This document shows positions 1-64,000 of a stretch of 64,000 nt of DNA, in pieces. The position numbers and the translations under genes were made by a program. Origin of the DNA: Ginglymostoma cirratum (Eukaryota); the NCBI GenBank assembly GCA_024137785.1, contig JAHRHZ010000001.1, positions 3,947,075 through 4,011,074 of the forward strand, in the 5' to 3' direction. Every line of letters starts with the position of its first letter. The stretch's first letter is position 1. The notes below the pieces were generated by a model that saw only the letters and a list, made by a program, of their open reading frames with translations, was not told where the DNA came from and searched no databases.

Positions 1-252
1 TAATTGTGGTAAAAATTAAGGAGACATTTTGATTTGTTAGTTGTAGGACCTACAGCACAAGGGGCAATGATTCAGGCCATTGTGCCTGTGCCTACTCTTT
101 GAAGCAGCTAGGCAATTAATTAATTCCATTCTCTTGCTCTTCCCTTGTACTCCTGCAGTGTTTCTTCCTTTCCACATCAACTTGCTATGAGAATCTATTT
201 TTACACCTTAACCTAGTTATTTTGCTAATAAAGTACAATACCGTACCGATCG

Positions 253-590
253 GGGAGGCGATGGCCTAGTGGTATTATCACTTGGACTGTTAATCCAGAG
301 ACCCAGATAGTGTTCTGGGGACCTGGGTTCAAATCCTGCCACGGCAGATGGTGGAATTTGAATTTAATAAAAAACTGGAATTAAGAGTCTAATGATGACC
401 ATGACATTGTCAATTGTCAGGAAAAGCCCCATCTGGTTCACTGATGCCCTTTAGGGAAGGAAACTGCCATCCTTACCTGGTCTGGCCTACATGTTATTCC
501 AGACCCACAGCAATGCAGTTGACTGAACTGCCCTCTGGGCAATTAGGGGGCACTAAATGCTGCCTAGTGGGTGATATCCTCAGGCCATTT
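253..590 (+). mobile_element. tRNA-derived SINE (family A)
   Basis: A box TGGCCTAGTGG and B box GGTTCAAATCC; further copies at about 23890-24500 (+), 40130-40390 (-), 43390-43620 (+) and 57870-57970 (-). Confidence 0.8.
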
Positions 591-865
591 TTTTTTCCAT
601 ACTTAACTATCAAAATCACCTGTAAATTTGAAACAGCCAAAACATTCATCAGCTGTCACAATGTTGAGACACTTAGGTCAAAATCAAATCTCAGTTTAAA
701 AAAAAATGCAGAGAATCTCAGCCCTCAGTTGTGTTCCTGATGCAAAGTTTAATTTCAAATGCAGGACCTGGTCTATTCCCAAGGTGCAGCTAGAGAAAGT
801 TTATGGAGTGGAGTTTCTTAATTTGCACTAGTGGATGCTGAAACAGAAATCCAAAAACCAAAATC

Positions 866-1650
866 AGACAGACAGCATGGAAAGACCCTTCAGTCCAATC
901 AGTCCATAATCCTAAACCTGACCCATATCCCTCTAAACATTTCTTATTCGTGTGTTTAGTGTTGTAACTGTACTCACACCCACCTCATGATTGTATAAAA
1001 AATGTTGCCCCTCTTGTCTTTTCTAAATCTTTCTCCTCTCACCTTAAAGATACGCCCCCAGTCTAGAAATCCCCACGAGGGAAAAGACATCTGCTATTCA
1101 CCTTATCTACATCCGTCATGATTTCATAAACAGCTATAAAAGGTCACCCCTCAACCACCTACGCTCCAGTGAAAAAGTGTCCCAGCCTGTCCAGTCTCTC
1201 CTCATAACAAACCCTCCATCCCCAACAACATCCTAGTAAATCTTTTCTGCACCCAATCCAGCTTAATGTGCTTCCTATAACTGGACACAGTACTCCTGAT
1301 GAGGTCCCACCATGTCCTGGTGGGACCTTCAATGCCTCAACTGCTGTACTCAAAAGGTCTGAGCAACATAGGCAACTGCGCTAAATGCCTTCTTGACCAG
1401 CCAGTCTACATATAGCAAACAAAGATTTATGTAGCTGAACTCCTAGGTCTCTATTCCACAACACTACCCAAGGACCTACTTGTATCTGTAAGTCGCACCC
1501 TTTAGTTTTACCAAAGTGCACTACCTCACATTTATCCAAATTAAACTCCATCTGCCACTCCTCAGTCCATTGAACCAACTTACCAAGATCTCTTGGCAAT
1601 CTTAAGTAACCTTTACTGCCAATTTTGGGGTCATGTGCAAACTTACTAAC
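866..1650 (-). mobile_element. CR1 LINE 3' fragment
   Basis: WTEEWQMEFNLDKCEVVHFG (ORF 1381-1599) and YEERLDRLG. Confidence 0.85.
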
Positions 1651-2289
1651 AATCCAACCCGCTTTAAAAGAAGTGTTTCAAGATACAATAGCAGCATCAA
1701 TTGTACATTCCCAGTTATCCTCAAGATGTTATAACATCTCAACTGTTGCAATCAGTGAAGAGGCTCCCATTGCGATATACTTTTCAACCCTATCAGACAT
1801 GTGACATCTCTGAAGCAGGTGCGACCTAGCCCAGAGGTAGGACAATGCAGCACAGGAGCCCACTCTACTGCTGTACAAACAGGCAACTCTAGAATTTCGG
1901 TATTACTACTATACAATTGGTGCCAATAACTTTATAGTCAAGCTCACACTTGATCCCACAAACCAAGAAATAAAGTAGTCCTCAATACAACTAGACAGGA
2001 CTAGAATTTGCAGTGTACTAAATTACTAGACTTATCAATAACCTGAAATTTGACAATAAAGAAACTTAAGAGTTTCTTTACTTTGTTACCTAATGGAAAG
2101 GTGACACTATAAAAAGACATCAGCAACAATCACTAGTGATTCCAAGATTTGTCCGGCATGGGAATAGAGCAGTGTTATCACCAATGAAAAGATTGGCATT
2201 TTACCATCTCATTCATTTAATACATAATTGTAAGTTGCACATATGTGTTTTAAGATATTTGTATTGGAAGCAATATTTAACCAATTTAT

Positions 2290-2610
2290 AAATCATACAG
2301 CATGGAAACAAGCCATTTGGCCCATTAAGTCCACACCAACCCCTGTGAGGAGCTTCCCACCTAGGCTGACTCACCCTATCCTTGTAAACCCTGCATTTCC
2401 CATGGCTAATTCATTTTACACATCCCTGGACACAATGGGAATTTAGCATGGTCAATCCACCTAAACGTGCACATCTTTGGACTATGGGAGGAAACCAGAG
2501 AAACCCATGCAGACAGGGAGAATGTGCAAACTCCACAGTCACCCAAGGGTGGAATTGAATCTGAGTCCCTGATGCTGACAGACAGCGGTGCTAACCACAA
2601 AGCCACCCAC
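2290..2610 (-). mobile_element. V-SINE (HE1-like)
   Basis: tRNA head GTGGTTAGCACCGCTG...GATTCAATTCC, V-domain TGTGGAGTTTGCACATTCTCCC...CAAAGATGTGCA, CR1-like tail. Confidence 0.82.
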
Positions 2611-3828
2611 AATGGAGATACACAGTACCAGAGCAACCATTAACTGTTCTGGAAAGCAGCCATAAACTTTCCAGTCATTCTTTGCCACACAAGTTGAAGT
2701 ATTCTTTTTGAAGAATGGAAACCTAAATCTGTTATAATGTACAAAGATAGTGCAACACGATCCACATTCAGGTCAGACTTAATAGTTGATTCCATTTCAA
2801 CAAAACCCTACTTATTCTAATGGTGTCTTTTCCATAAGAAGAATGAATGCCAGTGAGATGAATTTTTCATTTTGACACTAATCAAGCACTTGTCAGCTTC
2901 ATATATATGTGTGGCAAGTGTGGGGGGAGGGTTTGGAGAGAGAGAGAAAAAGACAGTGAAAGGGGAAAGAGGACAAAAAAAGAACTCTGCTCCAGTTGTA
3001 TGGAAAACTTACCTCTACAGTAACACTGGTGTGCTAAAGTCACATTCCCCTGTTCCTTCCATTGGATGCCCTAGGATCTCAGATTATCAAATATTTACCT
3101 TATAGAAGGGTCAATTACAAGAGCAGTTCTCCAGGTCCTGGAAGATCTAGGTTAAAGTTACTCCCACAATTTTTCACCATTTTCTCAAAACCACTTTGTG
3201 ACAAAGTTTCAAATTCCCCTCAAAAAAACCCAGAAAATAAACAAGCAAACCCTGAAGGTGACACTTGTAACTAATTTTTAATGCAGTACCATTTCTTGCT
3301 ACAAGGAATGATAGCGATACACAGCCTGTATGTAGTACACAATAGACTAAACTAGCAGGATACAGTAAAGGTACATGGAACATCGGGCAATATAGTTTCT
3401 GTATAAAATTGTTAAGTACAAACATCTAAATTGGTGTACACTTGTTGTTCCTTCAAATTCAGTTCCAATGCAGAGCAACATTCCAGGTTGGTTCTCTAGC
3501 AACTAGTTAAAGGATGGGTCATGTTAAATATAAATTTATATATATTTTAAAACAATGTGAAATGAACCAAATAAAGCATGAACTATTAACACACATGAAT
3601 CAAAAACTATATATACATTTTTTTCCCCTGCTACACTCCACCTCCAACTCCACAAGCTGCCTCTCTCCACTTGGTGTGCAGGTTAAGAAAACCACACTAA
3701 CTCGGCAATCTCAAACCAGGGCTTCACATTGAAAGCAAATTCCAAGTTCAAGTACAGCAGGGCTCTCTAAAGGCAGGATGCAACTGTGCGCTAGTCTGGC
3801 ACAAAATCCAAAAGAACTAAACCACTGC

Positions 3829-3834
3829 TTTATT
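3829..3834 (-). promoter_or_regulatory. Candidate polyadenylation signal of SRSF5-like gene
   Basis: AATAAA on the minus strand about 840 nt after the stop, followed by a GT/T-rich tract. Confidence 0.55.
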
Positions 3835-4673
3835 AAACACAAACAAAACTAAAAAAGGGAAAAAATTATAAATTTGTCCCTGAACCAGTAGCAATTCAAA
3901 GAAAGAACAGACCCAACCTGGAAAGGTTTCCTGTAAAACATTTTGAATATTTTAACCCCCTCCGTCCTCTTGTGGAAAGGACGACAGGCTCAGCCATTTT
4001 GTACAAAGCTTTAAATGTTGTTTGTGCTGGTGAACAGTGGCTTGATTTGGGTTTAGATGCAATTAGTTTGAGAGTTAAAATACTTTTGGTTTTCAGCAGT
4101 TTCCTCAATGAATGGAAGCACTTCCGCCTTTCAACAGATCCATTTCATTAGAACCATACTTCGAAGACTCAGACTGCCAATTAATTAGGTCACCAAACTA
4201 CATATTTCAGTTAATGTTTTAGAATGGGGCACTCAAATTTGGGCTTTATAAATCTGTCATCTTCCCTACACAAAATTTTCCATATCTTTTCATGTAAATT
4301 GTCTAGACACTAATTGTTCCAGCTAAGGAAACTCTCAATCAATACCTCACATTATTAAAATGTGAAGCGACTGAAGCCCCTCAGACTAGTCCCAGTGATC
4401 TCCACCAGAAGCAATAGTACAGCCTGGTAAACAATACTAGACAAAATTATGATGATCAAGCCTTTCTTTTCAAACTTTTTCAGCAATATATATTACTTTA
4501 AATCAGATGTCTGTATTTGAATGGGATCATAAAGTTCCAATTGTTTGCATGAAATAAAAACTGAAGTACTTAAACCCCAAACCCAGCATCAGACAGAAAA
4601 AAAAATCAAAATGAGGCCAACATTTCATAGAAAATCTTTAGCAAATTATAAAAACACTTCTACAACACGGTGG

Positions 4674-4971
4674 TTACTCTGCACTGTTAACAGGGGACTG
4701 CTCCCGAGAACCAGACCAGGAACGGGTCGATTTAACAGGAGAATTTGATCGCGACCTCGACTGAGTTGGTTTCCTACGACGCTTGACCTCAGGTGAACGG
4801 CTCAGTGAGCGCGATTCATTCCTCTGTCGCTTGGTATCACGAGCTGGTGACCTGCTCCGGGAGCGAGACCTGCTACGGCTCGGGGAGCGGCTTGCAGATC
4901 TTGAAGCACTTCTAGAACCCTTGTAGCTGCGGGATCTTGAAGAGCTTCTAGAGCGAGATCGTGTCCAAGAC
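4674..4971 (-). CDS. SRSF5: SRSF5-like last coding exon (RS domain)
   Basis: tttcag|[42 protein letters not shown]...QSPVNSAE*; TAA at 4674-4676. Confidence 0.93.
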
Positions 4972-7900
4972 CTGAAATATCAAAAGAAAGAGGCAGTGTA
5001 AGAAACCATTCCAAGAAAACAAAATCATTATCTGGCAGGTTTATAACAGGAGACTCTGGGTAGGACTTTGCAAGAATTATGGAACTACGGCAAGGTACAA
5101 GCTAGTTTCCCTTTTAGCTTTCACTATTCCCCAGTTTTCAATACATACACTCAAATGCTGATGTTTTTAGGGCAGAATGAACAAAGCCATAGCACCAAAC
5201 ACCATCATGCCTAAATGCATGCAGGCGCCAAGTTGGCTATACTGTTACAATGTTTCAAGCAACTAGCAATGGAGTGACCCAATGGTAGACGATAGTAGCA
5301 AAGGCTCAGCCGGACACAGATTTGTACTTAAGCTTCTTGAAAATACACTAAACAAAAAAAAAAATTCTGTATTCTTAATGCAACAAAGCAGATACAACTG
5401 TTGATCCATCAGTCCCTAAACTTAAACACAGTTAAGAATGCAGAATGCTTTGCCACTTTTTGAAGTAAAGATGACAGTACTGCAGGACAGTGGAATTAGT
5501 TAGATCTGAAGATGCAATGCTTTGAATAGCCTGTACTTCGAGACTTCATTTTTCAAGTTGGCTGTATTAGATTGATGAGCAATGTGCTCTTCAGTCACTG
5601 AAATGTGTCTAGTCTCAATCAGCTGACTCAGCTTGCACATCCGTGCGAGGGATTTCACATTTAGTTTCCCTCTCAAACACCAAAATACCCCTTTTTAAAA
5701 AAACTATCCATTTTAGAAACAAACCCAGCTAAGCTAAATTTACATTTTACCGCACTGTTGATTACCTGTGACGTCTTGGCTCCTCAATCAATTGGACCCT
5801 CCGGCCACTGATTTCTTTTCCATCCAGTTTATCAATTGCGTTTTTCAAATCGCTGTAAGAAGCAAACTCCACAATACTGCAGGATAAAAAAAATCCGAGT
5901 AATACAGTAAGACAGGGTAACAATAAATTTGAAATGTGAAACATTTTTATGCACAATAGTTATGAAATTTAATAGCACTTCAGACCAAAGTTTAAACCGT
6001 TACACAATGGTTTTAATTCAGCTTAAATCCTTTCAACCTTCATTATCTCCCCATAACTCCATGCTTAGGTCTCCAACTTTGATTTCATTCTTCTACTGCA
6101 CTATCGTTACAACCCTACCCACAGTTAGGGGTGGCAAGCCTGAGCATTCTAACATTTCTCTATCCAGTTATCCTCAATATCGGAAGATTCACTTTAGCCC
6201 CATTCTTAGCAGCAGAGTCCAGATGGATAAAATTCCACATTTGCACTGACATCTCCTTCATTATCACCACTGCCTGATGCTGTCAGGCTGCTTGTCTAAC
6301 ATTCAGGCTCTGATAAGCCATAATCTCCTGCAGTTAGGGATTTGGAACTCCAAAGCCCTCATCACTGGACCCTTGCTTATGACTTCATGCTGCCCCCCAG
6401 TTATTTAGGTTGAACCAGCACAAGACCAGAGTCCTATCCAATGGAGGTAAACTTGCAAGTTTATACCTGTTTTATTTCAAGGACAATCCACTCCCAAAAT
6501 GATTTTCTTTTCAGTTCCCTTTCAGACTCAACCTTCCTCACAGGCATGTATAGTGACTGTGATGACTACAAAATTCCCTCTCCAATTTCATCTTCCCTGG
6601 AACTCATCACTCTGACCAAGCATTTGGCAACCACTTTATATCAAAACAGGACCACTGAAGCATTTTTAGAATACACGCTGTTAGTAGAACAGCTTACATT
6701 AAAAGTGCACAGGATGACAGTCCAAAGTGATGATGCCTATTCAGATACTCATGCTGACAAGTTTCAGGTTCTTAATTACAATGGAGAACACACATGCAAG
6801 GTAACTAAAAGATCGCCATTGTTTCCTTACAACTGCTTTTATTGCTGTCTTACCCTTCATTATTATGGACTCTGTGAGCATCAGTGAAGGTCACTTCACC
6901 AGCCTGGCGCATGATGTCCTTCAGATCCTACAAACAGGAAAATCCTTTAAAATGTAATCCAGAACAAAGCCTTACACACTGCACAATCATATCAGTTACA
7001 ACAGTCTCAGAATTGGGATGTCATGCTGTAGGGCTTACTTTGACTAAGTGAATGACAGCAAGTGTGAGCAGTTGCATGTAGTGTTTATCGCTTGCTTATG
7101 GCATACCCAGAGTGCTACCCATCAGTCTAAACAAGTGACACCTGCCTGGTAACAAAACTAAATCTGAAACTTCCTTTAAAGATTGTCCAAAACATGAGGA
7201 AGATTGTGGAAAAAAAATCCAGCACACACAGTATATGCTGCCTAATATCATTACAGCAATCTTTCCAATTTAAAGGATGGGTCTCAAAGCTCAGTAGCGA
7301 GATCAAAATTCAAAAGTAATCTTCATTCAACTGCCAGTTACCAGGATTCTTTTGACTCACGTTCAACCAAGAAAGGAAAATAATTTGGTTGGCGACAGCT
7401 TTAATCACTTACAAAAATTCACCAGCCACAAAGGGAAGCAGTGAAGAATCCCTTTCCCAACTCGTCAATCAATTAGCGATCTACAAAGAAAACTACTGCT
7501 GTGTTTTGTGCACTTTTTCAATATTGCTGCTTTGATCACTAGTAGCATTTTCAAATACCCTTTACTCATTTAAACTCTGTCCGGGTTAGGAAGGGAGTTC
7601 TAAGCACTTTGTTTCCATTTCCTTCATGCTATGTGCTTCAATGGTTTCCTATAGATATTAATACCATCTTTTGCCTCAGTCCATGTAGCCACTAAATCAG
7701 TGAGGCATGCAATGATCATACCAGGGTACCACTGATCCCTGGAAGCATAAAATATTGTAATATTATGTACAATATCATGACATCCCTATTCAATACATTA
7801 AAAAGTTAATACATTTTAAATTAGCGCTGGGTCACCCAAACAATTAGTTTTAGGCAACCATCCATGCCCTATGTGATGCATCTAAGCAATGGGTGCACCC

Positions 7901-10900
7901 ACTCAATACAATACCCTCTCGATACAGCTTCTTGGGACATGGCCCTCCCTCAGTGGCACCGAATGTGCCTGCCACCCTGGGTAAAGTACCAATAATCATG
8001 GGTTGTGTGAAGGCTCGGCCACCTCACAAGTCAATCTCCTGCCAAGCCTCCAAGCGAGATCGACACGGTTTTTTTTTCCTTACACCAGGACTGGGGATGC
8101 GACAGGTGTCGATGCCATCGGTGACCCTAGGATCAGTACAACCCAGAACCCGCGTCCAGCTGCCTGAATAATCGTGGGAGCCGACTGGCAAATTAGTCAA
8201 CACGGGACCTTTTCCAGATACAGGACGCGACAACACGAGTAAAGGGTACTCCTGGTCAAAATGCGAATGACCTCACGACAAGCTGCTAAACAAAGGTTTT
8301 CAAATTTAGTCAAATAGTCATTTATTTCCAATCAAACAATATTAAGCCATCAGATTTACATACAGTCTATATTCACAGTTAAATTGGAGTCTCCATTAAT
8401 ATTTTATATCAGAAATATAATGGCAATTCATATTACGTATGTGCAGAATACCATTAGATTTCATCAAGATTTAACCATTTGTGCCTCCCTAGATCATATT
8501 TTCACAAAAATAACCCAAAAATAGAAACATCATGCAACGTTCTGTGTGGGTATTATCCGGACGGTCCACCTGGCAGAATACGGTTAACACAATAAACACA
8601 ACAGTGGGCCGAGGTCTAGGTGCATAGCACTGAGCACAAACTGATGTCAGGAAGCATTTCCTCAAAGTGACCAATACCTGGAATGCTCTTCTCACTGAGA
8701 CGAGGCAAAATCTCTCCTGTTAGTCAAAAAGTCGTTAAACATTTACTGGGAAGTCTGAGGTGGTAGGAAAGGGGGACAGAAAGGACGGGGAACGAAAAGC
8801 AAAAAATTCCTAGGAACTTACTCTTAACTTGGTGCATCAAGACGAAATCCAGACTCACTTTTCTCACATCTAATTGCCAATCTTAATACAAACCATTCAT
8901 ACCAACTGGCAGTTAGGAAGACATCAAATTTTGTGCATCACTGATTGTGAAAGTGGGCATCTGTATGCAGATAGCATTTGAGACAAAGGTACGATTATGC
9001 AAATGAACTAAAATCACAGGTGAATAAATGGTGCTTTACCACACTGTCACAAGCAGCAAGGTAGATTAGACTAATCCTCAGCTGTCATCGGTATCCTGCC
9101 ACAGGATGAGATCCTGGCTCTTTTATAGAACATTTTAGTCAGGGAGCCACAAACCACTCGAAAAACAATGTCAACAAAGAATCTTGGAGCAAACTTCGGA
9201 CCTTCTGCTGGTCACAAACACCTTGCTAAAACAAAAACCAGGAAAATTGTCCGAGCAATTCACGTAAGGAATATAAGCGAAGTCATTCCAGAAGCTACAG
9301 ATACAAAGTCCACTGCAGAACTTAAGAGGGGAAAAAGATTCTTGCTTGGGAAACAAGCATTAAGAGGCCAGGGTTAAATGCAGTCTAAGCTGTCACCGCT
9401 GATCAAATTCCAGTGCAGTCTTGATGGATCTATTCCAATTTCCATACAATATTTATACACAAATAAGTAGAAGTCGTCATGCAGGTAAAGCAGGCTATGG
9501 GTTATATTTATGAAGTTATGACCCATGTGCATTTAAGCACAGATATCTAAGTTCTTTTTAAGTTTGATAAATTCTTTTACTTTTTTTGAAACTTGGAATG
9601 TCAGCACCCACCTGCCAGCTAACACGAGAAGAAAGATTCTTCACAATCAAGCGGTAGTCAGTACGAACAGGAGGTCCATATCTGAAATTTCAAGAAAGGT
9701 AACTTACTGAAAGCAACAAAATATCAATATCACAATAGCTGCATCACATATATTGCTATATATGCAACTCCAACACTAAAGATACAAGAACAGAAGGTTG
9801 AGATTTAACACTAATCCATGTCGAATCCATTACCTCCACTGGAGGGATACACCGGCCTTGGGCTCTGCCTTACGGCTCTGGATTGGGGCAATAAGGACCA
9901 AAGTTTGCACTCAGGCATTGCTGCCAAGGCTTTCATTTAATGATCCATTGTTATATGCTCTTAAGATAGTGGCAAGCTTTTACAACCACACTCCATGGTC
10001 AATTGCCTGATGGGCCAAAGTCTTGGAGCTTTCTGCCTAACAACAAAGAACAGTAACTATAATTCCAAGCCAGAACGATGAGACACTTGGGAGCTGTGGT
10101 TCAAAAGAGAAGGGAAAACAGACTAGGAAAATAAATTGACAGTTAATATAAAAAGGGAATCCAAATGCCTTCTATAGACATTTAAATAATAACAGAGCAG
10201 CAAAAGGGGTGCGGCTGAAAAGGGACCAAATATAGCTTGAAAGAGTAGGTGGTGACTAAACAAACAAGATTCTGAGGGGTAGAGATAAAAGGTACTGCAG
10301 ATGCTGGAGAATCTGAGATAACAAGCGTGGGGCTGGATGAACACAGCAGGTCAAGCAGCATCATAGGAGCAGGAAAACTTCACGTTTCGGGCCTAGACCC
10401 TTCATCAGAAATTTCTGATGAAGGGTCTNNNNNNNNNNNNNNNNNNNNNNNNNNNNNNNNNNNNNNNNNNNNNNNNNNNNNNNNNNNNNNNNNNNNNNNN
10501 NNNNNNNNNNNNNNNNNNNNNNNNNNNNNNNNNNNNNNNNNNNNNNNNNNNNNNNNNNNNNNNNNNNNNNNNNNNNNNNNNNNNNNNNNNNNNNNNNNNN
10601 NNNNNNNNNNNNNNNNNNNNNNNNNNNNNNNNNNNNNNNNNNNNNNNNNNNNNNNNNNNNNNNNNNNNNNNNNNNNNNNNNNNNNNNNNNNNNNNNNNNN
10701 NNNNNNNNNNNNNNNNNNNNNNNNNNNNNNNNNNNNNNNNNNNNNNNNNNNNNNNNNNNNNNNNNNNNNNNNNNNNNNNNNNNNNNNNNNNNNNNNNNNN
10801 NNNNNNNNNNNNNNNNNNNNNNNNNNNNCAGATGCTGCCAGACCTGCTGAGCTTTTCCAGCAACTTTGTTTTTGTTCCTGATTTACAGCATCCGCAGTTC

Positions 10901-13900
10901 TTTTGGTTTTTATTTAACCTAGGTGGGCTTTTAGGTCAAATGGTTACTGAAGCAGAAGAATGGCTGATTGAGGCTAATGCAGTTGATGTGCTGCACTCTG
11001 ATTTCCAAAAGGCATCTGAAGAGGTGCCACATTGATAAGCTTGACAGTAAAGTTGAAATCTACAGAATAAAAGGGACGGGGCAGCATAAGTAAAGTTGGC
11101 TAAGTGACAGGAAACACTAGTGATGTTGCTTTCTTAGACTGGAGAAAAGTATGAGTGGGATTTCACAAGGTTAGTATCATATCCATCACATTTCTTCACC
11201 TATATTAAATGACCTAGACTTGGATGCACAAAGGACAATTTCAATACCACAGATGATACACAACTAAGTACTGCAAACTGCAAGAACAGTGACAAACTCA
11301 GAGGATACAGGCTGGTACCAAGACCAGTCATATGGCAGTGAAATATACTGTGCAGAATTTCTAAGTGATTTATTTTGGTTAAATGCAGGACAGGCATTAT
11401 AACAGGGAGGAACAGAACGTGGGGGTACACTTGCGCAATTAACAATCTTGGCAGACAGTTGGGAAAATGCTTGTAAAAGCAGCATACACAAAATCCTGGA
11501 TTTTATAACTAGAGGTTGCTGGAGATCCCGAGGGACAGGATGTGTGTGCATTTGGAAAGGAAGGACTGATTAGTCAACATGGCTGTATGTGTGGGAAATC
11601 ATGAAGTAACAATCAAGTTCGTGAGACAAAAAAAATTCAAAGAGAGCCAAGGGCAGAGCAGTGGACATGATCTATATGGACTTCAGTAAGGATCAGTGCT
11701 GGGTCCACTGCTTTTCATCATTTATACAAAATGATTTTGATGTGAACACAGAAGGTATGGTTAGTAAGTTTACAGATGACACCAAAATTGGAGGTGTGGA
11801 CAGCAAAGGTGGTTACCTCAGAGTACAACGGGATCTTGATCAGATGGACCAATGGGCTGAAGAGCAGTAGATGGAGTTTAATTTAGATAAAGTTGAGGTG
11901 CTGCACTTTGAAGAGTTAAATCAGGGCAGGACTTATACACTTCTTGTAAGATCTTGGCGAGTGTTGCTAAAAGAGAGACCTTGGAGTGCAGGTTACTAGT
12001 TCCTTGAAAGTGGAGTCACAGGTAGTTCGGATATTGAAGGCGACATTTGGTTTGCTTGCCTTTATTGATCACTGCAATGAGTATAGGAGTTGGGAGGACA
12101 TGTTGCATGATTGAGATCCTATGGAAATTGATCTACAGGTATAAAATCCAGCCCAGTCACAGCAAGGCAGTGAAAACCTCACTAAGTCCATTTGTGAAGA
12201 GTTGCCAGTTTGAATAAACTGAGTTCTGAAGTCAAGGGATGGGGAAAGTGACAAATCAACTTCCAACTGATAACACCCAAAACGTTGCAAGCACTCAGCA
12301 GAGCAGGAAACACTTGTGGGGACAGGCAAACAGAGCAGCATGTCTCAGGCCTTTACATGTGTTACAAAATGAGCAGCACGCAGAGGAAGGAAAAAGTAGT
12401 CAGCAGGCAACGATGATAAGACAATGCAAGAGGCAACGATGATAAGACAATNNNNNNNNNNAGGCAACGATGATAAGACAATGCAAGAGGCAACGATGAT
12501 AAGACAATGCAAGAGGCAACGATGATAAGACAATGCAAGAGGCAACGATGATAAGACCAGCACAGAACTGAAAATGGGTTTGCAGGGTAGGTATAGATCA
12601 TTAAAGCAGAACGCTACAGCGTGTGGGAAGCTCGGAAAAGAATGTGAAGGACATGCTGTGTGCATGTAACTGTGCATATTTACGTCATGGTGGGTTTCTT
12701 TGATGTGGGGGTAGAAGAGAAACAGGAGGAGGAGGTGTGTGTGGGAGAGACGGGTAGGGAGCGACAGAGGAAAGCCAGACGCTGGGGTGAGGTTCTCCTT
12801 GCTGCTTGTACATTGATATGATCTAGTTTTGTGGCAAGGGTACCTAACATTTTAGTACAATCTGCAAATTTGGAGACTTCAGTGTTCCCAACATTTTTGG
12901 TGTGTAATAACTTCTTTTTGCATTGAAGCCATTTTTATCCTAACCTAGTTTTCCCCAATCCACCCCATTTACCTTAGTCCACTGCTTCGCTCACTTCTGG
13001 GGCGGTAATAGTTAAACCTTCCACCAAACCTGCCCCCTCCTCTTCGAGGTGGTGCTTTTGCAAGCTCCACGGTGATCCTAGAGAATTTTAAGCAAGTCAG
13101 AAATCAAAAAACTACACACAAAATTAGTTGCAGACAAAACAATCTTTAAATATTACAGGACATGGGCTTTTGCAAACAGAACCTTTAAATCAAACCAAAC
13201 ACTCCAGAAAGCAGAGTCCACATATTTAGAAGATGCTGTCGCAAAAGCCTTCACGTGCTGCTGCGCACCATAACATCATTGTGCATCAGTGGTGGAGGGA
13301 ACGACTATCCAAAACAGCGCATGGGTTATCAAGCAGGCTGCATTTCTTCAATGATGCCAAGCTTCAACAATTGCAGCTGTATGCCTTCATGCAGGTGGAA
13401 TCTATTTCAACACACTCCTGACTTGTACATTTAAACAGTTGTCAGATTTGGAGAGTCAGGAAGTGTCAAATACTGCACAACTTCCAGCTTTAACTTGTTC
13501 ATGCAGCCACAGTATTTATATGGCTGGTTTGAGTGAGTTTCTTGGCAATGGCAATACTCAGAAGTTGCCAATGGGGGGGGGGGGGGGGGGTTGGCAGCTG
13601 TAATGCCACTGAATGTCATGGGGAGAAGGTTAGATTCACCCTTATTTGAGATATCCATTGTTCCACACAATTTTATTTACCACTTATCAAGCTAAGACTT
13701 AATGTTCATGCCTGGCTTCAAAATCAACATTAAATGCCTCAGTACCCGCTAGCAGTGAATACCACTGAACATTTTGCAATCAGCGAACACTTCTGATCTT
13801 TTGATGGAGAGGTGGTCAACGATGAAGCAGCTAAAATGGATAACCCAAGAAAGTACCCCAAGGAACTCCTCTGGTGCAATCCTGGACTGAAAAAAATGAT

Positions 13901-16900
13901 TGACTAACGAGCATGTTACTTTGCATTAGACATGACTAATTGGCAGAATGTTATCTCCTAGGTTCCCACTGACATCAGTTTTCTTCAGATCCTTGACATT
14001 ACACTTGGTGAAATGCTACCTTTATGTCAAGGACTGTCACTCCCATGTCAAGTTCAGTTCTTCTGTCCATGCTTGGACCAAGGTCGTAAGGAGTTGAGTG
14101 GGTCTGATGGAACAAAAACTGAGCAGTGAGCAGCTTACTGCTGAGTAAAAGTCACTTGATAAGCACTGTCAACAACCCTTCCATCACTGTGCTAATGATC
14201 AGATTGGATCAACAGGGTTGCAACTGGTTGCTTGAATTTGTCCTGCTGCCTTTAGATGACCAAACATACTGGGGTAATTTTCCACATTGCCCAGTAAATG
14301 CCAGTGCTGTATTGTACTAGAATGGTTTGGCTAAGGACAAAGCTAGTTCTGGAATTCATGTCTTCAGTACTTTTACCAGAGGGTTAGCACAGAACATAGC
14401 TGGTGTAGTATTCAATCTCATCATTTGTTTCTTGATATTGTGGCTGAAGATAGCCACATATGCTTCAGGCTTTTCTTTTGCATGTGTTAAATAAAATTTT
14501 TTTGCATCAGATACAACTGTTACAAGGATGCCTACGAGCTAGATATGTCCTCGTGCATTTTGGAGATTATTACATTTCTAAAGTGAGGGGCCCCTTGAAG
14601 GAGCTCAGTTATTGAAGTCAGCAAGTCCACAAACTATTAATATTAGAAAATCCCAACCCTACCCTAATGAATTAGTCTAATCCAGCCTGGGGAAACAGAC
14701 CCTCTACTAGAAAAAGCAACTGCATGGAGACAGAATTCAGAATTGGTCTTAGCAATAGAGCTGAATGATGAAAAATACTCTGCCCAGCCACAGCCTCTAA
14801 GTTGGAATAACAAAATGATGAATATCACCAGTGGAAAAGTAATTCAAAAGTCAGACACTACAGATCAAGAAAACTAAAATATGATCTGAACTAGGATAAC
14901 AGATTGGCTTTTGCAGCTTTAGTATAGAAACACTCTATAACTTTTGATTGAAAACGCATGCTTTGCAGACTTGTTCACCTATATAGCAATTTCACAAACT
15001 GCAAGTTTTAAAATTTTAATAAAACAGGATTCACATCTCTCTCCATTGATTTTAGAATTAGACCACTGTGCAAAGTATACTTGCACTTTCTTTGTCAATT
15101 CAGGTTTAATGACATACCACATACATGGATCTTTTTGTACTAATGAAATCAACCCCCAATATTTAATCATTAACCTTGATCTACAAACATGAATAACGAA
15201 ATTGAAGAGTTTGCTGAAATTTACTACAGCTCCAAAGGACCTCAAAGGCTGATGGAATATGCACAAGATTCAACCTCATCTTCCTCCACATCTTCCCACG
15301 TGCATTGACTATTCTGTTGAAAAACCTACCTCTCCCGGAAGAGCTCTTTCCCATTCAGCTCATAAACTGCATCATCAGCATCCCGAGCATCATCAAATTC
15401 CTAAACAAGGGTATCAAGAATCCAGTTTATTCAAAAGTTAAACAAATTTATGAACAGCTTCACAAAATGGTGGCATGCATACCAGTCTCAACCCAGAGGA
15501 TAGGTCCTCAAATTCTACTGGGACCAAATAAAAAGGACTTCAGAAGCTGGATTGTTATGAAAATAACCAGTTCAGCAACATCCTTCATGAGGGAATACAC
15601 AGACTTGTCTTTTTTGACCTCAAATCATCGTTTTTGAATAGCAACATTATAGGCAATACATACAAATTTACAAGCAACATTCACAGAGAACAAGTCAAAA
15701 AAAATTGTTAATTCAGGGAACAGCAACAGACACTGCATCAAAATTACTTAATTTTACTGCAGAAAACAGTAGTAACCCTTGGTCATTGTTTCTCTAGTGC
15801 ATGACTAACCAAATGAGTACCAGTCCTTTTTTGCCACTGAAATTAAAGCCACTGCACCACATGGGGAAAGAAAGAGTCTCACCAGGAACATGCAGGAAAA
15901 ACCAAGATGCATTTCTGAAGAAGGGTCTAGGCCCGAAACATCAAGCTTTCCTGCTCCTATGATGCTGCTTGGCCTGCTGTGTTCATCCAGCTCCACACCT
16001 TGTTATCTTACGTGCAGGTGCAATCTGGTTTTATATTATAGACTTAGTGGGTAACATTAGAGGAAAATCCAATTATATATTCTAATTAAGACTGTGCATC
16101 ACAACAAAGGCAGTCAGGACTAGTCATTAAAATATCAGTCAAGCTTAAAAGAAAATTTACTGAAAGGAAAGATGGAGACGACTAATTTACATATTGTAGC
16201 AGACTCTCCATTAGGCATGACAAATCAAACTGTTGGTGCTAGGTCTGTACCCAGATTAGGAAGTGAAATCCACTCAAGTGATTTACAAATCATTGAATGT
16301 AGATGCTTGTTGCCATCATGGACTCAAAACAAATATCTTACATTAATGGTCATGACAAACAAGAAATATAATCTCGAATGTTCAGAACATCTACATTCCT
16401 GCATCACACTGACATTATGGGAACCTTGAATTCTCCAAACCGTTAACAAGGTTAAAAATAGAAAATCGAAGTGTTCAAAGCTCAGACAAGCTTGACAAAA
16501 TTTTCTTTTTAACATTGTTACTGGTACCTGGGAGACCACAGCAAGTTTACATTAGTTAACTTGCACTGGTTGTCTGGGGGAGATAGGTGGATCTTTCTGA
16601 ACCACTGCAGGCACCATGATTATGCACAGACAGTGCGGTTACAGACAGAAATCCAAAGTGATGACCCAATGTTAGCCATCCAGATAAAACTCAATTCACA
16701 GAAGCTACGATGCCCCAGCACTTCCCTGGCCTGCACAGTGTCCTCGGATGGGATAGGTCAGAGAGTTGGACAAGATTTCCAAGTGAACTGCTGCCATGCA
16801 TCCTAAAGATTTGAAAGTGCTGCACTAGCAAGAAAGATCATCCATCCTGATGATGTGTGCTGTTTATATTCTTGCAGTGATCCAGGTAATGCACTATTCA

Positions 16901-19465
16901 TCACACTGCTAACACAGATCTGGTAGATAGTGGGTAAACTCTATAACACTGAATACCTATTATTTTATATCTTTAAGGCTTTGTTACTGATAACAGTTGG
17001 CCCAGTCCATCATCTGGGCCATCCAATCCCCCAGATCTGGGGCAGCTCTCTAATGGTGCATTACCTAAAGATTATACAGGCATGGTCCAAGCCCTCAACA
17101 GCTGAAGTCTGGATGCCAGGTTTCTCTGGCCATATATACTTCATTAATTAGAAGGGTGTGAGCTGAACTTAACGCTCAAAAGGGAAGCATGAACACAGGA
17201 AGAACAGCCATTAAAACCCTGAACTCTCTCAAGTGTACCCATCTCTGGACTGCAGCGGTTCAAAAACGCAGCTCACTGCCATCACCTCAAGAACAATTAG
17301 GAAGGGGCAACAAACACTGGATTAGTGTCACCAACATCCCAGGGAAGAATAAACAAACAGCCTCATTCGCAACCTTATGCAGGATGGCTAGCTGCATCCC
17401 TGCAATGATCCTGAAACTAGTTGCCAGGATATAACTACAAATCTCTGACATCACTCTAGCTATGAAAGGTTTATTTTGTTTGGCTGCAAGGGTTCCATGG
17501 CATCACATTTACTTCAATGTTATTCCAGCTCTTGCCTCTTGCACTTCAATAGCAGGATCCAAACTGTGACGGGGTCCAGCAGAGGGAGGAACAGATGTCA
17601 CTATTAATGATTATGAACAGGCAAATATGGAAGCAACTGATTGTTTTAACTCCACATGCCATGCCAGACTTCAATGTCATCAGGTAGATGTCAAAGTCAT
17701 AACTCTACAGGAACCGTAGAGTAGATAGCTACAGGTGGGATGTCATAATGGCCTAGTTTTTGATGTGGCTAAACCACAACCCATAGGTCAAGGGTCACAT
17801 CTTCCTACTACACATATCCCTTGGGTGGTGATTTAGCCGCAAAGACTGCCACAGTGTGTTGAGTTAAAACAATCAATTGCTGCCATATTTGCCAGTTCAC
17901 AATCATTAACTTCTCAGGCTTAGAATACTCTTCACACAAAGGACAAGACATCTCAGAAGCATTGGAAAACTGATGCACTCGGATCCCGCCCCAAAACTAG
18001 TATCAGACTGCATAGTGTAGCATCTAGCTAAATGGACATCAAACAGCTAAACACACTGCTTATTCAGCCTCAAATTCTACAAAATGGAATTTGATAATAT
18101 TAGACCAAAGTCCATAATAAAACCTTATGGATAAGGACAGTTCATGATACTTCAGTAGCAATTCAATGATGGTGAAATGCTTTATAAACACGACGGGGTT
18201 ATGGTAGGTAGTGTATATAGAGGTGAAAGTTTTCTGCCCCTTTTCCATCAAATATCAACATGTTGTATCTGTTACAAATGCAACCATGAAACATGGTTGA
18301 CTAAGCAGTGGAACGGTGCCAACTAAAACAAAATCCTAAATACCTACATGATTGTTCCTGGACAGACTGTTTACTTTGTACATTTGGGATGAGAGTTGGC
18401 ACCAAATGTCAACAGAGGAGGATCTGGTTGCAAAATGAAATTTATCAGAACATTCTAAGGCTTATGCCGTCAGTTCTCATAGTGGATACAATACATCAAC
18501 TTTAGTGGAATTCACAACAGGTGACGTCATGCAAATACACCAATCCTGAGGAAGCATCTCATTTCAGTTACTCAGGAAATAGATCAACAAGCACATTCTG
18601 GACACAAAAGACCTGCCTGGTAAGATCAGTTTGTATGCAATAGTTCTGCCATGCAAAACTCACCTGTAACACGAATGCAGCAGGTGACCTCCCCATGAAA
18701 TTCAATTCACAGAAACTACCACTACCTACCTGAACCAGCCAAACAAATGCAGTAGGCACTGAAGCCATTCTTGTCCAGCAGCAATAAGGTGGTCAATTTT
18801 TTGAGAACAAAAAGGTTAAAACATCATCTCCATCACAATGAAATTTATTAGGTAACTAAAACCTCCCACTCACCTGTGAAATCACCTTGATATAGATTTA
18901 CGAGATTAAAAAGCTACTTTTGAACAACATTTTAATATGATAGAAGCGTTTACTTCAGCAGTTTCCTAATATGAATACAGACAGTCAGGCTGTCACCAAG
19001 CATCATTACCCAAATCAGAATAAACATTAAAACAATATGAAATCGGAGGCAAGAAGGTGTAGAGCTTGATAAACACAGTAGGCCAGGCAGCACAGGAGCA
19101 GGAAAGCTGACGTTTAGGGTCTGGGCTCTTCTTCAGAAATAATTGGAGGCTATGTCCATGCAAGTGCAGCAAGATGTTTCACAAATATGGGCATAGCTTT
19201 CTATTTCAAGTTCTGACATTACAGGTAACAATTCTGAAAAGTAATCCTACATTTTATTAAAAAACTATTTTACATCATCGAATCACAGGATAAAACCCAG
19301 GAATATTAACAGGAATCTGCAATGTGGCAGAATACTCACCACAAACCCAAAGCCTCTCTTTAGGTCAATTTCACGAATACGTCCATAACCTTTGAAGAAC
19401 TTTTCCACATCACGTTCTCTCACCTGAGGGCTCAGGCGACCAATGAACACACGGCAACCGTTCAT
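4674..19465 (-). CDS. SRSF5: SRSF5-type serine/arginine-rich splicing factor, whole CDS span: join of 19340-19465, 15330-15400, 12973-13077, 9612-9681, 6854-6927, 5766-5876, 4674-4971 (855 nt, 284 aa)
   Basis: All introns are GT-AG with compatible phases. Protein has RRM1 ([11 protein letters not shown]...[24 protein letters not shown]), a G/R linker, pseudo-RRM2 with SWQDLKD, and an RS domain. Exon sizes 126/71/105/70/74/111 fit the SRSF5 layout. It may be a paralogue (SRSF5-like) rather than the 1:1 orthologue. Confidence 0.93.
5766..5876 (-). CDS. SRSF5: SRSF5-like exon 7
   Basis: atcctgcag|[36 protein letters not shown](R)|gtaatc, 111 nt. Confidence 0.95.
6854..6927 (-). CDS. SRSF5: SRSF5-like exon 6
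   Basis: tgtttgtag|[24 protein letters not shown](G)|gtaaga, 74 nt. Confidence 0.95.
8084..8282 (-). other. Candidate poison (PTC) exon or alternative 3' splice site in SRSF5-like intron 5
   Basis: Branch-like TGACTAAA, cctttgtttagcag tandem acceptor, in-frame LVVRSFAF then TGA (8256-8258), candidate donor GGT|gtaagg at 8083; CpG retained. Confidence 0.55.
9612..9681 (-). CDS. SRSF5: SRSF5-like exon 5
   Basis: tttcag|[23 protein letters not shown]|gtgggt, 70 nt. Confidence 0.95.
10281..10428. mobile_element. Palindromic Penelope-derived short element running into a gap
   Basis: Near-identical to the left arm at 31142; perfect palindrome AGACCCTTCATCAGAAATTTCTGATGAAGGGTCT. Confidence 0.88.
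10429..10828. other. Assembly gap (400 N)
   Basis: N run. Confidence 1.
10829..10915 (-). mobile_element. Penelope-derived short element arm (second subfamily)
   Basis: Reverse complement of 52381-52460. Confidence 0.75.
10930..12110 (+). mobile_element. CR1 LINE fragments (two nested ages)
   Basis: [43 protein letters not shown]. Confidence 0.82.
12405..12557 (+). repeat. 26-bp minisatellite AGGCAACGATGATAAGACAATGCAAG, about 6 copies, with a 10-N gap inside
   Basis: Identical tandem units visible directly. Confidence 0.95.
12973..13077 (-). CDS. SRSF5: SRSF5-like exon 4
   Basis: ttctctag|[34 protein letters not shown](R)|gtaaat, 105 nt. Confidence 0.92.
13435..14460 (-). mobile_element. 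Decayed LINE (L2/CR1 group) fragment containing a G18 run
   Basis: RT-like remnant (cttgacataaaggtagcatttcaccaagtg); no intact ORF. Confidence 0.5.
15330..15400 (-). CDS. SRSF5: SRSF5-like exon 3
   Basis: cttgtttag|[23 protein letters not shown](R)|gtaggt, 71 nt. Confidence 0.95.
15911..16008 (+). mobile_element. Single-arm Penelope-derived short element with hammerhead core
   Basis: CTGAAGAAGGGTCTAGGCCCGAAACATC followed by the family tail. Confidence 0.82.
19051..19140 (-). mobile_element. Single-arm Penelope-derived short element
   Basis: Homologous to 21575-21668; flanked by AATCGGAGGC and AATTGGAGGC (19041, 19141). Confidence 0.8.
19340..19465 (-). CDS. SRSF5: SRSF5-like coding exon 1 (exon 2; acceptor before 19489)
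   Basis: [42 protein letters not shown]; acceptor ctctttcag; donor GTG|gtgagt. Confidence 0.95.
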
Positions 19466-21186
19466 TTTGTAATGACACTTTTATGCAGCCTGAAAGAGTA
19501 TTGAAATAACGTTGCAGTGTTAAAACAAGAATTTCACTATAAAAGCTTACCAGTTACCATAAAGAAAGGCAGTATATAACCACTAGCCAAAAAAGACAAT
19601 AGTTCATTACAACTTATCTGCATATCATGTAATCAACTCATGGTCAGGTTGGCAACTTGCCCAATTGCAATTACGCTCTACTTAAGAGAACGTACAGAAA
19701 AACACAACTACTCCAACCTTAGTGTATTAAGGAGAAATTCATACAAGCAGACCCATGTGTTGTATAATAATTAAATTTAGCTTCCCAATCCCATTTTCTA
19801 ATTTTCAGACAAGTTGTTAACCTAAAGCAATTTTCTCCAATAAATTAGAGAGAAAACAACAAAACTGCATATTCATACAAAGAGGATCTTAAAAGAAGTT
19901 GGAAACAATTTGCAACTGCTCTGGATGACAGATTACACATGAGCAAAACGATGAAAGCTCAGTTAGTTATATAGCGTAAGCACTAACATATGTTCCAGGC
20001 ATTATAAGCAAATGGTTCAGTGATTTGAATTATAATCAAGGATCAATATTTCCTTGTTGCAGCTTTCAAACCAGAAATCAATTTCAACATTTGACCTGAT
20101 AAAATGCACACTTTAGTTAAGCCAAGTTTAACTCCAATTGCAAAAATCTAGTGTGATTAAGAGATAGCCTCATAGCATATTAACCTTTAGACTATATATT
20201 TTAAAAATGCTTGCGGTTGGTAGATTTTAAAATGGGACCTGCATATTGACTTTGCAACCTTTTGCAAAGTGCGCTCTGTTGTACCTTGGCGTCCATCTTG
20301 CCTCAAGACATTAGAAACGACATTAATTGACAACGCCAGCTTTTCCAGCCTTCCCAAAGCAAGGAAAGTATGATTTAAATTAAAAAAACCCTTCAAAAAG
20401 AATTTATAGACATTGCTTCAAAAATCTGAAGTGGAAAATTCGGTAATTCTAACCACTACCAACATGTGCGTTTCTCCTTATACGCTACATAAAAACATTT
20501 TCTACTGCCCCCGTTAATCTTTTGTGATTATCTAACATTTGTATCATCTTGTTATTATCTCTCCAAATAACAGAAACAAATGATCACTATTTAACTCAAT
20601 AGTAAAACCTCACTTGGTAACAAAAAACGTCTCGGTAAAGCTGGACAATATTTTTCCCAGCTGGAAACGGTTTAAAAGATGTTTTGTTCACAGAAAATCG
20701 CGCACCAAATAAATCAGGTTTACTGAAAAGGCAACGACGCAATCAGTCACCAACAAGTGCGATGTCGTTTTTCAAAGAAAAACAAGGCAGCGGCGCAATC
20801 CGAATACAAACCGGATTTGAAAAATTCGACACCGTTGCTGCCCCGATTAATCAAAAGCCCTTAAGATAAATATTTCACATTTAGTCAAGTTCTCGGTCGG
20901 GGCTAATGGGGGCGCGGGGTGGGAAGAAGAGTAAAGACCATGTAGGAGAGCTGCCCGTGCCGACTGAGAAGGTTCCAGAAAGGCAAACAGTTAAATGGTG
21001 AAACAGTGCTGCCAAAGGCGAACAGCCTACCCACCCCTCCCCCACCGTGCGGCCTACCTCCAGCCGCCGCCTCTCGGCACCAACTCGAGCAACAGCGACG
21101 CCCCGGAGCCGCACCCCGACACGACGCGGACCCCGCCAAAACCCAACCACACGAAAAAAAAACCCGCCGCCCCTCACTCTGCTCAC

Positions 21187-21320
21187 TCGCTGCCTTTCCG
21201 GGTGGTTCTCGGTGTGGCTTTGACCCCGCTCAGACTCTCAGCGCTCGATGATTTTTCTCTCTCGCTCTTCTACACCGTCACCGTGGCCGCCGTCGCTCCT
21301 TCTCCTCCTTCAGTCACTTG
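21187..21320 (-). other. SRSF5: SRSF5-like non-coding exon 1 (5' end approximate)
   Basis: Lies in a CpG-rich island; donor GCGA|gtgagc at 21186; promoter motifs immediately upstream. Confidence 0.65.
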
Positions 21321-21545
21321 ACGCCAACGTCACTGCAGTGGAACGGGGTTTCCCGTGCTGGGCAGCAGGGGCGGCCTTGTGACGTCAAAGGATACGTTCC
21401 GCACCCTCCGCCGTCAATCACGGGCTTAGCCCCGCCCTAGCCACATTGCCGTCTGTCAACAGTCCAACCCCGCCCCTCCATACATCACTGCCAATCAGCA
21501 GAGTGGATCCGATCACCAGCAGCCTCGCCCCGCCTCCTCAGTGCC
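21320..21545 (-). promoter_or_regulatory. SRSF5-like CpG-island promoter
   Basis: Perfect CRE TGACGTCA at 21380-21387, GC boxes (CCCGCCC near 21431 and 21468), CCAAT box (GCCAATCA at 21490), high CpG density from about 20900 to 21540. Confidence 0.75.
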
Positions 21546-21574
21546 CTTTTCACCTAACAACATGAGAAATAGGG

Positions 21575-23648
21575 ACAACAAGGTGTAGAGCTGGATGAAC
21601 ACAGCAGGCCAAGCAGCATCAGAGGAGCAGGAAGGCTGACGTTTCGGGCCTAGATCCTTCTTCAGAAATGGGAGAGGGGAAAGGGGTTCTGAAATAAATA
21701 GGGAGAGAGGGGGAGGCAGATAGAAGATGGATAGAGGAGAAGGTAGGTGGAGAGGAGACAGACTGGTCAAAGAGGCAGGAAAGGTGAGGAGTTAGGGAGG
21801 AGATAGGTCAGTCCAGGGAGGATGGACAGGTCAAGGGGGCGGGATGAGGTTAGTAGGTAGGAGATGGGGTGTGGCTTGAGGTGGGAGGAAGGACAGGCTA
21901 GGGAGGCGGGAATGAGCTGGGCTGGTTTTGGGATGTGGTAGGGGAAGGGGAGATTTTGAAGCCTGTGAAATCCACAATCCCCAAGCCTCCGCTTGGTTTT
22001 GCCGATGTAGAGGAGGCCACAACGGGAACAGCAGATGCAGTATACCACGTTAGCAGATATGCAGGTGAACTTGATGTGGAAAGTCTTCTTGGGGCCTGGG
22101 ATGGGTGAGGGGGAAGGTGTAGGGGCAAGTGTAGCACTTCCTGCGGTTGCAGGGAAAAGTGCCGGGTGTTGTGGGGCTGGAGGGGAGTGTGGAGCAGACA
22201 AGGGAGTCACGGAGAGAGTGGTCCCTCCGGAAAGCAGATAAGGGTGGGGAGGGAAAAATGTCTTTGGTGGTGGGGTCGGATTGCAGGTGGTGGAAGTGAG
22301 GATGAGGAGGATTCTGTTTTGGTTGTTATTGCAGGAAGGGGGTGTGAGGGATGCGTTGTGGGAAATGCGGGAGACACGGTCAAGGGTGTTCTCGACCACT
22401 GAGGGGGGGATGTTGCAGTCCTTGAAAAACGAGAACATCTGAGATGTACGGGAGTGGAATGCCTCATCCTGGGAGCAGATGCAACGGAGGCTAAGGAGTT
22501 GGGGATAGGGGATGGCATTTTTGCAGGAAGGTGGGTGGGAGGAAGTGTATTCTAGGTAGCTGTGGGAGTCGGTGGGCTTGAAATGGATATCGGTTGTCAG
22601 AGATGGAAACAGTGAGGTCCAGGAAGGAGAGAGAGGTATTAGAACTGGTCCAGGTGAACTTAAGGTTGGGGTAGAAGGTGTTGGTGAAGTGGGTGAACTG
22701 TTTGAGCTCCTCATTGGAGCATGAGGCGGCGCCGATACATTTGTCAATGTAACGGAGGAAGAGGTGGGGTTTAGGGCCAGTGTAGGTACGGAAGAGGGAT
22801 TGTTCCACGTAACCTACAAAGAGGCATAGCGTGGGCCCATGCTGGTACCTTTGGCCACCCCACTAGTCCGTAGGAAGTGGGAGGAATTGAAAGAGAAGTT
22901 GTTGAGGGTGAGGATTAGTTCAGCTAAGCAGATGAGGGTGTCAGTAGAGGGGGACTGGTCGGGCCTGCGGGACAGGAAGAAGCGGAGGGCCTTTTGGCCA
23001 TCTGTATGGGGAATGCAGGTGTATAGGGACTGGACGTCCATGGTAAAGATGAGGTATTGGGGACCGGGGAATTGGAAGTTCTGGAGGAGGTGGATGGCGT
23101 GGGTGGTGTCACGGACGTAGGTAGAGAGTTCCTGGACCAAGGGGGAGAAAATGGATTCGAGATAGGTGGAGATAAGTTCGGTGGGGCAGGAGCAGGCGGA
23201 GACAATGCGTCTACCAGGGCATTCAGGTTTGTGGATTTTGAGAAGGAGATAGAAGCGGGTGGTGCGGGGTTGGGGAACGATGAGTTTGGAGGCTGTGGGT
23301 GGGAGGTCACCTGAGGTGATGAGGTTGTGGATGGTTTGGGAGATGATGGTTTGGTGGTCAGGGGTGGGGTCATGATCAAGGGGGCGGTAGGAGGAGGTGT
23401 CGGAGAGTTGGCGTCTGGCCTCGGCGATGTGGAGGTCAGTGCGCCATACTACAACTGCGCCTCCCTTGTCCGCAGGTTTTATGGTGAGGTTGGGATTGGA
23501 ACGGAGGGAGTGGAGTGCTGCACGTTCTGCAGTGGAGAGGTTGAGGTGATTGATGTCTCGATGGCAGTTGGAGATGAAGAGGTCGAGGGAGGGTAGGAGG
23601 CCTTGGGGTGGTGTCCAGGAGGAGGGGGTGTGTTGGAGGCAGGAGAAG
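21575..23648 (-). mobile_element. Penelope-like retroelement (Neptune-type), 5'-truncated and frameshifted: RT, GIY-YIG endonuclease and 3' end with hammerhead motif
   Basis: IKPADKGGAVVVW, FYLLLKIHK, FTMDVQSLYTCIPH, GVAKGTSMGP, LRYIDK (catalytic YIDD altered), FLDL, KPTDSHSYLEYTSSHP, NVVYCICCSRCGLLYIGKT across ORFs 22814-23686, 22491-22808 and 21767-22747. Confidence 0.92.
21638..21665 (-). ncRNA. Minimal type-I hammerhead ribozyme core in the Penelope 3' end
   Basis: CTGAAGA-AGGATCTAGGCCC-GAAAC-GTC on the minus strand. Confidence 0.65.
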
Positions 23649-23850
23649 GTTTCCTCCGGGTGCTCCAGTTTCCTCCCACAGTCCAAAGATGTGCAGGTTA
23701 GGGTGGATTGGCCATGGGAAATTGCCCATAGGGATGTGTAGATTAGGTGGGTTATAGGGGGATGGGTCTGGGTGGGATGCTGTGAGGTTCGGTGTGGACT
23801 TGTTGGGCCGAAGGGCCTGTTTCCACACTGTAGAGATTTTACGATTCTAG
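23649..23850 (+). mobile_element. V-SINE (HE1-like) 3' half abutting the Penelope copy
   Basis: GTTTCCTCCGGGTGCTCCAGTTTCCTCCCACAGTCCAAAGATGTGCAGG and tail. Confidence 0.8.
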
Positions 23851-23926
23851 GATTGCTGCTTTTTCCCCATGCTTTCTGACCCCTTTAGCCTCACGCTGGG
23901 CTATTAATGCAGAGACCAAAATAACA

Positions 23927-24122
23927 AAGATAGTTAGGAACTGGAGAATCTGAGATAACAAGGTATAGAGCTGGATGAACACAGCAGGCCAGGCAGCATC
24001 AAAGGAGCAGGAATGCTGACGTTTCGGTTCGAGACAAAGCAGGGTCTTGACCCGAAATGTCAGCTTTCCTGCTCCTCTGATGCTGCTTGGCCTGCTGTGT
24101 TCATCCAGCTCTACACCTTGTT
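23927..24122. mobile_element. Palindromic Penelope-derived short element; 14-bp TSD
   Basis: Inverted arms homologous to 21575-21650; AGACCAAAATAACA at 23913-23926 and 24123-24136. Confidence 0.88.
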
Positions 24123-24258
24123 AGACCAAAATAACAGTCTGGGTTCGAATTCTGCCACAGCAAATTGTGGAATTCAGATTCACTGAAAAATATCTGGAAT
24201 TAAGAATCTAGTGATAACCATGAATCAGTTGCCCATTGTTGGTAAAACCCATCTGGTT

Positions 24259-24351
24259 TCTGAAGAAGGATCTAGGCCTGAAGCGTCAGCTTTCCTGCTC
24301 CTCTGATGCTGCTTGTCTTGCTGTGTTCATCCAGCTCTACACCTTGTTATC
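24259..24351 (+). mobile_element. Single-arm Penelope-derived short element with degenerate hammerhead core
   Basis: CTGAAGAAGGATCTAGGCCTGAAGCGTC; TCTGGTT duplicated at 24252 and 24352; interrupts a SINE. Confidence 0.82.
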
Positions 24352-25702
24352 TCTGGTTCACTAATGTCCTTTAGGGAAGGAAACTGCCATCCCTACCTGG
24401 CCTGGCCTACATGTGACTCCACACCCTCAACTGCCCTCTGGTCAATTAGGGATGGGCAACAAATATTGCCTAAAAGTGACACCCTCAACCCATGAATAAA
24501 GAAATAAAACTGCTATATCCAACTACTTCTTGAAATCATACAATGTTTTGGCATTGGCCGCTTTCTGTGGCAACAAACTCCACCGGCTCACCACTCTCTG
24601 GGTGAAGGAATTTCTCTTTATCTGAGTCCTAAATGGTTTACATCATGTTGCTAGACTGTAACCCATGGTTCTGGACTCCCCCACCATTGGGTGCATCCTT
24701 CCTGCATTTAACCTGTCTAGTCCTGTTAGAATTTTGTAGGTTTTCCTCATTCTTCTGAACTCCAGCAAATAAAATCCTGACCAATTGAACCTTCCCTCTT
24801 ACCTCAGACCTGCCATCCCAGGAAACAACCTAGTAAACCTTCAGTACACTCCCCCTATAGCAAGAACATCCTTCCTGTCATCTTGGGAAGTCATATGGCT
24901 GGGTTCTCTAATGGGTGCTACTTTAGGCAAAAAAATGTTTGTCTAATCGGCCATACCCAAGAATCTTTGAAGTTCTTGGATGACTTTGGAGTCGAGTAAT
25001 CTATGATGGCTTCAATCTTCTGGCAGTGTTGACAATGTGTCCCAAAAAACAAATGGAATCTTTAGAGAATTCACACTTGCCTTTTAAGTGTGGGCCCTTC
25101 CTATTATAAACATTTTAATGTGCATGCCCTCACTGATCATGTTCTTCAACTCCTCCCCCATTGATTAGTATATCGTCCATGTGGCATGTGATTCTGTGAA
25201 GGTCTTGTAAAATATTTGAGCTTAATCTTTGGAGAATCATTGGTGCAGTGCAGCGCAATTCCAAATGGTAATTTATTAAAACAAAATCTTTCAAATGGAA
25301 TTATAAGTGTATTAGGGAACCTTGATTGCCAATCCAATGGCACTTGTGAAAAGGATTGAGTTCTGTGAAAAATCTGTTCTTGACTGGTTTAGCTGGCCTC
25401 TTGTCAACTGTGGACAAAGGGTGAATTTCTCCTGGTACTGTCTTGTTGAGTTGTGTAAGGTCAAGATAAATGCAAATAGACCATTAGGCTTGGGTATGCA
25501 AGCTATGCCTGAACACCACTTTGTTGGATTCCTGAGTAGAGAAATTACATTCATATATAATCACTTCCGGTGTTTTAATCCAGATCCCATTCAAAAGATG
25601 GAAGAGCTCAAGCAACAAAGGCTAAAAGAATTCTTTTGAAAAAGAATATTCCAATTTGTTCAAAAGATTTGGAAGGTTTAAATGCAAATATAGCATCAAA
25701 CT

Positions 25703-26118
25703 GAACAAAGAACAAAGAAAATTACAGCACAGGAACAGGCCCTCCGGCCCGCCAAGCCTGCACCGATCCAGATCCTCTATCTAAACCTGTTGCCTATTTT
25801 CCAAGGATCTGTATCCCTCTGCTCCCTGCCCATTCATGTATCTGTCTAGATACATCTTAAATGATGCTATCATGCCTGCCTCTACCACCTCCGCTGGCAA
25901 CGCGTTCCAGGCACCCACCACCCTCTGCGTAAAGAACTTTTCACGCATATCTCCCTTAAACTTTTCCCTTCTCACCTTGAAATCATGACCCCTAGTAATT
26001 GAGTCCCCCACTCTGGGAAAAAGTTTCCTGCTATCCACCCTGTCTATACCTCTCACGATTTTGTAGACCTCAATCAGGACCCCCCTCAACCTCCGTCTTT
26101 CTAATGTAAATAATCCTA
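25703..26118 (-). mobile_element. Young CR1 LINE 3' end
   Basis: LGLFTLERRRLRGVLIEVYKI...FFTQRVVGAWNALP...FKMYLDRYM, 3'UTR and (TTCTTTG) tail repeats. Confidence 0.9.
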
Positions 26119-26280
26119 GGATGAAGAAGGATGCTAAACCTTTCTGCCATTGTACTCCCAACAAGATGCAGCGCTCCTTACCGCTTACTTTTCTACCCTG
26201 GAGTGAGAATTCCTGGTTGTGAAGTACATTCGATTCTAGTATTTGGCGTCCTGACAATACTAAAGCTTTAACAGGTGTAT

Positions 26281-26952
26281 TTTATTCTTTTCTTAATGAA
26301 GAAAGTTTGAGAGAGAGGTGATGATCAGTCTGCCCAAGCCAATAAACAGCTTGTGAGGCCTTGGGTTTATTTTTAAGTTGGAACAATAGAAGCAGCCTGA
26401 ATAGGTAGAATTAAGTTCCCACAGAACCAGGAGTTTTAGTTTTGGTTTTTCAGTAGAAGTAGCAGGGGTTTTGAAGCTGGGTGAGGAAGCTGTTTTTCCT
26501 CTCTTTGTTATAGCCGAAAGCTGGGATTCTCTTCCTCCTGTTAGAATTACACGTGAGACAATCTATTTTACGACTTTGCCTTTGCCAAGGGTGTTTTTAC
26601 GCTATGATATTATGTTGGAACAGTTGCCATATAGTAGTTAAATAACCTATTATTCTGTTAAGTTTTCCAATAGAATAGAATTGTTATCCCAATTTCTTCT
26701 TTCTTGAGTCTGTATGTTAACTATTGGAATAGAGTAGTCTTTATTGTTACGTGCACTTGAATGAGTGCAGTGAAAAGTTTGTAATGTTGCTTTTTAGTGC
26801 CATCTTAGGGACAGAATGTTTTGCTTCAGATCTGGTAGTTTGATCAGTAGAATTGCATCCTGAATGCAACACCTGGCACTTGCCTTTAAGATAAGAAAAA
26901 GTTAGGGTCTATCTTCTTAATATTTTGAGGAGGTTTGGTCTGGTCCATAACA
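26281..26952 (-). mobile_element. Possible solo LTR-like insert
   Basis: Minus strand begins TGTTATGG and has AATAAA at its end; GTAT on both flanks; the 3' CA terminus is not clean. Confidence 0.4.
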
Positions 26953-27754
26953 GTATGTTGGAAAGTTGTTTGTAGAATGTCTCTATTGTTAATGACTCTG
27001 GATCACATAGCTGCACTTCTGTCAACTGTAAGCAGTGTTTTGCCAAAAAAGACTCTCAATATGATAATATTGTAAAACTTGCTCCTATATCTAACTTGAA
27101 AATCTTGAGACTTCTGTTATTGTGAATATTTGCATGGCAAAATAGTTGATCTAGGTCACTGATTTCCCTGAGGGAAACTTTGGATTAATCTTCTACTGAA
27201 GATATTTCCATCACATTTATTATTTCATGTGGGTAGTTCTTCAGCCTTTTGCTTTTCTGTGGCGGTATCTTGCAATGACACATTTTCTGAAAGTTACCTA
27301 TTTTCTTACAATGAAAACATTTGGTTTTTAAAGCCACGCACTATTTATGCTTGTGAAGTTTCTTTACTCCACATTATTGACAAGAATTTTTAGTGTCCTA
27401 TCTGTTGCATTGATTTACCTAGTGTGTCTTTTGTTCTTTTGTACTTTAAGCTATAAATAATTTCTGTAGATCTCCTGCACCGTTTATCTTCTCCCCCTAG
27501 GATTGATTTGTTTCACTTTCAAAGCTTTGCTTTGTCACAATCTGAATGCCTTTCTTTTGAGTTGGGTCTTCTTTGGTCAGTCATAAATCTGACAAAGACA
27601 CATCAGCAGGTGGCCAGAAACTGTGGAGTGAGAAACAGAGTTAATGTTTCAAGTCTTCCATGACTTTTAGAAGAAAGGAGCACAACTATATTAGACTTCA
27701 AATAAAGTGTAGGACACCACCACAGAGAAGCAAAAGACTGAAGTTTGTGACATA

Positions 27755-28402
27755 TATAGACAAGGTGGTTAAAAAGACATTTAGCATGCTTGTCTTCAAT
27801 GCTCAGTCCTTTGAGTATAAGAGTTGGGAAGTCACGTTGAGATTGTACAAGACATTGGTGAGGCCTCTTCTGGACCACTGTGTCCAGTTCTGGTCACCCA
27901 ATTATGGGAAGGATATTATTAAGCTGCAGAGGGTTCAGAAGAGATTTACCAGGATGGTGCCAGGTATGGAAGGTTTGACTTATAAAGAAAGTCTGGATAG
28001 GCTGGGACTTTTTTTCACTGGAGCATAGGAGGTTGAGGGGTGACCTTACGGAATCTTATAAAATCATGAGTGGTATAGATAGGATAAATGGTAGGTGTCT
28101 TCTCTCTAAGGTGGAGGATTTTAAGACTAAGAGGCACATTTTAAGGTGAGTGGAGGGAGATTTAAAAAAGACATGAGGGGCAAAGTTTTTATACAAAGGG
28201 TGGTTGGCATGTAGAATGAACTTCCTGAGGAAGTGATGGATGTAGGTACAATTACAATGTTTAAAATATTTTGAATAATACATGAATAAGAAAGGTTTGC
28301 AGGGATATGGGCCAGGAGCAGCCAGGTAGAACTGGATTCGTTTGGGATTATGTTTGGGACTGTTCAGATCAAAGAGTCTGTTTCTGTGCTGTATGACTCT
28401 AT
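27755..28402 (+). mobile_element. CR1 LINE 3' end
   Basis: LRLYKTLVRPLLDHCVQFWSP...LQRVQKRFTRMVPG and 3' tail CTGTATGACTCTA. Confidence 0.88.
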
Positions 28403-29123
28403 AAAAAGGAAGATAAAAGAATCTATGGTTTGAAGGTCCTTGAGGTGATAGGTTTATCCTGATGCTATGTGTTGGAATATAGGAGCAGGCCATTCAGCCC
28501 CTCAAGCCAGCTCTTTCATTTTAGATCAACTACCTCGCCAACATAATTGCCATGCTATCCACACATCCCTTAATTTCATGACTAACTAGAAATCTAATGA
28601 TCTCTATCTTAAACTTATGTAGGGGTAGACAACTCCAAAGGTTAACCACCCACAAAATGAAAAGGTTCCTCCTCATCCCATTCCTAAATGATCTATTCCT
28701 TAATCTGAGACTGACTGTTCTCACTCTAGACCCCATAGCTATGGGAAACAAACTTTCTACTGCTACTCTGTCTATCTTTTTTAAGACTTTTTTTAAAAAG
28801 TTGTAAACATATTTGAGCTCTCAGTGAATAGGTGTTTCTCCAATTTATTTTTCACTGGATTTTGTCTTCTGAGAGGCTGAGAGGAAAAGCAGGGAGTAAG
28901 GGAGGTTTCCAGTTCTGCTGTTATAAATCCATTATATATTCTCTATCCTGTTAAAAAGCAATTGCCTGAAATAAACTTCATTTGTGTATTTCTGTGCCTG
29001 CCTTAATTGTTGTTGCAGAATCTGCAGGTAACTTTCATCTTAAATGTATGAAACCTGTCCAGAAATATGGCACAGACTTAAGTTTCAGTACTTTTTATAA
29101 CAATGTCAATTTTGGTTCAGACT

Positions 29124-29239
29124 ATACCAAGGTATAGTCCAACAGGTCTATTTAGGCTGCTCCTTCGCCAGGTCACTTCACTTGGTGTTGTGTGATTTCT
29201 GACTTTGTCTACCCCAATCCTATTCAGCATCTCCACAAC
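29124..29239. mobile_element. Short element of a third, probably Penelope-derived family; 12-bp TSD
   Basis: TTGGTTCAGACT at 29112 and 29240; related to 63525-63630. Confidence 0.65.
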
Positions 29240-30109
29240 TTGGTTCAGACTGATTCTTGTTTTTTGATGATTTTATGAGCTGGCTCAATCTGTAGTTAGC
29301 TGTTAATGTAGCAATCTTAAACTATTGTTCTTCCTTGTTTAAAACCATTTTAGTTCATGAAATTTCACACATTTTGAAAATGAAGTGCTGCAAGTTGAAA
29401 ATTAATACTTCACAGTTTATTATCACAACAGTTAGGTTAGCCAAGTTATTTCTGCTCTACTATACTTGTAGAAAAGGTGGGTTGGTTGGCTCAGTTGGCT
29501 GGACAGCTAGTTTGCAATGCAGAGTGATACCAACAGCATGGGATAAATTCCCATTGTGGCAGAGGGTACTGTGAAGGTCCTGCCTTATCAACCACACCAC
29601 TCATCTGAGGCATGGTGGCCCTCAAGTTCAACTCACTAGCAGTCACCTCTGCAAGAGTAGCCCTATGGTCCTTTTGGGCTATGTCAACTTTGCTAGAAAA
29701 CAATTACTATCCTGAGGTTATTTTGCTATCTGAAAATTCCTTGGAGGAAAGACATTTTACTTAAGAATCAGTCTATAGCTAGTGCTGCTGACTAAGTTTC
29801 TTTAATGATCTGAAATCTCTCCTAGTTGAGGTTTTAGTTTAGCAATAAGTTCAACTGGATAGGCTTACCTTGCTGGGTGGAATAAAATAGTAGAAATATT
29901 AGCATAGTAAATTACAGTAACTGTTTACAGGTTGCTTGAATATGATCTACACACTACAGAGAGTATTAAGAGCACAACAGCCTCAGCCCTATCTCCTATA
30001 AATTATTTCATTACACTGACAATGTCCCCATGATATAATCACAGCACCTAGTTTTAGTACTAATCCTTTCAGAACCATAAACAACACAAGGTGAGGTAAA
30101 CATAGTTGT

Positions 30110-30990
30110 TGAAATGAAACCATAGACAGCCAAGTCCCAATATAGTGGTACAGTTGAAACGGAACACTAAGTTAAGAAAGGACAGTACTGGATCCTAAAT
30201 ATCCTGGATACAATGCATTCAGGAAAAATGGAATAAAAGAAGGTAGAAGGGTGACAATTGGGAGGCAAGAAAATATCATAGTGCTAGAGAAAGAAAGAAA
30301 GGGAGAGAGTTAGACGATGTCCTAGAGTGGTCAAAACCAGAACCTATTTGGTTAGAGCTAAGAACAATATAGGCATCTATTGGGTGTATCTGGGTAGACT
30401 ACTGGGTGTATCATGTGGGCTACATTCTAGTGGGAAAGATATGGTGGAACAAGTTCGCAAATAAATGCAAAAGCTATAGTGTACTTATAATTGAGAACTT
30501 CAAATATCTTAATACAAATGGTCACCACACTTCAGAAATGATGTGAAGGCATGAGAGAAGATATAGAAAATATTTTAAATGGTTCTGGTGATGACACACT
30601 TCAGAAATAAGAATTGATTAGAGGAACAAGCCTCATTAGAGTGAGAAGGTTAAGAGAAGATTGGATAGAAGCATCAAAATCATGAGAGATCCAGAGTCGA
30701 TAAAAATAAATTGTTTCTACTGGCTAAAGGTTTGAGTACCAGAAGACACAATTCAAGGTTAATGGCAAAAGATCGAGTCGACATGAGAAAATATATTTTC
30801 TACACAATGATTTGTACTATCTGAGACTGCGGTGAAGGCAGATTTCAAAAGGGTATCAAATAATTATTTGAAAAGAGAAACAAAATCAAGGTTACAGTGA
30901 AAAGACAAAGAACTGGACCAACTGTGGTGAACCAATGTGGACCCCAGTTAACTATGTTGTCTTCCTTGGGGCTATATGTAACTACTCTAT
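30110..30990 (+). mobile_element. Old CR1 LINE fragments
   Basis: Degenerate endonuclease-region and 3'-end similarity to other CR1 copies. Confidence 0.55.
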
Positions 30991-31141
30991 GCTTCAAATT
31001 GTCAACTATACAAATGTTTCTCATTAAAAGAAAGCAAAAATACAACAGATGCCGGAGATCTGAAAGAATAATTAAAAAATGCTGGAGAGACGTAACTGGT
31101 CTGGCAGCGTCAGTGGAGACAGAACACAGTAAACGTTTGAG

Positions 31142-31381
31142 AGATAAAAGGTACTGCAGATGCTGGAGAATCCGAGATAACAAGCTGTGGGGCTGGATGA
31201 ACACAGCAGGTCAAGCAGCATCATAGGACCAGGAAAACTTGACGTTTTGGGCCTAGACCCTTCATCAGAAAAAATGATGAAGGGTTTTTTCTGATGAAGG
31301 GTTTAGGCCCGAAACGTCAAGTTTTCCTGCTCCTATGATGCTGCCTGACCTGCTGTGTTCATCCAGCCCCACGCTTGTTGT
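31142..31381. mobile_element. Palindromic Penelope-derived short element with a hammerhead core in each arm; 17-bp TSD
   Basis: About 95-bp inverted arms; plus-strand core CTGATGA-AGGGTTTAGGCCC-GAAAC-GTC at 31291-31318; CACAGTAAACGTTTGAG at 31125-31141 and 31382-31398. Confidence 0.9.
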
Positions 31382-31539
31382 CACAGTAAACGTTTGAGTC
31401 TGGAATTATTAATTCTGCCTCAGGCCTTCAGAAAAATGATCTTGCACTTTAAGGTTATGTTAACCTCACTGGAGAATATAACATCTATTAATTGTCAAAA
31501 AATAAAAAATCTGCATCACAGCTGGTGAGTTTCAGTTAT

Positions 31540-31900
31540 TTAAACCCAAAAATATCTGGCTCGCGTTAAAGTCGAATTGCAAATGACAGGAAATTCTATT
31601 TATTTCAAATAATTTACCCGTCACTTTAATAGTCCCTCATGAAGCAATTATATTATCAATTATTGTGAAGAGCAGTTTATTGTCCTCCTGGGCTGTTGAC
31701 AGGGTGGAACCTTAGACCCGCGATTCATTTCCCCGAAATCGGACCTTGTTTAAGGTCGAAACCGCTCCCTTACCCTTTGGGTTCCGGGTTGTAAATGTTT
31801 GTGTTGAAGTATCTCTCCACAAATACTCGGCGCAAAATAAAAACGGAGGTGGTTGTGGGTAAAATGTGAAGCGGTCGATCGAGAAGGACTTTTCGAGAAG
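31540..31900 (+). promoter_or_regulatory. CCDC97 promoter / 5'UTR region
   Basis: Local CpG enrichment and ETS-like TTCCGG at about 31782, directly upstream of the first coding exon. Confidence 0.5.
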
Positions 31901-31901
31901 G

Positions 31902-31908
31902 ATGGAAG
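31902..31908 (+). CDS. CCDC97: CCDC97 probable first coding micro-exon portion (ATG GAA G)
   Basis: aggATGG Kozak context; G|gtaaaa phase-1 donor matches the phase of the exon at 32588; CpG-rich surroundings. Confidence 0.6.
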
Positions 31909-34900
31909 GTAAAACATGGAATAACACCTATCGGATGAGGAGGGTTCAGAACATTGAGGCCTTCACAGCCTGAACTCCCAAGCGTGGGACTTAATTCCAA
32001 ATCCAGTTTCAATTTATTAAAGAATTCCCATGTCTTTGAAAAATTATTTTTAGTCAGACTGTTGCGTAAACCAAGTCTTTTCTCTTCCCCCATCGCCAGA
32101 TTATTTAGTTTCTCACCGTGGACCCAGTAAAATGACAATCGAACGATAATTATTTTAATGCTAGTGTGAGTGTTTATATCAGCTATTCGAGATGAGATTT
32201 GGAAAGTATGAGCTAAAAACAAATCTCATAAAACATTTGAAGAAAACATGCAATGTTGGAAATCTAAATTTTAAAAAAAAAATGCCCGTGCAGCAAGGTA
32301 GTCAGTGTTTTAAAAAGAAATGCACTATTCATTTCACATAGAGCCTTCCGTCAGAACTCTTTCCTGAAGATACAATTGCTCTGGCCAGGATCTCATAAAC
32401 AGGATGGGCCGAATATTCTCCAGCTGTAATATAAATCTCATAAAAGATTTGCCCAGGAATTGTGTTAGCTATGCATTTCTAGCATTTTGAATTTAGAAAC
32501 AAATCTCCTCTCTCAGTTATGCTGTAATTTATAAAAGTACAAGTTATACTGAATGGTATTATTCATGTGAAATGTTATTATTCATAGGCTCACAGACGCA
32601 GGATCTCTTAGAAGATGTTCCAAAAGTGAGTGACCTTTCTGCAGACAGTGTCACTCAGGAGGCCAATTCACACATGGAAGGGATGCTTATAGCCTCCACT
32701 GAGGGTCATGTTACCTCAAGTGATGTTGAGGAACAGATCAAATCCAGTGTTCCTACCTCACCAAGGGAGATTGGAGACGCTGCCAGAATGATGAAGGAGC
32801 CTCATGACCAGCAACAGGAAGATGCTATGAATGCGTCACTGAACAGCATGTTTCATACGATTGCCAGTAGCAAAGCACAGATCAAAAGCCAGCAGAAGGA
32901 TGAGCCTGATCTCATGTATGACCAGAAGCTGGATATCGTCAAGGATCTTTTCTGGTGTAAGCCAGTGGTGTTCCTTGAACGTTTTCACAAAATCATCAAA
33001 GAAGAGCATCTTGTCTGTTTCAACCATTTGGCTGACAACTACGAAGTAACTTTTTACTGTAAAGAAATTAGGAAGTCTTCCATGAAGAAAACTGCCCGAA
33101 CAAATGTTCGCAACAAGAGGTACGCGGCCCTGCAGCAGCTGATTAAAGGTGATGTCTAACATGGTGTTTGGTTTTTTGATTTTACCCCACTTTTAGGAAA
33201 GTGCTGCCTTTAGCTTATGTTGGTTTGTTTCCTTCTTGTACTTTCCCAAAATGTTGTCACATGAGACAGTGCAAAATGAAGGAGTAATTCAACCATGAAC
33301 AGCATCACATTGGTTTGCAATATGCTGATAGCAAGATTTAGTTGGGATATCATTACCTTTGAGCTTTTAGTTTGCTTGGATTAGGTTTTTTTCTTACTGT
33401 ACCCTTAAAGGAGTTGATTGTGTTGGTCCATCAAATTGAACTTATCCCATCCCAGTTAATCAAATCCTTGTTTTCCAATAGGGAAGTCCTAATATTAGGC
33501 CACTCTGGTTGATATATTCTTTGTCCTCGCCATTAGCTATGTGACCAAACTCCAGCTGTGGCTGTGATTAATTAATATTATAAACAGTAACTTGAATTTA
33601 TAAAGTACCTTTTAATGTAATTAGCAGTGCCAATGTTTTTCACAGTACCATTATAAAGCAACGTATGACACGGAGCAGTATTAGGAGATATAAGGTCAGA
33701 TGACCAAAAACTTTGACAAAGAGGTAGATTTTAAGGAGTATCTTGAAGGAGTAATGCGAGGTATTAGGGAAAAGAGTTTAGGGAGGAAATTCCAGAGTTT
33801 GAGGCCAGGAAGCTGAACAGTGCAGTGATTAAAATCAGGAACACATAAGAGATTTAAATTAGCAGAACACAACATATTTTGGACGGTAATGGGGCTGACA
33901 GAAGTTATAGAGTAGGAGCGGCTCAGCCATGGCGTGATTTGAAAACAAAGACAAACATTTTAAAATTAAAGCTTGTTGTTGAGAATCCAATATAGATCAA
34001 TCAGTGTTTGGGGACCAGGACTTGGTGCAAATTAAGGCACAAGCAGCAATGTTTGGATGAGCTCAAGTTAATAGAGAAGAGAATCTGGGAGGCTCATCAG
34101 GAGGCATTGAGTCTAGAGGTAACAGGCGTAGGTGAGGGCATCGGCAGCAGATGAGCTGAGTCAAGTTGAGTTTAGGTGAGGTTACAGAGGAGGAAATAAG
34201 TGATTTTGGTTACAGCACAAATATAAGCTGCCTGATGGTTTGATTAGCATAGGATATTTTCCATATGGTTAAGTATAGGCAGTGACCCCACTCTTGCCCC
34301 TTCATGATGCATTTTGCTGGCATATTTCCCACAGCTGGGTGACCTCGTCCTGGTTTTGTACCAGTGACATAAGCCCTGGTGTTACTTCAAAAATCCTTAC
34401 AAAGAATTGTGAAAATGTGAATCCAAAGTGAGGACATAACTGAGATAAAATTATCAAAGATGCTTAAAATACACAAATTTTCAGCTTCACCCATATTTTC
34501 GCAGCAGTGTGTACCATGTGAATTTAATTGTTTTCTGTTTTATACTTGCAAAGAAAGACTCAGTTCTAGTATAAAGATCATAGGCCTGATGCTGTCAATC
34601 TTACTAGTGTTTCCAATATTTTCTGTTTTTATTTCAGATTTTCAGCATCCCCAGTACTCTGTTTTTGAATTAACCTGTAAATAGTGCATCGTCAGTTCTT
34701 ACTTTCTCATTATTCAGAAGCTTGTTTTGCGTGTTTGTTGAGCGTCAACATAGAGCGCTGCCTGCTCCCTCTAATCCGTATCATCAATATTTCCCAAAAT
34801 CTTAAGGCTTTTTGAGTGAGCTTGCTAGTTTTGTATCAAACAATTGTAAGTTTTATAGCTGTAGGTTTGTATCCAGTAAGAACAGAGATTAAATTCTTTC

Positions 34901-37900
34901 TTTTGATTGACACCCTTGTTGTTAACAGAAAAAGGAAGAAATTTATCTTGTTCTGTGGCCTGGAATGAAAACCAAATGTTGGATGTGTGCACATAATGTT
35001 GTAGCTCATTGCTTCACATTGGCTCCTGTTTCACGGTGATTTATAAATAATCTAATCAATTTAATCTATGCGGATCGTTCTCTTCATGCCCTGTTGGAAT
35101 CCAATTGTGATCCTTCTTTTGTATCGAACATTCTCAATTTAATGTACTCTGTCTTTCCAACCTTATTCTTTCAAAAATAACTTCCCAGAACAGAAGAAAA
35201 GGTAGATTAATATATTCCTCCTCTCTATGTTTGTTCTTTTGAATGGGCAATGGTCTGACTTAAGAAATAAATTCGCATTTCCCAGTACTTGGTTATAACA
35301 AGCTGCTGAAGGAAGAAACTGACAATTTTCTTTTCTCCCCTTCCGAAATAATCGTGGCAACTTCTTCCCACTTGCATCTTTTCTACAGTTTTAAATGTGA
35401 AATGTTTCCTGTACAGAAGGGACTCAGACAGCAGTCTAACTGTCCTGTTTTCCTTGAGCCACAGGTAAATAAATTCTTAAGTAACAAGTGAGCAGGAGAT
35501 TATTTTGGTTGGCAAGAATGTGGAGTTAAGGTCACAATCTTATTGAATGAACAGGCCTGAGGAGCTGTATAGCCTATTCATGCTCCTAGTTAGTTTGTTT
35601 CTCACCAAAGCCCTGGCTCTTCCTCTATTTCACCAGCACCATGCATTATAGAAACTAGGAACAGAAGCGGGCCATTCAGCTCTTCAAGCCTGCTCCACCA
35701 TTTGGTATGGCCATGGCTGATCTTCAGTTCTCAATGCCCTTTTCCCACTTTGTCCTCATGCACCTTGATGCTTTTAAAACCTAAATGTTTATCTATCTGT
35801 TTCTTGAATATATTCAGTTACTTGGCCTCCACAGCCTTCTGTGATAGAATGTTCCAATCTTCCTTTGAATGAAGGTTTTTCTCATCTCAGTCCAAAATGG
35901 CCTTCCCCGTATCCTGAGACTGTGTCCGGGAAAACATCCTTCCTGTGCCTAGTCTGTACAGCTCTGTAAGAGGTTTTGTATGTTTCAGTCGGATCGCCTC
36001 TCATCCTTCTAAACTCTGAACAGTAATGCCAACCCTGGCACCAGCCTAGTGAACCTCTCTTGCATTCCATCTATGGCAAACATGTCCTTTCTTAGGTAGT
36101 GAGACTAAAGCTGCATGTAGTGCTCCAGATGTGATCTCACCAGGCTGTGTATAACTGCAATAAGATATCCTTGTTTCTGAACTCAATTTCTCTTGCAATG
36201 AAGACCGATATACTGTTTGCCTTCTTAATTGCTCATTGAACCTGCCTGTTTACTTTCATTGACTGGTGTACAAGGACATCCAGATCCCCTTGCACATCCC
36301 AATATATAACAATTTAAATAATACTCTTCCTTTCAATTTTTCACACTGAACTGTATAACTTCATATAGTAATTCCTTTAATGTCATAGATTGCGCTTTAC
36401 AGGGGTGATTATCAAACAACATTTGACACTCAGCTATGCAAGCAGATATCAGGTGACCGACGTTTGGTCAAAGAAGTTAGGTTTTAAGTAGTGTCTTAAA
36501 GAAGAAGAGAGGCGGAGGGTTTAAGGAGTCAATTCTAGAGCCTTAGAGTCTGTGCAGCAGAAGGTACAACCAAGGTCAGTGATGGAGCAATTAAAATTAA
36601 AAATGTACCAGAAGCCAGAATTGGAAGAGTGGAGATATCTTGAAGGATTGTGGACCTGGAAGAAATCTCAACCCTTTACTTATCCCTTAAAGATGCAATA
36701 TCTATGCCTCAACTAACCTCTGCAACAAACCATCTCAGCGCTTCAACAACTCTCTGACCAGAGAATTTTCTCGTAACCTCTCTTTCTTGTGATAATTTAA
36801 AATTGATTTATCCTTTATCATCAATGACTCATTAACCAGAAGAGTGAATCCTTTCCCACTGAAACCATTAAACCCATTAAGTAATTAAAGAAAAATCAAT
36901 TACATTTCTTGGCCTCCTGTACTCTGCTGAAAATTGTTGAGTCCATTTTTTAATCATCTTTCCTTGAACACTTCCGCGCCTAAATCTGAAGATCTTTTCA
37001 TCCTAGTTGTATATTTTCTCCTCATTTTCTGAAAGTTAGCTTACCCTTACATTCAATAAAATAAATTACTGTGTTTACTTGATCATTTTTGAGCGGGCTG
37101 TAACAATATATCACATATATGTTCTTAAATAGGTTAAGCATAACCTCCCTAATCTTGTATTTTATGCCACTATTTATGAAACCTACAATACTTTACACTT
37201 TATTAATGGCTTACTCGAACTGTCCTGCCTCTGATAATGGCTTGTGTACATGTACACCAAGGTCTCTTGGCTCCTGCACACTCTTTAGAACTAGTACCAA
37301 TTTATTTTATACTGACTCCCCATGTTCTTTGTATCACTACCCACCCTCCATATTGACCCATGGACTTTTGGAAGTCCATGCAGCACGCTACAACCTTTCA
37401 CCCCATCAACCAATCATCTCTGTTACCTCTAAGTCCAATTTTCCCTTAACAAATCCATGCTGATTCTTCTGAATCAATCTACATTTTTCCATGTGACTAT
37501 TAATTCTATCGTGAATATTTTTTCTATAAGTTTCCCCACTACTGAAGTGAAAATGTCTGGTCTGCAATTGCTGGGCTCATCTTTACCTCAATTTGAATGT
37601 AATGTATACAATTCTCTGTGCTCTGACACCACACCTCCTCATCAAACCCAGGAAAGATTAAAAAATTATTACCAGTGCCTCTGCAATTTCCACTTGATTT
37701 CCTTCAATATCCTTGGATATATCTAACCCAGCTCCTGCTCGTTATCAACCTAAAGGTACCAACAACTTCTCAATTTTAACCCCTTCTGATTTCCTCCTCT
37801 GTCACCAGGACCTAGACAGCATCTGTCTCATAGTTAAAGCTAGATGCAAAATACTCAACCATATCATTCCTCTGTATCCTTCCCACCAGCTGATATTCTG

Positions 37901-40900
37901 TACATTGCACTGAGCAATGTAATTGCATCCTTCTTATTCTTTAGCTCAAGCTAAATCGATTCTGTTCTGGAACCCTTTGAAACATCATCTTTCTCCAGTA
38001 TTGCAATGCTCTCCGTAATCAATTATCCTTAGTGATACAAAGAACATGGGGAGTCAGTATAAAAGACTTCCTTTTGATACAGTGTCATACGTTAATCAAA
38101 AACACCATGCCTGCTCCTTTTTCCTTTCCTTTCTTTTCTGAACACCTAGTAATCAGGAATATTTAACACACAGATCTTCCTTAATGCAGACATCCATTAT
38201 CACCACAACATTACCTTTATCCTACACTGCAATCTGTGCCTTTAACTCCTCAGTCTTTTTGTCGTGCTGTGTCACATTGGTTTGTCTAGTAAAAATCTGT
38301 GAACACCCCACCCCCACCAGCTATCCTGCCTAAATGGGTGACATTAAATTTTACGCTCACAGCATTCACAGGAAGTTCAAATGTTATGACAGCCCAAATT
38401 GAGATTTAAATGTGGGTCTTGAATATTTTTGCAGCCTTCCTGAGAATTCAGAATTCAGTTTTGTCTCTTGAATGAAAGATGGACCTAGCCTTACTATTAA
38501 TGATGTCCATTACTTCAGGATGCCCCAGAATGCTTTGCAGTCAATGAAGTACTTGTGGACTGGGTGCCAGTAAGGACTGCAGATGCTGGGAGCCAGTAAA
38601 GCGCAGCCAGTCTGATAACATCCGAGGAGCAGGAAAGTCAGCATTTTGGGCTGAAATCTTTCGTCAGGACTGATGTAGGGTTTTGGCCTGAAACATTGAT
38701 TTTCTTGCTCCTCAGATGCTATCGGACCAGATTTGCTTGTCCAGCTCCACATTTATTGACTGAAGTACTTGTGGAGTTTTGCAAATCCAGTACCCAGTTT
38801 GCACACAGCAAGCTTCAACAACCAGCAGGGTAGTAAATAACCAGACAATCAGTTTTATAGAGTCACACGGCATGGAAACAGACCCTCCAGTCCAACCAGT
38901 TCGTGCTGGTCATAATCCCAAACTAAAATTGTCCCACCTGCCTGTTCTTGGCTCACATCACTTCAAACATTTCCTGTTCATGTACTTATCTAAATGTCTT
39001 TTAAATGTTGTAACTGTAGCCACAGTGTGAATGTTCATTCCACACACGAGCCACTGTCTGTTCTTAAAAAAAAGTCTCATTTTTTAAAAAATCTTTCTCC
39101 TCTCACCTTAAAAATATGCCCCTGAGTCTTGAACTACCCCACCCTTGAGAAAAGACACCTGCCATTCACCTTATCTATACCTTGTCTTATTTAGTGATGT
39201 TATTAAAGATTGGGAAGAACTTCCATGAATGTCTTCAGAGTAGAGCTTTGGAATCTTTTGTGTCCATCTGAGAGAGCAGACACAGCCTCGGTTTAGTGTC
39301 TTATTCAACAGGCAGCACCTCCTACAGTGTAGCACCTCCTCAGTGCTGTGGGTGTGTGTGAGAATGAGCAAGTGAGCAAGCCTGGATTCTGTGCTGCACT
39401 TTCAAGAACGTACCAAATGATGTCTTTGCTGATGACACCCTTTGCTTTTCTTTACAGATGGGGAGTATTTCAGTGACGAGCAGATGCGAACTCGAGATCC
39501 TTTGCTGTACCAGCAGTACATTAGACAATACATGACGGAGGAGGAGTTGTTGGCTGAGAATAGCAAAAGCCTGAGCAATGCCATGTGCTTGTCTGATCTG
39601 CTGATGAGCACTTATCAGGAGAAAATTGTCCAGGAAAGGCTACAGTGGCAAAAGGAAAGGGAGGAGGCCTGTGTGGAAGAGGAAGAGGATGACGAGGAGG
39701 AAGGTATGTTTCTGTCTCTGGGTTATTCTGCAGGATAACAACACTGAACATTAGAATGTGACCAAGATTTTCTTTCTCCTTTTCCTATTTAAGTCAGTAA
39801 CTGTTACGTTTTCATAGTATTCAGCCCAAGGGGCCACTCATCATATGTTCAGTCCAGTTGACAGGCTATTTAAATGTGAGGGTACCCCACACCACAGCAT
39901 GATCCTATTTTTATTGAGGTTTCCTTGTTGAGGAGCAACTGACCCAGTTTGAATTTTCATTCCTTCGATGTAGGATATCAGCCTCAAACTGTTGGAAGCT
40001 AAGCATAATGATGGTGTTACCTGTACTAAAATAGTATTCCAGACATCTGGACTACTGATCCAGCGACATTAGTTCAAATCAGACTACTGCAGCAGGAGGA
40101 GTTTAAATTAAATTAATTTTTTTAAATTTAACGCGTGAGATATGGTTGTCACAAGCTAGGCCAGCATTTATTGCCCATCCCTAAACATCTTACTGTGGGT
40201 CGGGAATCACATGTAGGCCAGACCAGGTAAGGATGGCAGATTTCCTTCCCTAAAGGACATTGGTGAACCAAATGGGTTTTTCTGAGAATGGACAATAGAT
40301 TTATTGCTTATCGTTACTTCCTGATTTTTATTAAATTCAAATTCTACCATCTGCCATGGCAGGATTCAAACCCAGGTATCCAGAACATCCGAGATAGCAG
40401 GAACTGCAGATGCTGGAGAATCTGAGATAACANNNNNNNNNNNNNNNNNNNNNNNNNNNNNNNNNNNNNNNNNNNNNNNNNNNNNNNNNNNNNNNNNNNN
40501 NNNNNNNNNNNNNNNNNNNNNNNNNNNNNNNNNNNNNNNNNNNNNNNNNNNNNNNNNNNNNNNNNNNNNNNNNNNNNNNNNNNNNNNNNNNNNNNNNNNN
40601 NNNNNNNNNNNNNNNNNNNNNNNNNNNNNNNNNNNNNNNNNNNNNNNNNNNNNNNNNNNNNNNNNNNNNNNNNNNNNNNNNNNNNNNNNNNNNNNNNNNN
40701 NNNNNNNNNNNNNNNNNNNNNNNNNNNNNNNNNNNNNNNNNNNNNNNNNNNNNNNNNNNNNNNNNNNNNNNNNNNNNNNNNNNNNNNNNNNNNNNNNNNN
40801 NNNNNNNNNNNNNNNNNNNNNNNNNNNNNNNNCTGTCTCACTCTCACACGCTGTCTCACTCTCACACGCTGTCTCACTCTCACACGCTGTCTCACTCTCA

Positions 40901-41727
40901 CACACACGCTCTCATACACACAATGTCTCTCATACTCACACACACAATGTCTCTCATACTCTCTCTCACACACCCTCTCTCACTCACACACACAGACACA
41001 CACGCTCTCACACAGACACACACGCTCTCACACAGACACACACGCTCTCACTCACACACACGCTCTCACTCGCTCACACACACGCTGTCACTCACTCACA
41101 CATGCTCTCTCACCCACATACGCGCTCTCATTCTCTCACACACACGCTCTCACTCACACATACACGCTCTTGCTCTCACTCACACACACACGCTCTCACT
41201 GTCTCACACGCACGCTCTCACTCTCACGCACGCACCACACATCCACACCCCACTCTCACACACACCATTCACGCACACACCTCACAGACACACCACTCAC
41301 AGACATGCGTGGGCTTACGCGCATGCCTCGCTGACGCCCGCAGGTGCGTGCCCACACACCTCACAGACGCGTGTGCACGCACACATAACCCCTACACACA
41401 CACCCCACATATGCACATGCACCCCTCACACATATTTCCCCATGCCCCACACACGCATACCCCTCTCTCTCACGCACGCGCGTGCCCACACACACACCTC
41501 AATCCAGCATTCTCTTTTTTTATGCAGTTTAGAGAAACATAGGCAAACTCTGATTAGGAAAACCAATGTTACACTTCCGGTTATTTAAGGCCCATTCTCC
41601 TTTCAGTACTGTTGATGACAACCCGGATTTTGACAACCTTGACATCATAAGTCGTGATGAAGAGGAGAGATACTTTGACGAGGAGGAGCCAGTGGAAGTT
41701 GAAGATATGGAGATGGACAAGGATTAA
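31902..41727 (+). CDS. CCDC97: Coiled-coil domain-containing protein 97: 31902-31908, 32588-33148, 39458-39703, [exon missing], 41607-41727
   Basis: Conserved motifs [45 protein letters not shown] and [28 protein letters not shown]; GT-AG boundaries. Confidence 0.92.
32588..33148 (+). CDS. CCDC97: CCDC97 exon 2
   Basis: ttcatag|(G)[10 protein letters not shown]...[14 protein letters not shown]|gtgatg; lies within ORF 32572-33159. Confidence 0.9.
35645..36360 (-). mobile_element. CR1 LINE 3' fragment
   Basis: [14 protein letters not shown] and a typical CR1 3' end. Confidence 0.75.
38560..38760. mobile_element. Older palindromic Penelope-derived short element; 15-bp TSD
   Basis: Degenerate inverted arms around gtcaggactgat; TGAAGTACTTGTGGA at 38545-38559 and 38761-38775. 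Confidence 0.85.
39200..39350 (-). mobile_element. DeuSINE-like central-domain fragment
   Basis: Minus strand CTGAGGAGGTGCTACACTGTAGGAGGTGCTGCC...AAACCGAGGCTGTGTCTGCTCTCTCAGATGGAC; related fragment at about 48090-48250 (+). Confidence 0.55.
39458..39703 (+). CDS. CCDC97: CCDC97 exon 3
   Basis: ttttctttacag|(D)[10 protein letters not shown]...[10 protein letters not shown]|gtatgt. Confidence 0.93.
40130..40390 (-). mobile_element. tRNA-derived SINE family A
   Basis: Reverse complement of the 253-590 body. Confidence 0.72.
40433..40832. other. Assembly gap (400 N)
   Basis: N run. Confidence 1.
40833..41500 (+). repeat. Compound (CA)/(CT) microsatellite, low complexity
   Basis: Direct inspection; includes CTGTCTCACTCTCACACG units. 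Confidence 0.95.
41607..41727 (+). CDS. CCDC97: CCDC97 last exon
   Basis: ctcctttcag|T ACT GTT... [39 protein letters not shown]. Confidence 0.93.
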
Positions 41728-43624
41728 ACATTCTTCAGTTTATATGTTTTTTTTCACAGTTTTAGATTTAACAACATTTCCAAATCTCTCTTTTTCAAGG
41801 ACACTGTTAGTGACCAACTGAGTAGTTTTGTGCACATTATAAAACAATTTCTTCTTCCTATTTTTTAATAACAGTGTAATTAGCCAGTTTCTGTTGTTCT
41901 ATTGATTTCTGTTGCGCTAAAATCATTTTTTAAAGTTTGACGTACTAAGGAAGATGAAACTGAAACTGCTGACAGACAACAAACAGATTCCCATGGTGGC
42001 TCAGTGGGGAAATGCACCACCTAGAAATCAACTGAACCTTGCTTCCAGGTTTAGTTTCTGGTCTCTGAGGAGATAGCTGGGAAGGAAGGATTGGACCCTG
42101 CACCTTTTGTTCAGGTGCTAAAATCAATCAGCTTTTACTTTTCCAAATTGAACTCTGGTGCCCTCTGTTTGTTAAAAGTGAATGCTTGATGAGGCTCTCC
42201 GCAACTGAATTGAAAGAATATGTAATCAAAATTTGCTTGTTTTACACTGAAATAATGACAACTCTCTAACACCTCAGAACTCAGTGACACCTATAAGCCA
42301 GTTCCCTCAAGCATTTGTTTCTGCAAATGTAGGAAGAAGTAGTCTGGAGAAAGTTAATAAAGAAATACATGTACTGTTCCCAACTCGTGTTGGGATATGG
42401 CCTCCTGGGTACCCAGAAATCCAGAGGCCATTCTTTCCAGTTGGTAGAATATCCACAAACACCTTGACCCTGGGCAACGTGACCTCAAGTTCACAAATGC
42501 AGTTTCCAGCAGGGATCTTTTGGTGGTTAGCAGTGTCAAAAACCTATTTTCCTTTTTGTACCTTAATCCACTGGTGCCCTGGTCTAGCTGAGGTCTGCTA
42601 ACTCGGTTTAGTGAGAGGATTAAACCCAGGGGCTTTTGGTCCATATGGATGAGTTCCTTATTGAGTGTGTTCTTACTAATAAACTGTGTAAAAAGTACAG
42701 AAGGATAGGCAGCCTGTGATGTGACATTGTGATGCCATGACACTCTCTACTATGCATTGTGGAATTCCATCAGGCATTGCATGTTCTCTTTCTTATACAT
42801 GGTTAGGATGGTGTGATAAAGAGCTGTTTTTTACCCCCCACAAGAGGCAGAACTGCTCCTTGTGAACTGTTACAATCAGTATTGCCAGAGGGCTTTGGGT
42901 AGCTCACCCTCACCTGGTTGGCAGTGGGACCCCTGAAATAGGGAAAATAAGAGTGTGGGAACTAATGACAGAGATGCCTTTTACAAGAAAAATATAGCTC
43001 TGATTTGCTGGTAATTAGTTGGAGTATCTTCTGAAGCAATATCTTATTTCTTTAAGACTCTCACTGTCCTGGTTTTTGATTTCATCTCCATGTTCCCACC
43101 CTGGTTTTGATATTTAACCATGTGCTGCGTAGAATTAGTGTTTCAATCAGCTTTTTAAGCAACTTTAAGTCAGTTGAAGAACTTAAATGTCTTTCATTAA
43201 ATGCTTTACATTTTATTGTTCATGTTGTTGCAGTTTCTCCCCATCGTAACTACTGTCCAGTGTTGGAAAGTCTCTGGGAGCTTAAGTGTCATTTTCATTG
43301 TTTTGCCTTCTTTTAACAACTGGAGATTATTTGCTCAATAACCCACAGAGGAGTGGCCAGTTTTGAATAGTAGGGTTTGATTGTGTGGTGGTTGTGTTAT
43401 TGGACTAGTAATCCAGAGAGTGGATGTTGAAATTCCACCATGGGAGTTTGAGAATTTGAATTAAAATTTTCACAATCTGAATTAAACTGGCACATATTTG
43501 TCAGTTTTCACTGAAAATCCAACTAGTTCACTAATATCCTTTTAGGGAGAGAACTAGGTCTGAATCTTTACATGACTCCAGTCCCACTATTAGTGACTCT
43601 TAACTGCCTTCTGTGGGGCAAAGA

Positions 43625-45600
43625 GGACATACAAAGATGAGGAGGCCATTTAGCCCCTGAATCCTGTTCTGCCCTTCAATGAAATTGTGGGTGGTCTACA
43701 TCCTAATTCTACACACCTGCCTTTGCTCCTTATCACTTAATACCTTTGATTATCAAGAAACTAGAAATATCAATTTTGAAATTAACAAGTGATGTAGCAT
43801 TAATTGTTCATGGAGGAGAGTTCTGAACCCCTACCAGTTTTTGTGTGTTGAAGTGGTTCCTGATTTCACTTCTGAAAGAATTGGCTCTAATTTTTATACT
43901 GTGCTCCTAGACCTCTGAACCAGTGGAAATAGTTTCCCTCTATTTACCTTATACTTGATCATTTGAAAGCTTAGCCCATCTTCCGTATGAAACATATAAT
44001 CATACAAATTCAGCCCCTCAAACCTGCTCCCCATTCAGTAAGATCATGCTCATCTGATTGTAGCCTCAAACCCACATTACCGTCTACCCCGATAACTTTT
44101 TATTGCATTGCTTAAAAAGAATCTACCTATCCTTGACTTTAAAAATATTCAAGAATTCTGCTTTGAATGTGCTTTGAGGAAGAGAGATCCAGAGATTCGT
44201 GACTCTCTGAGAGAAAAAGAATTGCCTCATCCTTGATGGAAAAAGACCATCTTGATTTTTAAACAGTGACCCCTAGTTCCAGATTCTCCCACTACAGGAA
44301 ACTTCCTTTCCTTACCTACCCTGTGAGGAACCCTCAGAATCTTACATGTTTCAATAAAATCACCTCTTACTCTTCTAAAAGTCAGCAAAAAAAAGCCTAC
44401 TCTGTCCATCCTTTCCTCATAAGACAAACCACCACACCTCCCCCCGAATAAAGGTATTAGTCTAGTTAACCTTCTGTGAACTTCCTCTAATGAATTTATA
44501 TATTTCCTTAGATAAGGTGCCAATACTGTACACTATACTCGTTACTGCCCTCTAAAACTGAAGTATTCGATTTTCCTTGTGATATCTGATAACAGCCATG
44601 ATTAAATGGCGGAGTGGACTCGATGGGCCCAATGGCCTTACTTCCACTCCTATGTCTTATGGTCTTATTCTATTAGTTTTCCTAATTACTTGCTGTACGT
44701 GTATACTAAGCTTTTTACGATTTGTGCCTAGGACACCCAGATCCCTCTGCATCTCAGAACTCTGCAATTACTCATCATTGGTGAGAGGAGAGAGATTTAA
44801 AAAAGATGTAGGAGGCAATTTTTTTTTTACACAGAGGGTGGTTCGTGTCTGGAATGAACTTCCTGATGAAGTGGTGAATGTGTGTACAGTTACAACATTT
44901 AAAAGACAGTTTGATGGATATATGAATAGGAAACGTTTGGAGGGATATGGGCCACGAGTAGGCGGGTGGGACTAGTTTAGTTTGGGATTATGCTCGGCAT
45001 GGACTGGGTGGACCGAAGGGTCTGTTTCTGTGCTATATGACTATTTAGAGAATATGCTTTTTAAAAAGAGATTCTTTATGCCAAAATTGGTAATTTCACA
45101 TTTTCCCCCATTATACTCAATTTGCCACTTCTTTGCCAATTCACTTAGCCTATCTATATCTTTTTGTAGCCTTCTTTATGTTCTCTTTACAACTTGCATT
45201 CCTACATATCTTTGTATTGTCTGCAAATTTGGCAACCACACCTTCTGTCGTTTCATCTAAACCACTTTTATAAATTAGAACATAGAACTGTACAACCTGG
45301 GAACGGGGTCTTCAGCTCACGATGTTGTGCCAAACACTACACCAAATTTAGCTAATCCTTCTTGCCTACCTTTGCTCCGTATCCCTCCATTCCTTGCATG
45401 TTCATGTGCTTATCTGAAAGTCCCTTTAAATGCCCCTATCGTATCTGCCTCTGCCACCACCCCAGTAGGGCGTTCCAGACTCTTACTGCTCTCTGTGTAA
45501 AATACATGCCCCTGGCATCTCCTTTGAACTTTCTCCCTCTCACCATAAATGCATTTCCCCAAGTTTTAGACTTTTCAACTCTGGGTAAAAGATTCAATCT
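43625..45600. mobile_element. Cluster of nested CR1 LINE fragments (mostly minus; young plus copy at 44777-45042)
   Basis: PYLRKYINSLEEVHRRLTRLIP, FFTQRVVRVWNELP, YFTQRAVRVWNAL. Confidence 0.8.
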
Positions 45601-46594
45601 AGTTGCGGGAAAGTAGATGTTAGAGACAAACCACATCTTCCTTGCATGTGATGGAGGCTCCTCCCGCACCAGTCAAATATTTGTTGACACTCGCTGTCTA
45701 GCGTTAGAGGTGAAGCACGCCCACTCCAACCAGTTTCTTGAGAACTACAGTGCAGGAATGTCTGTCATCTTCTGAAGTGGAGGGGAGTTAAGATTTTGTT
45801 GAAATTGCTTCTGATAGGAATTGTTTGCATACAGTCTTCCAAAGGGGAGGCAAGGCTAGATGAGATTCGAACTGCTTTAAAACTTTGTACAGAGTTAAAA
45901 TCGGACCCAGTGCTCAGTGTCTGGATCCACAGAAGTTGCACAAAATTAATGTTGTTTTTTCGTGCTGAAAACGTTTAGGTTGTTGTTTTACACATGTATC
46001 AATTTCCAGAGATTAAAATAAAATGTTTCTGAAATAGCAATTTCTCAGTTTTCCTGCTTGAACTTTATTTTGGAATAAGAGACTTTAGCTTATGTACTGG
46101 ACATGCAGGGATCATTAAAACTCTGCTTTCTCTCCACAAATGCTGCCAAACATGCTGAATTTCTCCAACAATCTTTGTATTTGTTTCAGATTTCCAGCAT
46201 CCGCAGATCTTATGTTTAGAATAAAACAAATGTTGAATTTTGTATCCATGAATTAACCTTGTATAGAAAATAGTGTTGCTGTCTCTATGGGTTTGACTAA
46301 CTCCACAAACTAATCATTCAGACACATTGTATAACATTGTCTGAACCACCCCAGTGTGTTACAGCGTCATGCTTCACTCTCGGCCTTCAGAAATACATCG
46401 TGTACTACCATAAATAAACAAAAGAGACAGACAGAATTGAAAATTAACATCTCGTCCTAAGAACATCATTCTGTACAACTTCAAAATCCTATTGACTTAA
46501 ATGGGATTTCTGAAGCGGGATGTGAAATCAAAACATTGTGAATTGGGGAAGGGCGTGTTTCCACCTGAAATATGATTGACACTGCTTTCATTGG

Positions 46595-46865
46595 ATCCCT
46601 ACATGGTAGAAAGAGGCCACTTGACCCATTGAGTCTGCACTGACCCCCAAAGAGCATCCCACTCCAGACCCTATCCCCACTACCCTGCATGCAGTTTTTA
46701 ACCATGGCTAATCCACTTAACCTGCACATCTTTGAACTGTGGGAGGAATCCAGAGCACCCAGAGGAAACCCATGCAGACATGTGCAAACTCAAGACAGTT
46801 ACTGAGTTTGGAATCAAACCTGGTCCTGGCATTGTGAGGCAGCCGTGATAGCCACTGTGGCACCC
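46595..46865 (-). mobile_element. V-SINE (HE1-like)
   Basis: Homologous to 53288-53605. Confidence 0.78.
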
Positions 46866-47199
46866 ACACAAATTGTTGTGGAAATCTGAGTCTGTCTGCC
46901 AAAAGCTGCTGAGCCTGGGGAAAATTGAAACTTTGAAAAAATGAGATTGATCAGTTTTATTTTGGGCAAAGATATTAAGGGAAATGGATCCAAAGTGGGT
47001 TAAGATACAGATCGATCGTGATCAAACTGAATGACGGAATAGGTCTGAATGGCTTAATGATATCCCCTTGCTCCATTTATTGTCATAGGTTACAATATTG
47101 ATAGAATTTACGTCAAAGTTTGCTTTAATCATTGGTCTGGATTCCAGGTTCAATTAAATAGTTACGAGGTTACAATTGTAACTGGTATTTGCCTGGTTC

Positions 47200-47645
47200 C
47201 TAAGGTTGAGTCGGGTTGGAAGGTCAACTGGCCAGAATACTAAGATGACTAACTTAGTTTCCATAATTTCTGATCTGTTACCACAGGTCAGAACTGGTTT
47301 CCAGGGTCACTAGTCTGACTGGAGATGGCTTAGTTGCTAGGGTCAGGTAGTCTTGTTGCTAGTACCAGGTCAAATTGCTAGTGGCTGATTGGTCGTGCTG
47401 GTTAACTGGCCTGGTTGCTAGGGTCTGGTTACTGGGTCCTGGCCTGGTTGCTAAAGAACTGTTTAGTGTGGCCTGGACTGGTTAGAGGGACTTGGCCTAT
47501 TTGCTAAGGGACTGAATGTGGGCCCTGACCTGGGTGCAGAGGGACTGGTCATCGGAGCGTGGTCTGATTGGTAAGGGACTGGGGACTGGCCTGGTTACTA
47601 AGGGACTAGGGCCTGCCCTGGTTGCTAGGGGACTGGTTGCTAGGA
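47200..47645 (+). repeat. Degenerate minisatellite, unit approximately GGGACTGGCCTGGTTGCTA
   Basis: Recurrent GTTGCTA/GTTACTA at 47333, 47355, 47414, 47447, 47594, 47621 and 47636. Confidence 0.7.
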
Positions 47646-47990
47646 TTTCCTGTTGGGCGCCCGGAGATGACGTCTAGCGCTCCGCGGAGCCGCTGCCAAG
47701 ATGGTGTCGGTGACTCTCGGTGAGTTGGTGAAAAGCGGCCGGATCCGGGGAGGACGGAGTGGCCGCAGGCCGGGAGCTCGGGGGCCCCCGAGGCTGAGTG
47801 GAGGAGGCTGCGGAGGGGAAATCGGGCTGAAGTCCGAAGCCGCAATGTTCAGGCCTGGCACTGAAAACTGGGCCCGGGACCCAGAGCTTCAGGGCCCGGA
47901 GCCGGCTCGCTGAGGCAGGCTTCTTCTTAACAGTGAGATCCCGGCCATATATCAGCTCACCCCCGGCTGGGAGCCCGAGAGACCCCGGCA
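47560..47990 (+). promoter_or_regulatory. C19orf47 CpG-island promoter / first exon
   Basis: High CpG; CRE-like TGACGTCT at 47668; reverse CCAAT (CTGATTGG) near 47564; YY1-like CAAGATGG at the start codon. Confidence 0.7.
47701..47719 (+). CDS. C19orf47: C19orf47 orthologue, coding exon 1 (MVSVTL, phase 1)
   Basis: gccaagATGG Kozak context in a CpG island; G|gtgagt donor; joins exon 2 to give MVSVTLATSEWIQFF. Confidence 0.88.
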
Positions 47991-48424
47991 CATAGCTAGA
48001 GAGAGGGAGGGAGAGAGTTCCAGCAAATCTTATTCTTCCGTGAGTTTAATTCCCAAAGCAGCTGTTCCTCTGAATGACAAACTATTTCTGGCCTCTGAGT
48101 CAGAGGGGAGTTTGCCAACTCCTCACCATTTTGGGCACAAAAGGTCCAGGCTGACCTTCCCTGTACAGTTCTGAGGGAGTGCTACACTGTCATAGCTGTA
48201 GTCGTTTGGATGAGACCTTAAGGTGAGACCTGACCATACTCTCAGACCTTTACAGGATGCCTTTATCTCATTGGTCAACAAAGATCTGATGACACTCATC
48301 CCATTTTCCAGCTCTTAGCCTTGTGCAACCCGTTTGAATGTCTAAATACTGCTTCAATGTTGCAAGAGATTTTTTAAAAAATTCACTCGTGGGATGTGGA
48401 CAAAATTGGCAGGGCCAGCATTTG

Positions 48425-51400
48425 ATTGAATGATTTATTTCTTATTGCCACATGTACCGAGGTACAGTGTAAAGTGTTGGTTTGCATGCTATACACACAG
48501 ATTGTACCATACTAACTGCATCAGGGTAGCCGAACAGAGCGCAGAGCGAAGTGTTACAACCACAGAGAAAGTGCAGAGAGAGAGACCAGAATTAACATTT
48601 GAGAGGTCCATTGAAAAGTCTGATAACAGTGGAAAGAAGCTGTTCTTGAATCTATTCATACAAGTGTTCAAACGTTTTTGTCTTCTGCCTGATGGAATAT
48701 AGTATAACTGGGGTGGGAGGAGTCTTTGATTATGTAGATTGCTTTCCTGAGGCAACAGGAAGTACAGATGGAGTCAATGGATGGAAGGCTGGTTTGCGTG
48801 ATGGACTGGGCTGTGTTCACGACACTGTAGTTTCTTGCAGTCTTGGGAAGACTAGTTGCCATGCCCTGTGTGGTGCATCCAGATAGATGCACCGTAGAAA
48901 GCATCCTATAAAAAATTGGTATGAATCCTTGTGGACATGCCGAATTTCCTTAGCCAACTGAGGATGTAGAGACGTTGTGCTTTCATGACCGCCTTTCTGA
49001 TGTGAGTGGACCAGGACAAATCATCATACCCAGGAACTTGACACTCTCGACTATCTCCAGCTCAGCACCATTGATGCAGACAAGAGCATGTCTTCCACTT
49101 TGCTTCTTGAAGTCAATGACTAGTTCCTTTAATTTGCTGATGCTGGAGGAGAGACAGTTGACTTTACACGATGTTGCTAACCATTCAATCTCTTTCCTGT
49201 ATTCTGAGATCCAACCTACAACAACAGTGTCAACAAACTTGTAAATGGAACAGAAACAGAAATTGCTGGAATAGCTCAGTAGCCCTGGCTTCGATATCTG
49301 CTTACGTTTCTGATTTCCGGCATCCACAGTTCTTTTTTGTTTTTAACTTGTAAATGTTGTTGGAGTGGAATTTGGCCACACAGTCATGAGTGTATAAGGA
49401 GTATAGTAGGGGGCTGAGTATGCAGCCTTGCAGGGCACCAGTATTAAGGATTATGGTGGAGAAAATGTTGTCGTCTTTTCTTACTGATTGAGGTCTCTGG
49501 GTCAGCAAATCGAGGACCCAGTTGCAGAGCTAGGAGTTGATACCCAGGTCTTGGAGTTTAGAGATGAGTTTGTTTGGAATTATGGTATTGAAGGCAGACT
49601 GTAGTCAATAAGTAGGAACCTGATCTACAGTGTACATCTCACCCCAATGCAGAAGTGAAGTGTGCACTTGTTATCCAAATGTTCCAGGGATGAGTGTTGC
49701 GCCAGGAAGATTGTGTCTGCTGTCGAACTATTATGAATTGCAAAGGGTTAAGGCAATTTGGTAGGCTGGAATTGATGTGAGCCATGACTAACCTCTCGAA
49801 GCACTTCATAATTATGAGGCGGTCAGAGCCACCGGGCAGTAGCCATTGAGGCACACTCCATAATTTTTCTTTGGCATCGGAATGATGATGGTCCCCTTGA
49901 AGCAGGAGTGGACTTCAGATTGTAATAAGGAGAGGTTAAAGATGTCAGCGAATATGCATGCCAGTTGGTCCACACAAAATCTGAGTGCACGGCTGGGGAC
50001 TCCACGTGGGCCGGTTACTTTCCAAGGATTCACTCACAAGAAGGCTGATCTAATGCCTGTGGCAGTGACCTTGGGTACAGGTGTATCTGAGGCTGTTAGG
50101 ATAGGGTGACATTGTTCAGTGATCTTCTGTTCACCGTGAGCATAGAATACATTGAGCTCATCGGATAGGAATGTACTGTTGCCCACGATTCTATTTAACT
50201 CCGCTTCGTGGCCTGTTATGTCGTGTGAACCTTGCCACAAATGACAGGTGAACCTGTAGATGGTCTGGGTCTCAAGCTTAGTTTGGTATTGCCTCTTGGC
50301 GTGTCTGATGGCCTTACCAAGGTCATACCTGGATTTCCTGTATACGTCAGGGTTGCCCGACTTGTACACCTTCACTCTGGACTGCAGTAAAGAGTGGATC
50401 TCCCAGTTCATCCGTGGTTTCTACTTGGGGAACATTTGGATTAACTTATTAAAGAAATCTTCTACACACTAACTAGTGAAGTCTGTGACGGTAGTGGTGT
50501 GCTTGTTTAAATTGACAGCTGAGGTCTTGATTATGGACCAGTCCACCAACTGTAAGCAATCACATAGAAGCCCTTCCATTGCTCAGAACATCACAGCACT
50601 ACTTTCCGTACCGGTTCCTCATGCTTCAATTTCTGCTTGTAAGCAGGGACGAGAAGCACAGCATTGTGATCTGATTTTCCAAGGGATGGTGCAGTAGACA
50701 TCTTTGGTTGTATACCAATGTTCAAGGAAGGATGTTTGGACCTCTGGTGGGGCTGGAAACGTGTTGATGGTATTTTGGTAACACATTCTTGAGGTTGGCC
50801 TGGTTGAAGTCACAGGCTACGATGTGCAAGGCCTCGGGGTATTCTGTCTCAAGACTGTTTGTAGTGTTGAATACTTCGTCAAGTGCACTCTTCACTTCCG
50901 CATTGGGGTGAGACGTAGACTGTAGTTAGGAAAGTGGAAGTGAATTCACATGACAAGTGGTAGAGACAGCACTTTAGTGAAAGGTATTCTTGGTCCAGGG
51001 AGCAGTAACTTGTTAGGGTTGCCATAGCTGAGCACCAGGAGGTGTTGATTAGGAAGCAGACCCCACTGCCCCTTGCCTTACCCGAGGACGCCAAGTGGTC
51101 CATTTGGTGAATTGAGAAACCTTCAGGTTGTAGGGCACAGTCTGATGTAGAAGGAGCGAGCAGTGTCTCTATAGACAGAGTGCACAGCAGTCTCTTAACT
51201 CCCTTTGGAAGGTGAGTCTAGCTTTAAGTTCATCATTTTGTTCTCAACGACTTGAACATTTACGAGGAGTATGCTGGGGTCGGGGGACTTGAAACCTAAA
51301 TAATTTCAGTTTCACCTGAAGTCCAGCCAACGTCACCAATGTTTCCTCAGTAGGTGGCTGCTCCAAGAGGTAAGTGTGTGCTCCCAACAGGGTCCTGGGC

Positions 51401-51460
51401 ACCTTTCATGGCCTTGAGCGTTCTAGGGGGTCTTGTGGCTGGTTCAGTTGGGCCTCCTGG
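48425..51460 (-). mobile_element. Rex1/Babar-clade LINE, decayed, with APE endonuclease and RT
   Basis: SGKARGSGVCFLINTSWC, YRKSRYDLGKAIRHAKRQY, FADIFNLSLLQSEV, YCPVALT, MKCFERLVMAHI, NTGALQGCILSPLLYSLYTHDC, VESVKFLG, RFKNSFFP. Confidence 0.88.
49248..49344. mobile_element. Short rearranged Penelope-derived insert within the Rex1 LINE; 12-bp TSD
   Basis: AACTTGTAAATG at 49236-49247 and 49345-49356; both halves resemble the 52381 arm in opposite orientations. Confidence 0.75.
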
Positions 51461-51619
51461 ATGTTGGATTTATTGCCCATTCCTAGTTGCCCTTGAGAAG
51501 GTGCTGGAAGGCTGCTTTCTTGAACTGCTTCAGTCCATTTCTGATTCAACCGCTCCTTCAGACTGAGAGTTGCAGACTTCTGCTGCTCTCTGAGTGAAAA
51601 AATTCTCACCTTAAAATCT

Positions 51620-53150
51620 ATGCCATTGACCCGTGCGCACGAAGGACCCCGTGTTCATCATTACTTCCCAGGTCCTACTATTTATAGTATAATCCCTTGC
51701 ATTGCTAGTCCTGGCAGTTGCATAATCTCACACTTTTCTAAATTGATTTCCATTTGCCCACTAGTCTACGTGTCTGACTAGTTCGTTGATGATCTCCTGT
51801 AGTTTATGGCTGTCCTGACTATTTACCATCCTACCAATTTTTGTGTCATGTACAGACATCTTGATCATGTGCGCTACATTTGAGCCTGTATCATCAATGT
51901 ACATCACAAACAGCAAAGACCCTAGTAGCTAGTCCTATGCAACTCCACCAGAAATAGCCTCCAGTTGCAGAAATATCTCTGAACTATAATTCTCTACTTA
52001 CTCCCCCTCAGCCAATTTTGGGTCAGTTGGGCCACTTTGTCTTCTTAGTTTCTTAACCATCTGCCAAGAGTGACTTAGATTTTAGCAAGGCTTTCGATTA
52101 TGTAGACCACATCAAATGCATGAGTCTCATCAATACTCCTGGTTACCTCTCAAAAAATAATTGATCATATTTGTCAAACACTATCTTCGTTTAACAAATC
52201 CATGCCAATTCTCCATGATTAATCCGTGAATTTCCAAGTGCAGCAATATTCTGTCCCTCAGAACTATTTCTGATGCAAAAGTAGGGAGGCTATAATTCAG
52301 TTGTACAGTGCATTAATGAGATCACATCTAGTGTACCGTGCACAATATTAGTTTCTTTATTCAAGGAAGGAAGTAAATATAAACCAAAAGAACTATGGAT
52401 GCTGTAAATCAGGAACAAAAACAAAGTTGCTGGAAAAGCTCAGCAGGTCTGGCAGCATCCGTGAAAGAGAAAACCGTTCCGAGGAAGGGTCACCAGACCT
52501 GAAACGTTAACTCTGTTTTCTCCTACTCTTCTAAATTCCAGCAGACGCGTACTTAGCCCATATAATCTTTCCTATGAAAACCCACCCGTTCTAAGTATTA
52601 ATTCAGTAAACTACTTCCAACATATTTACATCCTTGAAGGAGAAAACAGTTCCGAGGAAGGGTCACCAGGCCTGAAACATTAACTCTGTTTTCTCCTTCA
52701 AGGATGTAAATATGTTGGAAGCAGTTTACTGGACTAATACTTAGAATGGGTGGGTTTTCTTAGGAAAGATTATACGGGCTAAGTACGTGTCTGCTGGAAT
52801 TTAGAAGAGTAGGAGTTGACTTAATTTAAACATTCAAGACTCTGGGTAGTTGCGGAAAGGATGTTTCCTGTTGTGGGAGAATCTACTTACTTCAAAACAA
52901 AAATCTCAAATCTATGATGAATGTAAGGATGATTATTTTCCCACAAACATTGTAAATCTTTGAACTTTTTCTCAAAAGATGGGGTTGCAGACTCTACTGT
53001 TTTTAAGCCAGAATTAAATGGGTTCTTGATGAGTAAAGTTGTGGAGGATAGGTGGGAATGTGGAGTAATCAGATCAGCCGTCATCTTATTGGATGGTGGA
53101 GCACGCTGTAGGGGCTCAATGCCCAATCCTGCTCTTAATTTGTATGTTTG
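51620..53150. mobile_element. CR1 fragments (minus 51620-52260; plus 52280-53150, which hosts the composite Penelope insert)
   Basis: Degenerate RT and 3'-end similarity to other CR1 copies. Confidence 0.65.
52381..52699 (+). mobile_element. Composite Penelope-derived insertion: arm, hammerhead-like core, inverted copy of target DNA, second core
   Basis: Cores at 52479 and 52652; 52520-52651 is the inverted complement of 52682-52815; AAGGAAGTAAATAT and AAGGATGTAAATAT at 52367 and 52700. Confidence 0.85.
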
Positions 53151-53287
53151 AATGTGAAACACGAGCAGACATTTTTCTTTTTTGTGTGAGATGTAGGCTG
53201 AAGATTTTTAAATAGAACAAGAAAGCACTGAATATTTTTCAGTTAACTGGGTAAAGTATTTTCTGTTCTGGACCTTTTTTCATCACT

Positions 53288-53605
53288 ATAGAATCCCTAC
53301 AGTGTGGAAACAGACCCTTCGGCCCAACGAGTCCATACCGACCCTCAGAGCATCGCACCCAGACCCATCCCCCTCATAACCCACCTAATCTACACATCCT
53401 TGAACACTATGGACAATTTAGCATGGCCAATCCAACTACTCTGCACATCTTTGGACTGTGGGAGGAAACCAGAGCACCTGGAGGAAACCATGCAGACATG
53501 GGAAGAATGTGCAAACTCCACACAGACAGTAACCCAAGGGTGGAATCGAACCTGGGTCCCTGGCGCTGTGACGCATCAGTACTAACCACTGAGCCACCAC
53601 GCTGT
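53288..53605 (-). mobile_element. V-SINE (HE1-like), near full length
   Basis: GGTGGCTCAGTGGTTAG...GGTTCGATTCC head, V-domain and tail. Confidence 0.85.
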
Positions 53606-56009
53606 CCCCTGATTTTTATGAATGTTTCATAACTTATGCATTTAATTCAGTTGCCTCGAATGGTAGCGACATTTTTAAGACTTTAATTTGAAGATAATTT
53701 CTGTATTTCACATTTTTTTTAGGCAAAGGCATTAAGATTTTGAAACTAAGGTAGGTAGACAGATGGAGTTAAGATACTAAACAACAGAACAGGTTCAAAG
53801 TGACTGAATGAGCTGGTTATGTTTTTCTTGTGATGATCCTGTGGCAATGTATGAAAAAGATAAAAGAATTGCAATGTCCATTTGTCAACTGAACACAATG
53901 GATGAAGAAAACTTTCTTTAAAGCACACAGTGTGTTTGAAGCTAAATCACAAGATGGAGAAGGACTGCAGTTAATGTCGCTTAGAAAATTTAAATAATGC
54001 AGTGAATTAATCTTGAAAGCTTCATAATTACGGAGGAAGTGAGAATTAGAAATTCAAGTCAGTTGTAGATAACTTCTTGAGTTCAGTGGCTTCAATTGAA
54101 GTGTTTTGAATGTCTTTTATGGGTGTTGATTGTGTGCAGCCTGGTAGCTACTTGCATGATAACCCACGCAAATAACAAGTGTGTCCCTTGTGGTTGAGTC
54201 TGCAGATTTGTGCAGTTTGCATGCAAATGTCTTCAATCTTTCTGAAGGTGGACTGGATTCATTTGGTTAGCTGCACTTTCCATCAATTGACAAGCTATTT
54301 TGTTTCCAATGGCCAGACATCGACCTTGATTGGATTCATGTACTTCCTGTCGGTATAGCTTGCCTGGTTGGTGTTGGCATACTTCAGTTTACATGAGATG
54401 ATGAGCATGCACCATATCAATTCCATTGGGGATGGGGTTGCTGTTCATATGGTGCACTTTTGCTGATGGATGAAGAGACCAATCTGCGAGAAGCAGGGTT
54501 TCGACCTAGGCGTTGATTGTGAAGTAGTTACTGGGTGTCGTTGTGGGGTCTGCTGTTTTGAGTATTGGTGCCTGTAGCCAAGTTGATGTTACTGATCATA
54601 CAGTCCCAAGTTGATGTCATGCTTTTCCTGTGTCATTAGCTAGAATCAGTATTGAAGACCTTCTTGTCACACCTAAGAGCGTGCATGAAGTGGAGCTTTA
54701 GTCATCTGTCTCCTGCTACCTCACGATTTTGAAAATCATATGACCATTAGAAGTAGGAACGGGAGTAAGCTGTTTTGCTCCTCAGGCCTGCTATGCTACT
54801 CAGTGATCCGACATTCCTCATGTCCACTTTTCTGTCCCTCCTGATCAAGAATCTATCTCAGCCTTAAATATCCACAAGGATCCTGTCCCCCATAGCTCTC
54901 TATGGAATGGAGATCCAAAGTGTACAATCGTAGAAGAAATTCCACATCATCCTCATGAAAATCAATTGCTTCAGATTGATGTATCCAACAAACTTGGGAG
55001 TTTGGCTTTGACTTTCTGTGAGATGATCCGAATGTGTCGCAAATTGTGTGGGCGATACTTGAACTCGCTTTCAGGTTAGCTGTGTAATATATAAAATATC
55101 ACATGCTTAGCAGGTCATCTTGCTCAACTTAAAACTGATTTTCTATTTCCTCCCTTAAGTACCCATTCTGCTTGCGGTCCTTTGCTGCCTGACTGTACTG
55201 TGGTTTGTTTCAGATTACTTGTGAATCTGCTTTGTTTTCTGGCTGTTCCCATACAGAAAGGGTATTAAAATCCTTCCAAAACAATCTAACTGTGATAAAG
55301 ACAACGCCAAAATCGACTGATTAACTAGCGATCACCATCTCCAAACTTTGACAACATTTTACTTGTAAGAATGAGATTTTGCAGCACAACGTTTTAAATA
55401 ACTTATTTAAAGCAAAGGTTTTCTGTGAAGAAATGAATTGCATTTATCCATTATGAATCTTTAAATGCTATGAATCAAAAAATAATAGTGTTTCAACTGC
55501 ACAGTTGTAATTGTTATTGCTGTGGCATATGAGACAGTGGGTTTCACTGGTGGTAAGAGAGATTGTTGCTGAAGTTTTTCATTTTGCACTCACAGCAAAT
55601 GCAATGGTGTCAATTTTCAAAAAAAAATCACACCAATTTGTACTCCATGAGCTGATCAATTTGGCAAGTTGACTTTAAGTGGACAATGCATAGCTGTGGA
55701 GAAAGTTACAGGGAAACTATAGGCTTCCCAAGTTCCCAACTATTTGAAAAAAGACCTAAGTAGATTTTACAAGGCATCATGAGTAGGTTAAGTCCAAATT
55801 ACATGTCTGATTATAACCAGCAGTTGCAAAAGTTAACGCCTATCTTCCTAGCACCAGTTTCAAAGTAAGCATGTCTATTGATCTCACAACAAACATCAGT
55901 TATTTATGGAGAGATTGTTAGTCTGTTGTTAACATTTATCATACTGACACATTATATGTGCACAACAGAAGCTTGACAGTGTTTATCATAAACGTGCTGA
56001 GGGTCTTCT

Positions 56010-56112
56010 TGTGACACAGTGATAATGTCCCTACCCCTGGACCGGGAGGCTGGGTTCAAGTCCCACCTGCTCCAGAGGTGTGTAATAACATCTCTGAACA
56101 GGTTGTTAGAAA
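56010..56112 (+). mobile_element. Short tRNA-headed SINE fragment
   Basis: B box GGTTCAAGTCC; degenerate inverse copy at about 1775-1860. Confidence 0.55.
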
Positions 56113-58814
56113 AATATTTTAATTTAAAGAAACGCAATTCCACCAACCTGGTATTATAAACAATGAATAACATAAGGGGAAGTCGATGTAGTTTAAGCGT
56201 AATCGTTACAGCTGTAGTGATCTCTTCTAGATGGCAGAGTGGAAGCAACGGAAAGAAGTATGGACCTAGGCATAGCTGGATGACACACTTCATAGACAAG
56301 CTACAATGAATGTCTGTATGATCGTGCATGATAGATAAGGGTGACGCATTGTGACAGCAGGTCTCCTTGTAAGGATATCTATAAATAGAGTGAGAGAGCA
56401 TTTACACTACAGAAATGGGTCATTTGTCTCAACCAATCTATCCTGGTGTTTTTATTCTTTATGAGTACTTTGCCTTGTGCTTTAAGCCAGTTCTGCTGCC
56501 TGTGCATTGAGATACTAGTTTAGATTAATTCTAAGCTATGGGAGGCTGTACGTACACAATTCCTGAAGCTGCTTGTTCCTTACCTCTAAGTAATGCTCAT
56601 CAGCTCCTTATGTGTTGTAACATTGATTATTTAGGTTAACAAATACAGCTGTCTAATGTAGTGTCTAAGACTTCTCCTATCACATGTTCATTCTAGACTG
56701 TATCTTTGCTTACTGGTGTCAGGGTCACATGATCATGAATCTTATTATACGACAGTGAATCTCCTTCCACCCCGGTGATTTCATTCCTTTCACCATACCC
56801 TGTTAATTTCGCACTCATGTACTTGAATATTTTGTCCTTTAAATTCATACGGTATTCACCTCAACGCTTCGGCCTGGATTGTCGTTCCACATTCTGATTG
56901 GATGGTGGAATACATTTCTTCTGAACTCCTTATTGGATTTGTTGATGACTATCTTATACTCATGACGATTAGTTTGGATTTTTGCACAAGAGGTAATGTC
57001 CTCTCTGTGTCTGTCCTACTGAATAGCATCAACATTTTCGAGATCTTTTAACAGGCTAACTTTTACTAATCTCTTTAATAGAGAACTGTAGTATTATCTT
57101 TCCTCCTGCCCCAACAGGTCTGTTAATGTGGTATTAATTTTGTGTAAATCTAAGTTTTAAAATTCATCCATGGTTTGTTGAATCATTGGCAAGGCTAGTC
57201 TTTATTGCCAATGCCTAATAGTCCTGGAGAATATGGTTGTGAAGCCCTCAGCTTAAATCACTGCAGTCCAGGTGATGCAAGCATTGTTACCCAAATTTTG
57301 CCCCCAGGCGTGCCAAAGTAAATAGCTTTGTTTGAACGGCGTTGTGACATGAAACTGATGGTGTCACCGTACACCTGCTATCGTTGTCCTTCTCGGTAAT
57401 AGAGGTCATGGGTTTGGATGGGGCAGTTGAAAGAGCCTTAGCAATTTTTTGCAGTCCATCTTGTAGATAGTACAGACTGAGTGAAGGGAGGAGTAACTGT
57501 TTAAGTTGACAGATGGTTCAAAAATATTTTCAAAATATACCGATTTAGTCTATCTTGAGTGTGAAAGCTGTATTTTCTTTTAGTCTGCTCTTGCAGTTCA
57601 GTGTAGACTACAGCGCTATTTTTGTCTCATTGCTTGTCTTTGAATCCCAGTTGTTCCTTTGACCTTCATCTACTGAATGCCTGAGATCGAGTTGTAGATT
57701 ACTTCACAGCAGAATTGCAACTGTTGTTGAAATTGAAAAACCATCTTGAAAGCATGTGGGAAAATAGGCATTAGCTCTGATATTTGATGGTTGTGCGTGG
57801 TATAATTCTTGTAATTTAACTTGCTGTGGTCCTGCTGCAAACCACTTTCCCTTTTAAACCTTTTGGTTCAAATTCCATCATCTGCCGTGGTGAGATTTGA
57901 CCTGGGCTCCCTGGAAGATTAGCTGAGTTTCTGGTCTAATAATCCAGCAATAGTACCACTAGGCCACCACCTCACCCCTTTTGGTTCACTTCTCTAATTT
58001 TTTTTCACTGTTATCTTGCAAGGAATTCTTGCTAGAGGGAGCTCCCTGTCCTGGCTTTGTTAGTCCAATGCTATTTCCTTTAAAGGATCGGCAGAGGTTT
58101 CACCTCTCACTGTCATAACTTGCTCAGTAGGCTTTCTGGCAAACATTTTGTTTGGAAGGATGTGGACCAAGCGCAGGCAGATGGGGCTAGTTTAGTTTGG
58201 GATTATAGTCAGCATGGACTGGTTGAACTGAAGAGTCTGTTTCCGTGCTGTATGACTCTGTGACCTGGGGTCAGTACATTGCCACTGCACCACAACAGCC
58301 CTCACCCCCTCCATGTTGTGTTCTGCCTTTCAGAGGTCTAAATGAACAAGCATTGGTAATCGGCTTCATCCATGTCTTATAACCATTTGAGGTTTGCAAG
58401 TGTCTCTCTCATCGTTGACTGAAACTGATTACTCAGGCCTCACCAGTATTGACTTGCTGCTAATTTGCTTTCTGAATTGTCAGTCTGTGATGACTGGACA
58501 TGGTCAGTGGTAAGTCTATTGGCATTCCCAATCTCTTTTCAGCCCAGTGCTAGCTAGCTGAAACTTCAAATGCACAGATACTTTATCAGATCCGACACTC
58601 CTTTCTTACTTTACTCAGTGTGACTCTGTCATACTCTCAAAAATCACTGGTTTCAACAACTTGCATTTATATAGTACTTTTAATGTTACCAAATATCTCA
58701 AGGTGCTTCATGGAAGTATTATCAGACAAATTTAGCACTGAGCCATAATACCTCCTTACTTTAATTAAGAAGCTGTAATATTAAATCTTAGAATTGAAAG
58801 CAGTACAATGGAAG

Positions 58815-59250
58815 TCCGTTAGATTGGTTGCTGGGATGAGAGGTTAGTGCTATGATGAGAGGCTGAGTAAACACAGTCTATACTCCCTGGGGTTTAGAAA
58901 AATGAGAGATGGTCTGATTGCAAATACAACATTCTGGGAGCTTGGCAGGGTTGAGAGGTTGTTAATGGGGAATTTAAAACATAGTCACCATCTCAGAATA
59001 AATAGGTGATTGTTCAGAGCCAAGGTGGGAAAATTCTTTACTCAAAGGGCTATGAACTTTGGAATTCTCTACCCCACAGGATTGTGGAAGTTTTATTTTG
59101 AATATGTTTAAAGCTGGGATAGACTGATCAACGGATATGGGGAGCTGGCAGATAAGTGAAATTGAAACCCAGGATCAGCCACGGCCATATCGAATGGTGG
59201 AGCAAACTCAAGGGACCAGATATGTTTTTTTTGCTCCTGTCTCTGTGTTT
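58815..59250 (+). mobile_element. CR1 LINE 3' fragment
   Basis: Similar to other CR1 3' ends in the window. Confidence 0.65.
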
Positions 59251-59548
59251 CTATACTGTATGTTTCTTGTGTTTGCCTGGAAGCAGTGTGCTATGACAAA
59301 ACAATTCAGTGATCAATCCATCAGACATTGAAAATGTGTCAACGAAATGTTTTAACTAATTTAGTTCCTAAATGGTAAAAATGTAATTCATTCGTCATGA
59401 TTTCTCCCCAAGCAATCTAAAGAATTTGCGGCTGCCACATCGAAATTTAATTTAACATTGCCAGTTAGAATGCTAGCTGCCCTGCTTTGTGAAGAGAAGT
59501 GGCATGTATTGACGCGCTTCTGAGACTCAGTTTCTTTCTATTCTGCAG

Positions 59549-59636
59549 CTACTTCAGAGTGGATCCAGTTTTTCAAAGATGCTGGAATTCCAGCCGGACC
59601 AGCTGTCAACTATGCTGTTAGCTTTGTGGACAACAG
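59549..59636 (+). CDS. C19orf47: C19orf47 orthologue, coding exon 2 (gene continues beyond the window)
   Basis: tttctattctgcag|(A)TSEWIQFFKDAGIPAGPAVNYAVSFVDN(R)|gtgggt matches the N-terminal domain of C19orf47. Confidence 0.92.
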
Positions 59637-62600
59637 GTGGGTTTCCTACTCATGGTTAAATTAGCTGGAACAAACTTGAGGCTATCTTGGAAGATTTCTC
59701 CATTAACGTTTAGATGTTCAAACTTAGTGATTTTGATTTTTTTTATGTCATCCATCAAATTGTTAGCATGCTGTTCAGATATTCAGCTGGGAGGTATTTC
59801 AGAAACTGGGCAAATTTTCCCTCTCTCTTTAGGATCCTTCTTAACCTACTTGCCCCCTCATATGTCCACCCTGTTATATTAGGACTGCTGTTATTTGAAT
59901 TCACTGTGGATGAATTCACTCAGAACAGGTGGCAACTAAGCATATCATCTTCAAACCATGCACGACAGCCCTGTAGAAGAAAAACATTGCACTGGGGGCC
60001 TATCTTACAGCTAGAACAAAATGGGAGCAACAGCATTTATGTTTCATTGCAGGAATGGAAAGGAAAAGCATGTTGCAAATTATTACTCTGTTCTTCTTGA
60101 CTTTTCAAAGGGATTTAAGTATGTTTATGAGAAACACAGGTTAAAGCCTGTTGCAGTCCATTGATGTAATAGGCTTTTCAAAATACAGATATGCAACATC
60201 TAAGAAGTACTGAGCCTACAAATTTCCATTGCTAAATATGTGGTAATGTACAGGCCCAGGGTATGGATGAAACATTTAAGAGTTACGGATAATTGCTTTC
60301 ACCTCACTAGCATCAGTTCTCGTAATTGCCTCCTTCATAAAGCTAAATTTAGCTTGCACTTAAATAATGTGTTGCTGCTGGCAGATGATCTAATAGTATC
60401 CCTGCTGATAGCTTCTGTTAGTGATTCTTTGCTAACCAACTCCAAAGGCAGTATAGCTATTGTCAGAATTCTCCATATTTAAGCCCATCAGGTTATTTCA
60501 CAAATATAATCCAGAGATTGACATGAGCAGATGATTTTATTTTTTGCTGAGGATTCACGGTGGGAACCTCTATTATGTATTATATCGATGGATCTGTATT
60601 CAAACTCTGCAGCACGAAACCTCACCGAGCTACCCTGCACTATCACTTGTATTCCCATTCAAAAGAAGTGGGTGCCCACTGCTCTTTATAATTAGATACA
60701 GGAAAGCCAAGGTTAGGTGCTGGGAATCTTGCTGTGAAATTCGATTGTTTCTTCATTATATCAAATGATGACAGAATGATAGCTGCTTGCATCATTGGTC
60801 CCCCTTACCACTTTCATGACCCCTCTCTTGTACACTATGAGTCAGGGATTTGGAATCTTTCAGTTTGTAGCATGAGGCCCTGACAAGTTAATTACTAATT
60901 CATAACGGCAAGAAGGGTCTTGGTTCTATTCCCCATTTATATTGAACCTGAGCTTGGGGTATAGTTATTAATAGCGGGTGGAAGGCTATTCAATAAATAG
61001 CAATAACAGGAACAGGAAATGTCCATTTAACCTCTCTAGCCTGGTTGGGTGTCAGTGAGATCATGGATGAATTGCAGCTAGCTCCATATTCCCTCCTTTG
61101 CCCCATATCCCTTAATACCTTTGGTTAATGAAAGTATAGCCATCACGGCTTTATACTTAACAATTGACCTAGCATTTACACATTAGAGAGTTCCAAACTT
61201 CTGCCGTCCTTTGTGTGTAGAAGTGTTTCCTAACTTATGAAATTTTTAAGCCAATCATCTTAGACTTGCCAAATAGCAGGAGTTTTTCTTCATCCCTTGA
61301 AAATTGATTAAATCATCCTTAACCTTTTAAAATTCATGGAAGAAAGGGAGATTAGATGTAGGCGTCAGGGCTTAAGAATAAGCAAATTGAGATTTTTTTT
61401 TTCTCTCGGGGATTGTTAGTCTGTGGAATTCCCTTCCCCTGTAGAGTCTGGGGTCATTGAATTCAGTCAAAACTGAGGTGGGTAGATCTTTGCTAGACAA
61501 GAGATTTGAGGGTTATTGGGACAGACAGCAAAGTGGAGTTGAAACCACAACCAGTGCTGTTATGTTCTTATTGCTGAGAAAACATGAAGAGCCAAATAGC
61601 TTACTTCGGTTTCTAAGTCCTATGTTATGTTTCTATGAGTACAAATTTACTTTGTGTAATCATGTCTCAGAGTCCTGTTATCATTTATGCTGTGCTCTGT
61701 CCGAGACCATTATATAATATTTCCTCACCTCACACAGCAACTAGCACTTCCTAAATAGAGTAGAGCATAGGCAGGACAAATGTTCTTATCCAAAAATGTG
61801 CCTAAAAAGCAACTCCCAAATACTCCTCACTACGCCAATGCAACACTTCTGATTTCTCACTCTAGTTTTTTCAATTGAGTTGAAATCTCAAGCATGGAAG
61901 GAGACCATTTTGGGTGTTATATCTATATTCCTTGAGCAATTCAAAACGATCTCACTGATCTCTCTCCCTGTAAACCTGAATCTTCCACTGCTTCGAATAT
62001 TTTATCCAATTTCCCTTAAAATATACAGTAATCTATCCCTCGGCTCTCCCCTATGACAAAACATTCCTTGCAGCAACATCCTGTGTGCAAAACACTTTTC
62101 CTGTTCTCTTCTCACTCCCCTGTAGAATTTTTAATGGTGCCGGAGAGTTAAGTAGCAGATGGCTTCATTGATTAAATTACTGGGGGCGTCTTGTGATATA
62201 AAGAACTGTCTTGTTCAATGATGAAGGCATTGAACTAATTAATTAGCAAATAAAGTTGTACAAGAAAGCAATTTCTGTCTCTCACTAGGGTAGAGTTACA
62301 TATCGCAATCTATCTTTAAATGTACCAGGTAATTTTTGATTTGATCTGAAATGGTTTTAGCAGTCTCCTGTGTTAATTGGAAAATTGTATGAATAACTGC
62401 TTCAACTCATTAGACAACCCATATTTTGCAGTCCAAGCATTTGAAACCAGTGGAGACAAAAGCAAAGATCTTTAGAAAGCTGCCTGTCCAAATCAGTAAA
62501 ACAGTTCTCCCACCTAAAGTCTCAAGCAGCGAGTCAAAAAGAGCTTGTTGAATTCACAACATATTTACAACATTTTTGCTCATTGAATTACTGGTAGCTC

Positions 62601-63005
62601 TGCTTTGTAAGGGTAATTAACCCATTATAGATATCATATGAAAACAAGAAATAGGAGAAAGAATGAGCCATACAGCCCTTGAGCCTGTTTACTCTTTCAA
62701 AACAACAGTGCTGACATTCTATCTCAACTCAGCTCTCTTAGTATTCATTGGTTTCTTTATTGTCCAAAAAACTATTAATCTCGATCTTGAACACCTACAG
62801 TCCTTTCCAAAAATCCACCATCCTCTGACCAAGAAATTTATCTTCAAATCAATCCCAAATGGTTGTCTCCTTGGCATGAGTCTATGACCTCCTGTTCTAG
62901 ATCATGCAACCAGAGTAAAGGGCCTCACAGCATTTTTCCAATCAAGGCTGTTAAAACTGTTACACATGTCCACTTCTCATTATTCTAAACTCCAGAGATG
63001 ATTGG

Positions 63006-63086
63006 AGATAACAAACATGGGGCTGGATGAACACAGCAGGTCAAGCAGGAAAACTTGACGTTTCGGGCCTAAACCCTTCATCAGAA
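63006..63086 (-). mobile_element. Single-arm Penelope-derived short element with intact hammerhead core
   Basis: Minus-strand CTGATGA-AGGGTTTAGGCCC-GAAAC-GTC at 63057-63084; ATGATTGG duplicated at 62998 and 63087. Confidence 0.85.
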
Positions 63087-63524
63087 ATGATTGGCTTGTT
63101 CTATACAATGTCTCCTCATTGGCAGTCCCCTCATGTCAGAAAACCGTCCAGTGAATCTTTGTTGTACCCTCTGTAAAAACAAGGATATCTTTTCTTAAAT
63201 AAAGAGACCAAATGATCAGGATTCACTTTGCTTACATGAGCAGAGTACAAAAGTATACCTTCCAGTTTGCAGATACAACACTCAGCAATTGATAGAGATG
63301 AAAGCAGCACCACTGACAGCAGCACCAGTGACGTGTAAGGTATTCTGCATCTGGACTACTGTGTACCGTACTGGTCATCTTATTTAAAGAAAGATTTCAT
63401 TGCTTTGGAGGCAGTTCAGAGAGGCTTTACTAGACTAATATCTGGATTGAGGGTGTTGTCTTATGAGGGAACGTTGGACAGCCTAAACTTTTATTTGCTG
63501 CAGTTTAAGAAAAGTCAGAAGTAA

Positions 63525-63630
63525 CATGACACCAGGTTATAGTCCACAGGTTCATTTGAAATCACTAGCTTTCAGAGCGCTGCTTAATCGTCAGGTGAAG
63601 TGAGGTCCAACACTGGCACCTCCACATCAT
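63525..63630 (-). mobile_element. Short element of the third family with a degenerate hammerhead-like core
   Basis: Minus-strand CTGACGA-TTAAGCAGCGCTCT-GAAAG-CTA; shares caccaggttatagtcc...ctccaca with 29124-29239; interrupts a CR1. Confidence 0.55.
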
Positions 63631-64000
63631 GGTTTAAAAAAGTAAGAGGTGACTTAATTGAAAACTGAAAAGCCTGAGGGGTCTTGACAGGATAGATGTG
63701 AAAAGGATGTTTCTTTTTATCAGAAAATCTGGAACTAGGGGTCGCCTTTAAAAAAGACAGTTTAAAATAGAGATAAGGCAAAATCCTTTCAAAGAATCAC
63801 AAGTCTTTGGGACTCTTCCTGAAAAGGTGGTGCAAGCAAAGTCCTTGATTATTTTTAAGGTAGAAATAGATGATTCTTGCTAATCACGGAATGTTGATTT
63901 GTTGTTACGGCCAGATCAACCCTGATTATTGGATGTCGGAGTGAACTAGAGGGGCTGAATGACCTGTTACTTCTAATTAGTCTGTTTGTGTTTCATATAA

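Follow-up and report, generated by a model that had tools for sequence, protein, structure and literature searches.

The window, a 64,000-nucleotide stretch of Ginglymostoma cirratum DNA, contains a series of short hairpin-shaped inserts that correspond to the final 40-135 bases of the pLTR (terminal repeat) of Neptune/Nematis-type Penelope-like retrotransposons. The inserts fall into three families. In full copies of the element the pLTR is followed by a 37-base tail and then by the ORF, so that the tail is the sequence 3′ of the pLTR, and arms are referred to below as tailed or tail-less. Positions within arms are numbered with the first C of the hammerhead core as +1. The features of the window are the following.

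10281..10428, minus strand: family 1 tailed arm (10281-10412) followed by the beginning of the opposite arm, which is interrupted by a 400-N gap
10829..10917, plus strand: family 2 tailed arm, 3′ half alone, its 5′ part lost in a gap
15910..16008, plus strand: single tail-less family 1 arm that begins at -4; its core is mutated and no duplication was found
19051..19140, minus strand: single tail-less family 1 arm that begins at -3, with a 10-bp duplication that has one mismatch and is doubtful
21574..23649, minus strand: Neptune/Nematis-type Penelope-like copy, 5′-truncated and frameshifted, with RT and GIY-YIG remnants, a pLTR with an intact core at 21665-21638, and a tail-less 3′ end
23927..24122, unstranded: family 1 inverted pair of a degenerate tail and a tail-less arm, core missing from both arms, 14-bp duplication, within a SINE-like repeat
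24259..24351, plus strand: single tail-less family 1 arm that begins at -2, flanked by a 7-bp duplication and lying within a SINE-like repeat
29124..29239, unstranded: family 3 inverted pair, 12-bp duplication; the tail-less arm extends beyond the core and the tailed arm is short
31142..31381, unstranded: family 1 inverted pair of a tailed arm (minus) and a tail-less arm (plus), both ending at -2, with a central 11-base snap-back, an intact core at 31291-31318 and a 17-bp duplication
38560..38760, unstranded: decayed older inverted pair, a family 1 relative, 15-bp duplication
40391..40432, minus strand: the outermost 42 bases of a tailed family 1 arm, cut off by a 400-N gap
46119..46217, plus strand: family 2 single tailed arm starting at +31
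49248..49344, unstranded: family 2 inverted pair, very short and coreless, 12-bp duplication
52381..52699, unstranded: family 2 complex insertion with a 14-bp duplication that has one mismatch; it comprises a tailed arm, two pieces of the core region and the downstream flank copied in inverted form
63006..63086, minus strand: family 1 single tail-less arm with an internal deletion, intact core at 63084-63057, 8-bp duplication
63520..63637, unstranded: family 3 inverted pair, decayed; doubtful 10-bp duplication

All of the inserts listed in the initial annotation are real and lie near the positions given there, and the insert at 46119-46217 is additional to that list. The target duplications it reported were also found: among the 12 gap-free inserts tested, duplications of 7-17 bp are clear in eight (23927, 24259, 29124, 31142, 38560, 49248, 52381 and 63006), doubtful at 19051, 46137 and 63525, and absent from the insert at 15911. 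The full forms of the inserts at 10281, 10829 and 40391 are not readable because these adjoin 400-N gaps; the first two belong to different families. Two of the inserts break into a SINE-like repeat for which a matching empty site is present elsewhere in the window. The view that many inserts carry the ribozyme core holds only in part, since a strict scan found the core intact in two short arms (31291 and 63084) and in the long copy (21665). Nor are the palindromes always centred at the ribozyme, as had been proposed; in several pairs the junction lies downstream of it and the core is missing.

RT and GIY-YIG motifs are visible in the natural frames of the long copies, in one ORF with the RT preceding the GIY-YIG as in endonuclease-containing Penelope-like elements, and, as is usual in the class, the pLTRs occur in direct or inverted orientation, one end carries a 30-40-bp tail and the target duplication varies in length. 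The nearest homolog, which is 85% identical, gave a GIY-YIG match above the cut-off and an RVT_1 match (E 9e-5) below it, the long copy's own fragment gave a weak GIY-YIG match (E 0.036), and a Pfam search of the window's broken reading frames gave no matches. The CX2-5CxxC linker and CCHH motif by which PMC8557442 defines the Neptune and Nematis clades are both visible in the translations.

Ends and junctions were counted in a 718,930-base sample of the genome, from which 7 of 13 blocks that were all N were left out, and which holds about 134 insertions per Mb. A minimal-hammerhead descriptor matched this sample 29 times and none of five shuffles of it, and the motif has the core, a helix II of at least four pairs, a palindromic helix III and a short helix I. 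Helix I is four pairs long in families 2 and 3 and in the youngest haplotype, but two to three pairs long in the other family 1 haplotypes. An Rfam scan gave no hammerhead match up to E 5, the only matches being sub-threshold, hairpin-driven miRNA ones. Among 81 arms, 32 have an intact core, and many inserts lack the core. The arms of a palindrome are sense and antisense copies, which together form a single long hairpin (for 31140-31382 the prediction is -189 kcal/mol) and not a ribozyme dimer.

The 3′ ends of the arms are bimodal and fall at two fixed points, +93 to +97 or +127 to +129, and an inverted pair contains one arm of each kind with the 3′ ends facing outward. Of 36 pairs, 32 join a tailed to a tail-less arm, two more have a tail with an internal deletion, two have one unreadable arm and none has two tails; in family 2 the rule holds for 7 of 7. 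Single arms end at the same two points. In the 25 pairs that could be resolved the tailed arm reaches further 5′ in nine, the two are equal in nine and the tail-less arm reaches further in seven, and in family 2 the tail-less arm is the longer in 6 of 7 pairs. Target duplications of 10-18 bp flank 27 of the 36 pairs, and duplications of 9-16 bp flank 12 of 37 gap-free short single arms, with 145 random sites serving as the null. Pair junctions differ among the 36 in position or letters, and the centres are varied. Paired arms usually share diagnostic variants (12/13, 15/16, 16/16 and 13/16 matching, with shuffled means of 7.0, 10.5, 10.0 and 7.6), which indicates that one source was used, although the arms of some pairs (31142 and L004) differ at two diagnostic sites. 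Short snap-back pieces lie in some centres (for example 31272-31287), and such centres are compatible with self-priming too. ORF-side sequence is matched for at least five bases, over varied lengths, by 9 of 50 short tailed ends, one of which is a longer inverted copy; the match is also target sequence in at least one case, and no such extension was found at the 16 short tailed ends of an unbiased sample.

In family 1, after exclusion of 7 of 139 arms below 77% identity and 18 gap-censored arms, 36 of 81 nearby 5′ breakpoints lie between -6 and +1, an 8-base window out of 121 positions at the 5′ edge of the minimal hammerhead (p about 2e-21 versus uniform), so that a random spread of breakpoints was not seen and the stereotyped abortive product with a boundary at the ribozyme, which the initial annotation had offered as one of its two readings, is borne out. 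Of the arms extending as far as the core, about half end there; per base, the stop rate is 0.061 in this window, 0.005-0.014 in the sequence downstream of it and 0.001-0.003 in that upstream. Stops are most frequent at -2, where an initiator-like A at -3 is missed by one base, and they occur in single and paired arms and in both arm types (9, 14, 11 and 2). In family 2, where 19 of 72 matches below 80% identity were excluded, 16 of 43 breakpoints fall at the same stop; family 3 (27 matches, some of them spurious) was covered by inspection. The boundary lies about 30 bases upstream of the predicted cut, and arms read straight through the cut. Breakpoints within three bases of it number 3 of 81 in family 1 and 3 of 43 in family 2, with no excess over neighbouring bins in either. 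Ribozyme cleavage very probably does not set the boundary. A possible splice acceptor near -27 in family 1 was rejected because breakpoints do not peak there, and a C-rich tract was rejected as a cause of stalling since family 2 has no such tract. Extra T's at junctions are modest (21/70). A test for a cap-derived G gave 205 versus 58, with 57 versus 69 in the control and background ratios of 1.0 and 1.26, although, also after a reading of three loci, the AGG-rich opposite arm may supply much of the excess. In four contig runs of uncertain RNA status, contig ends do not pile up and a clear empty orthologous site was not seen; being contigs, such runs are uninformative on RNA ends.

Our results indicate that the inserts are abortive insertions of the autonomous element and not a separate ribozyme-cut family, because the stop lies upstream of the cut, the pairs obey the one-tail rule, their centres vary and short and long copies have exact haplotypes in common. 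We think it probable that the inserts are 5′-truncated pLTR copies that arise as the protein of the element nicks the two target strands, each nick then priming reverse transcription. One start site would lie at the end of the tail and the other about 35 bases nearer the front of the element RNA. At the foot of helix I each cDNA would run off the RNA's 5′ end, this end being either a transcription start at the initiator-like sequence or the point at which trimming is blocked; joining of the two cDNA ends to each other may then give a palindrome, and joining of one to the target a single arm. The sharp stop likely marks the start of the copied RNA, and the short copies are likely dead on arrival. 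In vitro, the lizard Poseidon protein nicks and extends both strands, starts at two internal sites, one on either side of the tail, and yields shorter products from 5′-shortened RNA, with ribozyme cleavage not required (PMC11167929). That work concerns another clade than that of the shark element, and the protein dimer in it is predicted. A fuller version, in which shark Penelope-like RNA starts at the foot of helix I, the ribozyme marks the 5′ end of the transcript instead of excising the element, and a protein dimer primes both target strands from two start sites, is put forward tentatively, at slightly less than even chances. If it is true, hundreds of thousands of shark mini-palindromes are a natural record of two-ended integration, which would explain inverted pLTRs and the one-sided tail across the whole class.

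A quite unlikely alternative is self-priming, in which one strand folds back and is copied and the endonuclease resolves the hairpin with staggered ends, the tail being kept on one arm only; such a model, on an antisense template, was proposed by Arkhipova et al. 2013 (PMC3846280). It would account for the general likeness of paired arms, the snap-back centres and the symmetric pairs, but either arm can reach further 5′, a pattern that simple fold-back of one cDNA does not allow, and a longer tail-less arm is impossible when the tailed cDNA is made first and folds back. The pairs that differ at two diagnostic sites and the presence of the same two 3′ ends in single arms also speak against it. 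The products could instead be abortive with the stop reflecting stalling of the enzyme, or endonuclease cutting, at the helix I boundary and not an RNA end. The bases from -3 to -1 in family 1 are ATT, and 5′-ATT-3′ is favoured by the lizard enzyme (PMC11167929); one insertion (L236) landed in the middle of an older palindrome, and about half of the arms read through. However, the stops of family 2 have identical offsets although it has no ATT there and its upstream sequence differs, and the stop comes after the structure has been copied, not on its entry side. We regard this reading as doubtful.

An improbable possibility is that a separate non-autonomous family of retrozyme- or SINE-like short hammerhead RNAs is copied by the Penelope enzyme, which resembles the ribozyme-bounded partner family of the initial annotation. 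The copy number is very high, the initiator-like boundary sequence could act as a promoter for short copies, and pLTR-derived non-autonomous retrozymes have been reported from vertebrates, one cartilaginous fish included (10.64898/2026.07.22.740005). Nevertheless, no shared master sequence with a junction distinct from the autonomous element was found, many inserts are coreless, some short arms carry or match extra ORF-side bases of the full element, and lengths run from 40 bases to more than 2 kb with an unchanged layout. Copies are dispersed and none is tandem, the lone apparent tandem (L236) being a nested insertion at the centre of an older palindrome; core CpGs decay much like neighbouring ones (68/107 versus 61/100), and the lizard element requires for activity RNA beyond the tail that the short copies do not have (PMC11167929). 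That self-cleavage sets the end of the element is very improbable and already largely refuted by the breakpoint counts given above, even though the motif conforms to the minimal type I hammerhead and its helices match in several families. Equally improbable is that palindromes or stop are assembly artefacts or later deletions in long inverted copies: 11 of the 12 400-N gaps in the sample adjoin arms, yet gap-censored arms were removed before counting, single arms hold 16 of the 36 stops and the duplications are intact on both sides.

The origin of the inverted repeats and one-sided tail of Penelope-like elements, and the role of their hammerhead, are open in the field, and the inserts provide countable genomic tests in the strict one-tail rule, the ability of either arm to be longer and a stop upstream of the cut in two families. 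They speak for two-ended priming rather than fold-back, and against a boundary set by cleavage. The surprise is limited because the basic layout of an inverted 5′-truncated pLTR, a 30-40-bp tail at one end and a target duplication is already published (PMC8557442, PMC3846280, PMC2377424). As in the canonical complex insertions set out there, the shark inserts are head-to-head with an optional 35-37-base tail on one arm and a variable duplication, trouble the assembly and form a continuum up to full-length copies; in contrast to them, most shark insertions are the bare minimum without an ORF, and here the one-tail rule is counted. The short copies are very abundant and mostly follow the published layout, and what is unusual is the frequent stop at the front edge of the ribozyme, which does not appear in the available portions of those accounts. 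A literature search, with most subscription papers, Repbase and Dfam outside its scope, yielded nothing on shark Penelope mini-palindromes, a helix I stop or twin priming in the class; nor, with most subscription papers again outside its scope, did it yield a one-tail rule in which either arm may be longer. In L1 twin priming, two primings in one insertion leave part of it inverted; in the shark, unlike L1, the internal priming sites are fixed and both arms span the same sequence.

The green anole Poseidon element PAc (PMC11167929) resembles the shark element in having two RT start points that bracket the tail downstream of the pLTR hammerhead, and in that cleavage is dispensable, the evidence being biochemical for PAc and genomic for the shark. 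Unlike PAc, the shark element has a CX4CxxC linker of Neptune/Nematis type, and its ORF apparently starts after the tail and not inside the ribozyme. Non-LTR retrozymes (10.64898/2026.07.22.740005) are likewise non-coding, pLTR-derived and hammerhead-bearing, but they are head-to-tail tandems with a ribozyme in each unit, whereas the shark inserts are single or head-to-head, often coreless, and have no breakpoint peak at the cut. The shark motif shares with the minimal hammerheads of metazoan Penelope-like elements the core, the unpaired base before helix II, a G-C first pair, a palindromic two-base helix III, a short helix I and a mostly single and dispersed occurrence (PMC4209133); opposite-strand hammerhead pairs 100-700 bp apart were noted in a trematode in the same study. 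A single exact ribozyme haplotype of 37 bases is present 28,412 times across the genome, with the natural 13 upstream bases retained at 14,275 of these exact cores, and these at least 28,412 intact copies compare with about 9,000 Xenopus motifs (PMC4209133) counted by different methods. Both short hairpins and assembly gaps arise from the inserts in large numbers in the shark genome.

The short inserts derived from Penelope-like pLTR ends are genuine and occur in very large numbers; for the most part they take a known layout to an extreme. What is new and testable about them is a sharp stop upstream of the ribozyme cut site together with a counted one-tail rule. Self-comparison of the window yielded the copies of the main family (family 1), and the remaining inserts, identified by direct reading, were placed in two further families (families 2 and 3). 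The initial annotation had assigned many of the inserts their own target duplications of 7-17 bp, and these are clear in 8 of the 12 gap-free inserts. It had also described a hammerhead core in many of them. A minimal-hammerhead descriptor matched 29 times in 718,930 bases vs 0 in five shuffles; within the window the strict core is unbroken only in the long copy and two short arms, an arm being a single copy of the pLTR end. The Rfam scan gave no match for the hammerhead motif. The features of the window are as follows.

10281, 15910, 19041, 21574, 23941/24041, 24257, 31140/31288, 40391 and 63005: copies of the main family
10269-10917: directly ahead of the family 1 arm that begins at 10281 lie a few bases similar to a family 2 arm start, and family 2 continues past the gap; one family was possibly inserted into the ribozyme of the other
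20700-21560: GC-rich, promoter-like region directly upstream of the long Penelope copy
32497-33159: 220-codon open frame that looks like a host exon, has no Pfam match and presumably resembles CCDC97
52520-52815: 300-bp palindrome formed by the downstream flank, copied in inverted orientation and captured within the family 2 insertion; this suggests a template switch onto target DNA

Thirteen further blocks of the genome were sampled, seven of which were all N; the other six and the window make up the 718,930 bases, which contain 139 family 1 arms. Exclusion of 7 low-identity arms left 132, representing 96 insertions or 134 per Mb, so that a typical sample would imply about half a million genome-wide, an extrapolation from six blocks. 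Exact genome-wide copies number 28,412 for a young 37-base haplotype spanning the whole core, 14,275 for the same haplotype with its natural 13 upstream bases, and 12,216 for an older 25-base haplotype, with reversed-sequence controls at 0; upstream read-through was seen in 13/30 and 12/30 of 60 loci taken in genome order. The copies decay neutrally: 32 of 81 arms retain an unbroken core, and across the arms the core CpG has been lost with the same frequency as the adjacent CpG.

When the RT region was used as query, the shark's own genome (4.36 Gb) yielded long copies. Four of 11 extended loci (L122, L123, L126 and L131) have the order pLTR, 37-base tail, long ORF and second pLTR, the ORF containing RT, a CX4CxxC linker and a GIY-YIG domain with CCHH; whale shark (85%) and zebra shark (80%) supply the closest named proteins, which marks the host as a shark. 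Under the motif definitions of PMC8557442, the parent classes as a Neptune/Nematis-type element. Long copies often have an inverted tailed arm (one followed by the tail) at their 5' end, ranging from about 60 bases to >2 kb, and the mini-palindromes are the short extreme of this continuum. Members of the Penelope-like class standardly show a 5'-truncated copy in inverted orientation, with a tail on one side and a target duplication (PMC8557442, PMC3846280, PMC2377424), and dispersed minimal hammerheads, some as opposite-strand pairs, are known from the work of Cervera and de la Pena (PMC4209133). Tandem pLTR-derived retrozymes (10.64898/2026.07.22.740005) are a form distinct from the shark inserts; that study's supplements list a cartilaginous fish and may bear on overlap. 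The comparison also drew on reviews (PMC6155905, PMC6765202). Our literature search, which lay outside Repbase and Dfam, found neither a stop at helix I nor twin priming described for the Penelope-like class.

Positions are numbered with +1 at the first C of the core, and the predicted cut lies directly after +28. After removal of 18 gap-censored arms, 36 of 81 family 1 breakpoints in the range -60 to +60 fell within -6 to +1 (mode -2; p 2e-21 vs uniform), a stop made by 36 of the 74 arms that reach +1. The same interval holds 16 of 43 family 2 breakpoints (p 6e-9), and family 3 boundaries are similar by inspection. Breakpoints are non-random, which bears out the abortive-insertion product proposed in the initial annotation; its alternative, a non-autonomous family bounded by cleavage, is not borne out, and only 3 of 81 and 3 of 43 lie near the respective cuts (≤3 bases in family 1). 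Family 1 3' ends form two groups, one from +93 to +97 and the other from +127 to +129. The stop interval overlies the 5' strand of helix I. Families 2 and 3 and the youngest haplotype of family 1 form 4 pairs in this helix and other haplotypes 2-3, so the earlier remark that stem I is weak applies to part of the main family. At the boundary of all three families is an initiator-like pyrimidine-A-pyrimidine with its A 3-6 bases ahead of the core. Counted from this A, the family 1 helix III ACGT lies at about +28 to +31; the Drosophila Penelope downstream promoter element contains ACGT (PMC2377424).

Among 36 inverted (head-to-head) pairs, 34 combine one tailed with one tail-less arm, the tail being partly deleted in 2 of these; in the other 2 one arm is unreadable, and two tails never occur together. 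Duplications of 10-18 bp accompany 27 of the 36, and all 7 family 2 pairs likewise join a tailed to a tail-less arm. Pair centres vary between insertions. With 8 gapped pairs and 3 with two long arms excluded, the further-reaching arm in the 25 resolved pairs was the tailed one in 9, the tail-less one in 7 and neither in 9.

A precedent is offered by a lizard element for which Frangieh et al. (PMC11167929) demonstrate nicking and extension of both target strands, two internal reverse transcription starts flanking the tail, a shorter product when the RNA 5' end is shortened, and ribozyme cleavage that is protein-assisted yet dispensable. The shark protein may similarly prime both strands, one per start site, near the RNA front, with cDNAs that would stop early or run off a putative RNA end at helix I. 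Such two-strand priming at two sites would explain the one-tail rule, the outward 3' ends, the clean pair duplications and the fact that either arm can be longer. The main rival for the pairs is self-priming, proposed in PMC3846280 to form the second arm; arms within a pair match at diagnostic sites far above shuffled pairs, and a minority differ, including the pair at 31142. For the sharp stop the main rival is stalling or endonuclease cutting. A cap-G test gave 205 vs 58 and 413 vs 113 with a flat control, an excess much of which opposite-arm sequence could explain.

At some tailed ends (L017, L015) the target matches the RNA continuation over 6-11 bases, so primer and template may in some cases pair where synthesis starts. 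At L236 (G000:C1:1768694-1771730) a palindrome landed in the middle of an older one. Two hammerheads on the same strand, with 94 bases between them, are the result, and this head-to-tail dimer, arisen by chance, could be the seed of a retrozyme-like unit. Of the 12 gaps in the 719 kb that are exactly 400 N long, 11 adjoin arms of these families (window 10429-10828 and 40433-40832 included); the assembly therefore under-resolves the palindrome centres. Outside these families, a perfect palindrome surrounds a 400-N gap at L054 (~5945-6435), and a fourth minimal-hammerhead family, differing in helices I and II, occurs on the minus strand at L260:868.

Follow-up and report, generated by a model that had tools for sequence, protein, structure and literature searches.

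The locus at positions 52367–52815 of the window (the 64,000-nucleotide stretch of Ginglymostoma cirratum DNA which we analysed) is most likely the outcome of a DNA repair accident at the small hairpin of a Penelope insertion rather than a working self-cutting RNA element. We think it probable that an ordinary Penelope insertion later underwent a DNA-level fold-back and rejoining which duplicated its hammerhead core and inverted its right flank, and one fold-back and one join account for all 173 extra bases. The product is likely to be an inert scar, as it has not spread and folding predictions have the hairpin separating its two cores.

The locus consists of a target-site duplication (TSD), a Penelope arm of 94–96 nt, core 1, the inverted right flank, core 2, a 14-nt short arm and the second TSD, and the coordinates given in a preliminary description of this DNA for the arm, both cores (173 nt apart) and some 115 bp of inverted flank all hold. 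The 14-bp duplication reported at 52367 and 52700 is also present, with the left copy (52367–52380, forward strand) differing from the right copy (52700–52713, forward strand) by one substitution (13/14 identical). The long arm (52381–52476, reverse strand) is the reverse complement of the fixed 3' end of a Penelope pLTR unit with 4/94 differences from the family majority, and meets the core at a junction (52474–52478, forward strand) where the CAG microhomology reads CCG. Core 1 (52476–52519, forward strand; C3 at 52479) is a minimal type I hammerhead motif with a notional cut after 52508, and is followed by the 5-nt microhomology CTCCT (52520–52524, forward strand), the rejoining point, which complements AGGAG at 52811–52815. 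The inverted copy of right flank 52700–52810 (111 nt) occupies 52525–52635 (reverse strand), with the inverted right TSD at 52622–52635, and continues into an inverted copy of the 14-nt short arm (52636–52649, reverse strand) which provides the fold-back stem. This carries the short-arm sequence GAAGGAG and not the long-arm GAAAGAG, with the stem preceding core 2 being of the short-arm type and that preceding core 1 of the long-arm type. Core 2 (52650–52685, forward strand) has a notional cut after 52681 and a helix III altered from ACGT to ACAT, and is followed by the short arm of the original insertion (52686–52699, forward strand; short arms of 3–25 nt ending at the TSD are also found in L006, L015, L017 and L024) and by the right flank (52700–52815, forward strand), which is host repeat and the template of the inverted copy.

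The inverted arms (52520–52649 and 52686–52815) are 130 nt each with seven mismatches, three of which are CpG transitions, and enclose a 36-nt loop containing core 2, which bears out the hairpin of about 130 bp with the second core at its tip proposed earlier. There is also a direct repeat of 69 nt with a spacing of 173 and 93% identity, and these repeats are far above random expectation (self-BLAST E 1e-103). Both cores read CCGAGGA and so have the U4C change noted in the preliminary description, and they differ from one another at three places (two within the core and one base in the junction). The extra 173 nt is bounded at both ends by microhomology points, and removing 52525–52697 yields a normal member of the Penelope family with a 14-nt short arm; without these bases, the locus is an ordinary short Penelope insertion. 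We also note that the long arm has C at 52460 where about 95% of the family depth has T, and that this C lengthens the pairing with the right TSD; it may be either an RNA variant which aided priming or the result of arm-to-arm correction.

The insertion lies within a fragment of a LINE-type repeat which we take to be CR1, and the left flank (52200–52380, forward strand) is collinear with the right flank in paralogues L226–L240. In the paralogues (e.g. L228, L235 and L236) the two flanks are contiguous and the 14-mer is single. A Pfam search of six open stretches from the paralogue loci found no reverse transcriptase (RT) match, and the translation of one paralogue presumably resembles the C-terminus of a LINE RT. 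The inverted copy shares 94% identity with the adjacent flank compared to 70–84% with 39 other listed genomic matches (40 of 128 candidates scored), and it was therefore copied from this very site.

Among the contigs of four runs, organism A provided one contig identical to 51900–52360, with none of its listed pieces spanning the hairpin, and contigs from organisms B and C (4–7% diverged) reach 22–24 nt into the long arm, which is below the 31-letter bridging rule. On the right side the B and C alignments start exactly at 52686, with 32–33 letters unaligned. These contig ends, at lengths under the bridging rule, might fit an insertion and fold-back tip common to those organisms, and no ancestral allele without the rearrangement was seen in these contigs.

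A whole-genome search with arm plus core (40 of 2,387 candidates scored and 30 loci read) found that family members are built alike: between two TSDs (10–17 bp long in the sister loci which we read) come a long arm beginning at the element's fixed 3' end, a junction which varies, the core, and a short arm whose length differs from copy to copy. Exact matches to the core 13-mer number 45,528 in the genome, compared to 151 for a control. In L027 and L082 the same core is found 262–264 nt downstream of the end of a GIY-YIG-like ORF, and this linkage is seen there and not at the stump in the window; GIY-YIG (PF01541) was matched in all three proteins scanned, with E-values of 3e-4 to 2e-3, matches too weak to reach the curated cut-off. 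No Rfam match to a hammerhead family was obtained in the window, and the Rfam miRNA matches there were rejected as hairpin-driven and below the gathering score. It should be noted that the two arms of one insertion in L002–L030 often differ at a fixed site (GAAAGAG in the long arm and GAAGGAG in the short), which suggests that a tandem source supplied each arm from a different one of its pLTR copies.

Short Penelope-like insertions are described as having inverted pLTRs and TSDs in the relevant passages of PMC3846280 and PMC8557442, and minimal type I hammerheads reside in Penelope pLTRs according to those of PMC4209133, with which the layout of the motif here agrees. The locus agrees with a truncated insertion of an EN+ Penelope-like element, and shares the inverted pLTR arms, the TSD (here of 14 bp) and the minimal hammerhead with these insertions, as well as the unpaired base before helix II, the palindromic ACGT helix III and, in longer copies, the GIY-YIG-like ORF end upstream. 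In contrast, the insertion structures described in those passages have neither an extra direct core nor an inverted target copy, both of which are present here, and our literature search, whose scope was articles rather than supplements, found no inverted copies of target flank at Penelope insertions.

In the rearrangement we propose, the ordinary insertion (TSD, long arm, hammerhead core, short arm and TSD) would form a small hairpin; the inverted repeat between the arm and short arm is perfect over 10 bp, or about 21 bp with mismatches when the TSD is counted, and has a 36-nt loop. A staggered cut or stalled fork would leave a core on each strand, and the 3' end of the bottom strand would pass the junction, anneal at 52647–52649, the CAG junction, to the short arm of its own strand and be extended by about 115 nt through the TSD into the flank. 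A join at CTCCT/AGGAG, within the short arm of core 1, would finally connect the extended bottom strand to the top strand. As the loop has been kept on both sides, staggered ends are needed, and these might come from cleavage of a cruciform, from stalling of a fork or from an integration intermediate whose strands had yet to be ligated.

The yeast local fold-back inversions described in part in PMC11724301 have stems of about 10 bp, a 41-nt loop, extensions of 10 to more than 150 bp and joins with 0–5 bp of microhomology, and the locus has the same dimensions, with a pre-existing short inverted repeat at the fold-back junction (10-bp stem and 36-nt loop) and 111 nt of inverted adjacent DNA joined by the 5-nt microhomology. 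It differs from yeast in that the inverted repeat is supplied by a retrotransposon, and in that the other side has retained the loop too, giving a direct duplication, for which staggered ends or a sister chromatid are needed. The locus also resembles the four-point model of short-range template switching, as set out in part in PMC5453318, in that both involve one switch, one return and a reverse-complemented middle, and leave inverted plus direct repeats. However, the order here is 4-3-1-2, with the return point before the leaving point, which is outside the six orders seen in 794 human–chimp events, and because this order is unseen there, we consider a simple switch within the fork unlikely and have to postulate a staggered break. 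The preliminary description had suggested template switching or fold-back priming by the Penelope RT onto target DNA or a read-through transcript, and of this, fold-back priming followed by a switch is supported, as it agrees with the geometry, the microhomologies and the similar loci found elsewhere in the genome.

Other loci with inverted flank had been expected if the structure was tied to this element, and we found these in L127, L036, L052 and probably L040, so that of the 80 other tandem-core pairs, between two and four resemble this locus. These come from 98 direct core pairs having 70–260 nt between the 13-mers (23 + 28 + 47), of which 81 were examined, including this locus and 30 of the 47. 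L127 (G000:C16:54664059-54667284) has inverted flank on both sides, with 27 nt on the left and 28 nt on the right and the same junction twice, and its duplicates are 98–100% identical within a diverged element, which may reflect either a very recent event or an assembly error. The two-sided fold-back in L127 is the pattern expected from two hairpin ends which were extended and then joined. L036 has 46–49 nt of inverted flank between cores without a common derived state and probably involved two RNA templates, and L052 has 13 nt of inverted flank, the same junction, and one shared and one private CpG decay. L040, with the same junction, three shared CpG decays and an inversion partner within an N gap, is a probable similar fold-back locus. 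At L041 (G000:C47:12329359-12332570, around 1406–1456 in core orientation) the arm junction carries a 51-nt inverted copy of DNA found 115–165 nt upstream of the insertion, and this looks like a co-insertional templated insertion.

A further 138 loci were fetched (a few of them overlapping), among which only L062 gave a marginal case, of 12 nt. The automated scans for inverted flank were imperfect, as one missed the locus described here, and L052 and L040 were also missed and recognised by eye. On inspection we rejected L079, L136, L166, L199, L214 and L153, which were either separate insertions or palindromic repeats of another kind; L099 and L125, which were longer element sequence; and L141, which belongs to a different family. 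The structure recurs, although rarely, and there seem to be examples made late as well as examples made at integration. In L100, L104, L112, L116 and L118 we also observed that the palindrome tip, comprising junction and core, is directly duplicated with 92–100% identity, and palindrome tips are slippage sites as well. L109 (G000:C77:20814097-20817242) contains a 441-nt inverted duplication which is 99% identical and has a 375-nt spacer with two cores.

The timing of the event was investigated using derived states in the cores. The junction pattern before the cores has eight exact matches genome-wide, two of them at this locus, and it is only in these two that U4C is found. Compared to the family majority, the cores have three derived states in common (U4C and two CpG decays) and two which are private. 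U4C is found in 339 of 14,514 pattern matches (2.3%), and among 99 other listed copies the CpG decay CA occurs in 19 and TG in 26; both decays are found together in 5/99 (counted by eye), which fits the chance expectation, and we therefore regard them as unlinked. The combination of U4C and both decays is found in 26 of the 339 copies, in mixed subfamily backgrounds, and no source subfamily carrying all three core variants was found among the genome core-pattern matches. Tail-to-tail cores, which we assume to be products of one integration (1,515 loci genome-wide), were used as controls; 49 loci were fetched giving 50 pairs, of which 41 passed an ungapped check and 40 remained after one duplicate was removed. 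A CpG decay was shared by 3/40 pairs at site 1, 4/40 at site 2, and 0/40 at both sites, and U4C was shared by 0/40, with two pairs carrying it on one side. Control pairs do share subfamily variants, and decay sharing in the same direction was seen in 18 cells compared to 12.4 expected, with 3/18 being a subfamily variant. L172, a pair selected for U4C, has this change in both tail-to-tail cores, and U4C can therefore be RNA-borne.

As the cores have two CpG decays in common compared to 0/40 controls, we favour DNA-level copying after the insertion had aged, and by our own very rough estimate the shared decays may favour the copying of aged DNA by about 5- to 20-fold. This timing hinges on two hypermutable CpGs. 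The divergences of the long arm (4/94 from the family majority), hairpin arms (7/130) and TSDs (1/14) overlap, and for this reason the event is not clearly datable after the insertion. The shared junction does not date the event either, because fill-in during integration would also copy the junction and many family copies start just before the core.

The same chemistry might instead have occurred during integration, with target-primed cDNAs annealing at CAG and being filled in, and the unligated bottom strand folding back, running into target DNA and rejoining by microhomology, using either a host polymerase or the Penelope RT. We regard this as unlikely, although it is the chief rival: the staggered ends required are exactly those of the integration intermediate, which would also explain why both cores have one junction and how U4C could come from the RNA. 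According to the available part of PMC11167929, a Penelope protein is able in vitro to cleave the two target strands and extend each of them, and fold-backs and inverted duplications are found at the ends of L1 insertions (PMC11702581, in part). These L1 junctions also involve a DNA end self-annealing at a retrotransposon insertion; however, in that account the ends are made by ORF2p at integration and the products are mostly of kilobase scale, whereas the hairpin here is 130 bp and probably later. L036 and L041 appear to be co-insertional, and the overlapping divergences also agree with an early event. Against this, integration-time fold-back requires either that both cores underwent the same CpG decay at each of two sites or that the source RNA carried the two decays, for which the controls (0/40) and the missing source subfamily for the triple offer no precedent. 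The Penelope RT acting during insertion, as suggested in the preliminary description, is not favoured as the cause for the same reason.

A version in which the Penelope RT copied RNA twice, switching between passes onto target DNA or a read-through transcript, seems very improbable to us. The direction of bottom-strand cDNA synthesis agrees with this, Penelope self-priming and capture of host DNA have been proposed in the consulted portion of PMC3846280, and a recurrent RNA start before the core could end both passes alike. However, this rare junction would have to be formed separately in each of the two cDNA passes, which must also have two CpG decays in common, and a read-through transcript would have to originate at, and re-insert into, the same site.

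The preliminary description had also likened the two direct cores to a retrozyme which might excise an RNA of about 173 nt. The notional cuts are 173 nt apart, giving one 173-nt unit plus the 69-nt repeat with two cores, and the unit length is within the 150–450 bp range of non-LTR retrozymes (PMC7229834, in part), which share with the locus two direct, Penelope-derived type I hammerhead motifs. Retrozymes as characterised in the relevant parts of PMC7229834 and bioRxiv 10.64898/2026.07.22.740005 are multi-copy tandem families expressed as circles, whereas the locus is not amplified, has no tandem array family, has minimal mutated cores, and has inverted host flank in a hairpin as its spacer. 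The 173-nt spacer sequence is found at this locus only, with other matches at 70–84% (40 of 128 candidates scored). A single core lacks helix III in its motif layout, and minimal hammerheads have no activity as monomers and low activity as dimers in the section of PMC4209133 concerned with them; U4C considerably lowers activity in vitro but is tolerated by a viroid (PMC3088659, in part), and need not abolish activity. Neither core is an intact canonical core which could fold as a monomer or dimer, given U4C in both, the predicted dimer penalty, and the loss of the ACGT palindrome in core 2, through which helix III of the dimer acquires a C.A mismatch.

In the full transcript the hairpin is predicted at -247.8 kcal/mol, so that core 1 comes to lie at its base and core 2 at its tip, and a constrained dimer is predicted to be 171 kcal/mol above it. 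For transcripts ending at 52690–52700, pairing of the unit ends into a long helix I is predicted, with the dimer 21–29 kcal/mol above the minimum, although these smaller penalties are overstated as the folding model penalises multiway junctions too heavily. The suggestion that the innermost stem acts as helix I needs refining, as only 2 bp and a 2-nt bulge stack on the long stem at the tip; the core has its own helix I (the 4-bp AGTT/AACT), and this tip stacking is predicted to be 2 kcal/mol worse than an open loop. On these predictions, the single copy of the unit, U4C and the helix III mismatch, we would say that the locus is not a retrozyme, and a nascent or working retrozyme which excises and circularises the 173-nt RNA is extremely improbable. 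A broader proposal, which we consider quite improbable, is that Penelope mini-palindromes are recurrent fold-back sites during or after integration, where direct hammerhead cores come to flank captured, inverted host DNA with ends that pair into an extended helix I, and that this is the one-step birth of non-LTR retrozyme monomers, of which the locus would be a stillborn example. An assembly artefact at the palindrome is just as hard to credit as a working retrozyme, for although similar palindromes in the assembly are often at N gaps (8/81 of the tandem pairs examined have an N gap between the cores) or are 100%-identical doubles, here there are seven arm mismatches (three of them CpG transitions), mismatches between the arms being what the preliminary description took to argue against such an error, three core differences, and no N near the locus.

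As read here, the locus is a tidy natural case of fold-back repair seeded by the palindrome of a retrotransposon, and no function is indicated for it. This case suggests that Penelope stumps, of which the genome has tens of thousands, act as rare sites of local rearrangement, with three to five fold-back cases among about 45,500 cores in our partial survey. Should such events take place while the element integrates, they would throw light on second-strand formation and joining, two steps of Penelope transposition which have yet to be resolved, and fold-backs also show a possible origin for tandem hammerheads around captured host DNA.

The window contains further Penelope sequences. Open frames of 348 and 356 aa at 21770–23884 (reverse strand) include a part which we take to resemble the C-terminus of a Penelope RT, and this is probably a longer Penelope copy belonging to the second hammerhead family of the window. 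A second Penelope family, whose CTGATGA core is intact, has palindromic insertions at 31141–31385 and 10285–10428, and the 31.2 kb copy is nested within an older arm of the first family.
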